Source: Squalus acanthias (taxonomy: Eukaryota). From it: a stretch of 64,000 nucleotides of DNA. Position numbers and translations under genes: made by a program. This document shows, in pieces, positions 1 to 64,000 of the stretch (positions are counted from its first letter, which is position 1; the number at the start of each line of letters is the position of its first letter). The stretch lies in NCBI GenBank assembly GCA_030390025.1, contig CM059428.1, positions 43,400,001-43,464,000 on the forward strand, written 5' to 3'. The notes beneath the pieces were generated by a model. That model did no database searches. It saw only the letters and a program-made list of their open reading frames with translations, and was not told where the DNA came from.

Positions 1-1520
1 GATTAGACTACATCACTCTCAAAATTAATGTAAAATTCAATCATATTATGGTCACTTGTCCCGAAAGGCCCCTTTACCACAAGATTATTGATTAGCCCTT
101 TCTCATTACACAGTACCAGATCCAGAATAGCCTGTTCCCTGGTTGGTTCCTCTACATACTGATCCAGGAAACCATCTCGCATGTATTCCAAGAATTCGTC
201 CCCCACACCATTAGTGGTAATTTGATTTGCCCAGTCCATATGTAGATTAAAGTCCCCCATGATTACCGTATTGCCCTTGTTACATGCACTTCTAATTTCT
301 GGATCGATACTGTGCCCTACATTACCACTACTGTTTGGTGGCCTATACACAACTCCCACCAATGTTTTCCGCCCTTTGCTGTTTCTTAGCTCCACCCAAA
401 CTGAATCCAGTTCTACATCACGATCTGCCGAGCCAAGATCTTTTATCTCTACCGTACCGATCTCATCCCTTATTAACAGCGCTATGCCACCTCCTTTTCC
501 TTTTTGTCTGTCCTTCCTAAATGTTGAGTACCCTGGAACATTCAGTTCCCAGCTTTGGTTACCCTGCAGCCATGTCTCTGTAATGGCAATGACATCATAT
601 CCATTTACTTCTATTAGTGTCATTAATTTCATCCACCTTGTTGCGAATGCTACGTGCATTTAGATAAAGTGCCTTCAACTTTGCCTGTTTAATATTTTTC
701 TGCACTTTGACCCTCTTTACTATTGGCCTTTGTTTCTGCTCCCTACTAGTTTTGCTGACTACTTTTCTAACTTGCACTTCCAGCTTTGTTTCTCTCCATT
801 CTGGGCCCACACTTAGGTTCCCAGCCCCCTGACAAACTAGTTTAAATCATTCCCAACAGCACTAGCAAACCCCCCTGCGAGGATATTGGTCCCGGTTCTG
901 CCGAGGTGTAACCCGTCCAGCTTGTACAAGTCCCGCCTTCCCCAGAATCAGTCCCAATGCCTCAGGAATTTAAATCACTCCCTCCCACACCATCTCTCCA
1001 GCATGCATTCATCTGGTCTATTCTCCTATTTCTGCTCTCGCTAGCACGTGGCCCTGGGAGTAATCCTGAGATTACTACCTTTGAGGTCCTGCTTTTTAAT
1101 TTATTTCCTAGCTCCCTATATTCTGCTTGCAGGACCTCATCCCTCTTTCTACCTATGTCGTTGGTACCGATATGGACCATGACCTCTGGCTGTTCACCAT
1201 CCCCCTTCAGAATGTCCTGCAGGCGCTCAGTGACATCCTTGACCCTGGCACCAGGGAGACAACATACCATCCTGGAGTCACATCTGCGGCCACAGAAACG
1301 TCTATCTGTTCCCCTTACAATAGAATCCCCTATCACTATTGCTCTCCCACTCTTTTCCTCCCCTCCTGTGCAGCTGAGCCACTCGTAGTGCCACCGACTT
1401 GGCTCTTCTGCATTCCCCTGAGAAACCATCTCCCCCAGCAGTATCCAAAACGGAAAATCTGTTGGAGAGGGAGATGGACCCAGGGGACTCCTGCACTACT
1501 TTCCTACTTCTTTTACTCAG
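1..1520 (-). mobile_element. CR1 LINE, 5' part (ORF1 SGNH esterase and ORF2 APE endonuclease), degenerate
   Basis: ORF 3..659 has APE motifs (ITETWL, VVYRPP, GDFN, SDHN). ORF 962..1429 has GDSIVRG...HIGTNDIG, the CR1 ORF1 esterase. Confidence 0.93.
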
Positions 1521-1557
1521 TCTGGCAAGGACAGCATTTATTGCCCATCCCTAACTG

Positions 1558-2175
1558 CCATCTTCAGCTGCTTCATCAATGACCTTCCCTCCAACATAAG
1601 GTCAGAAGTGGGGATGTTCGCTGATGACTGCACAGTGTACAGTGCCATTCACAACTCCTCAGATAATGAAGCAATTCATGCCTGCATGCAACATGACCTA
1701 GACGACGTTCAGGCTTTGGCTGATAAGTGGCAGGTAACATTCGCACCACGGAAGTGCCAGGCAATGACTATCTCCAAGAAGCGAGAATCTAACCACCGCC
1801 CCTTGACATTCAATGGCATTACCATCGCTGAATCCCCCACCATCAACATCCTGGGGGTCACCATTGACCAGAAACTTAACTGGTCCAGCCACATAAATAC
1901 TGTGACAACAAGAGCAGGTCAGAGGCTAGGTATTCTGCGGCATGTGTCTCACCTCCTGACTCCCCAAAGCCTTTCTACCATCTACAAGGAGTGTGATGGA
2001 ATACTCTCCACTTGCCTGGATGAGTGCAGCTCCAACAACACTCACGAAGCTCGACACCATCCAGGACAAACAGCCCACTTGATTGGCACCCCATCCACCA
2101 CCTTAAACAGTCACTCCCTCCACCACCGGCGTACCGTGGCTGCAGTGTGTACCATCTACAAGATGCACTGCAAAT
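1558..2175 (+). mobile_element. LINE (CR1/L2-clade) RT C-terminal fragment
   Basis: ORF 1608..2180 contains MFADD, WQVTFAPRKC, LGVTIDQKLNW. Confidence 0.88.
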
Positions 2176-4029
2176 ACTGATTAAAAAATATCATCCTTAA
2201 ATTCCTTTCAGAATAATGGAACCACAAAGCCTCATAATGCTCTTTTAGTCTATATTTAAAATACTCTTTCAGATTTATTCTTCTACCCTTATAAAACCTA
2301 GTATTCCTTCATGGCACGATCGGGCATTTTCAGAGTAGTAGGGTAGGCATCTGCTGATTGGCTTTCCCTTTACCTAAAGGCTTGCAGTCCTGTCGACTAG
2401 CTTATGTTTCCTTTAATATTCCTTTCCCCCCTTCCCCACCTTGCTCTCTTGATCCTCAGGCTTCCCCACACACACAAACTACAAGCCCTACCCTTCATTG
2501 CCTTCCCCTTGCCTCAACCTTAAAAACTCCATTAGCTCCACTCTTCCTTACCTCGCTCACCCACTCACTCACTGCTGTAAAAACGCTGCTCCTTCCTGCC
2601 TCAAAATACACACAATTAGGGAGCAGCTTTAACTCCTCTCCCAAGCCCGGCTGCTTAAAACAGGCTCAAGCCCACAACCCAATTCAAGCCGCCTTTGCCC
2701 AATTCAGACCAGAACAAGATGTGGGCCTTTCTGTAAATTGATAAAAACAGACCGCATGGTCTCAATTTGGCCAGCAGGCCGACCCAGCAGCAGAACGTGC
2801 TGCAAAGGAAAGAGAGTGAGAGAGCGAGAGGGAAAGAGGGAGGGAGCGCGCACAAGCAATCAGCTAAAAAGGTTTCCAAATGAAGGCGGTGTCAGTGCTG
2901 CACCAAAGCATCAGCCGAATTTTTTGTGCTCAAGTCTCTGGAGAGGGACTTGGAACCCACAACCTTCTGACCCAGACACAAGAGTGCTACCCACTGAGCC
3001 ACGGCCAACCCTGTATGTGAGGGGCACTACAGAAATGCAGGTTGTTGTTGTCCAAGTGCCTATTCTTTTTGTGCAGCAAGTGTCGGTAAACTATTCGACT
3101 GCGGGGTAAGCCCAACGCTACCCTTATCGGGCATCTGCACGCACTGCAGGAGGGATCAGGAATGGGAATCTCGGATGTTTCTCTTTTGCTCCGATTGCCC
3201 AGGAAGCTGAGGTCAGTTGTATCCATTCCTGTTGACTGTTTCAGCAAGGACCTCGAAACCATCAACCCTGGGGGCTTCTTTAATTTGCACAGCTCAGCGC
3301 TACAAAAAGTGCTTGGAGACTGAGGCACTGGGGAGGTCCTGTGTCCAGCACATGTTAGATAGTGGAGAGCTGGAAGTAATTACATGGCAGTAAACTCATA
3401 GAGGGGTTCAGTTGATGTCATAAACTCCCAGAGAGAAGCTTGAGTGGTGTATAACTCTGAGATGACATTGCAGCCTTCAAATCGTTCCTATGTACCAGTA
3501 TGTTTTGTGATATTTGAACTGCAGACTTCAAGGGGGTGCTTTTATTTCTTTGAGCGTCCACTTCTTTGCCAACAGATGAAAACACTGATGTACCCTCCAC
3601 GCTGCATTGCTGAGAGTTTCTTCCCTGAAGAATTAACCACTGCAAGTACTGAGTGAGAATCAACAATCGGTATACGTATATATTACATTTCAAAGGCCAG
3701 TGGGTTATACAAAATCCAAGAAAAGCAACAAACACCAAAGGCGGGGTTTACGATGATCGTGATACAAATGTCTTGTGTTGTGCAATCTGCTGCTCCCTGG
3801 CATGCATTCCATTTCTATCTCATGTTTCACCGCTTTCAAATAATTTTGCTTCCTTTTTTTTGCGATTCTCATACAGACTCTACTTCATCTCATTCTTAAG
3901 AATAAAGACAGCCCCACAAGTTTAATTGAGTTTACAAGTGGTCTCACTCTTTTTGATCCTGAGCTTACTAAAAGTCATGTGACATGTTTCTTGTAAATGT
4001 AACACTTACTTCTCCGGACATTTTCCTGT

Positions 4030-4350
4030 CACTTTCGGATGAGACATTAAACCGAGGTCCCGTCTGCTCTCTCAAATGGACGGAAAAGATCCCACGGCAC
4101 TATTTCGAAGAAGAGCAGGGGAGTTATCCCCGGTAATATTTGGCCAATATTTATCCCTCAACCAACATCACTAAAAAACAGATGATCTGGTCATTATCAC
4201 ATTGCTGTTTGTGGGAGCTTGCTGTGTGCAAATTGGCTGCCGCGTTTCCTACATTACAACAGTGACTACATTTCAAAAGTATTTCATTGGCTGTAAAGTG
4301 CTTTGGGACGTCAGGTGGTCGTGAAAGACACTGTAGAAATGTGAGTGTTT
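4030..4350 (+). mobile_element. Deu-domain SINE (SacSINE1-like), 5'-truncated
   Basis: tttcggatgagacattaaaccgagg...aaaagatcccacggcactatttcgaagaagagcagggg core, repeated many times in the window. Confidence 0.75.
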
Positions 4351-5063
4351 TTCTATTTTTTCCATTTCTGCCCTGTCTGTAATGATTTTCTGTCACAGTT
4401 AAACTTGCTTTTTTAAAATCATATTTTTCTCTTTCCCGCTGACAGGCTGGCTGATTCTTGCCATGTGTCTCACTCCCAAAGTCGTCCTCTGAACTGAGTC
4501 ACTCAGGTCCGTTCGGAAGTTGCTCTCTCCCTCCCAGGAAGTTGTATTTTTTTAATTGTTTTTCTGCTGCCTGACTGGCACCTCCTACCACCTCTCCCCC
4601 AACCCCAAAATCCACCTGGTCCCTAATGCTGCTTCCTGGCACCTCCTCCCAACACTAACCGTCAACTCCTCCCTCTCTCTCCGACTCCAACTGCCGTCTC
4701 GCCTGATTGCTTCGTCCTTCACATTTCTCCATCCCAAAGTGTTGCCTCTTCGCCCTCTTCCTACATCGCTGACCAACACTGGCTCCCGGTTAAGCAACGC
4801 TTCAATTTCAAAATTCTCATCCTTGTTTTCAAATTCCTCCAGGGCCTCGCCCCTCCCTATCTCTGTAATCTCCTCTAGCCCCACAATCACTCAAGATATC
4901 TGCGCTCCTCTAATTCTGCTCTCTTGAGCATTCCTGATTATAACTGCTCCACCATTGGTGGCCGTGCCTTCTGTTGCCTAGGTCCTAAGCTCTGGAATTC
5001 CCCCCCAAAACCTCCCTGCCCCTCTACCTCTCTTTCCTCCTTTAAGACGCTTCTTAAAGAGAG

Positions 5064-5535
5064 TGTCAGCTGTGGCTCAGTGGGCAGCACATTCACCTCT
5101 GAGTCAGAAGGTTGTGGGTTTAAGTCCCACTCCAGGGACTTGAGCACATAAATCTAGGCTGATGTTCCAGTGCAGTGCTGAGGGAGTGCTGCACTGTTGG
5201 AGGTGCTGTCTTTTGCGTGAGACGTTAAACTGAAGTCCCGTCGGCTTTCTCCTGTGGATGTAAAAGATCCCATGGCACTATTTTGAAGAAGGTTGCGGAG
5301 TTCTCCCTGATGTCCTGGGCAAATATCTATCCCTCGACCAGCATCACTTTAAAAAAAAACAGATTATCTGTTCATTTTCACATTGCTGTTTGTGGGAGCT
5401 TGCTGTGCGCAAACTGGCGACCGTTTTCCCCACATTGCCACAGTGACTCCACTTCAAAAAGTACTTCATTGGCTGTAAAGTGCTTTGGGACGTCTGGTGG
5501 TTGTGAAAGGCGCTGTCGAAATGCAAGTCTTTCTT
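5064..5535 (+). mobile_element. tRNA-derived Deu-domain SINE (SacSINE1-like), near full length
   Basis: tRNA head (gtggctcagtggg A-box; gggtttaagtccc B-box) followed by the Deu core gctgagggagtgctgcactgttggaggtgc. Confidence 0.8.
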
Positions 5536-5758
5536 TAAAACCTACCTCTTTGATCAAGCTTTTGGTCACCTGCCCTAATTTCTCCTCATGTGGCTCGGTG
5601 TTAAATTTTTTGACTCATAACGCTCCTGTGAATCGCCTTGGGACGTTTTACAACGTTTAAGGCGGTGTATAAATGCAAGTTGTTTTTTTTCTCTTTTTTT
5701 TCTTGAAAAAAATACAAACCGGAGCGTCCCAGCGTCATCAAGAGCGGATTCAGTGGCT

Positions 5759-5834
5759 ATGCAAATTGTTGCTTCCGTGCGATGTCTGGGGCCTTCCCAG
5801 CGGTCAGCCTTTCGCAGGCAAAATCTATAAAAGA
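5759..5834 (+). promoter_or_regulatory. Candidate promoter of B7-like gene A: octamer ATGCAAAT (5759-5766) plus TATAAAAG (5827-5834)
   Basis: Perfect octamer ~60 bp upstream of a perfect TATA box, ~200 bp before the leader ATG. Motif-based call only. Confidence 0.45.
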
Positions 5835-6035
5835 GAGCGGGCTGCGGGCGCCGTCCCATAGAGAGAGCGGAGCCCCGAGGGTTCAGATATCGGTCATCGA
5901 GCTCTGTCCCGGGTGCCGCCGGAACCCTCCTTAAGATGCGGGTCTTTAGCAGCTGTGGAAACCGATAAAGAAACGATTTTCACTGATCGTCGTCTTGTCT
6001 TGTTTCGTTTTGACAGCTGTCGAGGAGAGCAAAGT

Positions 6036-6090
6036 ATGGTGAGAAGTCTGCTCGCTGTTTTGGTGGCTGTTCAATTCAGTTTGGCTCGAG
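6036..6090 (+). CDS. cd276-like: B7/CD276-like gene A, signal-peptide exon (MVRSLLAVLVAVQFSLAR)
   Basis: tttgacAG acceptor (exon from 6017), ATG at 6036, hydrophobic leader, phase-1 donor G|GTAAGT. Homologous exons at 37478 and 60364. Confidence 0.85.
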
Positions 6091-6211
6091 GTAAGTCTTT
6101 AAATGTAACTGTTTCCTTGCACACATTAGAATGAACGATCCACACAGTTTGAGGTGGTCTTTTCACCACTGAGAAATGGCCCAAAGCAATAACAGTACTT
6201 TCACTTGTAAT

Positions 6212-6336
6212 AGCAAAATACTGCGGATGCTGCAAATCTGAAATAATAACAGAAAATGCTGGAAATACTCAGCAGGTCAGGCAGCATCTGTGGAGAGAAA
6301 AACAAGAGTTAACGTTTCAGGTCTGGGACGGAAGGG
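6212..6336 (-). mobile_element. Short Penelope-like terminal fragment with 13-bp TSD
   Basis: TSD tttcacttgtaat at 6199-6211 and 6337-6349. The empty site is seen in gene C at ~60527. Confidence 0.8.
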
Positions 6337-6445
6337 TTTCACTTGTAATGTTGGGTCAGTTTAATGGGCAAGATGGATAATTCCCAAGTAAACATTGTTC
6401 ATGGAGCTGAAAATAATATTTCAAAGAAATAGCCCCTGTCTATTT

Positions 6446-6686
6446 ACATAAGAACAGAAGAAATGGGAGCAGGAATAGGCCACTTGGCCCCTCGAGCCTC
6501 CTTCGCCATTCAATAAGATCATGGCTGATCTTGGGCTCAAAGCCACTTCCCTGCCCGCTCCCCATATCCCTTCACTCCCTTATCGTGTAAAAATCTGTCT
6601 ATCTCCACCTTAAATGTATTTAATGACCCAGCCTCCACGGCTCTCTGGAGCAGAGAATTCCACAGATTTACGACCCTCTGAAGAAA
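6446..6686 (-). mobile_element. CR1 3' tail truncated at the duplication breakpoint
   Basis: Near-identical to 37888-38128; encodes QRVVNLWNSL on the - strand. Confidence 0.88.
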
Positions 6687-7479
6687 CACGGTAGAAAAAG
6701 TTAGGGCTGGTGCATTCATGTGTAAGTGAATTTTTAATGGCATGATAAGTCCACGCTGAAAATTATCTCCAAGTACTGTAAGTTGCTGCTCAAAAGCCTG
6801 CACAAAGCCTGTGGGGCAGCTGTAAGCGTAATGATGGTCGAGCGCTGCTCCTTCACCACTGACTACAAAATCCGGGCCATTATTGCAAGTAACTCTTGCA
6901 ATTTCAATAACTTGTTAGTAACTTTTGCAACCTTCTGCACTTTAAAGGCTGGGTTCATCTGATAGGAGGAAAAAGTACTGCACAAGAACAAATACAAACC
7001 AGAATGCCCTGGTTTACCAGCGCGGTAAACATGTTTGTTTTGCAATGGTTAATGCTGGGAAGTTTGCTTGGTGCTGAGCATGAATTCAAGACCTGTATTA
7101 GTAATATAGCTGATAGTATTTTGCTGTCGAGGTCTGACAAATGTCTCCCATTGATGCTGTGCATTTTCCAAATTGCAAAAGTGAGGCATGATCTTTCTGC
7201 AAGATTACCCTGAAATTCCTGGGACAGGGAGAGGGCAGAAAGCCTGATTTTTCTACCCTTGGCCAGAAATTTGGGGCAGAACCTACACATTGGAATTCTG
7301 CCCTGTTTACACTGGCCAATTAAATTCTGCAAAGGCGGACGGATGTTCCACTCTAACACTTGCTTTGATGGAGTGGATACCGCAGGAATTTCTGGCCCAT
7401 GGGTATTTTTTTAATGTGATGGATTGAAATATATTATTTCTCTATGAAAAGAGTAGTTAATCCATCTGCAATTTTACAG

Positions 7480-7818
7480 ATCAACAACAAGTAAGTGTTT
7501 GGGAAGAAGCCGTACTCGCCATCCATGGTCAAAATACAGTCCTGCCGTGTCACTTCCTCGTTGGTGACTCCTTAGACCAGATCATCATCATCTGGCAACG
7601 TGTCGAGACCAAAGAGGTGATCTTCCGTTCCAACAGCAGCAAAGATCGGCAGAGTCGGCAGTATTCGGGGAGAGCGAGCCTTTTCCCAGAGGAGTTTAAA
7701 TTGGGAAATGCTTCCCTAAAATTAGAAGGAGTCAGACCAAAGGATGCTGGGCAGTACATGTGCTTTATCAGCACTCCAATAGAAAATAGTACAGGAATCA
7801 TGTCTCTAAATTTTGCTG
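7480..7818 (+). CDS. cd276-like: B7/CD276-like gene A, IgV exon
   Basis: AG|...G|GTATGT, 339 nt, phase 1-1. DQQQVSVWEEAVLAIHGQNTVLPCHF...IIIWQRVET...YSGRASLFPEEFKLGNASLKLEGVRPKDAGQYMCFIS...SLNFA, with canonical V-set C, W and DxGxYxC. Confidence 0.93.
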
Positions 7819-8853
7819 GTATGTTTTCATTTGCATCTTGACTTTTTTTTTTCTTCCAGTGTTGTAGATTAAAATGTTGTTTAATGTATGATTTCAGTAT
7901 AAGTCCTTTTCACGCAATTGAAATCAGTTGCTATTTTTGAGTGTTTGTTTTTATTAAATCAATAGTGTAGCGGAGCAACCTTAAACAAGGCGATGCCTTC
8001 GAGCCTGCTCTGCCCTTCAATAAGATCATGGCTGATCTTCTACTTCTACTCCACTTTCCCGCACTATCCCCATATCCTTTGATTTCCTTAGTATCCAAAA
8101 ATCTATTGATCTGTTGAATATACTCAACGACTGAGCATCCACGACTGAGTGTGTGTATATATAGATTTTTAGACAATAGTATTAAAAACACTGGAAACAA
8201 CCTCCAGGTTCCATCCAACAAGCTGACTCATTTAAGTACAGACACGTGGCACTTGTATGCTTACTATGATTGACGTATCATTGTAAGATAAGGCAGAAGC
8301 TAAATCTTGGGTTTTTTAAGTATTGAAAAGCCACTGGACACATGGACCTACTAATTCGATTAGCTGGAGTAGTTGCTATATTCTTACTATATACAGAGCT
8401 GGGAGTATCTGGTTTGATTTTAGCTAGTTTGTTCCCAGGTTACCTGACCTTAACCAGGGCAACACTTCATTTGGCCTCTGCCCATGAACTAGGAAGAGAA
8501 AACTCTGGTAGGGTTCCTGCTTTTGATTGCTAGCCATTGATCCCTGCTGGAAGCTACGTGAAGTAGCTGTCCTGAGAGGACAGGATTGGGCTCTGATGTA
8601 ATGGTCAATTTGCCTGCAAACATTCCATCTAAGATGACATGGGAAGAATGACCACTTGTGTGATGTACTGGAGGACTGCTGGTGTTTGTGGAACCATGCT
8701 CTGGCATGCGTTACTGCCTTTAGGAGAAAATTGTTGCTTTTCAATTTCCTCACCCCCCACCCCCCAAAATGGTAGCAGGAATTAAAACCTTAGATGGTAT
8801 TTGATGAATTTTATTTCCTTTGTCTATTGACTACTTTTTTAAAAATTCCTCAG

Positions 8854-9138
8854 CGTACTACACAGAACCCAGCCTAATAATCAAACGAACACCAGATGGA
8901 ACAGCTTTCGCCTTTGAATCCCAAGGTTTCCCCAAAGCTACTGTTTTCTGGTACAATGAAAAACACCAGGATATTTCTGCCCTGTCTGAGACCTTGTGCC
9001 AACTTCATGAAGATGGACTGTATTCACTGCGGAGTATTCTGCAAACCAATGATACCAGTAGAAGTTCAAACTACACATTTAGATTAAGGAATGATGTTCT
9101 GCAGCAGTCCTTTTCCTGGACATTTAGTCTTCCTTTGG
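8854..9138 (+). CDS. cd276-like: B7/CD276-like gene A, IgC (B7 C-set) exon
   Basis: cctcAG|...G|GTAAGT, 285 nt. AYYTEPSL...AFESQGFPKATVFW...GLYSLRSIL...NYTFRLRNDVLQQ resembles B7-H3 APYSKP...QGYPEAEVFW...YSCLVRNPVLQQ. Confidence 0.92.
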
Positions 9139-10288
9139 GTAAGTTAATTGATTTGGATCCTATGCAGTGAATCTTTTCCCCAAATAGGAGAAGGCCTAGA
9201 TATTAACTATCTGGCAGCTGACATGAGGGGGGTTGTGATCATGGGAAGCAGGGTGGAGAGGTAGTGACAGTGGCCCACATCATTCTTGTGGAGCCGGGAG
9301 AAGTGCTCCTTCACCTGGCCACACAAATAATTTACCTTTTTTGGGCTGCTTCTGTACCACCGAGTTTTACTGAGCAGACACTCTGCCAAGGTGGCAGTTC
9401 AAAATGTTTTTTATTCATTCATGGGATGTGGGCATCGCTGGCATTTATTGGCCATCCCTAATTGCCCTTGATGAGCCACCTTCTTGGCAATTGAGTGGCT
9501 TGCTAGGCCATTTCAGAGGGCAGTTAAGAGTCAACCACATTGCTGTGGGTCTGGAGTATAGGCCAAACCAGGTAAGGACGGCAGATATCCTTCCCTGAAG
9601 GACATTAGTGAACCAGATGGGTTTTTATGACAATCTGGTAGCTTCATTGTCACCAGTACTGATACTAGCTCTTTATTCCAGATTTATTTAATTAACTGAA
9701 TTTAAATTCCCCAGCTGCCGTGAGTGAGATTTGAACTCATGTCTCTGGATCATTAGTCCAGGCCTCTGGATTACTGGTCCAGTAACAACCACAATGCTAC
9801 CTTTCCTGCAGTAAACAGTCGGGTAAATTACTTAAAATGTATAAACAGATTTAAAAAGCCAGTGAGAATGTACTTCACAGGACCCCGATTTGCATAGGCT
9901 AATGAGGCGTGCACCTGATTCAGGTGGTTGCCTGGGGCACCCAGCAGAAGGCCCCAGCAAAATGCCAGTGGATTGAGAATGGGGCAGTGAGCACACCACC
10001 TCCATTTTAACTCTGCTCCAGAGCAGAGGGGGGCTAAATCCTCCCCGAAATGTGTTCCACTGCTAACCTCCCATTTGATGTACAAATTGAGTTCTAGCTT
10101 AGTGTCACAAAGTATATTTGATCCTTTTCAGCCACATCTGTAACTTCTAATTTAGTACCAGCTTATTCAATGTCACATTTTATGCATCATATAATTAGCA
10201 TTTTTGAAGTCAAATTGTTCATTTAAAATGTATTGTCAAAGAAATTCAAACTAGCACTGAAAGCATTGCTGTAACTTTTATTTTACAG

Positions 10289-10443
10289 AAATTCAAACTG
10301 ATTTTACAAGAAAGCGATGGATGCTGCTTGCTCCCCTGATAACAACTGGATTGATGATCATAATTCTAATTCTAGCATTGGTTTACAAGAAAAATGTCTT
10401 GGGTAGAAAGTACGATCCACCAAAACTATACTTCATGACCTGA
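10289..10443 (+). CDS. cd276-like: B7/CD276-like gene A, transmembrane and short cytoplasmic exon
   Basis: ttttacAG acceptor, phase 1: EIQTDFTRKRWMLLAPLITTGLMIIILILALVYKKNVLGRKYDPPKLYFMT*. The joined CDS is 834 nt (277 aa) if the exon reads to TGA 10441-10443; an internal donor is possible. Confidence 0.8.
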
Positions 10444-10444
10444 T

Positions 10445-10608
10445 GGTCCTGAAATCCCGATCAGAGGCTTCCCGCGAACAGAAGCCTCCGACCAGCAAAA
10501 GAGATGCGCACTTGCCTTCAGTCTCTGCGCGCACGGAGAGTTAGTGCTTTCATCCTGAGGACTCCTGGTCACCTCGTACGCACCCGTGGGCCTCGCAAAA
10601 TACGGGCC
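10445..10608. mobile_element. Possible short Harbinger-type MITE
   Basis: GGTCCTGAAAT...AAAATACGGGCC ends with flanking GAT/GAT; the TIR match is weak. Confidence 0.35.
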
Positions 10609-12167
10609 GATATGTCTTTCAACAAACTGTCCATGGGTGCATCGTACCTGTTTCAGCAGGGGGGGATATTCATTGCTGTGACTTAATGGTATAACAGCTC
10701 TTCACAGTGCTGGAGCAATTGAGCTGACGAAAAACACTTGGAAAGTTCAATTTGTGGGAGGGGGCGATCAGAGAATTGGGGCTACAGTGCAGTATCTCTC
10801 CTCCCCCAACTTCTGATCCCTTTCAGTGTGGCTTTCCTGCCCGGAGCACAGAATTTGGCATTTCTACAAGGCAAAAGGCATTTTGTTTTTTTGCCAATGC
10901 CACCTTAACAAATGTTGCTTCTTTCAGGATGCTTTTTAATGCTCTTTCTTTTCCCTTATGATAATTCACTCATACAGTATAGAATGGGGAAAATAAAAAT
11001 GCATTTCCAGAACAGGAGGGCAGGAAGGGGACCTGTTCCCAGGCACCTCGACCTATGCTGCTCTTGAATTGGTTTGAGAGTGTCTGTTTTATCACACCTC
11101 AGTATTTATCAGTTCTTCTGTTTGTTTTCACAACAGGTAAGCATTATTTTTTATATAAATTAATGAACTTGAAGAATTTAATAACTTTTTCTCCATATTT
11201 GCTCCATCTTGCAGTTGTCAGTGGTGGATCTATAAGCTTCTGAAGGGAGAAGAAATTAGTGAAGGTGCAAAATTTATTTTCTGTGGCAGGGTGACTCGCA
11301 TTTTTGTCACTTTTTTCACACCAGGGATTTTTCCAGCTCTCGTGTTATACAGAAATAATATATATTTATAAATGAGATTTAGCTATGTTGTTTTACATAG
11401 AGACCAGAAACAATTTTAAAAAGTAAGTGGAGACTCCTGATGTGTGGTTGGTACGTGGGATGCACTCTCCATTTATTTAGCTCATGGATAAAGCTTGAAT
11501 GAGAGCACAAGCAGTTGGTATGAATAATTGGAGATTCTGATTGTAAAATTATAGTTTGGGTAGAAAATTGAAATATCTGGAATTCTTCCAGACACAGCCT
11601 ACTACCTGTACTTCTGGATGTGATGCAATTTCCCTGTGAATTAAAAAATAAAGCCTGCAATGAGTTTGTCTTGGATCCGTGAATGAGTAGAAACACACAA
11701 ATCCACTACTGCAGTTGATAGCACCATAACACTCATACAAAGGATAATTCAAAGTCATTTCTACACTACCCCCCTTGTGATTCTTTTTGTGACTATCTAG
11801 GGAACAGTGATGTAGATGTAAATAGATTTTTAATAGTGAAATTTAAGCAGCGATTGTTCGTAAAACTTCTATTTTGAGACAAGTCTGGGGATGGAAAGAC
11901 TAAGATTGAAGATGTTGTACTTTTTAGTAGTAAGCATTCACACTATCGTTTATCCCCTCATTACTTCCACTTACCTGGATGAGTGCAGCTCCAACAACAC
12001 TCAAGAAGCGTGACACCCTCCAGGTCAGAGCAGCCCACTTGATTGGCACCCCATCCACCACCTTACACATTCACTCCACCACTGGCATACCGTGGCTGCA
12101 GTGTGTACCATCTACAAGATGCACTGCAGCAACTGGCCAAGGCTTCTTCAGCAGCACCTCCCAAACT

Positions 12168-13140
12168 CAATATATATTAATGATCTAGACGAGGGAACTA
12201 GATGTAATATCTCCAAGTTTGCAGACGACACAAAGCTGGGTGGGCGTGTGTGCTGTGAGGAGGATGTAGAGAAACTCCAGGATGATTTGGACAGGTTGGG
12301 TGATTGGGCAGATGCAGTATAATGTGGATAAATGCGAGGTTATCCACTTTTGGTGGTATAAACAGGAAGGCAGATTATTATCTGAACGGCAACAGATTGG
12401 GAAAAGGGGAAATGCAACAAGACCTGGGTGTCCTTGTGCACCAGTCGCTGAAGGTAAGCATGCAGGTGCAGCAGGCGGTTAAGAAGGCAAATGGTATGTT
12501 GGCCTTCATAGCGAGAGGATTCAAGTACAGGAGCAAGGATGTCTTGCTGCAGTTGTACAGGGCCTTGGTGAGACCACACCTTGAGTATTGTGTGCAGATT
12601 TGGTCGCCTTATCTGAGGAAGGATGTTCTTGCCATGGTGGGAGTGCAGCGAAGATTCACCAAACTGATACCTGGGATGGCAGGAATGACGTATGAAGAGA
12701 GGTTGGGTCGATTAGGCATATATTTGCTAGAGTTTAGAAGAATGAGAGGGGATCTCATTGAAACTTATAAAATTCTAACAGGACTAGACAGACTAGATGC
12801 AGGTAGGATGTTCCCGATGGCGGGGGAGTCCAGAACCAGGGGTCAAAGTCTAAGGATAAGGGGTAAGTCATTTCGGACTGCGATGAGGAGGAATTTCTTC
12901 ACCCAGAGAGTGGTGAACCTGTGGAATTCTCTACCACAGAAGGCAGTTGAGGTCAATTCATTAAATATATTCAAGAAGGAGTTAGATATATTTCTTAAGG
13001 CTAAGGGGATCAAGGGATATGGGGAGAAAGCAGGGACAGGGTACTGAATTTGGATGATCAGCCATGATCGCATTGAATGGTGGAGCAGGCTCGAGGGGCA
13101 GAATGGCCTACTCCTGCTCCTATCTTCTATGTTTCTATGA
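12168..13140 (+). mobile_element. CR1 LINE 3' fragment inserted in an older LINE fragment (11960-13470)
   Basis: [27 protein letters not shown], and a tctatgtttctatg tail. Near-identical to 24417-25397. Confidence 0.9.
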
Positions 13141-15390
13141 CCTCTTCCAACTCCTATCTTCTATGTTTCTATGACCTCTTCCAACTAGAAGGACAAGGGC
13201 AGCAGGCGCATGGGAACACCACCACCTCCAAGTTCCCCGCCAAGTCACACAGCATCCTGACTTGGAAATATATCGGCCGTTCCTGCATCGTCGCTGGGTC
13301 AAAACCCTGGAACTCCCTCCCTAACAGCACTGTGGGAGTACTTTCACCACACAGACTGCAGCGGTTCAAGCAGACGGCTCACCACCAGCTTCTCCAGGGC
13401 AATTAGGGATGGGCAATAAATGCTGGCCTTGCCCGTGATGCCCACATCTCATGAATGAATAAAAAACAAAATGCCAGTGATGCAGCTTGATTTCTCTCCC
13501 TCCATGTGGGGAAGTGTCTCGTGGTGGGTTTTAAACTCCAGATAACTAGTTAGAGTTGGAAAACACTGAAATTAATCTTGGTTTCAACGCAATGCCAGGA
13601 GAAGGAGGAGTTTGTATGCCAGCGAATTTGCAGTTAATGAGGAACAAGAGAGGTGAGTTCAAGGAAGTGCTGAGCAGAGCAGTATTGATAAAATAGAAGC
13701 GAGAAAGACTGCAGTAAAAAGAAAGGTTGGACACTATAGGTGAGAGGCAGTTACAATTTTGTTGGATGTGAGATAGTTAATTTGCATATTAATACCTTTG
13801 TCTACATGCATGTGTATATATAAAATCATAATTAGATTACAGGCCAAAGTAACTAACTTAGAAGAGGGTAGATGGGGAAAATAATGGCTAGCTTGACTGA
13901 AGAAGAAACATTCTATCACGATATACACATAGCTAAACAATAGTGTCTTGAAAGGGTAGTGTAGGATCACGAGGTTATAATGGTTTGAGAATTACAAGAC
14001 ACAGATGAATGTGGGGTTAGGGATCTGCTGAACCATAGAAATCAGACAGAGAAGGGGCCTACATGCAGAACCAAAGTTCTTGAAATAGCTTATCTGCTGT
14101 GGAAATTTATAAAAAGGAAGGACTGGGTCAGGTCAGGTGACATGAGAGACCCTATGGAGAGGGAAAGGAACATTGAGTGAAGGGTCCAAGGGAATGTCGT
14201 AGATTTGAATTGAAAGTCATGGTATAAGAAGGGGACCCCAGCAAAGGTTAAGGGTAGAAGATTTGAGTCAAATTTGGGGAGACACTTGGAGGTGGATACG
14301 GGCCTGGGCACAAGCCAGTGGGTGCAGACAACTCTTACTGTGACTTTTACCCAAGGCATAACTGGGTAGTATAACTATTCATTATACCTTGTAACAACAT
14401 GAGCAGAGCGCATTGAGTCCCAGCACTGCAAACTACATGAGGGGTATTTGTATGTCTTCAATGGGCCTTCTGCTTGTGAGCATTTAGACCTATATCACTT
14501 ACTTGTAGTCTAAGTGCCCGGCAAATATCAACAAACATCTGTCATTGTGTCACTGACTCATGGGTCCTTGAATCTGTTAAATACGGTTTATACAGCAACT
14601 CCCATTGTACCATCCAATTGTTTTAAGCGATTCTAGGAGATTTTACCTCCACTTTCTCTGGAAGTTTATTCCACATGTTGATCACAATGAAGATGAGTTT
14701 CCTGATACCTGTCCTAAAACTACCTTTTACTAGGCTGAACCTGTGTCCTCTAGATCTACTTCGGCAACTTAATTTAAAGTCACATTCTGGGTTAACTTTT
14801 TCTATACTTGTAGCAATATCTATATGCCTCTGAGATCATCTTTCAGCTGCCTCTTTCTAGGTGGGGAAAAAACCCAGGGGTAAAAATTCACTTGGTTGCG
14901 CCTCCCGTTAGCGCCTTAAGAGGGCGCTAATGGGGCGTTAAGCCGCTAACGCCCGGGCGCAGCGCTGTTTGCGCCGCTCGGGAACTTAACTTGAGATTCT
15001 GCGGCGGCGCTAAAACTTACCGCTGCGACCACCTGCGCGCGCAGATTGTGACGTCATTCCATGGTGCAACGCCCTTGGGGCGCCCCGGAGCAGAAATTGA
15101 GTGGCGCCCCCTGCCTTACCGCCTGGCGCTTCCAACGACCGGAAGACTGGAACGTTATCAATCGGTGTGGGGCTGGGGGGGGCGCTATTTAAAGGGGGCC
15201 TCTTCCTGTCTTTTTCTGTGGTCGACATTTATGCACCACTCGTTCTGAGAGAGAGAGAGAGAGATTCGGAGAGAGAGAGAGAGAGACTTCTACATTGACT
15301 CAACGCTTTGTGAGGTAGTTTTGCCTAGTTCATCCTAACTTTGTTGCTACTTTAGTTGCTGTACCTCATTACTTTTCTGGCAAAGAGAAT

Positions 15391-16551
15391 ATGGGGGCTG
15401 CAATGATTGGGGGCGTCGTCCTGCTCCAGCTGAATCGGAGGATAGTGAGACGCAGACAGAGAGTGGCAATGATGGCCAGACGGAGGAGGGCCATCAGGCG
15501 CATGTACAGGAGAGCTTACCCTCCCAGGGTATATCGTGAACAGCTCTCCTACATCCATATGTCCGAGGAGCTGTGTTTGCGAAGGCTGCGATTCAGCAAG
15601 GAGGTGGTCACTGAGCTCTGCCACCTGCTGCAGCCAGATCTGCAGCCTCAGCTGAGGTCCAGGACGTCTCTGTCGGTGGCAGTGAAGGTCACAGTGGCTT
15701 TGAACTTCTACGCCACTGGCTCATTCCAAGCTGCTGTTGGGGACCTCGCCAATATCTCCCAGTTTGCGGTGCATCGCTGCATCCGGCAGGTCACCAATGC
15801 CCTCTTCAGAAGGAGACGAGACTTCATCTCTTTCCCTATGACCCCAGACAAGCAGCGTGACCGTGCTCTGGGCTTTGCGAGGGTAGCGGGCTTCCCCATG
15901 GTGCAGGGCGCCATTGACTGCACGCATGTGGCTTTGCGTGCTCCGCGAGAGAATGCAGAGGAATTCAGGAACAGAAAGGGGTTCCATTCCTTGAATGTGC
16001 AGTTGGTCTGTGACCACAGACAGGTGATACTCGCTGTCAATGCCCACTATCCGGGCAGCTGCCACGATGCTTTCATCCTGCGCCAGACTACTGTGGCAGA
16101 AGTTTTCGAGGCACCGCATCAGCCAGTTGGTTGGCTTCTGGGGGACAAGGGGTACGCATTGAGCACCTGGCTGATGACACCGCTCCGTACGCCAAACACC
16201 CCTGCTGAGCTGCGGTACAATGAAAGCCATCAAGCAACCAGGAACATTATTGAGCGCACAATCGGCGTGCTGAAACAACGGTTCCGCTGTCTGGACCATT
16301 CCGGAGGAGCCCTGCAGTACTCGCCTGAGCAAGTTTCGAACTTCGTAGTCGTGTGCTGCATGTTGCACAACATGGCAATCCTCAGGACCCAGCCAATGCC
16401 ACCAGGCCTTGTAGCACCACCAGAGGAGGAGGAGGAAGAGGAGGAAGAGGACAAGGACGATGATCATCAGCAGCACCAAGGCAGGAGGGCGGCCCACAAT
16501 GGTCAAACTGCAAGGGCCGTCCGTCAACGACTAATAGCAAGCCGCTTCTAG
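15391..16551 (+). CDS. Harbinger transposase (HARBI1-like DDE_Tnp_4), intact, 386 aa
   Basis: GAIDCTHV, NRKGFHSLNVQLVCD, GSCHDAFIL, WLLGDKGY, RNIIERTIGVLKQRFRCL, CCMLHN; N-terminal HTH (ISQFAVHRCIRQV). Confidence 0.95.
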   Translation: MGAAMIGGVVLLQLNRRIVRRRQRVAMMARRRRAIRRMYRRAYPPRVYREQLSYIHMSEELCLRRLRFSKEVVTELCHLLQPDLQPQLRSRTSLSVAVKVTVALNFYATGSFQAAVGDLANISQFAVHRCIRQVTNALFRRRRDFISFPMTPDKQRDRALGFARVAGFPMVQGAIDCTHVALRAPRENAEEFRNRKGFHSLNVQLVCDHRQVILAVNAHYPGSCHDAFILRQTTVAEVFEAPHQPVGWLLGDKGYALSTWLMTPLRTPNTPAELRYNESHQATRNIIERTIGVLKQRFRCLDHSGGALQYSPEQVSNFVVVCCMLHNMAILRTQPMPPGLVAPPEEEEEEEEEDKDDDHQQHQGRRAAHNGQTARAVRQRLIASRF

Positions 16552-16845
16552 GGCCCCTGCCATTGCTACAAACACTAATCAACCCAGCACGCAACCCCTA
16601 AGCCGGCCAAGGCACCAATAATTCCAACCACCAGCCATGTATATTTTGAATACAGAAACTTATTTATTTTACAAACTCTGTGTGTGTCAATTCCTCATGA
16701 CAAACTCATAGAAATAAACACAAAAAAACAGTCAATAACATAACTGGTTCTCACAACCTGGAGATAATGTCCAAAACACTAAACAAAAGTTGGACCATGA
16801 ACCTCGGCCTTTAATAAAAAAATGACCAGCATTTTGGCACACCTC

Positions 16846-18776
16846 CTACTTTTTGCCCTTCGAGGGTGATCTCCTTCCCTTGCGCACTTCCCCCCTTCTA
16901 ACCCTACTGCTCCTCCGTAATGGGACCTCAGTGGCTGCAGCAAGGCTGGTGGAAGGCTGCTGCTCGTCAGACCCTGACACTGCAGATGCCCCTGAAGGAC
17001 GGCCTCGACCACTTCTGGGCCTGGAGGGCCCGGCTGCAGACTGCACCAACTCTGCATGGGCGGCAGCAGTCTGTCCTACAGGCGGTGGCAAGTGCAGTGG
17101 AGAAGTGACAGTGTTGGCAGCAGGAATGCTGTCATCGTGAGAGAGGACAGCAACTCCCTGCTCGCCCGACACACTGGCACTCCCACGGGGCAGCACTTCA
17201 GCATCCGGAGCAATTTGCCGGAGAGCAGATTGCTGGCCTGCTGCGGCGCGGTGACAGCCCCGGGGACATGTGCACGAACCATCGAGGATGGCAGCAGTCA
17301 GTGCTCGCGTGGCCTCAATCTGAGTCTGCATGAGAGCAGTCTCAGATGGGTTCCTGGCAGCCAGTGACTGAATTGCAGCACTAAGCTTTAGTGTGGCATC
17401 CGCCTGTGCTACAGCGAAGTGCTCCACACTCCTTGCCAGTGATTCAATGCATTCGGGCACCCTTCCCACTGCACCCATGAGCTCAGTGTGCATGCCCACC
17501 GCCTGGCTGTTCATTTCTGCAATCAGCCGCTCCTCCTCTGCGTCCATTGCAGTAGGAGTGTCTGGCATACTCTCCCTCTGGGGAGAAGGCCCCCGTTCTT
17601 CCCTACCCCCCCCATGGCGTTGCTGCAGCCCGCTGGGTCCTGGAGCTTCACCATCATCAGCCCCTTCCCCCCTGCTCCCCTCCGGGGAAGGCGTGTTCCC
17701 AGTGTGGGCATGGGCTTCCTCGGGAGAGGGTGGCACTGATGCTCCGGCTTCCTCTTCCTCCTCAGCTGCAGCATCACTCCCAGTGGCAGCTTCAGGGCCC
17801 GTCTCCTCAGCTGGTGAATCACCATCTGAAAGCAGGGAGGTACAAGAGTGGCTTTAGCGTGAGGACAGGGTGGCAGTAAGGGAGGAATAAGTGCAGCGAG
17901 TTAGCAAGTTGGATTGAAAGTGTCAAAGGCTGGTATTGTGAGGGACAAGTGGAAGGACAGAGGACAAAAAGGTGATGACCTTACCATTGCTGTCCACAAC
18001 GGGGTCGGCGTCTCCAGTGGCGACGGGACCGATCACCCGGCTTGCCACAATCCTGTGGACGCGCTCCTCCAGATCGCTGAGGGGTTGCAGCTGAAGCCGC
18101 CCTCCACCCGTCCGTTGCTGCTGTCTCCGATTATGAGCCAGCTTAGCCTGCAAGAAAAAGGACAGCATCTGAGTAAATATACAGCCATGGTCTTGCCTGA
18201 TGTGCCTCCCATAGGTGAATAGCCCTTACTATATGCAGCCATGGTCTTGCCTGATGTGCCTCCCATAGGTGAATAGCCCTTACTGTATGCAGCCATGGTC
18301 TTGCCTGATGTGCCTCCCATAGGTGAATAGCCCTTACTGTAGGCAGCCATGGTCTTGCCTGATGTGCCTCCCATAGGTGAATAGCCCTTACTGTATGCAA
18401 AGTGTGGAATGTGTGTGTGTGTTTGATGAAAGGGCCATAGGTGTTGGATGAGTGTTGTGCATTGGGGTTTTAAGACCCTCTGGCCATAGAGTGAGGTTGA
18501 GATGGAGGGATGGAGAGGTATTGAGAAAAAGCCACTCACCCTGACGACCCGAGTGAGGTCGTTGAACTTTTTGCGGCATTGAACATGGGTCCTGGGCACC
18601 ATGCTCCTGGAGGAGACACTCTGAGCCACCTCCCTCCACACTCTTCTGAACTCGCGTGGCAAAGGCCTCCTGCCACTCTCCGGGAACAGCATGCATCGTC
18701 TGCGCTCCACTGCGTCAACCAGAGCATCCAAGGCCCGCTCGGTGAAGCGATGAGCGCGTTCTCTCACCCTCTCCAT
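16846..18776 (-). CDS. Harbinger Myb/SANT-like DNA-binding protein (NAIF1/MSANTD-like), 3 exons: 18776-18540, 18147-17985, 17825-16846; 459 aa
   Basis: RFTERALDALVDAV...W..VA..V....RTHVQCRKKFNDL|AKLAHNRRQQQRTGGG. Both introns are GT-AG with matching phases (0 and 1). Basic C-terminal NLS-like tail. Confidence 0.88.
18182..18397. repeat. 54-bp minisatellite, 4 copies, in intron 1 of the Myb gene
   Basis: Unit cagccatggtcttgcctgatgtgcctcccataggtgaatagcccttactgtatg starts at 18182, 18236, 18290 and 18344. Confidence 0.97.
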
Positions 18777-19881
18777 GCTTGGCAGCAAAATGGATTACAG
18801 GTCTCTCCAGGCTGAGATTCAAGGCTGCAATGAGCAGGGTGTGGCTGGGGAGCAAGTGGCCCCCCCCGCTTTAAGAAGTGTCCGGCGCCATTGTGTCTGT
18901 GTTCCCTCGTTAACTGGCAGCAGTTGCGCTGCGCTCGTGCGCTGAGTTAGCGCCTCACTCCTTGGCCTTTGCGCCTTAAGAGAGGTGTGCAGCGCCTAAT
19001 TTAGCGCTCCACTCACCTCCCGGGGCGGTAAAAGTGAAGTTTCCTGTCAGTGCCGATAATTAGAGCCAGGCGCTAATATTTGCGTCCGGACGATATTTGC
19101 GCCCCAAATGGGGCGCGACCTAATTTCTACCCCCCAGTCTTTCCCCTCAGTTCAGAGCCCTGACACCTGAGAATCAGTCTTGTGGCTCTTCTCTGCACCA
19201 CCTTCAGCATTTGGCTGTCTCTTGCTTCTGGGTGACCAGAATGGGATGCAGTATTCAAGGTTTGGGTGAACAAAGGCACGATAAATTTTGATCGCTCCTC
19301 CCTCTTCATTATATTCTACCATTTTTGGGCTGTATAATTCAACATTGGGTCAGCTTTGCTGCTAACCGCTCTGCCTTGGTTGGCCATATTTATCGTAGAG
19401 TCTAGCAAGACTCCATGTTCTCTTTCAGTTTCATTCTTAGCAATTTCAACACCATTCATGCAGTATACATGTTGTCTATCTTTCCTTCCTGTGTGTAGCA
19501 TTTGTCTGCATTATGTTTCTTCTGCCATTGTTCTGCCCACTTGCATATGTTGTCCATCTCACCCTGTAATTTCTAAGCTGCCTCTTCCAAATCCACTGCT
19601 TCTCCTAGTTTGGTATCACCCATAAATCTGACCACTTTGCATCGAGTTTCTGAATCCAGGTCATTTACGTAAATTGGAAATAATAGTGCTCCTAGCACCA
19701 ACCCTGAGGCACCCGACACAGTACTCCCCTCCAATCTGACCCAGCTCCTCTGATGAACAATTACTGTTTCCTATCCTTCAGCCAGTTACTTCTCCATTCC
19801 CAAAGTTTACCCTGAACCCCCTCAGCCTTGAGTTTAATGATCAAAAGCCTTTTGAGGTGTCGGCAGGGCTTAACACAGTTC

Positions 19882-21000
19882 AATAGCAAAATACTGTGGA
19901 TGCTGGAAATCTGAAATAACAACAGAAAATGCTGGAAACACTCAGCAGGTCAGGCAGCATCGAGGAGAGAGAAACGGAGTTAACGTTTCAGGCCGAGGAC
20001 CCTTCGTCAGAACTGGAAAAGGTTACAGACGTAACAGATTTTTAAGCAGGGACAGGGAAAGGGAGGAGGGGAGGAAAGAACAAAGGGAGGGACTGTGATA
20101 GGCTGGAAGGCAGGAGAGATTGACTGACAAAAGGGATGATGGTGCAAGGCAAAAGGAGAAGGTAATGGGACAAGTTAAGAAACAAAAGATGACTAGATGA
20201 GATGTAAATGGCAATGGTAGAATCATCAACAGCTACCATGTGAGAAAAATTGGAAAAAAATATATAGGGGTTGACGTTATAGTCTGAAATTGTTGAACTC
20301 GATGTTATGTCCAGAAGGCTGTAAAGTGCTTAATCGAAAGATGAGGTGCTGTTCCTCGAGCTTACGTTGAGCGAAGGGGAAGGGATGTTGGGGGTGATAG
20401 AGGAGTGGACCAGGGTGTTGTGGAGGGAGTGGTCCCTTCAGAATGCTGAAAGGGGAGGGGAGGGGAAGATGTGTTTGGTGGTGGGATCACACTGAAGGTG
20501 GCAGAAATGACGCAGGATGATCCGTTGAATGTGGAGGCTGGTGGGGTGAAAGGTGAAGACAAGGGGAACCCCATCGTGGTTCTGGGAGGGAGGGGAAGGG
20601 GTGAGAGCAGAAGTGCGGGAAATGGAACGGACACGGTCAAGGGCCATGACAACCACGGTAGAGGTAAATCCTCAGTTGAGGAAAAAGGAAGACATATCGG
20701 AAGCACTAGTATGGAAGGTGGCATCGTCAGAACGATGACTGTATTGGTGCCGTTTCCTGCTCTCACCCTGAACTGGAAAATTTCATTCACTTGGCTTCCA
20801 ATTTCCACCCTTCCCTCACCTTCACATGGTCCATCTACGGCTCTTCCCTTCCCTTCCTCGACTTCTCTGTCTCCATTTCTGGGGATAGGCTATTGACCAA
20901 CATCCACTATAAACCCATATACTCTCCCCGCTTCCTGTAAGGATTCTATTCCATTCTCCCAGTTTCTCCATCTTCGCCGCATCTGTTCTGACAATGCCAC
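19882..21000 (-). mobile_element. Penelope-like retroelement fragment with an inverted 5' part
   Basis: The - strand encodes PLVFTFHPTSLHIQRIILRHF..DPTTKHIFPSPPLSAF. From ~20735 the + strand encodes DDCIGAVSC..LENFIHLASNFHPSLTFTWSI (RT). The terminal repeat starts aatagcaaaatactg. Confidence 0.8.
19978..20014 (-). ncRNA. Minimal type I hammerhead ribozyme of a Penelope-like element
   Basis: - strand: AGUU CUGACGA AGGGUC CUC GGCCU GAAA CG UU AACU. Intact core, stem I AGUU/AACU, stem II, palindromic ACGU stem III. Confidence 0.7.
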
Positions 21001-21164
21001 TCTATCTCGGCCCCCTTCCCTATGTCTGCCAGCAAGAGAATGTGCAGCAAAGGAAAGAGAAAGAGAGCGAGAAAGAGAGAGTGAGTGCAGGAGCAAGCAG
21101 CAGAAAGGTTGGTGATTGAAGGCAGTGTGAATGTGCAGAGCTGAGAGCAGCCTCTACTGGCAAG

Positions 21165-21249
21165 AAAAGCCTACTGCACCTGGTATTCCCAGGAGGTCTC
21201 CCAAGTAGGTATTAACCCAGGCTTGCCTCTGCTTAGCATCTGAGTTTAG
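21165..21249 (-). pseudogene. 5S rRNA-derived fragment (3' ~85 nt plus T-run terminator)
   Basis: aaaagcctactgcacctggtattcccaggaggtctccc...tgcttagcatctgag is the reverse complement of the 3' part of vertebrate 5S rRNA, with substitutions. Confidence 0.8.
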
Positions 21250-24200
21250 CAGGTCTTAATTTTGTGGTTATAGTTTCTAAGGTCTCTGTTGTGTAGCGGG
21301 GAGTGCTAGTAAACAAGGGCCCTTGATTATAACATTTAATTGTAGTGTAATTGGTGGTATTGATTTGATTTAATTTAATTTAAATTAATTAAAGGGTAAG
21401 TCATGGAAGCACAGCTCGGCCCCGTGGTATGCTCCTCCTGTGCTATGTGGGAAATCAGGGACACTTCCTGTGTCCCTGACGACCATGTGTGCAGGAAGTG
21501 TATCCAGCTGCAGCTACTGGCAGACCGCATTGCATACTGGAGCATTCGCGATGCTGAGGACGTCGTGGATATCACGTTTAATGAGTTGGTCACACCGCAG
21601 GTAAAGGCTGCACAGGCAGGAAGGGAATGGGTGACCGCCAGGCAGAGTAGTAGGCACAGGCAGGTAGTGCAGGGGTCCCCTGTGGCCATCCCCATCTCAA
21701 ACAGATATACCACTTTGGATATTGTTGAGGGGGATGGCTTATCGAGGGAAGGCAGCAGCAACCAACTTCCTGGCACCATGAGTGGTTCTGCTGCACAGGA
21801 GGGGAGGAAAAAGAGCGGGAGAGCTATAGTGATTCTATTGTAAGGGGAATAGATAGGCGTTTCTGCAGCCGCAAACGAGACTCCAGGATGGTAGGTTGCC
21901 TCCCTGGTGCAAAGGTCAAGGATGTCTCGGAGCGGCTGCAGGGCATTCTGGAGGGGGAGGGTGAACAGCCAGTTGTCGTGGTGCATTTAGGTACCAATGA
22001 TATAGGTAAAAAACGTGATGAGGTCTTAAACGCTGAATATAGGGAGTTAGGAGGTAAATTAAAAAATAGGACCTCAAAGGTAGTAATCTCAGGATTGCTA
22101 CCAGTGCCATGTACTAGTCAGAGTAGAAATAGAAGGATATTTCCGATGAATACGTGGCTAGAAGAATGGTGCAAGGGGGAGGGATTCAAATTCCTGGGAC
22201 TTTGGAACCGGTTCTGGGGGAGGTGGGACCAGTACAAACTGGACGGTTTGCACCTGGGCAGAACCGGGACCGATGTCCTAGGGGAAGTGTTTGCTAGTGC
22301 TGTTGGGGAGGGTTTAAACTAAAAAGCAGGGGGTTGGGAACCTGTGCAGGGAGACAGAGGAAAGGGAATCAAGGATAGAAACAAAAGACAGGAAGGAGAA
22401 AAGCAAAAGTGGAAGGCAGAGAAATCAAGGGTGTAAATCAAACATGGCCACAGTAAACAGTAATTCTAAATGGTCTAAGAGTGTTAAAAAAAACAAGCCT
22501 GAAGGCTCTGTGTCTTAATGCGAGGAGCATTCGTAATAAGGTGGATGAATTAGCTGTGCAAATAGATGTAAACGGATATGATATAATTGGGATTACAGAG
22601 ACATGGCTCCAGGGTGACCAAGGCTGGGAATTCAACATCCAGGGGTATTCAATATTCAGGAAGGACAGGCAAAAAGGAAAAGGAGGTGGGGTAGCATTGC
22701 TGGTTAAAGAGGAGATTAACACAATAGTAAGGAAGGATATTAGCTCTGATAATGTGGAATCTGTATGGGTAGAGCTGAAAAATACCATGGGGCAGAAATG
22801 TTAGTGGGAGTTGTATACAGGCCCCCCAACAGTAATGCTAAGGTTGGGGATAGCATTAAATGGGAAATTAGAGATGCGTGCAATAAGGGTACAGCAGTTA
22901 TCATGGGTGACTTTAATCTGCATATTGATTGGGCTAATCAAATTAGTAACAATACTGTGGAGGAGGAATTCTTAGCGTGCATACGAGATGGTTTCCTGGA
23001 CCAATATGTCGAGGAACCAACTAGAGATCAGGCCATCTTAGACTGGGTATTATGTAATGAGAAAGGATTAATTAGCAATCTTGTTGTGCGAGGCCCTTTG
23101 GGGAGGAGCGATCATAATATGATAGAATTCTTCATTAAGATGGAGAGTGAAGTAGTTGACTCAGAGACTAGGGTCCTGAATTTAAATAAAGGAAACTATG
23201 ATGGCATGAGGCGCGAGTTGGCTAGGGTGGATTGGGGAATGTTACTTAAAGGGTTGACAGTGGATTGGCAATGGCAAACATTTAAAGATCACATGGATGA
23301 ACTACAGAATTTGTTCATCCCTGTTTGGCATAAAAATAAAACAAAAAAGGTGACTCAACCGTGGCTAACAAGGGAAATTAGGGATAGCATAAGATCCAAG
23401 GGGAGGACATACACATTGGCCTGAAAAAGCAGCAAACCTGAGGATTGGGAGCAGTTTAGGATTCAGCAAAGGAGGACAAAGGGATTAATTAAGAGGGGGA
23501 AAATAGAGTATGAGAGTAAGCTTTCAGGGAACATAAAAACTGACTGTAAAAGCTTCTATAGATATGTGAAGAGAAAATGATTGGTGAAGTCAAGCGTAGG
23601 TCCCTTGCAGTCAGAATCAGGGGAATTTATAATGGGGAACAAAGAAATGGCAGACCAATTAAATACATACTTTGGTTCTGTCTTCACAAAGGAGGACACA
23701 AATAACCTCCCAGAGATGTCGGGGAACATAGGGTCTAATGAAAGGGAGGAACTGAATGAAATCAGTATTTGTAGGGAAATGGTGTTCGGGAAATTGACGA
23801 GATTGAAGGCCGATAAATCCCCAGGGCCTGATAATCTACATTCTAGGGTACTTAAGGAAGTGGCCCTAGAAATAGTAGATGCATTGCTGGTCATCTTCCA
23901 AAATTCTATAGACTCTGGAACAGTTCCCATGGATTGGAGAGTAGCTAATGTTACCCCACTATTTAAAAAAGGTGGGAGAGAGAAAACGCGGAATTATAGA
24001 CTGGTAAGCCTGACATTGGTAGTGGGAAAAATGCTAGAGTCCATTGTAAAAGATGTAATAGCAGAGCACTTGGAAAACAGTGACAGGATCGGACAAAGTC
24101 AACATGGATTTACAAAAGGTAAATCATGCTTGACTAATCTACTGGAATTTTTTGAGGATGTAACTGGTAGAATAGATAAGGGAGAACCAGTGGATGTGGT

Positions 24201-25397
24201 GTATTTGGACTTTCAGAAGGCTTTCGATAAGGTCCCGCATAAGAGATTAGCGTGCAAAGTTAAAGCACATGGGATTGGGGGTAAGGTACTGACTTGGATA
24301 GAAAACTGGTTGGCAGACAGGAAGCAAAGAGTTGGAATAAACGGGTCTTTTTCCGAGTGGCAGGCAGTGACTAGTGGGGTACCGCAGGGATCGGTGCTAG
24401 GACCCCAGTTATTCACAATATATATAAATGATCTAGACGAGGGAACTAGATGTAATATCTCCAAGTTTGCAGACGACACAAAGCTGGGTGGGCGTGTGTG
24501 CTGTGAGGAGGATGCAGAGAAACTCCAGTATGATTTGGACAGGTTGGGTGATTGGGCAGATGCATAGCAGATGCAGTATAATGTGGATAAATGCAAGGTT
24601 ATCCACTTTGGTGGCAAAAACAGGAAGGCAGATTATTATCTGAATGGCAATAGATTGGGAAAAGGGGAAGTGTAACGAGACCTGGATGTCCTTGTGCATC
24701 AGTCGCTGAAGGTAAGCATGCAGGTGCAGCAGGCGGTTAAGAAGGCAAATGGTATGTTGACCTTCATAGAGAGAGGATTCAAGTACAGGAGCAAGGATGT
24801 CTTGCTGCAGTTGTACAGGGCCTTGGTGAGACCACACCTTGAGTATTGTGTGCAGTTTTGGTCACCTTATCTGAGGAAGGATGTTCTTGCCATGGAGGGA
24901 GTGCAGCGAAGATTCACCAGACTGATACCTGGGATGGCAGGAATGACGTATGAAGAGAGATTGGGTCCATTGGACTTGTATTCGCTAGAGTTTAGAAGAA
25001 TGAGAGGGGATCTCATTGAAACTTATAAAATTCTAACAGGACTAGACAGACTAGATGCAGGAAGGATGTTCCCGATGGCGGGGGAGTCCAGAACCAGGGG
25101 TCACACTCTAAAGATAAGGGGTAAGCCATTTAGGACTGCGATGAGGAGGAATTTCTTCACCCAGAGAGTGGTGAACCTGTGGAATTCTCTAGCACAGAAG
25201 ACAGTTGAGTCCAATTCATTAAATATATTCAAGAAGGAGTTAGATATATTTCTTAAGGCTGAGGGGATCAAGGGATATGGGGAGAAAGCAGGGACAGGGT
25301 ACTGAATTTGGATGATCAGCCATGATCGCATTGAATGGCGGAGCAGGCTCGAGGGGCCGAATGGCCTACTCCTGCTCCTATCTTCTATGTTTCTATG
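21250..25397 (+). mobile_element. Near full-length CR1 LINE (ORF1 zinc finger/esterase; ORF2 APE-RT), disabled by stops and frameshifts
   Basis: ORFs 21403..21843 (CSSC..CRKC), 21888..22322, 22481..23424 (APE), 23581..24567 (RT, KFADDTK), 24694..25305; tail tctatgtttctatg. Confidence 0.95.
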
Positions 25398-25669
25398 AGA
25401 TCGGGTGTTGTTTTTTTTTTACTGTATTTCTTAAATTAATCCAGCATTAAATGCACTGGCGTGGAATTTGCTCTCAGCGGCGCTCGCCGTTCATTACACT
25501 TGCAGCTGCCCACAAACTTTTCGTGGGCTTTTGAGTGGCAACTTACGGTCATCGGGTGTCTGAAACAGCACGGCGCCCTCTACAGGAGATGTGGGGCGTG
25601 TGTGAACAGGTCAAGCAACATCGTGTCTCCTCAACCAATCAGATTGAAGAATCCTCACTGAGACACGCA

Positions 25670-26469
25670 GGGCTGGATTTTGATACTGGGGTCGTGATGG
25701 GGTCGGGAATCCCACTTTTTGGGTTGTAGTCCCGCCTCCATCGACTTTTGGCCAACCCACTGTATTTTCCCTTGATTGACCTTGTTGAGCCCGCCCAGTG
25801 AGCTCAGCAGGCCAATTAAGGGCCACCCGGCAACAGGTGACGTCACAGATTGACGTTTCATCTGTCAAGAGCTTTTGAAGCTGTCAAACACTGACAAATT
25901 GTCTTCTAACTTGAGTCCTTCCTCTCAGGCTGAGTTAGAAATCATTCCAGCACAGAAAACAGTGGCTGAAACTTTTGACAGCACCACGGCCTTTCTGCTT
26001 TCTGTGCCGGTGAGATTTCTGACTCCCGAGAACTGAAGGGCTGACACCTGCAGGAGGAAGTTAAGGTAAGTAAAACATTTTTCCACACTTTACACTTACC
26101 TTACACACTTACCTCTGCACACATGCACCCATCACTCACCTGCCCACCGGACATATCGACCCCTCCAACCCCTGCAGACCCACGGTCCGCCTCGCTAACT
26201 TGGTGTGGTTCGCACCTGTCGGGAAGCGCACATTTCAGCCTTCAAAATAGGGATTGAGCAAAAAACTGCCTGTTAACTACCTCTTAACAGTCAGTTAATT
26301 GTCACTAATCCCCTTCCCGCCTCGGGGAGTCGGGTCCCAGCACAGGTCGGGTATCCGCCGCCAGCGAAACTGGCATGGAGGCGGGATGGGGTCGGGACCC
26401 CTGAATCTGCAACTTTAACCCCCCACGCGCCTCCAAACCCGACTCCATGGGTCAATGAAAATCCAGCCC
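25670..26469. mobile_element. Non-autonomous Harbinger-type MITE nested in another repeat
   Basis: TIRs GGGCTGGATTTT / AAAATCCAGCCC; 3-bp TSD GCA (25667-25669, 26470-26472). Confidence 0.85.
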
Positions 26470-27004
26470 GCAGAGTCTAAACCAGGAAGTGTAAGTTAGA
26501 ATATTTAATTCAATGTAAAATTATGCACAGCAAGCAAAATAAAGAGGGGGGAAAAGGATGGGATTAAGAGAGAGATAAAAGAGACAGAAATAAAAAGTAA
26601 AAAAAATGTAATTTAAATTTTTTTTTAAATCTCCAACAATAATTAAAATCTGAAAGAATGAGACTCCATACTTGTAAACATAAATTTTCAGGTGCAGAGT
26701 GGTTGTTTGGCAGTAATTAAGACTTATTATGCTGTTAAAAATTAACTTACACCTGAATGCACCAGCCCTAACACTTACTGGTGTATTTAGTGGGTTAGTA
26801 GTGCAACTTCACGCCATTCATTGTTTGAATGCCGAATCTCTCAGTGAGGTGCCAGTGTAGCGAAGCTTGTGGAGGAGCAGGGCAAATCAGACAGCAACTT
26901 CAGGATTTCTGTGTTTAATTGCGCATGTGCGGAGGCTGGAAGTTGCTATCCAATTTACTCTATAACGGTGAGCGCTAATAGCCTCACCTTTATTCTTACC
27001 ACAA

Positions 27005-27949
27005 TGCGGAAGCAGCATGCTATAGACAGGGCTAAGCAATCCCACAATCAATGGATCAGATCAAAGCTCTACAGTCCTACCACATCTAGTCGTGAATGGT
27101 GGTGGACCATTAAACAACTAACGGGAGGAGGAGGCCCCATGAATATCCGCATCCTCAATGATGGTGGAGCCCAGCACGTGAGTGCAAAAGACAAGGCTGA
27201 AGCGTTTGCAACCATCTTCAGCCAGAAGTGCCGAGTGGATGATCCATATCGGCCTCCTCCTGAGGTCCCCACCATCACAGAAGCCAGTCTTCAGCCAATT
27301 CGATTCACTCCACGTGATATCAAGGAACGGCTCAGCGCACTGGATACAGCAAAGGCTATGGGCCCCGACAACTTCCCGGCTATTGTGCTGAAGACTTGTG
27401 CTCCAGAATTAGCCGTGCCTCTAGCCAAGCTGTTGCAGTACAGCTACAACACTGGCATCTATTCGACAATGTGGAATACTGCCCAGGTATGTCCTGTTCA
27501 CAAAAAGCAGGACAAATCCAATCCGGCCAATTACCGCCCCATCAGTCTACTCTCAATCATCAGCAAAGTGATGGAAGGTGTCATCGACATTGCTATCAAG
27601 CGGCACTTATTCACCAATAACCTGCTCACTGATGCCCAGTTTGGGTTTCGCCAAGACCACTCTGCTCCCGACCTCATTACAGCCTTGGTCCAAACATGGA
27701 CAAAAGGAGCTGAATTCCAGAGGTGAGGTGAGAGTGACTGCCCTTGACATCAAGGCAGCATTTGACTGAGTGTGGCATGAAGGAGCCCTAGTTAAATTGA
27801 AGTCAATGGGAATCGGGGGGGAAAACTCTCCACTGGCTGGAGTCATACCTAGCACAAAGGAAGATGGCTGTGGTGATTGAAGGTCAATCATCACAGCCCC
27901 AGGACATCGCTGCAGGAGTTCCTCAGGGCAGTGTCCTAGGCCCAACCAT
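27005..27949 (+). mobile_element. LINE RT fragment (host element, split; continues at 33011)
   Basis: [38 protein letters not shown]; the frame resumes as IFSCFINDL at 33011. Confidence 0.88.
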
Positions 27950-28008
27950 AAGAACATAAGAAATAGGAGCAGGAGTCGGCCATTCGGCCCTTCGAGCCTG
28001 CTCCGCCA

Positions 28009-28527
28009 TGTCGAAGTTTGACTTCCGATTAAAGACTCTTGTAAACAATATCGTCAAAGAAGGCTTTTTATTATATTTTACTTGCAAGGAGACTGCAACC
28101 ATAGCCCAATTAGCTATGATGACAGACTGCCGAATCACAGAAAATGGAGTATTCTTATACAGTATAATATCACATGACATGTTGTTTAAGGTAAGCTAAG
28201 TTAACAATTTGAAAAACACATTAGACATGCCTTACAATGAGACTAGCTAATCTCTATAAAATGGAGTCTATCTATTTTACTTCTCGCACCAAGGCCAAGG
28301 CGACTGGTTTGTTTACTTTACTAGCCCTTGGTTATCTCAATATTAAGCCTGTTTTCTTTTGTGCAGGCAGTCTTTTGCTGACAGCATAGTCTAAGAATTT
28401 AAAGTTATTTTCAGAAAAGAACATAACAATGGATTTTTTCCCTTTTCCACACAAGTCAGAGTTGGCCATTTTATTAGTTTAAATTCAAGGACACCATTTT
28501 GTCCGAGACAAAAACTGCACTTCCACA
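28009..28527. mobile_element. Solo LTR (519 bp)
   Basis: TG...CA termini with short IR TGTCGAAGT / ACTTCCACA and 4-bp TSD GCCA, interrupting the CR1 3' UTR. Confidence 0.8.
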
Positions 28528-30316
28528 GCCATTCAATGAGATCATGGCTGATCTTCTGCCTCAACTCCATTCACCGGCGCTAACGCCATATCCCTTGATG
28601 CCCTTACTAGTCAGAAATTTATCGACTTCTGTTTTGAATATACCCAATGACTAAGCCTCCACAGCGCTCTGGGGTAGAGAATTCCAAAGATTCACCACCC
28701 TCTGTGTGAAGAAATGTCTTCTCATCTCAGTCCTGAATGGCCTGCCCTTTATCTTAAGGCTGTGGCTCCTGGTTCTAGACTCCCCAGCCAAGGGAAACAT
28801 TCTCCCAGCATCTACCCTATCAAGCCCTGTAATAATTTTGTATGCTTCAATGAGATCCCCTCTCATTCTTCTGAATTCAAGAGAATACAGGCCTAGTTTA
28901 CTCAATCTCTTCTCATGCGACAGTCCCGCCATCCCAGGAATCAATCTCGTGAACCTTTGTTGCACTCCCTCTATGGCAAGTATATCCTTCCTTAGGTAAG
29001 GAGACCAAAATTGTACACAGTACTCCAGGTGTGGTCTCAGCAAGGCCCTATATAATTGGAGTTAGACTTCTTTACTCTTGTACTCAAATCCTCTTGTAAT
29101 GAAGACCAGCATACCATTTGTCTTCCTAATGGCTTGCTGCACCTGCACAGTCACTTTCAGTGACTCACGTATAAGGACACACAGGTCCCTTTTGAGCATC
29201 TGCATTCCCCAATCTTTCACCATTTAGGAAATACTCTGCCTTTCTGTTTTTTCTACCAAAGTGGATAACTTCACATTTATCCACATTATATTCCATCTGC
29301 CATATTCTCACCCACTCACTGAGCCTGTCGAGATCCCCTTGAAGCCTCTTCACATCCTCTTCACAACTGACACTGCCACCTAGCTTTGTATCATCAGCAA
29401 ATTTGGAAATGTGACATTTAGTCCCCTCATCCAAATCATTGATATAGATTGTGAAGAGCTGGGGCCCAAGCACCGATCCTTGCGGTACCCCACTAGTCAC
29501 TGCCTGCCATCCTGAAAAAGACCCGTTTATCCCTACTCTTTGTTTTCTGTCTGTTAACCAATTCTCAATCCATGCTCATATATTACCCCCAATTCCATGT
29601 GCCCTAATTTTGTTCACCAACCCCTTGTGTCGGACTTTATCGAAGGCCTTCTGAAAATCCAAATACACCACATCTACCGGTTCCCCTTTGTCTACTCCAC
29701 TAGTTACATCCTCAAAGAACTCCAATAGGTTTGTTAAACAGGATTTCCCTTTCATAAATCCATGTTGACTCTGCCCAATTAGTTTCTAAGTGCCCAGTTA
29801 TTGCATCCTTTATAATAGATTCCAGCATTTTCTCAACTACTGATGTGAGGCTAACAGGTCTGTAATTCCCCGTTTTCTCTCTCCCTCCTTTCTTAAATAG
29901 CGGGGTTACATTTGCTATCCTCCAATCTTCAGGAACCGTTCCAGAATCTATAGAATTTTGGAAGATGACAACCAATGCGTCCACTATCCCGATGGCCACC
30001 TCTTTCAAAACCCTAGGATGTAGGTCATCTAGTCCTTGGGATTTATCGACTTTTAGTCCCATTAATTTTGCTAGTACTGTTTTTTTACTAATAATAATTT
30101 CTTTATGTTCCTCATTCTCGCCACACCCTTGGTTTTCTCGTATTTCTGAGAGGTTTTTTGTGTCTTCCTCCGTGAAGACAGAAACAAAGTATTTATTTAA
30201 TTTCTCTGCCATTTCCTCATTGCCCATTATAAATTCTCCCGTCTCTGACTGTAAAGGACTTACAATTACCTTCGCCAGTCTTTTCCTTTTCACATACCTA
30301 TAGAAGCTTTTACAAT

Positions 30317-31077
30317 GGCCCAGAAATTAAACAGTGAGGGTTCCCGCGGGGGTAAGGATTCCCCGCGATATCGCACTCCGCGCCTACCTTTTTGCTCCGG
30401 GCCCACACGAACTTTAGTTTCAAAGGCTCTCTCTGTTGGAACCGTGCAGTGCTTGCGTGACCCAGAGGCGCAATTAGTTAGTGCGAGCTCTATGATCACG
30501 TGATTCAGTTAGAGCCAAAGGCAGCACACCATCTTTCATTCATAGTTTTGATGGCAAGAGCTGTCAAAGCTATGAATACTACAAACCCCCAAAAGAACAG
30601 CTAAACCTCAATTAAATTTAAAAAAAGCCATCACATTAATAAAATAAGTATAGTTAAATAAATTAACCACTTTAAACAAAAAATTAATTTTTTGAAAAAA
30701 TTTAAAATCTTTTTAAAAGTTATAAAAATAAACTTACCTTTCTTTAAAGTCTCGAAAAAAGATAATCCTGTTGAAAAAATTTAAAATAACACTTAATTAA
30801 CTACTTACCTTGTTAAAAGGGGGTCCTACGCCTGCTTTCTTTATGTGTAAAATCTTCACCACTTACCTGCGCGTTCAAAGCTGAAAAAAAACTAAGTGCA
30901 CTTCGTGCGCACAGCCTGTGGTGCGCACGCGGTTCTCTTAGGAACCGCCCCCTTTTCAATTCACGAAGTGCCGGTTTCCCGCACATGCGCAGTGCATGCA
31001 GGAAACCAGCAATTCGGGATCTAATACGCGAGCGTACACAATGCGTACTCTCGCGTATTAGGTTTAATTTTCGGGCC
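30317..31077. mobile_element. Non-autonomous Harbinger-type MITE inside CR1
   Basis: TIRs GGCCCAGAAATTAAAC / GTTTAATTTTCGGGCC; TSD AAT; related to 61794-62557. Confidence 0.85.
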
Positions 31078-33010
31078 AATCTGTTTTTTCGCTAGTTTGT
31101 GCTCATAATCCATTTTCCCTTTCTTTATCAATTTCTTGGTCCCCCTTTGCTGATTTCTAAAAAGATCCCAATCCTCAGGCTGACTGCTTTTTCTGGCAAC
31201 TTTATAAGCTTCCTCCTTTGACTTAATACTAGCTTTAATTTCTTTTGTTAGCCATGGTTGGATCACTTTTCCTTTTGGGTTTTTATGCCTGAGAGGAATA
31301 TATGTTTGTTGCAAATTATGCATTATTTTCTTGAATGTTAGCCATTGTATGTCCACCTTCATACCTTTTAGTGTAGTCTCCCAATCTACCATGGCCAACT
31401 TGTCCCTCATACCCTTGTAGTTTCCTCTGTTTAGATTGACGACCTTAGTTTCAGATTAGACTACATCACTCTCAAAATTAATGTAAAATTCAATCATATT
31501 ATGGTCACTTGTCCCGAAAGGCCCCTTTACCACAAGATTATTGATTAGCCCTTTCTCATTACACAGTACCAGATCCAGAATAGCCTGTTCCCTGGTTGGT
31601 TCCTCTACATACTGATCCAGGAAACCATCTCGCATGTATTCCAAGAATTCGTCCCCCACACCATTAGTGGTAATTTGATTTGCCCAGTCCATATGTAGAT
31701 TAAAGTCCCCCATGATTACCGTATTGCCCTTGTTACATGCACTTCTAATTTCTGGATCGATACTGTGCCCTACATTACCACTACTGTTTGGTGGCCTATA
31801 CACAACTCCCACCAATGTTTTCCGCTCTTTGCTGTTTCTTAGCTCCACCCAAACTGAATCCAGTTCTACATCACGATCTGCCGAGCCAAGATCTTTTATC
31901 TCTACCGTACCGATCTCATCCCTTATTAACAGCGCTATGCCACCTCCTTTTCCTTTTTGTCTGTCCTTCCTAAATGTTGAGTACCCTGGAACATTCAGTT
32001 CCCAGCTTTGGTTACCCTGCAGCCATGTCTCTGTAATGGCAATGACATCATATCCATTTACTTCTATTAGTGTCATTAATTTCATCCACCTTGTTGCGAA
32101 TGCTACGTGCATTTAGATAAAGTGCCTTCAACTTTGCCTGTTTAATATTTTTCTGCACTTTGACCCTCTTTACTATTGGCCTTTGTTTCTGCTCCCTACT
32201 AGTTTTGCTGACTACTTTTCTAACTTGCACTTCCAGCTTTGTTTCTCTCCATTCTGGGCCCACACTTAGGTTCCCAGCCCCCTGACAAACTAGTTTAAAT
32301 CATTCCCAACAGCACTAGCAAACCCCCCTGCGAGGATATTGGTCCCGGTTCTGCCGAGGTGTAACCCGTCCAGCTTGTACAAGTCCCGCCTTCCCCAGAA
32401 TCAGTCCCAATGCCTCAGGAATTTAAATCACTCCCTCCCACACCATCTCTCCAGCATGCATTCATCTGGTCTATTCTCCTATTTCTGCTCTCGCTAGCAC
32501 GTGGCCCTGGGAGTAATCCTGAGATTACTACCTTTGAGGTCCTGCTTTTTAATTTATTTCCTAGCTCCCTATATTCTGCTTGCAGGACCTCATCCCTCTT
32601 TCTACCTATGTCGTTGGTACCGATATGGACCATGACCTCTGGCTGTTCACCATCCCCCTTCAGAATGTCCTGCAGGCGCTCAGTGACATCCTTGACCCTG
32701 GCACCAGGGAGACAACATACCATCCTGGAGTCACATCTGCGGCCACAGAAACGTCTATCTGTTCCCCTTACAATAGAATCCCCTATCACTATTGCTCTCC
32801 CACTCTTTTCCTCCCCTCCTGTGCAGCTGAGCCACTCGTAGTGCCACCGACTTGGCTCTTCTGCATTCCCCTGAGAAACCATCTCCCCCAGCAGTATCCA
32901 AAACGGAAAATCTGTTGGAGAGGGAGATGGACCCAGGGGACTCCTGCACTACTTTCCTACTTCTTTTACTCAGTCTGGCAAGGACAGCATTTATTGCCCA
33001 TCCCTAACTG

Positions 33011-33628
33011 CCATCTTCAGCTGCTTCATCAATGACCTTCCCTCCAACATAAGGTCAGAAGTGGGGATGTTCGCTGATGACTGCACAGTGTACAGTGCCA
33101 TTCACAACTCCTCAGATAATGAAGCAATTCATGCCTGCATGCAACATGACCTAGACGACGTTCAGGCTTTGGCTGATAAGTGGCAGGTAACATTCGCACC
33201 ACGGAAGTGCCAGGCAATGACTATCTCCAAGAAGCGAGAATCTAACCACCGCCCCTTGACATTCAATGGCATTACCATCGCTGAATCCCCCACCATCAAC
33301 ATCCTGGGGGTCACCATTGACCAGAAACTTAACTGGTCCAGCCACATAAATACTGTGACAACAAGAGCAGGTCAGAGGCTAGGTATTCTGCGGCATGTGT
33401 CTCACCTCCTGACTCCCCAAAGCCTTTCTACCATCTACAAGGAGTGTGATGGAATACTCTCCACTTGCCTGGATGAGTGCAGCTCCAACAACACTCAAGA
33501 AGCTCGACACCATCCAGGACAAACAGCCCGCTTGATTGGCACCCCATCCACCACCTTAAACAGTCACTCCCTCCACCACCGGCGTACCGTGGCTGCAGTG
33601 TGTACCATCTACAAGATGCACTGCAAAT
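33011..33628 (+). mobile_element. LINE RT C-terminal fragment (3' half of the element starting at ~27005)
   Basis: ORF 33061..33633 contains MFADD. Confidence 0.88.
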
Positions 33629-36503
33629 ACTGATTAAAAAATATCATCCTTAAATTCCTTTCAGAATAATGGAACCACAAAGCCTCATAATGCTCTTTTA
33701 GTCTATATTTAAAATACTCCTTCAGATTTATTCTTCTACCCTTATAAAACCTAGTATTCCTTCATGGCACGATCGGGCATTTTCAGAGTAGTAGGGTAGG
33801 CATCTGCTGATTGGCTTTCCCTTTACCTAAAGGCTTGCAGTCCTGTCGACTAGCTTATGTTTCCTTTAATATTCCTTTCCCCCCTTCCCCACCTTGCTCT
33901 CTTGATCCTCAGGCTTCCCCACACACACAAACTACAAGCCCTACCCTTCATTGCCTTCCCCTTGCCTCAACCTTAAAAACTCCATTAGCTCCACTCTTCC
34001 TTACCTCGCTCACCCACTCACTCACTGCTGTAAAAACGCTGCTCCTTCCTGCCTCAAAATACACACAATTAGGGAGCAGCTTTAACTCCTCTCCCAAGCC
34101 CGGCTGCTTAAAACAGGCTCAAGCCCACAACCCAATTCAAGCCGCCTTTGCCCAATTCAGACCAGAACAAGATGTGGGCCTTTCTGTAAATTGATAAAAA
34201 CAGACCGCATGGTCTCAATTTGGCCAGCAGGCCGACCCAGCAGCAGAACGTGCTGCAAAGGAAAGAGAGTGAGAGAGCGAGGGAAAGAGGGAGGGAGCGC
34301 GCACAAGCAATCAGCTAAAAAGGTTTCCAAATGAAGGCGGTGTCAGTGCAGCACCAAAGCATCAGCCGAATTTTTTGTGCTCAAGTCTCTGGAGAGGGAC
34401 TTGGAACCCACAACCTTCTGACCCAGACACAAGAGTGCTACCCACTGAGCCACGGCCGACCCTGTATGTGAGGGGCACTACAGAAATGCAGGTTGTTGTT
34501 GTCCAAGTGCCTATTCTTTTTGTGCCGCGAGTGTCGGTAAACTATTCGACTGCGGGGTAAGCCCAACGCTACCCTTATCGGGCATCTGCACGCACTACAG
34601 GAGGGATCAGGAATGGGAATCTCGGCTGTTTCTCTTTTGCTCCGATTGCCCAGGAAGCTGAGGTCAGTTGCATCCATTCCTGTTGACTGTTTCAGCAAGG
34701 ACCTCGAAACCATCAACCCTGGGGGCTTCTTTAATTTGCACAGCTCAGCGCTACAAAAAGTGCTTGGAGACTGAGGCACTGGGGAGGTCCTGTGTCCAGC
34801 ACATGTTAGGTAGTGGAGAGCTGGAAGTAATTACATGGCAGTAAACTCATAGAGGGGTTCAGTTGATGTCATAAACTCCCAGAGAGAAGCTTGAGTGGTG
34901 TATAACTCTGAGATGACATTGCAGCCTTCAAATCGTTCCTATGTACCAGTATGTTTTGTGATATTTGAACTGCAGACTTCAAGGGGGTGCTTTTATTTCT
35001 TTGAGCGTCCACTTCTTTGCCAACAGATGAAAACACTGATGTACCCTCCACGCTGCATTGCTGAGAGTTTCTTCCCTGAAGAATTAACCACTGCAAGTAC
35101 TGAGTGAGAATCAACAATCGGTATATGTATATATTACATTTCAAAGGCCAGTGGGTTATACAAAATCCAAGAAAAGCAACAAACACCAAAGGCGGGGTTT
35201 ACGATGATCGTGATACAAATGTCTTGTGTTGTGCAATCTGCTGCTCCCTGGCATGCATTCCATTTCTATCTCATGTTTCACCGCTTTCAAATAATTTTGC
35301 TTCCTTTTTTTTGCGATTCTCATACAGACTCTACTTCATCTCATTCTTAAGAATAAAGACAGCCCCACAAGTTTAATTGAGTTTACAAGTGGTCTCACTC
35401 TTTTTGATCCTGAGCTTACTAAAAGTCATGTGACATGTTTCTTGTAAATGTAACACTTACTTCTCCGGACATTTTCCTGTCACTTTCGGATGAGACATTA
35501 AACCGAGGTCCCGTCTGCTCTCTCAAATGGATGGAAAAGATCCCACGGCACTATTTCGAAGAAGAGCAGGGGAGTTATCCCCGGTAATATTTGGCCAATA
35601 TTTATCCCTCAACCAACATCACTAAAAAACAGATGATCTGGTCATTATCACATTGCTGTTTGTGGGAGCTTGCTGTGTGCAAATTGGCTGCCGCGTTTCC
35701 TACATTACAACAGTGACTACATTTCAAAAGTATTTCATTGGCTGTAAAGTGCTTTGGGACGTCAGGTGGTCGTGAAAGAAATGTGAGTGTTTTTCTATTT
35801 TTTCCATTTCTGTCTTGTCTGTAATGATTTTCTGTCAGTTAAACTTGCTTTTTTAAAATCATATTTTTCTCTTTCCCGCTGACAGGCTGGCTGATTCTTG
35901 CCATGTGTCTCACTCCCAAAGTCGTCCTCTGAACTGAGTCACTCAGGTCCGTTCGGAAGTTGCTCTCTCCCTCCCAGGAAGTTGTATTTTTTAAATTGTT
36001 TTTCTGCTGCCTGACTGGCACCTCCTACCACCTCTCCCCCAACCCCAAAATCCACCTGGTCCCTAATGCTGCTTCCTGGCACCTCCTCCCAACACTAACC
36101 GTCAACTCCTCCCTCTCTCTCCGACTCCAACTGCCGTCTCGCCTGATTGCTTCGTCCTTCACATTTCTCCATCCCAAAGTGTTGCCTCTTCGCCCTCTTC
36201 CTACATCGCTGACCAACACTGGCTCCCGGTTAAGCAACGCTTCAATTTCAAAATTCTCATCCTTGTTTTCAAATTCCTCCAGGGCCTCGCCCCTCCCTAT
36301 CTCTGTAATCTCCTCTAGCCCCACAATCACTCAAGATATCTGCGCTCCTCTATTTCTGCTCTCTTGAGCATTCCTGATTATAACTGCTCCACCATTGGTG
36401 GCCGTGCCTTCTGTTGCCTAGGTCCTAAGCTCTGGAATTCCCCCCCAAAACCTCCCTGCCCCTCTACCTCTCTTTCCTCCTTTAAGACGCTTCTTAAAGA
36501 GAG

Positions 36504-36975
36504 TGTCAGCTGTGGCTCAGTTGGCAGCACACTTGCCTCTGAGTCAGAAGGTTGTGGGTTTAAGTCCCACTCCAGGGACTTGAGCACATAAATCTAGGCT
36601 GATGTTCCAGTGCAGTGCTGAGGGAGTGCTGCACTGTTGGAGGTGCTGTCTTTTGCGTGAGACGTTAAACTGAAGTCCCGTCGGCTTTCTCCTGTGGATG
36701 TAAAAGATCCCATGGCACTATTTTGAAGAAGGTTGCGGAGTTCTCCCTGATGTCCTGGGCAAATATCTATCCCTCGACCAGCATCACTTTAAAAAAAAAC
36801 AGATTATCTGTTCATTTTCACATTGCTGTTTGTGGGAGCTTGCTGTGCGCAAACTGGCGACCGTTTTCCCCACATTGCCACAGTGACTCCACTTCAAAAA
36901 GTACTTCATTGGCTGTAAAGTGCTTTGGGACGTCTGGTGGTTGTGAAAGGCGCTGTCGAAATGCAAGTCTTTCTT
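36504..36975 (+). mobile_element. tRNA-derived Deu-domain SINE (duplicate of 5064-5535)
   Basis: Same sequence as copy 1. Confidence 0.8.
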
Positions 36976-37200
36976 TAAAACCTACCTCTTTGATCAAGCT
37001 TTTGGTCACCTGCCCTAATTTCTCCTCATGTGGCTCGGTGTCAAATTTTTTGACTCATAATGCTCCTGTGAATCGCCTTGGGACGTTTTACGATGTTTAA
37101 GGCGGTGTATAAATGCAAGTTGTTTTTTTTCTCGTTTTTTTTTCTTGAAAAAAATACAAACCGGAGCGTCCCAGCGTCATCCCGAGCGGATTCAGTGGCT

Positions 37201-37275
37201 ATGCAAATTGTTGCTTGCGTGCGGTGTCTGGGGCCTTCCCAGCGGTCAGCCTTTCGCAGGCAAAATCTATAAAAG
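37201..37275 (+). promoter_or_regulatory. Candidate promoter of gene B: octamer (37201-37208) plus TATAAAAG (37268-37275)
   Basis: Same motifs as in gene A. Confidence 0.45.
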
Positions 37276-37477
37276 AGAGCGGGCTGCGGGCGCCGTCCCA
37301 TAGAGAGAGCGGAGCCCCGAGGGTTCAGATATCGGTCATCGAGCTCTGTCCCGGGTGCCGCCGGAACCCTCCTTAAGATGCGGGTCTTTAGCAGCTGTGG
37401 AAACCGATAAAGAAACGATTTTCACTGATCATCGTCTTGTCTTGTTTCGTTTTGACAGCTGTCGAGGAGAGCAAAGT

Positions 37478-37532
37478 ATGGTGAGAAGTCTGCTCGCTGT
37501 TTTGGTGGCTGTTCAATTCAGTTTGGCTCGAG
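37478..37532 (+). CDS. cd276-like: B7/CD276-like gene B, signal-peptide exon
   Basis: Identical to the gene A leader; G|GTAAGT donor. Confidence 0.87.
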
Positions 37533-37887
37533 GTAAGTCTTTAAATGTAACTGTTTCCTTGCACACATTAGAATGAACGATCCACACAGTTTGAGGTGGT
37601 CTTTTCACCACTGAGCAATGGCCCAAAGCAATAACAGTACTTTCACTTGTAATAGCAAAATACTGCGGATGCTGCAAATCTGAAATAATAACAGAAAATG
37701 CTGGAAATACTCAGCAGGTCAGGCAGCATCTGTGGAGAGAAAAACAAGAGTTAACGTTTCAGGTCTGGGACGGAAGGGTTTCACTTGTAATGTTGGGTCA
37801 GTTTAATGGGCAAGATGGATAATTCCCAAGTAAACATTGTTCATGGAGCTGAAAATAATATTTCAAAGAAATAGCCCCTGTCTATTT

Positions 37888-39479
37888 ACATAAGAACAGA
37901 AGAAATGGGAGCAGGAATAGGCCACTTGGCCCCTCGAGCCTCCTTCGCCATTCAATAAGATCATGGCTGATCTTGGGCTCAAAGCCACTTCCCTGCCCGC
38001 TCCCCATATCCCTTCACTCCCTTATCTTGTAAAAATCTGTCTATCTCCACCTTAAATGTATTTAATGACCCAGCCTCCACGGCTCTCTGGAGCAGAGAAT
38101 TCCACAGATTTACGACCCTCTGAAGAAATTCCTCCTCATCTCACTTCTAAAATGGTGACCATTTATTCTGAAACTATGCCCCTGAGTTCTAGATTTCCCC
38201 ACGAGGGGAAATATCCTCTCTGCATCTACCTTGTCGAGTCCCCTCAGTATCTTGTATGTTTCAATAAGATCACCTCTCATTCATCTAAATTCCAATGAGT
38301 ATAGGCCCAACCTGCTCAACCTTTCTTCATAAGTCAACCCCCTCATCTCTGGAATCAACTGTGAATCGTCTCTGAACTGCCTCCAATGCAAGTATATCCT
38401 TCCTTAAATAAGGAGACCAAAACTGTATGCAGTACTCAAGGTGTGGTCTCACCAATACCCTGTACAGTTGTAGCAGGACTTCCCTACTTTTATACTCCAA
38501 CCCCCTTGCAATAAAGGCCAACATTCCATTTGCCTTTTTGATTACTTGCTGCACCTGCATGCTAACTTTTTGTGTTTCATGCACAAGGACCCCCAGGTCC
38601 CTCTGAACTGTAGCATTTTGTAATCTCTCTCCATTTAAAAAATAATTTGCTTTTTTATTTTTCCTGGCAAAGTGGATAACCTTGCACTTTCCCACATTAT
38701 ACTCCATCTGCCAAATGTTTGCCCACTCACTTAGCCTGTCTATATCCCTTTGCAGATTCTTTGAGTCCTCTGCACAACTTGCTTTCCCACCCATCTTTGT
38801 ATCATCCGCAAACTTAGCTACAGTACACTCGGTCCCTTCATCCAAGTCATTAATGTAGATTGTAAATAGTTGAGGCCCCAGCACTGATTCCTGTGGCACC
38901 CCACTAGTTACCGTTTGCCAACCGGAAAATGACCCATTTATCCCGACTCTCTGTTTTCTGTTAATTAACCAATTCTCTATCCATGCTAATATATTACCCC
39001 CAGCTCCGTGAGCTCTTATCTTATGCAGTAACCTTTTACGTGGCACCTTATCGAATGCCTTCAGGAAATCCAAATACACCACATCCACTGGCTCACCCTT
39101 ATCCACCCTGCTCGTTACATCCTCAAAGAACTCCAGCAAATTTGTTAAACATGATTTCCCTTTCATATAACCATGCTGACTCTGCTTGACTGCATTGATT
39201 TTCCAAATGCCCTGCTACTGCTTCCTTAATGAAGGACTCCAGCATTTTCCCAACGACAGATGTTAGGCTAACTGGTCTATAGTTTCCTGCTTTCTGTCTC
39301 CCTCCTTTCTTAAATAGGGGTGTTACATTTGCAGTTTTCCAATCCGCTGGGACCTCTCCATAGTCCAGGGAATTTTGGTAGATTACAACCAATGCATCCA
39401 CCATCTCTGCAGCCACTTCTTTTAAGACCCTGGGATGCAGGCCATCTGGTCCAGGGGACCTGTTGTCTTTTAGTCCCAT
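37888..39479 (-). mobile_element. CR1 LINE 3' 1.6 kb in gene B intron
   Basis: ORFs 38327..39166 and 39123..39533 (RT). The empty site tctattttgtggtgtttactg is in gene C at ~61660. Confidence 0.93.
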
Positions 39480-39771
39480 TATTTTGTGGTGTTTACTGAT
39501 CCTGTTGCTGCAGTTACTTTTTTTGATGTCCATTTTGTGAGATGAGGGAACAAAACTTTTTCTATTTCAATAGATCACAGAATATATAAACCCAGGAAAT
39601 ATCAACCATTCAGGGGAAGAGAAAGTACAACTGTGGGGATAATTACTTCTTAGTGCTTTCCTGTGTTCAAGATTAAATCTCGTATTAATCATCCTTTTAA
39701 AATAAAATATTCTGAAGAGTTAAGATTAAATCTCTTGGAACAATGCTGTTACTAATCTATTTAATTCACAG

Positions 39772-40122
39772 CTCAGTTTCAAGTCCACACCCCAGAAGCA
39801 CCAGTGACTGCTGTCTACGGCCAGTATATGGTGCTGAGTTGCAGCTTTACAGCTCAGGGTGAATCGTCACTGTATCTGCTGTTCATCAGTTGGCACCGTG
39901 TCGAGACGGAGGAAGTTGTTTATAGTTATTATGGAAAAGAGCAACTCAGTCGCCAAAGCCCTCGGTATTCGGGGAGGACAAGCTTATTCCCAGAGGAGTT
40001 AAAACAAGGGAACGTTTCGGTGAAGCTGGACAGAGTGAGACCAGAGGATGCTGGACAGTATGTGTGCTTTGTCAGGAATGCAAAAGGAAGTGGCCAGGGC
40101 ATTGTGTCTCTAATATTTGCAG
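39772..40122 (+). CDS. cd276-like: B7/CD276-like gene B, IgV exon
   Basis: cacAG|...G|GTACAT, 351 nt. AQFQVHTPEAPVTAVYGQYMVLSCSF...ISWHRVET...YSGRTSLFPEELKQGNVSVKLDRVRPEDAGQYVCFV...SLIFA; compare B7-H3 EVQVPEDPVVA...RTALFPDLLAQGNASLRL. Confidence 0.94.
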
Positions 40123-40685
40123 GTACATGCTTCTTTCAGTTTTCATTTTTGTTCTGTCAGTGCTGCAAATTAAAGTCATGCTTCTTGGCCTCCCCTGATG
40201 GCTCAGTGAGTCTCACCATTGAGTGCCTGAGCCGTACAGACCAGGTTTGATGTCCAGAATGTGCTGGTTTAACTCCTCTCCGCTGGAGCAGTGCTATTGG
40301 TGCAATCGACACACCTCTGTTAGGGTTGGCACTCCCGTTTGCTATTCAGCAAGCCCTGTCTGTGGACGGCTCCAGGATCGGGCTGAACTGTGATGGCCTC
40401 GCAGGTGAAAAGCCCACTGATATTTACCATCAAGGGTTACGTATGATTTTGGGATTTTCACCTTCAACTTGATCATTTGGTACAATGATTTGAATATCTC
40501 CAAATTGATCACAAACAGCAATATCTACTACTTGTATTCTGTTTGTACTTGGATTTGTTGTTTTTGAGCATTTAAAGCTTTTATTGCATTATTCAATTAG
40601 TTATTAACTGGAACAAAATTCCTAGTTGGCATTATTTTTATCAAGTTTATTTCTTGTTTCTAATGACCCTTTTATTAATCTACAG

Positions 40686-40970
40686 CATACTACAAGGAAC
40701 CTGACTTTTTTATCCAATTAACACCATCTGGGACAGTGTTCAGATTCGAGTCCCAAGGTTACCCTGAGGCTACTGTTTCCTGGTACAATGAAGAAAATGA
40801 GGCTATTTCCACACTGTCTGAGACTTCGTACCAACAAAGTGGAGATGGTCTATACTCCCTGCAGAGTATTCTGCAAATCAATGACACCAATAGGAGTTCT
40901 AGCTACACATTCAGATTAAGAAATGATGTTCTACACCAATCAGTTTCTCGAACATTTGGTCTTTCTGTAG
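40686..40970 (+). CDS. cd276-like: B7/CD276-like gene B, IgC exon
   Basis: tacAG|...G|GTAAGT, 285 nt. AYYKEPDF...FRFESQGYPEATVSW...GLYSLQSIL...SYTFRLRNDVLHQ. Confidence 0.93.
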
Positions 40971-43849
40971 GTAAGTTGTGTCCTACACTCAGTACTCATA
41001 ACCTCCAGTTGTCTTGCGATACAATGCTGAATCACGACATCTTGATCTCCATGCCATTTGAAGTAAAGGAAATCTTCTTTCAGTTCTTCAGAAACTTCTG
41101 TTCCAGTCTCTGGTTCCACAAGTATAAACCGCTGCACCTTTTTAACTTTCATGGGCCTACACTTCTTGACTTATCAATGTTCTTGGCCTCACTATCTCCC
41201 AAGACCACAAATGGAGCTGCTGCATTGCTCGGCTGCTCAAAAGCTGTTTCCTCGTTTGTGCCAAACACTTCTCACCAAATACCTTTAACTCTCTATAGCT
41301 CGAGTCCTTTTGTGACTTGGATTCTGCTCCCATATTTGGGAAGACTCTCCTTAATGTCTTCCTCGCTCCTTGGAGAGGATATAAGAAGTTCTCTCTCTAT
41401 GCTGTATTGTACCCTCCACGCTATGTAAACTTCTGCTCATCCAAAACCCTGCTGCCCTTCTCCTATCCTGCACTACGATCTGCTAACCCTCTCCCTGTGC
41501 TCGCTGGCCTACATTAGCTCCTGGTTACCAACGCCTCAAATTAAAAATTCTTATCCTTGTGGTTAAGTCCCTTCATGGCCTCGTCCCTCCTAATCTCTCT
41601 GTACCCTTCTCTAGCCCTACAACCCTCTGAGACCTCTGCATTGCTCCAACTCTGGCATCTTGTGAATTCCCTACTGCCATCGCCCTGCCACTGGCAGCCA
41701 TCTATAGCCTGCGCTCCAGAATTCCCTCCCTAAACCTCTCTCTTTTCTCCTCCCTTTTTTAAAACTTTCCTTAAAATCCACCTCTTTGACCAAGCTTTTA
41801 GTCACCCCTTCTAATATCTCTCTTTTTAGGTGTCAGCCTTGCATCAGGTAGGAGAATGTTGTGGGTTCAAGCCCAACTCCAGAGACTTGAGCACAAAAAT
41901 CTAGGCTGACACTCCAGCACAATACTGAGATCATGGCTGATTTGTGACCTAACTCCATATACCCGCCTTTGCCCCACATCCCTTAATACCCCTGGTTAAC
42001 AGAAATCTATCAATCTCGGATTTAAAATGAACAATTTAGTACTGACTAGGATGATGCCAGGTCTATGCTGAGTTAGCTGATCTGAGCAAGGCCAATAGTG
42101 GGGCTCTACATTTAGCTCTGGCTGCAAGTCGTCAGTCAGGTTTCCCATTCCTGATCACTGCCCGTCATCCGTGCTGGAAAGAGTGTGTGTGTGTGGATGT
42201 TAAATGAGGATCGTGATCCAGGTCAGGTGGATACCCTCAATGTCCAAACATCTCGCTGTCTAGGCTTAGACACGAAGAAAGAGTAAAAAGAGAAAGAGCT
42301 GCAAATGCTGGAAATCTGAAACAAATTCACAAAAACACATGGCAGGTTCATCAACATCTGTAAAGGGTTTACACTCAGCCTCAGAACTGAAGATTGGACT
42401 CTGAGTGATGAACTAGACAGCTGTTGGCACCTGTGCACCACACAACACTTGAGTTACCACCTTCAGGAGAGGAGAAAATTGGAGGTAAAATACCAATAAA
42501 AGTGTCCTTTTTAGATTGTGGGCAGAAGAGAAGGCTGAAGTTCGTGAGGAGTTCGACAGGTTTGAGGCCTGGGGAAAGAATTAGTGTTGGAAAACAGTGA
42601 AACCAATCTTGATTTCAACACAATGGAGATGCCGGGAGGAGGAAGAGTTTGCACCACAGTGAATTTACAGTTAATAAGGAACAAGAGAGGCAAATTTGGG
42701 GAAGCACTGAACATAGCAATATTGATAAAATAGAAGCAAGAAAGACTGCAGTAGAAAGAGAGGTTGGAATCTATAGGTGAGAGGGATTTTTTTTTTTTTT
42801 ATTCGTTCATAAGATGTGGGCATCACCTGCAAGGGCAGCATTTATTGCCCATCCCTAACTGCCCTAGAGAAGGTGGTAGTGAGCAATCATTTCAGAGAGC
42901 AGTTAAGAGTCAACTACTCTGCTGTGGGTCTGATATAGGCCAGACCAGGTAAGGACAGCAGATTTCCTTTCCTAAAGGACATTAGTGAGTTAGACAGGTT
43001 TTTATGACAATCCAGTAATTTCAGAGGCAGGATTGCAGAGTTTAACAAACCATTTTTATTTAATCAACTGAATTTAAATTCCCCAGCTATCATGATGAGA
43101 TTCGAACTCACATCTCACTGATGCATTAGCCCAAGCCTACTGGATTACTAGTCCAGTAACAAAACCACTATGCCACCATATCCTATTAGACAACAAGCTT
43201 TTAGCTTTTTCCTGTCTGGAACGTGAGGAGGGTGTCGGAAGGGAATGCGATTACAATTTTCTTGCATGCAGCACACCAAGGAATCCTTCCCCTATATTGC
43301 TTATCACATGATGATTATGAATGAGGAAGGCCAATCAGCCCATCTTAATTCACCCATTCAGAGAGATCCTAATGTCTTCCCTGTTATGAGGTGTGCATAG
43401 GAAATGGCTAAGTTAGGATACCTCGACCTGAGGAGAAAGCATTGAGTGAATGCCTTGAAAAATGTATTTATTATGAGTGAATTATTATAAGTGAAAGAAA
43501 GAGCATTAAAAAGCTTCCTGAATGTAATAACATTTGTTATGGCGGCATCGGCATAAACATGCAGAATGTCCTTTGCCTTGTGTAAATAGCAGATTCTGTG
43601 CTCCCGGAGGAACGCCACGCTGGAAGGGAGCAGAGGTTGGGGATGTGAGCTGCTGCACTGTAGCCCCAATCCTCTGACCCTCCCTCCCTGCGAGGCACAA
43701 ATCCCCACTGGGAGCCGGGATTGCAAGTATTATATGGAGGACGGATGGGGATTGGACGGTGGGGGGTGTTGGTGATTCTGAGGGAAATGCAGTAACATTT
43801 GTAAATAGTGGGCAAATGCCATGTGGTTAAGCATCACGAGAGAAAAGAA

Positions 43850-44277
43850 AGACTTTCATTTATATAGCGCCTTTCGGGACATCCCAGAGTGCTTTACAGC
43901 CAATGTAGCACTTTTTGAAGTGTTGTCACTGTTGGAATGTGGCAGCCAATTTGTACACAGCAAGCTCCCACAAACAGCAATGTGTTAATACCAGATAATC
44001 TGTTTTAGTGATGTTGATTGAGGGATAAATGTTGGCCAGGACACCAGGGATAACTCCCCTGCTCATTTTCAAAATAGTGCCACGGGATCTTATACATCCA
44101 CCTGAGAGAGCAGACGGGGCCTCGGTTTAACGTCTCATCTGAAAGACGGCACCTCCGATAGTGCGGCACTCCCTCAGCACTGCACTGGGAGTGTCAGCCT
44201 AGATTCTTGCGCTCAAGTCTCTGGGGTGGGACTTGAACCCATGACCTTCTGACGCGGATGCTACCAACTGAGCCACA
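43850..44277 (-). mobile_element. Deu-domain tRNA SINE
   Basis: Reverse complement of the 5064-type element, including the tRNA head. Confidence 0.8.
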
Positions 44278-44606
44278 CGTGTGTCACGTGATCAAATCTC
44301 CTGGAATACTTCAAATCAGAATTGGCATCCCCAGTTGGGCTGTGTCCTGGGGTGGTTAATCGTTTACTTGTTGTAGCCTATAAGATACAGAATTATGAAA
44401 TAAAGCTGTTCACCTTGCTCCCTCTGTTTTTTGGAGGGGAAAAAGATAGCTGGCCTGCAGGTCAAGCTTTGGAGAGAGGATGACATTGCTGGGGGCCTAT
44501 TGCATGTGAGGTTTAATCAATGTGCTGAGTAATACACCAGTTGCTATTGTCATCATTTTGGACTTGTCCTTTGATATTGTACACAGTCTGATAGGAGAAG
44601 TATACC

Positions 44607-45025
44607 TCAGCTGTGGTTCAGTGTGTAGCACCCTCGCCTCTGAGTCAGAAAGTTGTGGGTTCACAGTCCCACTCCAGAGACTTGAACACAAAAATCCAGG
44701 CTGACACTCCAGTGCAGTGCTGAGGGAGTGCTGCACTGTCGGAGGTGCCGTCTTTCGGATCAGACGTTAAACCAAGGCCCCGTCTGTTCTCTCAGGTGGA
44801 CGTAAAAGATCCCAAGGCACTATTTCGAAGAAGAGCAGGGGAGTTATCTGGTCATTATCACATTGCTGCTTGTGTGCAAATTGGCTGCTGCGTTTCTATC
44901 TCCATCACTAACTTTCTCACATTACAACAGCGACTCCACTTCAAAAGTATTTCATTGACTGTCAAGTGCTTTGAGATATCTGGTGGTCGTGAAAGGCGCT
45001 ATATAAATACAAGTCATTCTTATAA
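44607..45025 (+). mobile_element. Deu-domain tRNA SINE
   Basis: tRNA head plus Deu core. Confidence 0.8.
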
Positions 45026-45439
45026 CTAAATCATTGATGAAATATCACTTGGTCAGTGGCATTTTTAAAAAAAAATTCAGTGACAAGTACCAGGAACCAC
45101 GACAGTAAGGACCATAAGAAACCGAGGAAGCACTGAGCAGCCAAATGCAGTTACTAATGTGCATAGGGCATGCATAGTCACTCCTTCTCCTGTAGTAATT
45201 TGCCATTACTGTAGCGTGTTCTGTTGCTCAGTTAAGGTAGAAAATCATTGTGTCCTGGTGGGATAGACTGGGGGAAAGAGGCAAATTATCATGCCTCATC
45301 CCATATACTGTATTGGTTTGTAAAGGGTAGAAATCCCAAAGTGGTAAGCAGAATTGCTTGTTGTGGTGGGGTGGGGTAGAGAGAGAAAATTTGGCATGGA
45401 CCTCTGATACACTCTGCACCCTCTCTGGCAAATTGAGCT

Positions 45440-46295
45440 CCAGTTAATTAAATACATCTGGAGTAAAAAAAGCTAGTATCAGTAATGGTAACCATGAAAC
45501 TGTCGGATTGTCATAAAAACCCATCTAGTTCATTAATGTCCTTTAGGAAAGGAAATCTGCCGACCTTACCCGGTCTGGCCTATATGTGACTCCAGACACA
45601 CAGTAATGTGGTTGACTCTTAACTGCCCTCTGAAATCAGTTGTAAGAAACCGCTACGAAACAAAATAATAAAAATGAAACCGGACGGACCATCCAGCATC
45701 GACCTCGGCACCACCGGCTATGGACACGGCAACGGCACACCCAGCCCAGTCAACCCTGCAAAGTCCTCCTCACCAACATCTGGGGACTTGTGCCAAAATT
45801 GAGAGAGCTGTCCCACAGACTAGTCAAGCAATAGCCTGACATAGTCATACTCACAGAATCATACCTTTCAGCCAACATCTCAAACTCCTCCATCACCATT
45901 CCTGGGTATGTCCTGTCCCACCGGCAGGACAGACCCACCAGGGGTGGTGGCACAGTGGTATACAGTCGGGAAGGAGTGGCCCTGGGAGTCTTCAACATTG
46001 ACTCCGGACCCCATGAAGTCTCATGGCTTCAGGTCAAGCAAGGGCAAGGAAACCTCCTGCTGATGACCGCCCTCCCCCAGCTGATGAAGCAGTACTCCGC
46101 CATGTTGAACAGCACTGTGAAGAAGCACTGAGAGTAGCAAGGGCACAGAATGTACTCTGGGTGGGGGACTTCAATATCCATCACCAAGAGTGGCTCGGTA
46201 GCACCGCTGCTGGCTGAGTCCTGAAGGACATGGCTGCTAGTCTGGGATGGACAATAAATGCTGGCCTTGCCAGTGTCGCCCACATCCCATAAAAA
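45440..46295 (+). mobile_element. Internally deleted LINE (5' region, APE fragment and 3' tail)
   Basis: DIVILTESYL, DRPTRGGG, LWVGDFNIHHQEWL; tail aataaatgctggccttgcc. Confidence 0.65.
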
Positions 46296-48531
46296 AAGCT
46301 GTAGGGGATAAAATGCAAATCAACCACAAACCACCCTGTTTCTTCTGCACGTGTTTGTATTTTGGGTGAAAGTTGATCCTCCATTCTAGTCTTACATCAC
46401 TTTGCCACTTGTATATCACTGCCCTGGAGGAGTGAAGTAGACAACAGTTGACAGACAGTAATGTGCTCTGCTCCACTATTGCTGTGATCGTTAAATGGCA
46501 GCTCTCCTGATTTAGGTTCCATCTCCTGCTGCTAATTTCAAATTGCAGCCTGCCCACGCAGGATAAACAGACAAAAAATCAATTTAAAAATCAGCAGTGG
46601 GAGCCTGGACGGGAATTGGGAGGAACAGTTGCTATTTAAATATCACAGTGTTGAAGGAGTGGAACGGAGCAATATTTACTATTAACAGCCGATAAGAGTG
46701 AGCTCGGGGCTGCAACAAGGGGGCAGGTAATGTGGCTTCGAAACGGAATCACCCACACTGCTCCAGGAGTGGCCGAGCTACACTGCGGGATGGCAGCACT
46801 AGTGAAGGACTGCCTGCTGCTCTGTGTGCTGGGGCAATTCCCGGAGCCAGTTTCAGGAGCACCGGGGCGTTGTTGCCAGGGTGGCCGGGATTGGGATGGT
46901 GGTGACGGGGGAGGAGGGCAGGTTGTTTTTAGAGTTTTCCACGGTGACCTCTCCTCCAATGCCCGTTCACTTGCGCTGTGCAGTTGTGGCGCTGCTCAGG
47001 CACACCAGCTGCATAATTAAAAAAAGAAATTAGGAGCCTATTGAGCCTCGGGCACAACTTGTGCACTGGTGCCCAGCCCGCTCTGACTCACCACCTTATT
47101 TACACAAGCCAAGCACCTCAGGTATTTGGAAGGCGCCACACCTCATTTTCCCCAGGAAGGACGCACCATCATGTTATCAGCCCCATCTTTTCCAACAGAG
47201 TAAACAAAGCCGCTGTTTGTTCTTGTATAACTGATAACATTTTCGTGCACAAATCTTCCTAAATTCCTGGGTACATGCCTTACACATGAAGAAAGAGAAA
47301 AGCAGACAGAAATTCAGAGAGAGAGACAGAAAGAATTAGCCAGTGGAAGCAGAGCAGAATGGATTACAGAAATTCAGAGAGAATTAGAGAGGAGCAGAGC
47401 AACATTGACAGAAATTCAGGGAGAGGCCATAAAGAGAACAAAGTACTGGGACTAGAGGAATAGAATACAGAAGGGGCGGGGCGGGCGGGGGGGTAATGTT
47501 AAATTTAGATAGAACCTTGGTTAGACCACACTTGGAGAATTCCGTGCAGTTCTGGTCTCCACACTACAAAAAGCATTGAAGAAAGTGCCAAAAAAGATTC
47601 ACGAGGATGGGGGAATCCAGAACAAGAGGCACAATCTTAAATTTAGAGCCAGGCCATTTAGGAGTGAAATCAGGAAGCACTTTTTCCACACAAAGGGTGG
47701 TGGATCTGGAACTTGTTCTCCCAAAAGACTGTGAATGCTGGGTCAACTGAAATTTTAAACACTGAGATTGATAGATTTTTATTCGGTAAACATCTAAAGG
47801 ATTATGGAGCAAATGGATTTGAGGTGCTGATCAGCCAAGATCGAATTGAATGGCGGAATAGGCTCGATGGGCTGAATGGCCTCCTCCTGTTCCTATGATA
47901 GGGTAGATGTGGAAAAATTGCTTCCACTTGTGGGTGAGTCAAGAACAATGGGATATCAATATAAGATAGCCACTAACTGATCAAAAAAAGAATTTAGGAG
48001 GAATTTCTTTACACAAAGGGTGGTGTAGGGTTCCCAGCCCTCCCGCTATCTATCGGAATGGGTGATTGGTCTCTGAAACGTTGCTGCTGGTGACTCGGGA
48101 GAAACGGTCCGTGTATACGCGGTTCGCGCACCCGCAGTATCCTGGCTGTCGTGGCTTGCAGCCAATTCGCATTGTCTGGGCCTTGCTGGTCCCCCAGCTA
48201 TTGTCTCTCCTCATTCTTCCTACCAAAATGTATCTTTTGTGTGTTGAATTTCATCTGCCGTGAGTCCACCCATTCCACCAGCCTGTCTGTGTCCTTTTTA
48301 AGTCTATTACTATCCTCCTGATTGTTTACTACACTTCCAAGTTTTGTATCATCTGCAAATGTTGAAATTGTGCCCTATACCCCCAAGTCCAAGTCATTAA
48401 TGTCTATCATAAACAGCAGTGGTCCTAGTACTGAACCCGGGGGAACTCCACTGTACACCTCCCTCCAGTCCGAGAAACAGCCATTAAATAGAATATACAG
48501 CACAGAAACAGGCCATTTGGCCCAACCAGTC

Positions 48532-49069
48532 TGTTGTGGAGTAATTTCAAATCACTCAACAAAAGTTCGAGATCGAGAGTCCAAACAGCCTTTATTCGCA
48601 CCGGTGGGGAGACAGCCTGCTTGTGCCTTCGTCAAGCTTCTCCGAATTGTTACAGCAGTTCGTAGATATTTGTACATACAGTTTGATGTGCTATACATTG
48701 TTCCCGCCTCCCTTCTAGAATGTTCTGCGTTATAACATCAGTTTTTATCTCGTCAGCATTTGTTTACTGGCCCTTTGTCCCAGTCTCAAGAATCGTTGAC
48801 TTTGTGTCTGCTTCCTGATCTACTTAATGTCCTTGGGATATTGTTGGGCCGTCTGGTTTCTAGGATGGTTACACATCTTGAGCATCCCCTTTGTCTTGCA
48901 ACATTTGCATTTCTATGTTTTTGATTATATCTTGTAGCCAGCCCAGTTACACGATTATGTGAGATAATGCTAAACACCGCCTCTCCCGACCACCCCCGGC
49001 ACAGAGCTAAATCCCCACCATGCACCACCACTACACACCAACCCCCAGACATCTTCTTTCGCCCTTTCA
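48532..49069 (-). mobile_element. Solo LTR, ERV-like (538 bp)
   Basis: - strand TGAAAG...CAACA, 5-bp TSD CAGTC (48527-48531, 49070-49074), AATAAA ~60 bp from the 3' end; it interrupts a CR1 tail. Confidence 0.8.
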
Positions 49070-51376
49070 CAGTCCATGCCGGGGTTCATGTTCCACTCGA
49101 GTCTTCTCCCATCCTTCCTCATACGAACATACGACATACGTACAATGACGGACAGGTAAAGACCCTCTGGTCCATCTTGCCTGTCCCACACAATTGCGAT
49201 ACCTTGTGTATCACAATATATACACTCTCCACCCCACCCGAAACCATGTGATCTCCTGGGAGAGGCAAAAAAACATAAAAACCCAGGCCAATTTGGGGGA
49301 AAAAATCTGGGAAATTCCTCTCCAACCCATCTAGGTGATCGAAACTAGTCCAGGAGATCACTTTGGCCCTTAATTCCCTGCAGTGCCTACCTTCTGTAAG
49401 AGGTGATCTCCGCCCCAGCCAGAAACAGGTCCAGCTCTCGCTGGAAGGAATTCAGCGAATCAGAGTCCACCGCGCGTGACGGCAGCCTGTTCCAGAGGTC
49501 CACTACTCTCTGGGAATAGAACCATCTCCTGGTATCTAACCTAGATCTGGCCTTATATATTTTGGTAGAATGAGGAGAGGCAATATAAACTAAAGGGTAC
49601 AATCCTAAAGGGGGTGTTTGTGGGAGCTTGCTGTGCACAAATTGGCTGCCTCGTTTCCCCACATTACAACAGTGACTCCACTCCAAAAAAAAAGTGGCTG
49701 TAAAGTGCTTCGAGACGTCCGGTGGTCGTGAAAAGCGCTATATAAATGCAGGTCTGTCTTTTTTTCTAAAGAACCTGTGGTAATGTATGACTTTCGATTA
49801 GGGCAGGTCTGTCTTAGCTTTAACCATTCCCTGACACTCCTGCTCTCTGCTTGTGGGGGCGGTATCTGGCGCGTCTATCTTCTCGGGATGACGCTGCAGG
49901 CCGACAGTTTAAGAGAGCGGTGGTGGGTGTAGTGCAGGAGAGAGCGCGGAGAGAGAGAGCGAGAGCGAGCGCGAGCGTTCGTTCGTGTGAGGTAAGTGGG
50001 GTACCGGGGGTCCCGGCCACTGGGCTCGGTGTCGGATGCTTCCATCCATTACTTACCTTTAAATCTTTCTTTCTATTCGTTTGTGTTTTATTTATAGTGA
50101 GATGAGAATATGATGTATAAAAAAAAGTGTGAAGTATTTTATGGAGAGGGGTGGTTGGTGATTGAGGTAAATTCAATAACATTTGTAAATAGTGGACAAA
50201 TGTCATGTGGTTAAGCATCACGAGAGAAAAGAAAAACTTTCATTTATATAGCGCCTTTTGGGATGTCCTAGCGTGCTTTACAGCCAATGAAGCACTTTTT
50301 GAAGTGTAGTCACTGTTGAAATGCAGCAGCCAATTTGCGCACAGCAAGCACCCACAAACAGCAATGTGATAATGACCAGATAATCTGTTTTAGTGATGTT
50401 GATTGATGGGTCAATATTGGCCCTAGGACACCGGGGAGAACTCCCCCTGCTCTTCCTCCAAATAGTGCTGTGGGATCTTTTACATTCACCTGAGAGCAGA
50501 TGGTTTGTAAAGGGTAGAAATTCCAAAGTGGTAAGCAGAATTGCATGTTGTGGGGGTGGGCTTGGCAGAGAGAGGGAGAAAATTTGGTATGGAACTCTGA
50601 TACACTCTGCACCTTCTCTGGCAAATTGAGCTCCAGAGGTCGCAGTTGTTCCTTCGGCCCACAGTCCCATTACGTCCAAATCAATTTGCGTGGACATTCC
50701 TGCGCTACTCAAGAATCCTTTGGGATTGATTTAACTTCAAGCTGCCTCAATTCCCTTATCTTTGGCCAATTTTAAGCCTTTGGTTCTGCTCCAAGTTGTG
50801 CCTCAGTGGGGTGAGGCACTGCTGCTCCTGGTGTGGCAGCCACTGTGAATATTTAAAAGACCCTGGGGTAAAAATTCAGTTGGTTGCGCCTCCCGTTAGC
50901 GCCTTAAATGGGCGCTAATGGGGCGTTAAGGCGCTAACGCCCGGGCACAGCGCTGTTTGCGCCGCTCGAGAACTTAACTTGAGATTGTGCGGCGGCGCTA
51001 AAACTTACCGCTGCGACCACCTGCGCGCGCAGATTGTGACGTCAGTCCGTGGTGCAACGCCCTTGGGGCGCCCCGGAGCGGAAATTGAGTGGCGCCCCCT
51101 GCCTTACCGCCTGGCGCTTCCAACGACCGGAAGACTGGAACGTTATCAATCGGTGTGGGGCTGGGGGGGGCGCTATTTAAAGGGGGCCTCTTCCTGTCTT
51201 TTTCTGTGGTCGACATTTATGCACCACTCGTTCTGAGAGAGAGAGAGAGATTCGGAGAGAGAGAGAGAGAGACTTCTACATTGACTCAACGCTTTGTGAG
51301 GTAGTTTTGCCTAGTTCATCCTAACTTTGCTGCTACTTTCGTTGCTGTACCTCATTACTTTTCTGGCAAAGAGAAT

Positions 51377-52537
51377 ATGGGGGCTGCAATGATTGGGGGC
51401 GTCGTCCTGCTCCAGCTCAATCGGAGGAGAGTGAGACGCAGACAGAGAGTGGCAATGATGGCCAGACGGAGGAGGCCCATCAGGCGAATGTACAGGAGAG
51501 CTTACCCTCCCAGGGTATATCGTGAACAGCTCTCCTACATCCACATGTCCGAGGAGCTGTGTTTGCGAAGGCTGCGATTCAGCAAGGAGGTGGTCACTGA
51601 GCTCTGCCACCTGCTGCAGCCAGATCTGCAGCCTCAGCTGAGGTCCAGGACGTCTCTGTCGGTGGCAGTGAAGGTCACAGTGGCCTTGAACTTCTACGCC
51701 ACTGGCTCATTCCAAGCTGCTGTTGGGGACCTCGCCAATATCTCCCAGTTTGCGGTGCATCGCTGCATCCGGCAGGTCACCAATGCCCTCTTCACAAGGA
51801 GACGAGACTTCATCTCCTTCCCTATGACCCCAGACAAGCAGCATGACCATGCTATGGGCTTTGCGAGGGTAGCGGGCTTCCCCATGGTGCAGGGCGCCAT
51901 TGACTGCACGCATGTGGCTTTGCGTGCTCCGCGAGAGAATGCAGAGGAGTTCCGGAACAGAAAGGGGTTCCATTCCTTGAATGTGCAGTTGGTCTGTGAC
52001 CACAGACAGGTGATTCTCGCTGTCAATGCCCACTATCCGGGCAGCTGCCACGATGCTTTCATCCTGCGCCAGAGTACTGTGGCAGAAATTTTCGAGGCAC
52101 CGCATCAGCCAGTTGGTTGGCTTCTGGGGGACAAGGGGTACGCATTGAGCACCTGGCTGATGACACCGCTCCGTGCGCCAAACACCCCTGCTGAGCTGCG
52201 GTACCAGGAAAGCTAACAAGCAACGAGGAACATTATTGAGCGCACAATCGGCGTGCTCAAACAACGATTCCGCTGTCTGGACCATTCCGGAGGAGCCCTG
52301 CAGTACTCGCCTGAGCAAGTTTCCAAATTCGTAGTGATGTGCTGCATGTTGCACAACATGGCAATCCTCAGGACGCAGCCAATGCCACCAGGCCTTGCAG
52401 CACCACAAGAGGAGGAGGAGGAAGAGGAGGAACAGGCCGAGGACGATGATCAGCAGCAGCACCAAGGCAGGAGGGCGGCCCACAATGGTCAAACTGCAAG
52501 GGCCGTCCGTCAACGACTAATAGCAAGCCGCTTCTAG
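51377..52537 (+). pseudogene. Harbinger transposase with an in-frame TAA at 52214-52216, before the catalytic Glu
   Basis: ORF 51377..52216 stops at ELRYQES*; the frame continues QATRNIIERTIG... to TAG 52537. Confidence 0.92.
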
Positions 52538-52831
52538 GGCCCCTGCCAGTGCTACAAACACGAATCAACCCAGCACGCAACCCCTAAGCCGGCCAAGGCA
52601 CCAATAATTCCAACCACCAGCCATGTATATTTTGAATACAGAAACTTATTTATTGTACAAACTCTGTGTGTGTCAATTCCTCATGACAAACTCATAGAAA
52701 TAAACACAAAAAAACAGTCAATAACATAACTGGTTCTCACAACCTGGAGATAATGTCCAAAACACTGAACAAAAGTTGGGCCATGAACCTCGGCCTTTAA
52801 TAAAAAAATGACCAGCATTTTGGCACACCTC

Positions 52832-54903
52832 CTACTTTTTGCCCTTCGAGGGTGATCTCCTTCCCTTGCGCACTTCCCCCCTTCTAACCCTACTGCTCCT
52901 CCGTAATGGGACCTCAGTGGCTGCAGCAAGGCTGGTGGAAGGCTGCTGCTTGTCAGACCCTGACACTGCAGATGCCCCTGAAGGACGGCCTCGACCACTT
53001 CTGGGCCTGGAGGGCCCGGCTGCAGACTGCACCAACTCTGCATGGGCGGCAGCAGTCTGTCCTACAGGCGGTGGCAAGTGCAGTGGATGAGTGACAGTGT
53101 TGGCAGCAGGAATGCTGTCATCGTGAGAGAGGACAGCAACTCCCTGCTCGCCCGACACACTGGCACTCCCACGGGGCAGCACTTCAGCATCCGGAGCAAT
53201 TTGCCGGAGAACAGATTGCTGGCCTGCTGCGGTGCGGTGACAGCCCCGGGGACATGTGCACGAACCATCGAGGATGGCAGCAGTCAGTGCTCGCGTGGCC
53301 TCAATCTGAGTCTGCATGAGAGCAGGCTCAGATGGGTTCCTGGCAGCCAGTGACTGAATTGCAGCAGTAAGCTTTAGTGTGGCATCCGCCTGTGCTACAG
53401 CGAAGTGCTCCACACTCCTTGCCAGTGCCTCAATGCATTCGGGCACCCTTCCCACTGCACCCATGAGCTCAGTGTGCATGACCACCGCCTGGCTGTTGAT
53501 TTCTGCAATCAGCCGCTCCTCCTCTGCGTCCATTGCATTAGGAGTGTCTGGCATACTCTCCCTCTGGGGAGAAGGCTCCCGTTCTTCCCTCCCCCCCCCA
53601 TGGCGTTGCTGCAGCCCGCTGGGTCCTGGAACTTCACCATCATCAGCCCCTTCCCCCCTGCTCCCCCGTTCTTCCCTCCCCCCGCCATGGCGTTGCTGCA
53701 GCCCGCTGGGTCCTGGAACTTCACCATCATCAGCCCCTTCCCCCCTGCTCCCCTCCGGGGAAGGCGTGTTCCCAGTGTGGGCATGGGCTTCCTCGGGAGA
53801 GGGTGGCACTGATGCTCCGGCTTCCTCTTCCTCCTCAGCTGCAGCATCACTCCCAGTGGCAGCTTCAGGGACCATCTCCTCAGCTGGTGAATCACCATCT
53901 GAAAGCAGGGAGGTACAAGAGTGGCTTTAGCGTGAGGACAGGGTGGCAGTAAGGGAGGAATAAGTGCAGCGAGTTAGCAAGTTGGATTGAAAGTGTCAAA
54001 GGCTGGTATTGTGAGGGACAAGTGGAAGGACAGCGGACAAAAAGGTGATGACCTTACCGTTGCTGTCCACAACGGGGTCGGCGTCTCCAGTGGCGACAGG
54101 ACCGATCACCCGGCTTGCCACAATCCTGTGGACGCGCTCCTCCAGATCGCTGAGGGGTTGCAGCTGAAGCCGCCCTCCACCCGTCCGTTGCTGCTGTCTC
54201 CGATTATGAGCCAGCTTAGCCTGCAAGAAAAAGGACAGCATCTGAGTCAATATACAGCCATGGTCTTGCCTGATGTGCCTCCCATAGGTGAATAGCCCTT
54301 ACAATATGCAGCCATGGTCTTGCCTGATGTGCCTCCCATAGGTGAATAGCCCTTACAATATACAGCCATGGTCTTGCCTGATGTGCCTCCCATAGGTGAA
54401 TAGCCCTTACAATATGCAGCCATGGTCTTGCCTGATGTGCCTCCCATAGGTGAATAGCCCTTACTGTATGCAGCCATGGTCTTGCCTGATGTGCCTCCCA
54501 TAGGTGAATAGCCCTTACTGTATGCAAAGTGTGGAATGTGTGTGTGTGTTTGATGAAAGGGCCATAGGTGTTGCATGAGTGTTGTGCATTGGGGTTTTAA
54601 GACCCTCTGGCCATAGAGTGAGGTTGAGATGGAGGGATGGAGAGGTATTGAGAAAAAGCCACTCACCCTGACGACCCGAGTGAGGTCGTTGAACTTTTTG
54701 CGGCACTGGACATGGGTCCTGGGCACCATGCTCCTGGAGGAGACGCTCTGAGCCACCTCCCTCCACACTCTTCTGAACTCGCGTGGCAAAGGCCTCCTGC
54801 CACTCTCCGGGAACAGCATGCATCGTCTGCGCTCCACTGCGTCAACCAGAGCATCCAAGGCCCGCTCGGTGAAGCGATGAGCGCGTTCTCTCACCCTCTC
54901 CAT
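52832..54903 (-). CDS. Harbinger Myb/SANT-like protein, copy B, exons 54903-54667, 54220-54058, 53898-52832; 488 aa
   Basis: Same splice sites as copy A; in-frame 87-bp duplication in exon 3. Confidence 0.86.
54255..54524. repeat. 54-bp minisatellite, 5 copies
   Basis: Same unit as at 18182. Confidence 0.97.
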
Positions 54904-55567
54904 GCTTGGCAGCAAAATGGATTACAGGTCTCTCCAGGCTGAGATTCAAGGCTGCAATGAGCAGGGTGTGGCTGGGGAGCAAGTGGCCCCCCCCGCTTTA
55001 AGAAGTGTCCGGCACCAGTGTGTCTGTGTTCCCTCGCTAACTGGCAGCAGCTGCGCTGCGCTCGTGCGCTGAGTTAGCGCCTCACTCCTAGGCCTTTGCG
55101 CCTTAAGAGAGGTGTGCAGCGCCTAATTTAGCGCTCCACTCACCTCCCGGGGCGGTAAAAGTGAAGTTTCCTGTCAGTGCCGATAATTAGCGCCAGGCGC
55201 TAATATTTGCGCGCGGACGATATTTGCGCCCCAAATGGGGCGCGACCTAATTTCTACCCCCCTGTCTCTTGGATTGGGGACAGGGTCAATGGCAGACCTG
55301 AGTGGTAGGTGGAAGTGCTGCCCACGTAACCTCCAGGCTTGTGTCTTTGTCGCTCCCCTCCTCCCCCTCCATCATCATTCAGTAGTCGCACTCTTTCCTA
55401 CAAAAAGATATAGTTTCATGCGCCACATCACAAATTGAGCACACTCTTCTGACATTTTAGTGCAGTGCTGACGAGGTGCCACTTCATCACTAGTGGGTTC
55501 ATTTACATGAGATATTAAACCGCAGCCTGTCTGTTGAAGGGGATTCAAAAGATCGCATTTTACTCAG

Positions 55568-58500
55568 AGTCATAGAGTCAGAGTTATACGCACAGAAAGA
55601 GGCCCTTCGGCCCATCATGTCCGCGCCGGCCATCAAGCCCTATCTATTCTAATCCCATTTTCCAGCACTCGGTCCGTAGCCTTGTATGCTATGGCATTTC
55701 AAGTGCTCATCTAAATGCTTCTTGAATGTTGAGGGTTCCTGCCTCTACCACCCTTTCAGGCAGTCAGTTCCAGATTCCAACCACCCTCTGGATGAAAAAG
55801 TTTTTCCTCAAATCCCCTCTAAACCTCCTGCCCCTTACCTTGAAACTATGCCCCCTGGTTATTGACCCTTCTACTAAGGGGAAAAGTTCCTTTCTATCTA
55901 CCCTATCTATGCCCCATATAATTTTGTACACCTCAATCAGGTCCACCTCAGCCTTCTCTGCTCTAAGGAAAACAACCCCAGCCTGTCCAGTCTCTTTTCA
56001 TAGCTGAAGCGTTCCAGCCCAGGTAACATCCTGGTGAATCTCTTCTGCACCCTCTCCAATGCAATCACATCCTTCCTATAGTGTGGCGACCAGAACTGCA
56101 CACAGTATTCCAGCTGTGGCCTAACTAGTGTTTTGTACAGCTCCATCATAACCTCCCTGCTCTTATGTTCTATGCCTCGGGTATCCCATATGCCTTTATA
56201 ACCACCTTATCTACCTGTCCTGCTGCCTTCAGGGATCTATGTACGTGCACACCAAGGTCACTCTGATCCTCTGTCCTTCCTAGGGTCCTACCATTCATTG
56301 TGTATTCCCTTGCCTTGTTAGTCCTCCCAAAATGCATCACCTCACACTTTTCAGGGTTAAATTCAATTTGCCACTGTTCTGCTCATCTGACCAACCCGTC
56401 TACATCGTCCTGCAGCCTGAGGCTTCCCTCCTCGCTATTTACCACTCCACCAATTTTCGTGTCATCTGCGAACTTACTGATCATACCTCCTACATTCATA
56501 TCTAAATCATTAATGTACACTACAAACAGCAAAGGACCCAGCACCGATCCCTGCGGTACACCACTGGACACAGGCTTCCAGTCACCAAAACAACCTTCGA
56601 CCATCACCCTCTGCCTCCTGCCACTAAGCCAATTTCGGATCCAATGTGCCAAATTGCCCTGGATCCCATGGGCTCTTACCTTCTTGACCAGTCTCCCATG
56701 CGGGACTTTGTCAAAAGCCTTACTGAAGTCCATGTAGACTACATCAACTGCACTACCCTCATCCACACACGTAGTCACCCCCCCGAAAAATTCAATTAAA
56801 TTGGTTAGACATGATCTCCCCCTGACAAAGCCATGCTGACTATCCTTGATTAATCCTTGCCTCTCCAAGTGGAGACTAATTCTGTCCCTCAGAATGTTTC
56901 CAATAATTTCCCTACCACTGATGTTAGGCTCACTGGCCTGTAATTTCCTGGTTTATCCCTACTACCCTTCTTGAATAATGGTACTACGTTAGCTGTCCTC
57001 CAGTCCTCTGGCACCTCCCCTGTGGCCAGAGAGGTTCTGAAAATTTGTGTCAGAGCCCCTGCAATCTCCTCCCTTGCCTCACACAGCAGCCTGGGATACA
57101 TCTTGTCTGGGCCTGGGGATTTATCCACTTTTAAGCCCGCTAAAACCGCTAGTACATCCTCCCTCTCAATACTAATTTGTTCAAGTATATCACAATCCCC
57201 CTGCCTGATTTCTATGCCTACATCGTCCTTCTCCATAGTGAACACAGATGCAAAATATTCATTTAAAACCTCACCCACATCTTCCGGCTCTACACACAGA
57301 TTGCCACTTTGGTCCCTAATGGGCCCTACTCTTTCCCTGGTTATCCTCTTGCCCTTAATATACTTATAAAACACTTTGGGACTTCCCTTTATTTTGCCCG
57401 CCAATGTTTTTTCATGCCCCCTCTTCGCTCTCCTAATTTCTTTTTTAAGTACCCACCTACACTTTCTATACTCCTCTAGGGCTTCCACTGTTTTTAGTCC
57501 TTTGTATCTGCCAAAAGCCTCCCATTTTTTCCTAATCCATTCTTGTATATCCCTTGACATCCAGGGTTCCCTGGGCTTGTTGGTCCCACCCTTGACCTTT
57601 ACGGGAATATGTTGACGTTGTACTCTCTCTATTTCCTTTCTGAAAGACTCCCACTGCTCTGATGTGGATTTTCCTACAAGTAGCTGATCCCAGTCCACTT
57701 TGGCCAGATCCTGCCTTATCATATTAAAATTGGCCTTCCCCCAATTTAGAACCTTTATTTCCGGTCCATCTTTGTCCTTTTCCATGACTATCTTAAATCT
57801 CACCGAATTATGATCACTCTCACCAAAATGCTCTCCGACTGACACTTCTACCACTTGCCCGGCTACATTCCCTAGAATTAGGTCCAGTACCGCCCCTCTG
57901 TTGTTGGACTTTCTACATGCTGGCTCAAAAAGCTCTCCTGGATGCACTTTAAGAATTCCGCACCCTCTAAGTCTTTCACACTCTGACTATCCCAGTTAAT
58001 ATTGAGGAAGTTGAAATCCCCTACTATTATTACCCTATTATTTCTACACTTCTGAGATTTGTCTGCATATCTGTTCCTCTATCTCCCCCTGACTGTTTGG
58101 GGGCCTGTAGTACACTCCCAGCAAAGTGCTTGTCCCCTTTTTGTTTTTAAGTTCTACCCATATGGCCTCATTAGAGGAACCTGCTAAGATATCATCCCTC
58201 CTTACAGCAGTAATTGACTCCTTGATTAATATTGCGACACCCCCTCCTCTTTTACACCCCCCTCTGTCTCGCCTGAAGATTCTATACCCTGGAATATTGA
58301 GTTGCCAGTCCTGCCCCTCCCTCAACCATGTCTCTGTGATAGCAACAATATCATACTCCCATGTGTTCATCAACACCTTCAATTCATCTGCCTTACTCGC
58401 AAGACTCCTTGCATTAAAATAAATGCCATACAGCCTTGCCATACTCCCTTGTGCTGTTACATATTTGCTCTGCCTTCCAGGCTGACTTGTTTTTTCCTCT

Positions 58501-59890
58501 ATATTTGGCTGTGCATCACCCCCTACTATAGCTCCACTCCGTATCCCATTCCCCCTGCCAAGTTAGTTTAACCACCCCCCCTTCCCCCCCACCCCCCACC
58601 CACCCCCCTGCCAACAGTGCTAGAAAACCTCCTCGCAAGGATGTTGGTCCTGTTCTGGTTCAGGTGCAACCCGTCCGACTTGTACAGGTCCCACCTTCCC
58701 CAGAAGCAGACTCAGTGATCCAGGAAACTAAAGCCCTCCCTCCTGCACCAACTCTTCAGCCACGCATTCATCTGCTCTATCCTCCTATTCCTATACACAC
58801 TAGCACGTGGCACCGGGAGTAATCCAGAGATTACAACCTTTGAGGTCCTGCTTTTTAATCTGCTACCTAGCTCCCTAAATTATTCTTGCAGGACCTCATC
58901 CCTCTTTCTACCTATGTCATTGGTACCAATGTGAACCACGACCTCTGACTGTTCACCCTCCCCCTTCAGAATGCCCTGCAGCCGTTCAGTGACATCCTTG
59001 ACCCTGGCACCAGGGAGGCAACATACCATCCTGGAGTCACGTCTGCAACCACAGAAACGTCTATCTGTTCCCCTTACGATAGAATCCCCTATCGCTATTG
59101 CTCTCCCACTCTTTTTCCTCCCCTCCTGTGCAGCTGAGCCACTCATAGTGCCACGGACTTGGCTCTTGCTGCATTCCCCTGGGAAACCATCTCCCCCAGC
59201 AGTATCCAAAACAAAAAATCTGTTGGTGAGGGAGATGGACCCAGGGGACTCCTGCACTACCTTCTTAGTTCTGTTACTCTGTCTGGTGGTCACCCATTCC
59301 CTGTCTGCCTGTGCACTCTTTACCTGCGGTGTGACCACCTCGTTAAACGTGCTATCCAGGAAGATCTCAGCTTCGCGGATGCTCCAGTGACTCCAGCCGC
59401 AGCTCCAGCTCCGAAACACGGATTTCGAGTAGCTGCAGCTGGAGACACTTCCTGCACATGTGTTCGCCCTGGACACCGGAAGTGTCCCTGACTCCCCACA
59501 TAGCACTGGAGGAGCACTCCACGCTGCTGAGCTGCCCTGCCATGTCCTACCCTTAATTTACTCCCTTTACTTCCTTTAAATTAAAGAATATTAAATACAC
59601 TAGGGACCTTGCTTCCCTTTAAACACTACTTATTCTAAACTAGAGATCTTACTTTTACTTCAATGACTGGACTGTAGAAATATTCACCGGGTCTACTTAC
59701 CAATCAGCTCCTTCCCTGGTTGTGACATCACTTAGTGGTTTCGCAGTTGTTGTTGTTTGACTGCTCCCCGTCTCGGACTCTTTCCCAACTCACAGCATTC
59801 CGGTGTCGGGCCTCCTCTGCAGCGCTCCTTTATGGCCGATCCGCCTTCTCTCAGGTCCCGCTGCCGCTCCCACACAGGTCCACCTCCTCC
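55568..59890 (-). mobile_element. Near full-length CR1 LINE (another subfamily), frameshifted
   Basis: ORFs 58880..59506 (ORF1 esterase), 58044..58442 (APE), 56889..57947, 56383..56868 (KFADDTK), 55937..56149. Confidence 0.93.
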
Positions 59891-60363
59891 GGTCTATTCG
59901 AAGAGCGGGGAAGTTTTCTACTTTCCTGGCAAAAGTTATTCATCAACCAAAACTGGTCATTTATCTGATTGCTCCTGTGTTGCCTATAACAGCAGTGACT
60001 ACACTTCAGAAGTAATTCATTGTTTGTGAAGTGCTTTGGTATTTTTCTAAGGATATGAAAAGTGCTGTGTAAATGCCGGTTTTTATTTATTTCCTTTCCA
60101 CATTTCAGACAGTCTCTGTTTTTAAAAACACAACCAGGACCAAATCAAATAGCTTGAGGTTTAGAGTTGAGATATTTGGTTGGAGATTCTGTTGTTGATG
60201 TGCAAAGAAATAACTGTCATTTATATAGCACCTCATGTCTTTAGGATGTCCCAAAGTGCCTTCTAGCCAATAGATGACTTTGGAGGTGGAGTCACTGTTG
60301 TGTTTGCAGCTGTGGAAACTGATCGTCTTTTCTTGTTTTGACAGCTGTCGAGGAGAGCAAAGT

Positions 60364-60418
60364 ATGGTGAGAAGTCTGCTCGCTGTTTTGGTGGCTGTTG
60401 AATTCAGTTTGGCTGTTG
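60364..60418 (+). CDS. cd276-like: B7/CD276-like gene C, signal-peptide exon (MVRSLLAVLVAVEFSLAV)
   Basis: Acceptor before 60345, ATG at 60364, phase-1 G|GTAAGT donor. Confidence 0.83.
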
Positions 60419-60893
60419 GTAAGTCTTTAAATGTAACTGTTTCCTTGCACACATTAGAATGAACGATCTACACAGTTTGAGGTGGTCTTTTCACCATTGA
60501 GCAATGGCCCAAAGCAATAACAGTAGTTTCACTTGTAATGTTGGGTAATTTTAATGGGCAAGATGTGTGAGGTAATGCATTTGGGGAGGGCTAACAAGGA
60601 AAGGGAATACACATTAAATGGTAGGATACTGAGTAGTGTAGAGGAACAAAGGGACCTTGGAGTGCATGTCCACAGATCCCTGAAGGTAGCAAGCCAGGTA
60701 GATAAGGTGGTTAAGAAGGCATACGGAATGCTTGCCTTTATTAGCTGTGGCATAGAATATAAGAGCAGGGGGGTTATGCTTCAACTGTATAAAACACTAG
60801 TTAGACCTCAGCTAGAGTACTGCCTGCAGTTCTGGTCAGCACATTACAGGAAGGATGTGATTGTACTCGAGAAGGTACAGAAGAGATTTACAA

Positions 60894-61139
60894 TCTCTCC
60901 TGCTTTCTATCCTATCACTGACCTTCCCTTTTGTTCTTTCATCCCCTCCCCCTTTTCCCAGCCCTAAACTTGCTTTAAAATCTATTTCATTTCCTGCTTT
61001 TTTCCAGTTCTGACGGAAGGTCTTCGACCTGAAACGTTAACTCTGTTTCTTTCTCCACGGATGCTGCCTGACCTGCTGAGTTTTTCCAGCGTTTTCTGTT
61101 GTTATTTCGGATTTCCAGCATCCGCAGTATTTTGCTATC
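60894..61139 (+). mobile_element. Penelope-like terminal fragment nested in CR1, 10-bp TSD
   Basis: TSD agatttacaa at 60884-60893 and 61140-61149. Confidence 0.85.
61006..61042 (+). ncRNA. Minimal hammerhead ribozyme (Penelope-type) with a 1-nt insertion in the core
   Basis: AGUU CUGACG(G)A AGGUC UUC GACCU GAAA CG UU AACU. Confidence 0.6.
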
Positions 61140-61793
61140 AGATTTACAAGGATGTTGCCGGGAGTAGAGAATCTTCGCCATGAGGAAAGACTCGATAGGC
61201 TGGGTCTGTTTTCCTTGGAACAGAGGAGGCTGAAGGGAGACCTTATTGAGGTGTATAAAATTATGAGGGGCACAGATAAAGTGGATAGAAAGGACATATT
61301 TCCCTTAGCAGAGGGGTCAAAAACCAGGGGGCACAGATTTAAAGTAATTGGTGGAAGGTTTAGAGGGGAAATTTCTTCACCCAGAGGGTTGTGGGGGTCT
61401 GGAACTCACTGCCTGAAAGGGTGGTAGAGGCAGGAACCCTAACCACGTTTAAAAAGTACTTGGATGTGCACTTGGGATGCTCTAACCTGCAGGGCTGGGA
61501 AGTAGGATTCGGCTGGATAGCTCTTTGTTGGCCGGCGCGGACACGATGGGCCGAAATGGCCTCCTTCCGTGCTGTAACTTTCTATGATTCTAAGATGGAT
61601 ACTTCCCAAGTAAACATTGTTCATGGAGCTGAAAAGAATATTTCAAAGAAATAGCCCCATCTATTTTGTGGTGTTTACTGATCATGTTGCTGCAGATGCT
61701 GCAGTTACTTTTTTTATGTCCATTTGGTGAGGTGAGGGAACCAAACTTCTTCTATTTCAATAGATCACAGGAAATATCAACGCAGGAAATATC

Positions 61794-62557
61794 GGGCCAG
61801 AAATTCGGCTCTCCGGCTTCCTAAGGGTGCAAGCATCGCGCGCGTACTTGCCTACCGCGCCTGCCGTTGTGCTTCGGGCCCACGAGGACTTCGGCTCCTG
61901 GGCCTCCTACAGCTGCCAGCGCGCAGTGCTTGCGTATCCCAGGGGCGCAGTTAGTTCGAAGCGTCCCCTGGGATCACGTGGGCCATGGAGAGCCAATCGG
62001 AGCAGGGCATTTTCATTCATAGATTTGACAGGAAGACCTGTCAAATCTATGAATAGAGATCGGCCCCAAAACCACACTTAAACTTCAAATAAATTTTTTT
62101 TAAAACATTGCATTTTTAAAATAACTATAGGTTACATAAATTAACTACTTCAAACAAAAATTAAAATTTTTGAAAAAATTAATTATACTTTTTAACGTGC
62201 TAAAAATAAACTTACCTTTCTTTAAAGTATGTAAAAAAGATAAACCTGTTGAAAAAATGTTTAAATTGTAATTAATTAACCACTTACCTTGTTAAAAACA
62301 GGCCTTGCACCTCCTTTTTAAAAGTGCAGCTTCTCCATGCTTACCCTCATGGAGAAACCTGAAAAAAAAAGCGAAGTTCGCTGCGTGTCCGCAGCCTCTA
62401 CCGCGCACGCGTTCGACTTCTGAACCCCTTCCTTCAGGGGAACAGAAGTTCCGGTTTCCCGCGCATGCGCAGTGCATGCAGGAAACCGGCACTTCAGGTG
62501 GCCTTACGGGTGAGTACACAGCGCGTACTCACCCGACAAGAGACGAATTTCTGGCCC
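61794..62557. mobile_element. Non-autonomous Harbinger-type MITE in gene C intron
   Basis: TIRs GGGCCAGAAATTCG / CGAATTTCTGGCCC; TSD ATC; absent at the homologous gene B site (~39600). Confidence 0.9.
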
Positions 62558-62681
62558 ATCAACTCTTCAGGGAAGAGAGAAAATGCAGAAGCGGGGATAA
62601 TTGCTTTTTAGTGCTTTCCTGTGTTCAAGATTAAATCTCTTGGAACAATGCTGTTACTAATCTATTTGTTTTAATTCACAG

Positions 62682-63035
62682 CTCAGTTTACTGTTCACAC
62701 CCCAGAAGCACCAGTGACTGCTGTCTACGGTCAGTACACGGTGCTGAGTTGCAGCTTTAAAGCTCAGGGTGAATCGTCACTGGATCTGCTGGTCATCAAT
62801 TGGCAACGTGTCGAGACGGAGGAAGTTGTTTATAGTTATTATTCTGGAAAAGAGCAACTCAGTCGCCAAAGCCCTCGGTATTCGGGGAGGACAAGCTTAT
62901 TCCCAGAGGAGTTAAAACAAGGGAACGTTTCAGTGAAGCTGGACAGAGTGAGACCAGAGGATGCTGGACAGTATGTGTGCTTTGTCAGTAACGGAAAAGG
63001 AATTGGCCAGGGCATTGTGTCTCTAATATTTGCAG
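62682..63035 (+). CDS. cd276-like: B7/CD276-like gene C, IgV exon
   Basis: 354 nt, phase 1-1; close paralogue of the gene B IgV exon. Confidence 0.9.
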
Positions 63036-63621
63036 GTACATGCTTCTTTCAGTTTTCATTTTTGTTCTGTCAGTGCTGCAAATTAAAGTCATGCTTCTTG
63101 GCCTCCCCTGATGGCTCAGTGAGTCTCACCATTGAGTGCCTGAGCCGTACAGACCAGGTTTGATGCCCAGACTGTGCTGGTGTAGCTCCTCTCCGCTGGA
63201 GCAGTGCTATTGGTGCAATCGACACACCTCGGTTAGGGTTGGCACTCCCATTTGCTATTCAGCAAGCCCTGCCTGTGGACGGCTCCAGGATCGGGCTGAA
63301 CTGTGATGGCCTCGCAGGTGAAAAGCCCACTGATATTTACCATCAAGGGTTATGTATGATTTTGGCTGAACAGCTGCCAGCAGGATATTGTGGGATTTTC
63401 ACCTTCAACTTGATCACTTGGTATAATGATTTGAATATCTCCAAATTGATCACAAACAGCAATATCTACTATTCTGTTTGTACTTTGATTTGTTGTTTTT
63501 GAAAATTAAAGCTTTTATTGCAATTTTCAATTAGTTATTAACTGGAACAAAATTCCTAGTTGGCATTATTTTTTATCAAGTTTATTTCTTGTTTCTAATG
63601 GCCCTTTTGTAAAATCTACAG

Positions 63622-63913
63622 CATACTACAAAGAACCTGACTTTTTTATCCAGTTAACACCATCCGGGACATTGTTCAGATTCGAGTCCCAAGGTTACCC
63701 TGAGGCTACTGTTTCCTGGTACAATGAAGAAAATGAGGATATTTCGACACTGTCTGAGACTACGTACTACGTACCAACAAAGTGGAGATGGTCTATACGC
63801 CCTGCAGAGTATTCTGCAAATCAATGACGCCAATAGGAGTTCGAACTACACATTCAGATTAAGAAATGATGTTCTACACCAATCAGTTTCTCGAACATTT
63901 GGTCTTTCTGTAG
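63622..63913 (+). pseudogene. cd276-like: B7/CD276-like gene C, IgC exon with frameshift
   Basis: 292 nt (285+7): TACGTAC is duplicated at 63761-63774, giving a premature TGA at 63825-63827. Splice sites are intact. Confidence 0.88.
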
Positions 63914-64000
63914 GTAAGTTGTGTCCTACACTCAGTACTCATAACCTCCAGTTGTCTTGCGATACAATGCTGAATCACGACATCTTGATCTCCATGCCAT

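Follow-up and report, generated by a model that had tools for sequence, protein, structure and literature searches.

Gene A, which lies in a 64,000-nucleotide window of the Squalus acanthias genome (GCA_030390025.1, contig CM059428.1, positions 43,400,001 to 43,464,000, forward strand), raises the question of how one gene came to be composed of two, since its 5' and 3' parts derive from different genes: the leader is B-type, and the V and C exons are of the A clade. Our analysis favours, with a probability of roughly 0.6, the reading that a single genuine head-to-tail duplication of ~31.4 kb, in a shark B7-like (CD276-like) tandem cluster, produced the chimera at its junction. The coordinates of the features are given in Table 1.

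Table 1. Features of the window with their positions, strands and main characteristics.
Feature	Position	Strand	Characteristics
Block shared with gene B	1-6686	+	99.28% to 31454-38128; left end beyond window
CpG-rich promoter-like region	5701-6100	+	CpG o/e 1.08-1.09 vs 0.44 window-wide
B-type leader exon	6017-6090	+	ATG 6036, phase-1 donor GTAAGT
Short retroelement-type insertion	6199-6349 including duplications (insert 6212-6336)		common to A and B
3' 240 bp of the 1.6-kb LINE of B	6447-6686	-	in A, cut at junction
Junction 6686/6687	6684-6687		non-homologous; microhomology possible, at most ~3 bp (AAA); no N
Two pieces of unrelated dispersed repeat	6684-6849	+	82% to 26788-26721, 79% to 25549-25476; similarity begins at junction
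Putative duplicated unit, second copy	6687-38128	+	31,442 bp, A intron 1 to B intron 1
A-clade IgV exon	7480-7818	+	Pfam V-set, open frame
A-clade IgC exon	8854-9138	+	Pfam C2-set_3; one Cys, no canonical pair
TM exon of A	10289-10443	+	read through to stop; sole TM exon of the family found in window
Donor block of gene B	31454-38128	+	promoter-like region 37101-37500, leader exon 37459-37532
LINE in B intron 1	~37889-39485	-	RT frame 38330-39214; absent in C
Gene B	39772-40970	+	V 39772-40122, C 40686-40970, open
Gene C	60345-63913	+	leader 60345-60418, V 62682-63035, C 63622-63913

The spliced frame of gene A was open over 277 codons without a stop, with GT/AG splice sites and all introns in phase 1, and the expectation of the initial annotation that phase-1 introns keep the frame was thus borne out. 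Its layout of leader, IgV, IgC, one TM helix and short tail is that of a B7-family Ig ligand; the encoded protein contained a hydrophobic 19-mer (2.72) at residue 240, and its top PDB sequence matches were CD276. The IgV domain shared 49% amino acid identity with the IgV of B and 79-81% identity with the sawshark orthologue. It is therefore highly diverged from B, as had been stated, but not from its orthologue, and the supposed decayed module is instead a conserved paralogue. A canonical disulfide pair is a feature of the B7-family IgC domain. The IgC contained one Cys in A and none in B, and the pair was absent in the C domains of both clades, which implied that its loss is a clade trait and not decay. 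The TM exon of A could not be placed in the A or B lineage by identity.

Phylogenetic analysis placed the V and C exons of A in one clade (support 100/99) and the V exons of B and C in another (99/99), and on these trees the clade of the A exons is an old shark lineage, distinct from that of B/C. The trees took in no true CD276, and the name “CD276 antigen-like” carried by the shark proteins is automated. Members of the A clade came from sawshark, whale shark, two bamboo sharks and Mustelus, and those of the B clade from both sharks and rays. Linkage of the two lineages outside Squalus is also probable, as one Mustelus protein of each lay on equal-sized contigs; gene order from fused gene models was uninformative in the 3 matches examined out of ~150 unnamed ones listed, which were 27-54% identical. 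The shark “CD276 antigen-like” proteins had the V-C2-TM layout of gene A, but, unlike gene A, none of the five in the A clade carried a B-type leader. No literature on this shark cluster appeared among the matches listed, “CD276 antigen-like” had 0 occurrences in a list of 15 out of 205, and the accessible part of PMC12151841 made no mention of CD276.

The leader exon was identical in coding sequence to its counterpart in B (6017-6090 vs 37459-37532). It matched 9 of 11 B-clade shark leaders, with scores that no more than 6 of 2000 shuffles reached, and none of the five A-clade N-termini, in agreement with the proposed origin of the leader in the B lineage. Since these A-clade N-termini may be predicted intron read-through, they represent the native leader of A only tentatively. 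A remnant of an A-type leader was not found among 2,576 six-frame segments (best E 1.1), and none of the five A-clade N-termini beat shuffles against 6687-7479 or the intron end. Upstream of the leader, 5585-5996 was single-copy in the window apart from its B counterpart. This region contained what we take to be an octamer (5759), a kB-like site (5788) and a TATA-type motif (TATAAAA, 5826-5832). The “promoter” of the initial annotation stood as a CpG-rich, motif-bearing region, whose CpG content and motifs point, from sequence only, to a putative promoter role for 5701-6100.

The claimed near-identity of the two blocks was confirmed: 1-6686 and 31454-38128 were 99.28% identical over 6,688 columns, with 33 substitutions and 4 indels, which corresponds to a substitution divergence of 0.49%. 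Nine of the 33 substitutions fell within 5600-6000, and the variant at 5989, with those at 5740-5782 if transcribed, would distinguish hybrid from B transcripts. Position 1 is not the 5' boundary of the block, as the identity reached the window edge with no breakpoint there: the leading 372 of 372 bases were the same from window base 1, and the LINE at base 1 extended leftward to ~31102 in the B copy. This identity without a left boundary counts toward the tandem model. The block, copied in the direction from B to A, contained two insertions in intron 1. The first insertion (6212-6336) was flanked by a 13-bp target-site duplication (6199-6211 and 6337-6349), and gene C had the empty site; the insertion is putatively Penelope by its motifs, a label that Pfam did not confirm, as none of four frames from a longer relative gave a match. 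The second was the LINE, presumably of the CR1 clade, which in B contained a 295-residue open RT frame (Pfam RVT_1, E 3.5e-20) and for which C likewise had an empty site; as had been described, it was 1.6 kb long in B, absent in C and reduced to 240 bp in A. The B lineage was upheld as the source, since the LINE in B retains its two ends, with colinearity to C on either side, while the A copy is cut. The order of events also held, with the B/C split (3.5% substitutions) followed by the two insertions in B and then by the duplication (0.49%).

The sequence after the junction matched the reverse strand of 26788-26721 at 82%, a score reached by 0 of 1000 shuffles, and the reported switch to an unrelated repeat fragment after 6686 was confirmed. 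The 100 bp preceding the junction did not match this repeat (871 of 1000 shuffles reached the score), and the likeness of the A and B intron-1 ends was not significant (31 of 300 shuffles). The junction is thus non-homologous, which corrects the earlier reading. An inverted-arm match for the post-junction repeat had a score reached by 64 of 1000 shuffles, which is only suggestive of the repeat itself having been cut, with its left arm lost. A hybrid produced by homologous recombination, of the KIR or anti-Lepore type, was rejected on the unrelated repeats flanking the junction and the same two shuffle results. Gene conversion or homologous unequal crossover, by which the A 5' region would have been homogenised from B with the copy number unchanged, might be expected among paralogues in one cluster, and the uneven divergence of the block could be patchy conversion. 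However, the tract ends within a LINE carried by B only and abuts unrelated sequence, and the intron-1 ends, not being significantly alike, offer no homology for conversion or crossover to resolve on. We consider such homogenisation very improbable.

In the junction, the equivalent of 38128 is joined to 6687, and within the window the body of A comes before B. When A lies upstream of B, a tandem duplication is expected to yield just such a B5'-to-A3' junction. Under the preferred reading, the ancestral cluster would have contained A and then B, with one break in A intron 1, either within a dispersed repeat or at its margin, and the other in B intron 1, 240 bp into the LINE. The ends would have been joined without long homology, via end joining or template switching, and the product would be an intact A, predicted ~24 kb upstream of base 1, followed by the B5'/A3' hybrid and B. 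The initial annotation had proposed duplication of the 5' block and its fusion to an old module, which needs two events, and the same junction follows from a single tandem duplication of 6687-38128. Its term “swap” is also unsuitable, as it implies that A lost its own promoter, whereas the tandem model adds a third, hybrid copy with the parent A kept upstream. A real chimera could also have arisen by another route, either by copying of the B 5' region alone into A intron 1 or by deletion joining an upstream, near-identical B to A, with the A leader lost or lying further upstream. The same junction and lineage switch would result, and complex rearrangement is made plausible by the other partial copies in the cluster (B without TM, C without promoter), but such routes call for either two events or an additional junction, of which there was no sign, as the match reaches the window edge. 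We regard them as possible though unlikely. Comparison of the DNA downstream of A with that downstream of B gave 24 matches in both orientations at varying offsets and no colinear chain. A Harbinger-type element at 14867-19140 and 50855-55267 (2.15% substitutions) was rejected as part of the duplication, as its flanks and offset differ and a DDE_Tnp_4 transposase is present.

An assembly artefact would produce the same topology as a tandem duplication, if a 31.4-kb stretch of two haplotypes had been kept twice and abutted (false heterotype duplication) to give a false chimeric gene. The join falls in repeats, and the block divergence is both low and patchy, the first 2 kb containing 1 of the 33 substitutions (binomial p 1e-4; longest-gap p 0.002-0.012). 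The 0.49% divergence approaches that between alleles (pi 0.002 in the epaulette shark, PMC10587355) and, together with its unevenness, is as compatible with two haplotypes as with two paralogues. According to the accessible part of PMC9516828, false chimeric gains are on record and false duplications are sometimes joined by wrongly filled gaps. The same part describes a true allele-specific tandem duplication within one contig, and allele-like features alone therefore do not mean an artefact. Moreover, the junction sides have no common repeat for an assembly graph to loop through, and no assembly gap lies between the copies, with 0 N across the 64,000 bases, although a wrongly filled gap is possible. 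The differences between the copies look like real mutations, with a ts/tv of 21/12, 9 of 21 transitions at CpG, and derived changes in each copy (A 5, B 6, a crude count from the 11 scorable sites among the 33). An artefact is in our judgement unlikely. If it were one, annotation would accept the false chimeric gene on account of its perfect frame.

If the tandem duplication is real, the B leader would splice in frame to the V-C-TM exons of A, since both introns are in phase 1, and the mature protein would be essentially A-type, as the signal peptide should be cleaved. The effect would then be regulatory, placing an A-type surface ligand under the B upstream region. B and C are not the complete genes they had been taken for: no TM exon of B was found ahead of gene C, and gene C is frameshifted by a 7-bp duplication in its C exon, with a stop at codon 205. 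Gene A is therefore the only complete membrane-anchored frame in the window. Similarity between B and C began at ~60303, and a B-type promoter was not found upstream of gene C, where only SINE tails and, at 60303, the initial 21 bp of homology to B were seen. A speculative and rather doubtful extension is that promoter capture served as functional replacement of a paralogue: an older internal L-V-C duplication, the shark counterpart of that in 4Ig B7-H3, would have deprived the B-type gene of a neighbouring TM exon and left its second copy frameshifted, the later junction would have put the old A ectodomain under the B promoter, cells that displayed B would now show A, and selection would maintain an expressed hybrid. 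A real duplication would represent a recent, base-resolved change of regulation between two B7-like paralogues whose split predates the main shark lineages, in which the unchanged mature protein isolates the effect of the upstream region, within a little-studied shark cluster turning over through partial duplications.

Tandem duplication that makes hybrid genes is a known, textbook mechanism. In anti-Lepore haemoglobin and the CYP11B1/CYP11B2 chimera, an extra hybrid lies between two retained parents with its body under the promoter of a neighbour, and these chimeras arise by crossover in highly similar sequence. The shark hybrid would be alike in layout under the tandem model, whereas its junction is non-homologous. 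The accessible text of PMC3172298 derives 4Ig B7-H3 (CD276) from tandem exon duplication, and by this comparison B followed by C might form a single gene in which an L-V-C block is duplicated before one TM exon. However, the shark block includes the leader and its second C exon is frameshifted; the likeness concerns B/C and not the A junction, and CD276 orthology is putative. Hybrid KIR genes, as far as described in the part of PMC2816608 available, resemble the shark case in the tandem immune Ig-family cluster, the hybrid gene, the promoter switch and the transposon breakpoints. KIR restructuring is tied there to Alu-mediated recombination and contracted haplotypes, whereas in the shark two unrelated repeats meet at the junction, identity between the V domains is 49%, and the haplotype is probably expanded. 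In Drosophila yakuba, tandem duplications that ignore gene boundaries join the 5' part of a downstream gene to the 3' part of an upstream one; the accessible portion of PMC5460883 gives a chimera of the same geometry in the legend of its Fig 2 and reports 24 of 76 chimeras as upregulated. The shark hybrid, known from sequence alone, shares this junction geometry and the expectation of a regulatory effect, and it differs in descending from two long-separated paralogues within a single Ig family whose intron phases match, which would leave the mature protein an unchanged A.

Gene A, one of three B7-like units (A, B and C) on the + strand of the window, carries a B-type leader in front of V and C exons of a different shark lineage. 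The homologue set comprised 7/81, 18/135 and 11/5,559 candidates from protein searches, with 27 named proteins in total. In the V tree (30 rows), A joined five proteins from sawshark, whale shark, two bamboo sharks and Mustelus (100/99). B and C fell inside a 15-row clade that included rays (99/99). The C-exon tree (27 rows), from which the homologues P0026 and P0007 and the frameshifted C exon of gene C were excluded, again placed A in the A clade (100/99) and did not resolve the B clade. The initial annotation had described an old V-C-TM module with a highly diverged IgV, but A was about as close to its sawshark orthologue (V 88/109, C 77/94) as B was to its own (V 92/115, C 80/94), and A is therefore an old, conserved paralogue rather than a decayed module. 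The TM exon was about equally alike to both clades.

The window leader matched 9 of 11 B-clade leaders (at most 6/2000 shuffles; 2/13 sequences with partial N-termini were omitted) and none of the five A-clade N-termini, which supports a native A leader different from the B-type one. The comparison falls short of proof, since all five A-clade N-termini could be predicted intron read-through. The N-termini of all five orthologues (P0001, P0002, P0003, P0024, P0026) were irregular; three were Met-rich, and that of whale shark ended like the acceptor in the window. Those of Chiloscyllium plagiosum and Mustelus matched each other (0/2000 shuffles) and may represent the native A leader. No trace of an A-type leader was found between the junction and the V exon. 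Expression of gene A may be weak, or its annotation poor, across sharks.

Pfam recognized a V-set domain in 3/3 V exons and a C2-set_3 domain in 2/2 C exons tested. Among solved structures, the best sequence match was CD276, followed by PD-L1 and butyrophilins; the “CD276 antigen-like” names of the homologues are automated database labels and do not by themselves make the units CD276 orthologues. Among the matches listed, the nearest to the A V exon was a sawshark (Pristiophorus) protein (79%), and those to the B V exon were Heptranchias and Pristiophorus proteins (79%). Neither clade, nor a catfish relative, had the canonical Cys pair in the IgC domain.

The A and B copies of the block containing the leader exon were 99.28% identical by self-BLAST, with 4 indels and 33 substitutions, of which 12 were transversions and 21 transitions (9 at CpG). 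Position 1 is the window edge and not a breakpoint: 372/372 edge bases were identical, and the LINE there extended further left in the B copy. The block also contained a candidate promoter with what we take to be a TATA box, an octamer and a kB-like site; the last two motifs were the same in both copies. In addition, it contained a short insertion flanked by a 13-bp target-site duplication, presumably a Penelope element (Pfam matches in 0/4 frames of its presumed Penelope relative), and the terminal 240 bp of a LINE. The LINE, which we assume to be CR1, has an RT frame (Pfam RVT_1). Gene C had empty sites at both positions. Since B holds the whole 1.6-kb LINE, colinear with C on either side, and A only a cut piece, B was the donor.

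Features of the B7-like cluster and their positions in the window
Feature	Position	Remarks
A-B block, A copy	1-6686	
A-B block, B copy	31454-38128	
CpG-rich stretch in block	5701-6100	CpG o/e about 1.09 (window 0.44)
500 bp at promoter-like region	5500-6000 (B: 36940-37440)	dinucleotide change at 5740-5741
Junction, intron 1 of A	6686|6687	
Repeat match to right of junction	from 6684	reverse of 26788-26721, 82% (0/1000 shuffles)
Further repeat match	6775-6849	25549-25476, 79%
Proposed duplicated segment	6687-38128	31,442 bp
A IgC domain	8854-9138	
A TM exon	10289	
Splice-site-like sequences, strong, downstream of A TM exon	11100-11260	donor about 11137, acceptor about 11215
Presumed Harbinger/PIF-type elements	14867-19140, 50855-55267	2.15% apart
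54-bp tandem repeat	18176-18399, 54248-54526	in intron-like part of these elements
B IgC domain	40686-40970	zero Cys
Interval before C leader	40971-60344	19 kb
CpG-rich stretch	49701-50100	ends in GTAAGT donor near 49990; no second copy over 49763-50147
Gene C, C exon	63622-63913	7-bp tandem duplication near 63765

B and C differed by 3.46% substitutions across 1,329 aligned bases, some seven times as much as the A and B blocks (0.49%), which supports the proposed order of B/C split, insertions in B and then duplication. With a rate of 7e-10 per generation as in epaulette shark, given with a pi of 0.002 in the part of the source available (PMC10587355), 0.49% corresponds to about 3.5 million generations; this is a maximum, since different alleles may have given rise to the copies.

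The left side of the junction was the LINE of B, and the overlap with the repeat on the right permits about 3 bp of microhomology. The last 100 bp before the junction did not match the post-junction repeat (871/1000 shuffles), and the likeness of the A and B intron ends was not significant (31/300 shuffles); judged from sequence, the join is non-homologous. A loss of the left arm of the repeat at the break is suggestive only (64/1000 shuffles). The chimera was probably produced by one head-to-tail duplication (about 60%); with A lying upstream of B, such an event would join intron 1 of B to intron 1 of A in a single step. This model accounts for the match without a left end, and under it an intact A would be expected some 24 kb upstream of the window. 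A real chimera formed by a two-step or deletion route is possible but unlikely, and gene conversion is very improbable. A falsely retained haplotype overlap, also unlikely, would not differ in topology from a tandem duplication. Two haplotypes would show the unevenness observed here, with 1/33 substitutions falling in bases 1-2,000 (p 1e-4; 1/27 with clusters merged, p 9e-4) and 9/33 in 5500-6000; the zero N in the window and the lack of a repeat common to both sides of the junction lower this risk but do not remove it. The accessible text of PMC9516828 reports false chimeric gains, and false duplications separated mostly by gaps and sometimes by wrongly filled sequence. Other repeat copies allowed 11/33 sites to be polarised (derived state in A at 5 and in B at 6; true outgroup at site 6174 only), and derived changes on each side are expected for alleles and paralogues alike.

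The initial annotation had missed that neither B nor C forms a complete frame within the window. A TM profile built from 12 shark TM exons and run on 2,576 six-frame segments matched only the A exon in the window (E 7.6e-10; next best 1.7), and no TM exon of B was thus recognisable in the interval before the C leader, where a stop-broken exon could escape the profile. The tandem duplication in gene C shifted the frame, with a stop at codon 205. Similarity of C to B began only at about 60303, and no B-type promoter-like region was found upstream of gene C. B could encode a soluble protein, lack its 3' end, or form the first half of one gene with C, with a duplicated L-V-C block and possibly a TM exon beyond 64000. 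The B C exon spliced to the C leader exon met a stop after 8 codons; read through into the intron, it stayed open for about 150 codons. The second CpG-rich stretch, 10 kb upstream of the C leader, is a possible first exon or promoter.

The two presumed Harbinger/PIF-type elements carried terminal inverted repeats and an open DDE_Tnp_4 transposase frame of 386 aa; their target sites were similar, and they were probably recently active. The copy number of their 54-bp repeat was unequal.

The hybrid was the sole complete leader-V-C-TM frame within the window. Spliced, it had 277 stop-free codons, with a leader of 18 residues, five N-glycosylation motifs and, near residue 240, a hydrophobic helix. 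Cleavage of the leader, if it occurs, would leave an A-type product, with the change confined to regulation. The splice-site-like sequences downstream possibly bound exons of an A tail or UTR. That an expressed hybrid replaces a crippled B-type ligand is doubtful.

Our search of mainly open-access literature found no publication on this shark cluster; hybrid genes at duplication junctions are already well known. A Drosophila chimera with the junction geometry proposed here is described in the available portion of PMC5460883, where 24/76 such chimeras were upregulated. The putative B+C gene recalls 4Ig B7-H3, as far as the accessible part of PMC3172298 describes it. KIR hybrids are Alu-mediated according to a section heading of PMC2816608, whereas the shark hybrid appears to derive from a non-homologous join.

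Follow-up and report, generated by a model that had tools for sequence, protein, structure and literature searches.

A B7-like gene cluster in Squalus acanthias that probably represents an old subfamily with a disulfide-free IgC domain

Exon layout of the three modules

The window, the whole 64-kb stretch of DNA that was analysed, carries three leader-IgV-IgC modules, here called A, B and C, all on the + strand and with AG/GT exon ends throughout; no unrelated host genes were recognised within it. The first-pass annotation, made from the sequence alone, had described three such modules in one orientation and in phase 1, and the exon coordinates and ends agree with that description. The exons and adjoining features are:

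6036-6090, + strand: A leader coding part (B-type); the exon itself probably begins at the acceptor that precedes 6017
7480-7818, + strand: A IgV exon, 81% identical in amino acids to Pristiophorus P0037
8854-9138, + strand: A IgC exon, in which Phe takes the place of both canonical Cys and one non-canonical Cys is present
10289-10402, + strand: A stalk and transmembrane exon (KD19 2.72)
11215-11652, + strand: A possible last exon (low confidence), with a short tail, a stop and polyA signals at 11640 and 11647
37478-37532, + strand: B leader coding part, by exon comparison
39772-40122, + strand: B IgV exon, by exon comparison and Pfam V-set
40686-40970, + strand: B IgC exon with zero cysteines, by exon comparison and Pfam C2-set_3
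40971-41428, + strand: open read-through 3´ of the B IgC (152 codons, maximum KD19 1.09)
60364-60418, + strand: C leader coding part, by exon comparison; CpG-rich stretch absent upstream
62682-63035, + strand: C IgV exon, intact, by exon comparison and Pfam V-set
63622-63913, + strand: C IgC exon, frameshifted by a 7-nt tandem duplication (63759-63772), premature stop at ~63825

The coding part of the leader is 55 nt long and in phase 1 in all three modules, and the lengths of the IgV and IgC exons are divisible by 3, except for the IgC exon of C (292 nt). All three V exons score above the Pfam cut-off for V-set (E 9e-10 to 2e-12), as do the IgC exons of A and B for C2-set_3, and the ectodomain has the B7-family layout of an IgV and an IgC domain on separate phase-1 exons. 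The transmembrane (TM) exon of A is the sole candidate both in a hydrophobic-exon scan and in tblastn with homologue tails; its last exon is one of several acceptor candidates. A single TM is present in A and its homologues, whose tails are short, and was not found in B; the 3´ end of C falls outside the window. Judged from these exons, A and its homologues encode a type I surface protein of the form leader-IgV-IgC-TM-short tail.

At the nucleotide level, B and C are 95% identical in V and 96% in IgC, as close as had been proposed, whereas A is 65% and 76% identical to B in the same exons. The divergence of A from B and C claimed earlier thus holds for the V and C exons and fails for the leader and for a block at 1-6686, described below. 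In IgC, A and B differ by a dN of 0.19 vs a dS of 0.78. The B/C dS is 0.07-0.08, and the B-C dN/dS, computed from few sites, is 0.6 in V and 0.33 in IgC, values that do not show B to be functional.

Local duplications affecting B, C and A

Tblastn with 22 homologues detected no TM exon for B in 40971-60300, and two candidates from the hydrophobic scan, at 59203 and 59269, were rejected, both lying in antisense of a LINE-like ORF. The read-through that follows the B IgC has no TM-like stretch and is followed by a polyA signal at 41540; its antisense translation contains no open frame. For C, the 300 bp upstream of the leader have a GC content of 0.39 and a CpG o/e of 0.26, and no counterpart of the CpG-rich stretch of B was found nearby. 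These gaps are complementary, B being without a TM exon and C without a CpG-rich stretch, and a single partial duplication would explain both: duplication of part of a B-type gene would have left promoter-leader-V-C (B) followed by leader-V-C (C).

When the leader, V and C exons of B are joined to the V exon of C, the frame stays open and ends in phase 1, the first IgC running in frame into the second IgV. Since the exons of B splice in frame to the V exon of C, the two modules may form one unit. In this joined frame the second IgC is disrupted by the 7-nt duplication, with a stop at aa 417, and the C leader exon, if spliced into a B-C transcript, breaks the frame (stop at aa 239). The TM of a B-C unit probably lies beyond the window end, and B and C may share the TM of C in the manner of 4Ig-B7-H3, the second IgC having since acquired a frameshift. 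None of the runs listed for 39700-41100 is recorded as RNA. In four runs presumed to be RNA, 0.22-0.26 of the words of this interval were recovered, compared to 0.46-0.49 in the best DNA runs; exons make up 45% of it, and the lower share would fit exon-only cover if the guessed run type is right, but we do not count this as evidence of expression.

It is also conceivable, though less probable, that B and C are separate genes, B being truncated, or secreted by reading through as far as the polyA signal at 41540, with C as a pseudogene. C retains its own leader exon and acceptor, the two modules are spaced about 19 kb apart, and the 152-codon open read-through of B is free of a TM with a polyA signal close by. 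Against this, one partial duplication covers the complementary missing parts, and B-type homologues in other sharks and rays have a TM. The membrane, possibly soluble and disabled members envisaged earlier correspond to the TM of A, the TM exon not found for B and the frameshift in C, with the reservation that B and C, if they form a single unit, would not count as two members.

The 5´ part of A has a different history from its body, as set out by the following features:

1-6686, + strand: copied from B, covering its upstream region, its leader exon and the initial portion of intron 1; the block extends past the window start
31454-38128, + strand: duplication source, comprising the upstream region, CpG stretch, B leader and start of intron 1, by identity to 1-6686
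5736-6035, + strand: CpG-rich, promoter-like stretch before the A leader, a copy of that of B (GC 0.54, CpG o/e 1.05), with inferred function
37178-37477, + strand: CpG-rich, promoter-like stretch of B, by composition
6686-6687, no strand: junction where the B-derived block meets the A body, within a 3´ piece of a reverse-oriented CR1 (6447-6686)

The block at 1-6686 is 99.3% identical to 31454-38128 (6640 identities, 33 mismatches and 15 gap bases), and the leader within it is 100% identical to that of B. Compared with three shark leaders of B type this leader scores 47-51, vs 12-17 with four of A type, and a native A-type leader sought in 6687-7479 gave scores of 18-25, within those of shuffles. 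Identity between A and B ends abruptly at 6686, after 101 identical bases. The CR1 piece is cut at this point, with its counterpart in B running on to about 39485, and past the junction A matches a different repeat within ~15 bases. Intron 1 of B is collinear with intron 1 of C and not with that of A. A thus appears to be a chimera in which a B-type promoter region, leader and intron start sit on an old A-type body. A head-to-tail duplication of ~31.4 kb (6687-38128), with one end in the first intron of A and the other in that of B, would explain this chimera; it would set the promoter and signal peptide of B onto the A body, and the A protein would then be expressed under the control of B. 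Two Harbinger elements considered as inherited markers of the duplication were rejected, their flanks being different.

Both the junction and the frameshift in C are known from one assembly. We consider it unlikely that the block at 1-6686 arose in assembly, as a haplotype or false duplication that replaced the true 5´ end of an ordinary A gene, although its 0.5% substitution difference is in the range possible between two haplotypes and repeats are dense around it. In a repeat-dominated comparison of four of the 20 listed runs with 5000-24500, the runs being 2-3% divergent, none of the 32 contig pieces listed bridges 6686/6687. No A splice joint is among the 15 joints listed, with 4432 further, from four runs in a repeat-dominated comparison, and the bin holding the start of the A V exon was uncovered in two presumed-RNA runs in a comparison of the same kind; these two absences carry no weight. 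However, no diverged shared repeat was found across 6686/6687, and a sharp end of identity of this kind is more in line with a real non-homologous break than with an overlap misjoin; moreover, the A body was found in two DNA runs from two studies.

Fold, phylogeny and IgC cysteines

Consistent with the earlier proposal of B7-family ligands that resemble B7-H3 most, CD276 gives the best PDB match, by sequence and by fold, of the closest full-length homologue, P0001 (E 3e-27 against a 2Ig B7-H3 construct; fold match TM 0.79 by target). The IgC of P0001 is predicted with high confidence as a seven-strand sandwich (10-residue block means mostly 86-95). The B IgC exon alone is predicted to adopt a B7/BTN-type IgC fold (Z 11.6, rmsd 2.3 Å, 91 residues), matching 4hh8 at Z 11.6 and 9lme at 11.3, and Foldseek ranked butyrophilins just after B7-H3. 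By sequence and fold together, the nearest relatives are B7/BTN proteins, and the cysteine-intact IgV would most likely bind a lymphocyte Ig receptor, as in other B7 ligands. Whether the family instead works like butyrophilins or adhesion molecules, forming paralogue heterodimers or having a gamma-delta T-cell or epithelial role rather than serving CD28-family receptors, seems doubtful. The best Pfam match of the IgC is C2-set_3 (BTN3A2-like), the top structural match of the B IgC is a bovine butyrophilin, tied with B7-H3, and several old paralogues are retained side by side, but Pfam detected no B30.2/SPRY domain in the two scanned homologues (P0001 and P0011), homologues end in short tails, and identity is 32% to B7-H3 vs about 20% to BTN.

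Our phylogenetic conclusions rest on a careful tree of 39 rows; a larger tree of 86 rows is a quick tree. In the former, a family clade of 28 rows is supported at 100/99 with a stem of 0.74, and canonical CD276 of stingray and teleost forms a separate clade, also at 100/99. A forced union of the chondrichthyan rows with stingray CD276, for a row set picked after the tree was seen, was rejected (p-AU 4e-59), as was a single clade of A, B and C (p-AU 4e-6). A clusters with its Pristiophorus, Mustelus and Rhincodon orthologues at 100/100, Chiloscyllium joining these in the quick tree to make four other sharks; B and C are sisters (98/90), and a grouping of A, B/C and Callorhinchus P0056 is supported at 93/96. 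Sawshark proteins are the nearest tree neighbours, in keeping with the shark genome proposed at first.

By this analysis, A, B and C are not B7-H3 orthologues and fall in a family distinct from CD276, which we term sister-like, its placement relative to CD276 not being fixed by the 39-row tree. The family appears to be old, common to sharks and several bony-fish groups, and the split between the A and B/C subfamilies is placed before the galeomorph/squalomorph shark divergence. Among the modules, recent duplication appears limited to B/C, A being older. Several subfamilies lie on one contig in Mustelus (4 hits), S. canicula (4), Heptranchias, Rhincodon and Pristis (3 each) and Callorhinchus (2), as counted by hand, and the best explanation for the window is that it is part of an elasmobranch cluster of an old B7 subfamily.

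The earlier view of a lineage-specific family, with A, B and C expanded from B7-H3, did not survive these results. Its recent duplicates and disabled copies are retained, from one assembly, in B/C, the 6.7-kb block and the frameshift in C; a mutual closest relationship among the copies holds for B/C and not for A. That B7-H3 itself expanded in this species into three independent genes is very improbable. In its favour are the sequence and fold matches, both led by CD276, the sister position of B and C, and the frameshift in C; but both clades that such an expansion implies were rejected, A has orthologues in other sharks, and a distinct CD276 that retains both cysteines is present in stingray (P0114), B being just 37% identical to it in V and 23% in C.

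The canonical B-F strand cysteines of IgC, expected in a CD276 orthologue, are both replaced by Phe in A, B and C. Either IgC cysteine is present in none of the 72 family rows covering both sites, and both are present in 31 of 40 other B7-like rows; both IgV cysteines are kept in all family rows (73/73). These rows span sharks, rays, chimaera, lungfish, sturgeon, bowfin and non-acanthomorph teleosts. As read from this alignment, the membrane-proximal IgC of the family is without the B-F strand disulfide, with Phe usual at both sites. The IgC may serve as a spacer in which an aromatic core would stand in for the disulfide. The Phe pair had not been remarked on in the first-pass annotation.

Taken as a whole, an old B7 subfamily with a disulfide-free IgC and two recent local duplications, partial from B to C and ~31.4 kb onto A, is the probable account of the locus.

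Significance and comparison with known systems

We found no published description of the family, although Flajnik 2012 or Hansen 2009 may already contain it; in the text of one supplement of PMC3964593, apart from its picture tables, the terms CD276, B7H3, B7-H3 and 'B7 family' do not occur. Four CD28-family receptors absent from humans have been newly reported, with no ligand named in the part of that paper considered here (PMC11599192). According to the same part, CD28HL1/HL2 have a similar range, covering chondrichthyans, basal ray-finned fish, lungfish or non-acanthomorph teleosts and not mammals (PMC11599192). The family is a candidate ligand set for such receptors, open to binding tests. 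The full proposition is speculative: a B7 subfamily not described before, dating back to the origin of jawed vertebrates, disulfide-free in IgC, lost in mammals, with four clustered subfamilies in elasmobranchs, would supply the missing ligands of orphan CD28H-like receptors and would here be undergoing rewiring, with A receiving a promoter and leader by a swap and a 4Ig-like duplication arising independently. The local rearrangements, ordinary mechanisms at an early stage, are of lesser importance. Family genes carry the database labels 'CD276 antigen-like' or, in some cases, plain 'CD276 antigen', and because these labels are shared, genuine B7-H3 and a distinct family may be conflated in expression studies of fish and sharks. 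The absent IgC cysteines offer a quick discriminator between the two, and an Ig constant domain that has persisted without its disulfide in chondrichthyans as well as bony fish offers a natural test case for aromatic-core Ig folding.

The closest known proteins are chondrichthyan 'CD276 antigen-like' sequences, which the tree places in the same subfamilies: Pristiophorus P0001, Heterodontus XP_067867851.1 and Heptranchias XP_067862765.1 with B/C, and Pristiophorus P0037, Mustelus P0067 and Rhincodon P0068 with A. Identity to P0001 is 79% for the V and 85% for the C domain of B, and identity to P0037 is 81% and 82% for those of A. Like A, B and C, these proteins have an IgC free of canonical cysteines; unlike them, A has a B-type leader, B is without a found TM exon and C is frameshifted. 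Their RefSeq/UniRef names were assigned automatically and make no distinction between the family and CD276.

B7-H3/CD276 (human 9lme and 9ly6, stingray P0114) has the IgV-IgC-TM layout and the GYP and N..LxQ motifs in common with the family, but forms a separate clade, with both IgC cysteines intact and a longer A-B loop; the multi-copy cluster is a feature of the shark family by contrast. 4Ig-B7-H3 is described, in the part of PMC3172298 considered, as having arisen by tandem duplication of V-C exons. B/C resembles it in its tandem, near-identical V-C pairs, compatible phase-1 exons and one presumed TM downstream. In contrast to 4Ig-B7-H3, the duplicated unit of B/C takes in the leader exon as well, a frameshift disrupts the second IgC and the joint transcript is putative. 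Butyrophilins (BTN1A1 4hh8, BTN2A1/3A1) share the IgV-IgC fold and clustered paralogues with the family and differ in an identity of about 20% and in B30.2, absent from the scanned family homologues; the BTN IgC retains its disulfide.

Exon structure and family assignment

Exon models and Pfam domains bear out the first-pass annotation of three leader-IgV-IgC modules (A, B and C) lying in one orientation and in phase 1:

6036-6090, + strand, A leader (AG/GT ends, phase-1 introns)
7480-7818, + strand, A IgV exon (Pfam V-set above cut-off)
8854-9138, + strand, A IgC exon (Pfam C2-set_3 above cut-off)
10289-10402, + strand, A transmembrane (TM) exon
37478-37532, + strand, B leader (AG/GT ends, phase-1 introns)
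39772-40122, + strand, B IgV exon (Pfam V-set above cut-off)
40686-40970, + strand, B IgC exon (Pfam C2-set_3 above cut-off)
60364-60418, + strand, C leader (AG/GT ends, phase-1 introns)
62682-63035, + strand, C IgV exon (Pfam V-set above cut-off)
63622-63913, + strand, C IgC exon (AG/GT ends; 7-nt tandem duplication)

Much of the remaining window consists of what we take to be LINE-, SINE- and transposon-like repeats. RefSeq already lists these genes with an automatically assigned name, which makes this a known type of locus.

A search with the B IgC exon alone recovered 11 proteins among 90 candidates, all 'CD276 antigen-like' proteins of sharks or rays, and a profile built from 15 such proteins gave 175 matches, of which the best 120 were examined. 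The best PDB match of P0001, a homologue from a sawshark that served in place of a full-length window protein, was CD276 (B7-H3) by both sequence and fold. The initial choice of B7-H3 as the closest relative was therefore close, but the canonical IgC cysteines are replaced by Phe and CD276 falls in a separate clade.

The IgC domain and putative receptors

In the alignment (115 of 122 rows, the other seven having no V+C match), A, B and C carry Phe at both canonical IgC cysteine sites (F-E-S-Q-G and Y-T-F-R-L). The family set comprised 73 rows: a 62-row clade of a quick tree (86 of the 115 rows, 29 redundant or partial rows having been removed by hand) and 11 near-redundant or partial rows assigned by hand. 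Neither canonical IgC cysteine occurs in any of the 72 family rows covering both sites, where the residues are F44/L18/Y10/M1 at the B-strand site and F54/V12/L4/A2 at the F-strand site; both IgV cysteines are kept in 73/73. Among non-family rows, 40 of 42 cover both IgC sites, and 31 of these 40 have both cysteines.

The cysteine-free IgC is predicted still to fold, with the two Phe, judging by the alignment, probably occupying the former disulfide position. The P0001 IgC was modeled as seven strands with high pLDDT, and the B IgC exon alone (pLDDT 71) matched the IgC domains of butyrophilin, B7-H3 and ICOSL at Z 11.2-11.6, scores that many other Ig C domains equalled. Other cysteines were also noted. 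Homologues of the P0011 subfamily (P0011, P0027, P0029-P0032) conserve a pair of IgC cysteines at other positions, W-Y-C in the C strand and a second immediately ahead of the F strand, which could form a replacement disulfide. The A IgC (8854-9138) has a single non-canonical Cys (ETLCQL), common to the Mustelus, Rhincodon and Chiloscyllium orthologues and absent from the sawshark one, for which an intermolecular disulfide is possible. The F-strand IgC cysteine is also missing from further B7-like proteins outside the main clade, namely in P0062, P0099 and P0108 (coelacanth), P0098 (zebra shark), P0112 and P0115 (turtles) and P0105, and may have been lost once or several times.

B7 proteins are displayed on the cell surface and bind receptors through IgV, with IgC as a spacer. 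By analogy, the window proteins would be surface-displayed, with putative receptor contact via IgV and IgC as the spacer. The B IgV (39772-40122) has a 3-nt in-frame deletion in an otherwise conserved YSYYYG stretch and the A IgV lacks this motif altogether, both of these changes falling in a likely receptor-facing region. PMC11599192 describes four receptors of the CD28 family that humans lack. By its account, CD28HL1 occurs in chondrichthyans, sterlet, bichir, gar, pike, trout and catfish, as well as amphibians, turtles and birds, and CD28HL2 in sharks, bichir, paddlefish, gar, eel and lungfish but not in tetrapods. These ranges overlap that of the cysteine-free family without matching it exactly, and CD28HL-type receptors are speculative candidate partners.

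Phylogeny and age of the cluster

The quick tree and a careful 39-row tree agree. The elasmobranch members form four subfamilies. In the careful tree, the cysteine-free family is a single clade of 28 rows (support 100/99), distinct from CD276 of stingray and teleost (100/99). A groups with Pristiophorus, Mustelus and Rhincodon orthologues (100/100), joined by Chiloscyllium in the quick tree, while B and C are sisters (98/90) within a shark-and-ray subfamily (100/98), diverged by a dS of 0.07-0.08. AU tests rejected both a clade of A, B and C (p 4e-6) and a clade of chondrichthyan members with stingray CD276 (p 4e-59, with rows chosen after the tree had been viewed). Other chondrichthyans have at least 2-4 matches per single contig among the matches listed (tabulated by hand). 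Given A's own shark orthologues, the rejection of A+B+C and these same-contig matches, the cluster is old. This replaces the proposed young, lineage-specific B7-H3 expansion: only B and C are recent, and the window genes belong to an old B7 subfamily whose IgC lacks the disulfide and which has lately been rearranged at this locus.

Named family members, among the matches listed, come from sharks, rays, Callorhinchus, lungfish, sturgeon, bowfin, eels, one osteoglossomorph, clupeids, otophysans and salmonids; none is from an acanthomorph or tetrapod in this non-exhaustive search. An extra look-up, outside the rows of the tree, found bichir and tarpon proteins with a cysteine-free IgC. Our literature search found no paper setting this family apart from CD276 or noting the lost disulfide, though Flajnik 2012 or Hansen 2009 could already name it. 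No mention of CD276 was found in the available portions of PMC12151841, PMC12227049 and PMC6795676 or of the supplement of PMC3964593; the medaka Teratorn element carries a 'CD276 antigen-like' gene, according to PMC5601938.

Local rearrangements of A, B and C

Window positions 1-6686 and 31454-38128 differ by 33 mismatches and 15 gap bases. The copied block takes in a CpG-rich stretch and the leader, reaches 600 bases into intron 1, and ends within a reverse CR1 piece whose continuation is present only in B; intron 1 is collinear between B and C. The A leader is 100% identical to that of B and scores 47-51 against the three best of six B-type shark leaders (22-34 against the other three) vs 12-17 against A-type leaders, and a search of 6687-7479 for an A-type leader gave none. 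By these comparisons, A is an apparent chimera of a B-derived 5´ block (1-6686) and an A-type body. In the simplest account, a single event would have duplicated 6687-38128 (31,442 bp) head to tail, the breaks falling in intron 1 of A and intron 1 of B; a native A gene should then lie upstream of the window. Misassembly of the 1-6686 block is an unlikely source of the chimera. The A body is present in contigs from two studies, 2-3% divergent from the window; none of the contig pieces listed crosses the 6686/6687 junction.

Two Harbinger-type transposons (14867-19140 and 50855-55267, about 97% identical) each carry a DDE_Tnp_4 transposase and a Myb-like gene on the opposite strand. The transposase frame of the first is open (410 aa, 15319-16551), and the second has an in-frame stop at about 52216. 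Their different flanks and 3-bp duplications mark them as independent insertions, at sites that resemble the CWG target of zebrafish Harbinger3. An 81% identical non-coding piece lies 3´ of A and B (13550-13747 and 42581-42784), with low depth in DNA runs, and may be either an old repeat or homologous 3´ flank.

No TM exon was found between the B IgC and the C leader, and no counterpart of B's CpG stretch near C, where upstream CpG o/e is 0.26 vs about 1.0 before A and B. The 7-nt duplication in the C IgC leads to a stop at about 63825 (one assembly). The complementary losses in B and C are consistent with a single partial tandem duplication of L-V-C (leader, IgV and IgC exons), which, within one gene, would yield both copies. 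Since B L-V-C joins the C IgV in frame and ends in phase 1, skipping the C leader and broken IgC could reach a downstream TM. Such skipping has gene-model precedent, as annotated forms of P0023 (sawshark), P0035 (ray) and P0113 (bamboo shark) omit the IgC exon and join IgV to TM. Alternatively, B may be truncated or secreted, with C a pseudogene alongside, in line with a B read-through of 152 codons and a polyA signal at 41540; we slightly favor B and C as a single unit. Predicted proteins of coelacanth (P0062, 503 aa) and tarpon (P0144, 642 aa) have two tandem cysteine-free V-C units, and could be true 4Ig forms or fused gene models. A parallel to B and C is the 4Ig-B7-H3 of mammals, which arose by tandem exon duplication, as described in PMC3172298.

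Follow-up and report, generated by a model that had tools for sequence, protein, structure and literature searches.

The window, a 64-kb stretch of Squalus acanthias DNA, contains a full-length two-gene transposable element of 4257 bp at positions 14877-19133 (copy 1). Its ends are 12 bp terminal inverted repeats (TIRs) at 14877-14888 on the plus strand and 19122-19133 on the minus strand, which match at 11 of 12 positions, and it is flanked by a CCA target site duplication (TSD). The left TSD (14874-14876) and target-site arm together span 14868-14876, and the right TSD and arm span 19134-19142, both read on the plus strand; these are the termini that an earlier sequence-only reading of this DNA had proposed. 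Among the registers tried, in which the ends were moved by up to three bases and TSDs of 2-6 bp were allowed, the chosen one with its 3 bp TSD gives the best TIR match in both copies of the element; a 5 bp TSD is nearly equal, with a TIR match of 10/12, and the two copies are compatible with it. Both copies have TIRs matching at 11/12, and exact matches to the TIR pattern within the window are restricted to the four termini. Inside the TIRs lie subterminal arrays of TTAGCGCC-like motifs, eight at the left (14908-15188) and seven at the right (18947-19103), which are putative binding sites for the Myb-like protein. When both strands are scanned allowing at most one mismatch, these 8 + 7 motifs fall in the terminal 320 bp, with none in the 3617 bp interior of copy 1 and 16 in the 55,347 bp outside both elements; two of them are imperfect in copy 1 but perfect in copy 2. 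An Rfam search of the 64-kb window gave no matches, and neither tblastn, nor blastn of both ends, nor a TIR scan revealed additional Harbinger fragments or derivatives of the MITE type in it.

The transposase gene is transcribed rightwards (15391-16551, plus strand), downstream of a TATA-like motif at 15186-15193 (plus strand) that is a consensus match alone. It encodes 386 amino acids matching Pfam DDE_Tnp_4 (E 2.6e-39) with the triad D176, D252 and E288, so the open transposase with a full DDE claimed earlier is indeed present. It agrees with 23 homologs at 117 of the 122 columns that they conserve, and has one private residue, T233, which is serine in 21/23 homologs and in copy 2. Its structure is predicted with confidence (mean pLDDT 82.9), and the known structures that the model resembles most are DDE transposases, including piggyBac (Z 10.4, rmsd 4.9, 230 aligned residues). 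Foldseek gave no match at E < 0.001 with this model, with integrases and transposases ranking first, and a PDB sequence search with the transposase alignment gave one chance match only (E 0.69); no Harbinger transposase structure was found in these PDB searches. Two runs of a complex prediction pairing transposase residues 1-386 with the helical portion encoded by Myb exon 3, made without alignments, scored 0.00 and weigh neither for nor against an interaction.

The second gene is transcribed leftwards and converges on the first across an intergenic region (16552-16845) with polyadenylation-signal-like hexamers on the plus (16713, 16813) and minus (16663, 16810) strands. Its three exons, in transcript order 18776-18540, 18147-17985 and 17825-16846, are separated by GT-AG introns of 392 and 159 bp and encode an open 459-residue product, which bears out the spliced Myb/SANT partner described previously. 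Exon 1 specifies a DNA-binding domain of the Myb/SANT-like type (Myb_DNA-bind_5, E 1.3e-9), exon 2 a conserved extension after this domain, and exon 3 an acidic linker, a predicted long helical domain (approximately residues 224-316), a low-complexity region and a basic NLS-like tail. The splice junctions are backed by homologs that run across them: P0007 and P0122 span junction 1 without gaps, and P0124 and P0128 span both. Intron 1 contains a 54-bp minisatellite (18178-18399) with 4.1 units in copy 1 and 5.2 in copy 2. With an open DDE transposase gene and an open spliced Myb/SANT gene, copy 1 is a complete two-gene Harbinger of the autonomous type, as had been claimed.

A second full-length copy of 4396 bp lies in the same orientation at 50865-55260 (plus strand; copy 2), offset by 35,988 bp, in agreement with the similar copy noted earlier at about 36 kb. 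Its TSD is CCT rather than CCA (left arm and TSD, 50856-50864; right TSD and arm, 55261-55269; both plus strand). It is non-autonomous: the transposase gene (51377-52537, plus strand) is interrupted at codon 280 by a stop (52214-52216), which lies upstream of the catalytic E288 and is accompanied by N277Q. The copy 2 Myb-like gene (52832-54903, minus strand) remains open and encodes 488 residues, with an 87-bp in-frame duplication in exon 3. The copies differ by 89 substitutions in 4255 aligned bases (2.1%), comprising 50 transversions and 39 transitions, and by three indels, all of which keep the coding frames intact. The flanks, previously called different, are unrelated over 150 bp (44 and 43 of 150 identical), and blast among the four 1-kb flanks gave no match, but the nearest 10 bp are alike (8/10 at the left and 7/10 at the right) because both copies occupy one target motif. 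A search of the 64-kb window for paralogous sites lacking either insertion found none. With differing TSDs and unrelated flanks, the copies are independent insertions, as the sequence-only reading had it; that reading overlooked the stop in the copy 2 transposase, the synonymous excess between the copies and the long target match.

Both empty sites resemble the 15-bp palindromic target of zebrafish Harbinger3_DR, matching it at 12/15 and 11/15 positions, where the motif was taken from PMC3016246 and not fitted to the copies. Background positions scoring at least as well number 4 and 27 of 55,327, and for the arms alone (11/12 and 10/12) just 1 and 9 of 55,327 are as good, with the two sites included in each count. 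The centres differ: the TSDs of the shark copies are CCW (CCA and CCT), whereas that of Harbinger3_DR is CWG, and a CWG TSD arises here only in a register with a TIR match of 5/12 (n=2). In both sites a C precedes and a G follows the 3-bp TSD. Because the long target site is common to the shark copies and Harbinger3_DR, the sequences suggest that sequence-selective integration is an old property of the lineage related to Harbinger3_DR.

Among the 120 transposase matches listed of 381, the best 65 are all from sharks or rays, 54/120 have the full DDE triad and 22/120 have the DDE together with a near-complete core. The nearest database proteins among the matches listed are sawshark (Pristiophorus japonicus) paralogs annotated as 'putative nuclease HARBI1', 66% and 61% identical, and these join both copies in a supported 11-row clade of a transposase tree that held no Nuwa reference sequence; the three best matches (P0001-P0003) are not among the 54/120 with a full triad. 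Harbinger3_DR, the NuwaI-2_DRer of Han et al. 2015, is 4204 bp long compared with 4257 bp for copy 1, likewise has 12-bp TIRs and likewise encodes DDE_Tnp_4 and Myb_DNA-bind_5 proteins (PMC4482050). Its transposase (PMC9179366 supplement) aligns without gaps to that of copy 1 with 119/287 identities by hand count (~41%), and the N-terminal regions of the Myb proteins are collinear by eye across junction 1, although the shark proteins are longer (Myb, 459 vs 221 residues; transposase, 386 vs 343). The zebrafish element was mobilised in the form of a rebuilt consensus (PMC3016246), whereas in the shark a single genomic copy has both ORFs open.

Within the PHIS superfamily, the NuwaI and NuwaII groups also have two ORFs, a G-rich TIR start and lengths of ~4.2-4.7 kb (PMC4482050). 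The shark copies have the general traits of NuwaI (a TIR of 12-61 bp starting GGG, two ORFs, ~4.5 kb) but not its CWG TSD (CCA and CCT; n=2), and the element is not filed in that group, though it works like NuwaI. NuwaII shares with both copies the C before and G after the TSD and the ambiguity between 3 and 5 bp (PMC4482050), but its target is C|TNA|G and, read on either strand, the shark centre differs from TNA. Cartilaginous fish are absent from the host lists consulted in PMC4482050. Nor do CCA and CCT correspond to the TWA TSD of PIF/Harbinger in the narrow sense, as given in an excerpt of PMC13668399. The element belongs in the PIF/Harbinger superfamily in the broad sense, with the DDE_Tnp_4 triad (in copy 1 only), a Myb/SANT gene, TIRs and a 3-bp TSD. 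A consensus of this shark family may already be in Repbase or Dfam.

The best explanation, which we hold with fairly good confidence from sequence comparison, is that copy 1 is a full-length, autonomous-type PIF/Harbinger element of the lineage related to Harbinger3_DR, and that it represents a shark family mobile in the recent evolutionary past. On this view the two copies are independent insertions from different source sublineages; copy 2 has lost its transposase, copy 1 is still open, and copy 1 has probably been in place long enough to acquire a few private changes. The Myb-like protein would bind the repeated subterminal motifs through its N-terminal domain, and, by analogy with relatives, its C-terminal helical domain would hold the transposase N-terminus and import the transposase into the nucleus; the domain roles in relatives are outlined in parts of PMC7282668, PMC2836001 and PMC9392472, and both proteins are required for transposition in relatives. 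The DDE transposase would then cut at the 12-bp TIRs, and the element would be pasted with a 3-nt stagger into a ~15-bp palindrome, AAAGAC-NNN-GTCTTT, the target and TSD being read from two sites.

A stronger reading, put forward earlier, treats copy 1 as a competent master element of a currently active family. Both ORFs, the splice sites, the TIRs and the TSD of copy 1 are intact, the CpG observed/expected ratio is 0.56 in the element and 0.40 outside, and 174/187 CpG sites are common to both copies, the remaining 13 having CpG-type changes. The intact ORFs are weak evidence of activity because random changes often leave both genes open (probabilities of 0.83, 0.68 and 0.43 after 10, 20 and 45 random substitutions). 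Against current activity, copy 2 is dead, the pair differs by 2.1%, and no short non-autonomous derivative was found in the 64 kb. A CpG clock that assumes equal methylation and is based on 9 events gives copy 1 an age of 0.24% decay (0.13-0.53%), and diversity of 0.002 in the epaulette shark corresponds to 0.1% per branch; since the age of copy 1 exceeds this, a fixed insertion is suggested. Polarisation of the five CpG-type differences on copy 1 is uncertain, which leaves room for a true post-insertion age close to zero. Calling the insertions recent is an overstatement: judged by sequence the copies are young, but the ~0.1-0.5% decay of copy 1 may still represent, as a rough estimate, millions of shark generations. 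On the basis of family consensus sequences, earlier work (PMC4482050) listed vertebrate Harbinger families that retain two intact ORFs as potentially active, and ongoing Harbinger accumulation is reported in coelacanth in part of PMC5381603, where the natural vertebrate Harbinger LatiHarb1 comprises 9.3% of the genome according to an excerpt of PMC3787270; the main text of PMC4255032 (Naville 2014) does not mention Harbinger. Taken as a whole, current activity is doubtful, and copy 1 is structurally complete, young and possibly competent.

The pattern of differences between the copies bears on whether either copy was derived from its partner through local hopping or duplication, followed by neutral decay or by partial ectopic gene conversion across 36 kb. 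They share an orientation, are no more than 36 kb apart, and lie in a region with tandem Ig genes and a 6.7-kb duplication at 99.3% identity; as fits a shark host, the neighbouring Ig gene shares 82% identity with a CD276-like protein of Heptranchias. Segmental duplication is excluded, because the TSDs differ, the flanks are unrelated and identity between the adjacent Ig exons of the two units reaches just 70-75%. In coding cores, picked after both protein sequences had been seen and compared between two copies, there are 17 synonymous changes against 6.8 expected (P 0.0003) and 13 nonsynonymous changes against 20.1 expected (P 0.04). The synonymous excess weakens when every coding site is counted (P 0.038; dN/dS 0.57), and for the Myb gene as a whole it is not significant (dN/dS 0.73, P 0.47), with residues 1-135 having five synonymous and no nonsynonymous changes. 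The signal is a synonymous excess without a deficit relative to noncoding sequence, since noncoding bases (32/1716, 1.9%) diverge at the same rate as nonsynonymous sites overall (1.9%). The CpG-to-other ratio is 3.7 in the copies compared with 9.8-14.9 in three other duplicated pairs, although the CpG deficit is not significant at the clock's lower bound (P 0.07), and the CpG share of all substitutions is 13/89 in the copies vs 9/33 (P 0.12). Neutral decay from identical templates predicts neither the synonymous excess nor the CpG deficit, so the local hopping suggested earlier, as a direct parent-daughter event, is unsupported, and the proximity of the copies may merely reflect a high copy number. 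Divergence is uneven, with 19 differences in a single 300-bp tract (P 0.002), so that mosaic ancestry or partial conversion could mimic this picture; however, the longest stretch without a difference, 269 bp, does not exceed chance expectation (P 0.23). Derivation of one copy from the other is thus quite improbable, and the copies probably stem from different source sublineages.

A domesticated host locus resembling HARBI1 or NAIF1, which according to a portion of PMC9392472 derive from the same two protein types, has a very small probability: nearly all close matches are labelled 'putative nuclease HARBI1' and there is purifying selection between the copies, but HARBI1 and NAIF1 are single-copy host genes without TIRs, whereas the shark element has TIRs, TSDs and two dispersed copies, one broken, which fall among long-branch sawshark paralogs rather than the short-branch cross-species sets that look domesticated, with the nearest protein in the tree 0.68 changes per column distant. 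Equally hard to credit is that copy 2 is an assembly artefact (a haplotype or mis-join), for which the 6.7-kb duplication and the excess of transversions might speak, since TSDs and flanks differ and, unlike sequencing error, the differences are enriched at synonymous sites and the three indels keep frame. There is no sign of horizontal transfer, in that among the best 120 of 381 matches, from a search covering annotated proteins of 212-676 residues, no protein is more than 66% identical.

The proposal that the element could serve as a tool is reasonable, chiefly through the long target site, which the sequence-only reading had not seen; selective integration would suit it to delivering genes to a small number of predictable sites. 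Copy 1 is a cheap candidate for an assay, but is no evidence of an active vertebrate Harbinger. It is unlikely, in our estimation, that copy 1 is natively competent without reconstruction, that the shark family is still moving and that its two-protein complex inserts into a ~15-bp palindrome, with arms kept since the shark/bony-fish split at ~41% transposase identity and a centre shifted from CWG to CCW. If true, this would provide a ready-made sequence-selective integrase, and comparison with Harbinger3_DR would map the residues reading the arms and the centre. A 2022 survey reported no Harbinger in elephant shark and called for other species (PMC9179366), and the genome papers for whale shark and grey reef shark do no more than list the superfamily. 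Harbinger elements are barely described in cartilaginous fish, and the window yields one that is complete, together with its gene models, terminal motifs and target sites.

Copy 1 (positions 14877-19133) is a real, well-formed, young Harbinger. The sequence-only reading had claimed TIRs, a TSD, a 386-aa DDE ORF and a 459-aa Myb-like ORF at this position, and all of these are found there. The element is bounded by 12 bp TIRs (11/12 matching) and a CCA TSD, and copy 2 (50865-55260; TSD CCT), oriented alike, follows 35,988 bp downstream. The TIR pattern has four exact matches in the 64 kb, all of which are termini of these two copies. An internal 24 bp segment at 15087-15110, 210 bp inside the left end, is 79% complementary to the right terminus and resembles a second, TIR-like end. 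The copy 1 transposase ORF (15391-16551; 386 aa) contains D176, D252 and E288, matches Pfam DDE_Tnp_4 (E 2.6e-39) and retains 117 of the 122 columns conserved in 23 homologs. Its predicted structure is confident (pLDDT 82.9) and aligns best with DDE transposases, with a Z of 10.4 for piggyBac.

The Myb-like gene is on the strand opposite to the transposase and its three exons give an open predicted 459-aa protein; homologs span both splice junctions collinearly, so this predicted gene model is better than a frame-fitting guess. The two genes are convergent, with poly(A)-like signals in between, and Myb intron 1 contains a 54 bp minisatellite of 4.1 units in copy 1 (18178-18399) versus 5.2 units in copy 2 (54248-54526). 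The Myb-like protein has a long predicted helical domain (approximately aa 224-316; pLDDT 76-95, the rest of the model being low-confidence); most relatives in the database carry a version about 33 residues longer. The terminal 320 bp hold 8 and 7 TTAGCGCC-like motifs, putative Myb binding sites; the 3617 bp interior has none, and there are 16 in the 55,347 bp outside the elements. By analogy with relatives, for which Myb end-binding, contact of the Myb-like C-terminus with the transposase, nuclear import and a need for two proteins are reported (PMC7282668, PMC2836001, PMC9392472), the Myb domain would bind the element ends, the C-terminal part of the Myb-like protein would hold the transposase N-terminus and import the enzyme into the nucleus, and transposition would need the two proteins together.

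The two empty sites, with the elements excised, are identical at 12 of 15 bases (5.6e-5 for random pairs), and each is palindromic at 5/6 arm positions. They match the target reported for zebrafish Harbinger3_DR, AAACACCWGGTCTTT (PMC3016246), at 12/15 and 11/15 bases, scores equalled at 4 and 27 of 55,327 background positions with both sites counted in; by our own arithmetic the chance of both sites reaching 11 is about 2e-7. The arms agree with Harbinger3_DR at 11/12 and 10/12 positions, whereas the centre is CWG in Harbinger3_DR and CCA and CCT here. Both TIR symmetry and arm symmetry favour the register with a 3 bp CCA/CCT TSD; a CWG reading leaves the TIRs matching at just 5/12, and with a 5 bp TSD they match at 10/12. 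Both target and TSD readings are drawn from two sites. The long target site common to the copies and Harbinger3_DR, overlooked in the sequence-only reading, is a real addition.

Copy 2 is broken, which the sequence-only reading had also overlooked: its transposase has a stop at codon 280, preceding the catalytic E288, and an altered N277; both N277 and H280 are present in 23/23 homologs. Five substitutions fall within 21 bp at 52205-52225, including both stop-creating changes, and this cluster is possibly one multi-base event. The copy 2 Myb gene is open (488 aa, including an 87 bp in-frame duplication), and copy 2 could therefore remain a source of the Myb-like protein or be mobilised in trans.

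Three CD276/B7-like Ig gene units with V and probable C exons (7461-9145, 39765-40977 and 62675-63920) are arrayed in tandem across the window, which is dense in LINE fragments. The neighbouring V-set exon shares 82% identity with a CD276-like protein of Heptranchias perlo (79% in Heterodontus, 77% in Pristiophorus), and the second and third units share 93% DNA identity but differ in frame structure at the V exon start. A near full-length LINE at 21386-25397, which we take to be CR1-like, has esterase-type ORF1, endonuclease and reverse transcriptase pieces split among several ORFs. A 6.7 kb duplication (1-6686 and 31454-38128; 99.3% identity), which is either a segmental duplication of recent date or a haplotype left uncollapsed, served as the yardstick for the CpG clock, an estimate of post-insertion decay. 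The Harbinger copies flank the second Ig unit on both sides in direct orientation, and could mediate unequal recombination around it.

Alignment of the copies over 4255 bases shows 89 substitutions. Against a simulation that preserved the type and CpG context of every change and randomised its position, the conserved cores (transposase 41-335 and Myb 1-135, selected after both proteins had been seen) have 17 synonymous changes versus 6.8 expected (P 0.0003) and 13 nonsynonymous versus 20.1 (P 0.04); across all coding sites the synonymous test gives P 0.038. Noncoding differences (32/1716 bases) equal the overall nonsynonymous rate, and the signal therefore lies in an excess of synonymous change. 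CpG-type changes point the same way: they affect 13 of 187 CpG sites, versus 9 of 164 in a duplication 0.5% diverged, and about 43 would be expected were the whole 2.1% ordinary genomic decay (20-82, from a small calibration; P 0.07 at the low end). Most simply read, the differences arose for the most part within transposing source lineages, and each copy inserted on its own. The history may be mosaic, as one 300 bp tract at the transposase 3' end holds 19 differences (P 0.002). The local hop proposed from sequence alone, if direct and followed by neutral decay, is unlikely given the synonymous excess and the shortfall of CpG-type changes. Duplication of a gene unit is ruled out: a different V-C exon pair lies 6-10 kb upstream of each copy, and the exons of these two units are just 70-75% identical, far more diverged than the elements. 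Together with the unlike TSDs, this bears out the earlier claim of independent insertions. C-G transversions account for 17/89 of the differences, compared with 6/118 over three further duplicated pairs (P 0.003), and changes lying close together in pairs are in excess (9 versus 3.6); both could come from error-prone gap repair in transposition or from GC-preserving synonymous change.

The CpG clock gives post-insertion decay of about 0.24% for copy 1 (0.13-0.53%, some 5-20 substitutions) and 0.39% for copy 2. With the rate reported for the epaulette shark, 7e-10 per base and generation with a tenfold interval (PMC10587355), which is not the host's own, 0.12-0.47% corresponds to 1.7-6.7 million generations. 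The age of copy 1 may nevertheless be near zero, since the five changes on copy 1 are unpolarised and the rate is both wide and from another species. Its likely private changes, T233 and two subterminal motifs that copy 2 alone keeps perfect, include none that appears obviously fatal. Both genes would stay open after 10, 20 or 45 random changes with probabilities of 0.83, 0.68 and 0.43, so intact ORFs are weak evidence of activity. The claim of a naturally active family is unproven and is undercut by the dead copy 2 and the traces of decay, and we think it unlikely that the family is active at present.

Harbinger3_DR, the same element as NuwaI-2_DRer, is described as 4204 bp with 12 bp TIRs, CWG and proteins of 343 and 221 aa (PMC4482050), and its transposase (sequence from PMC9179366) aligns with that of copy 1 without gaps, 119/287 residues being identical by hand count. 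The TSD departs from those of NuwaI, NuwaII and narrow-sense PIF/Harbinger, so the element is filed as working like the Harbinger3_DR family but placed only in the broad PIF/Harbinger superfamily. Han et al. (PMC4482050) count as potentially active the families in which both ORFs are intact (PIF/Harbinger 88, NuwaI 11, NuwaII 22), and their Nuwa hosts include bony fish, a turtle and an amphibian; an active animal Harbinger is reported in Caenorhabditis inopinata (PMC13668399). Harbinger is reported as expressed in fish gonads and absent from elephant shark (PMC9179366), and the genome papers of whale shark and grey reef shark list it. In the openly accessible papers searched, mostly at listing level, we found no description of a full-length elasmobranch Harbinger or its target.

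The best 65 of 381 transposase matches are all from sharks and rays, with a top identity of 66%. These matches and those of the V-set exon point to a shark as host, just possibly a squalomorph. Among the matches listed are five short-branch cross-species sets of shark and ray proteins named 'putative nuclease HARBI1' (P0004/P0005; P0011/P0012; P0022/P0025/P0067; P0039/P0040; P0008/P0015/P0019/P0021/P0023/P0030), 13 of these 15 proteins being without the full DDE triad; they look like several further elasmobranch-specific domesticated Harbinger transposase genes. Four other database proteins (P0123, P0134, P0007 and P0131) are gene models in which Harbinger Myb-like sequence is joined to a PML-like RING/B-box protein, to an Ig protein or to the transposase, and are probably annotation fusions, or possibly exonisation. 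For copy 1 itself, it is the shared long target site that makes the element deserving of one assay.
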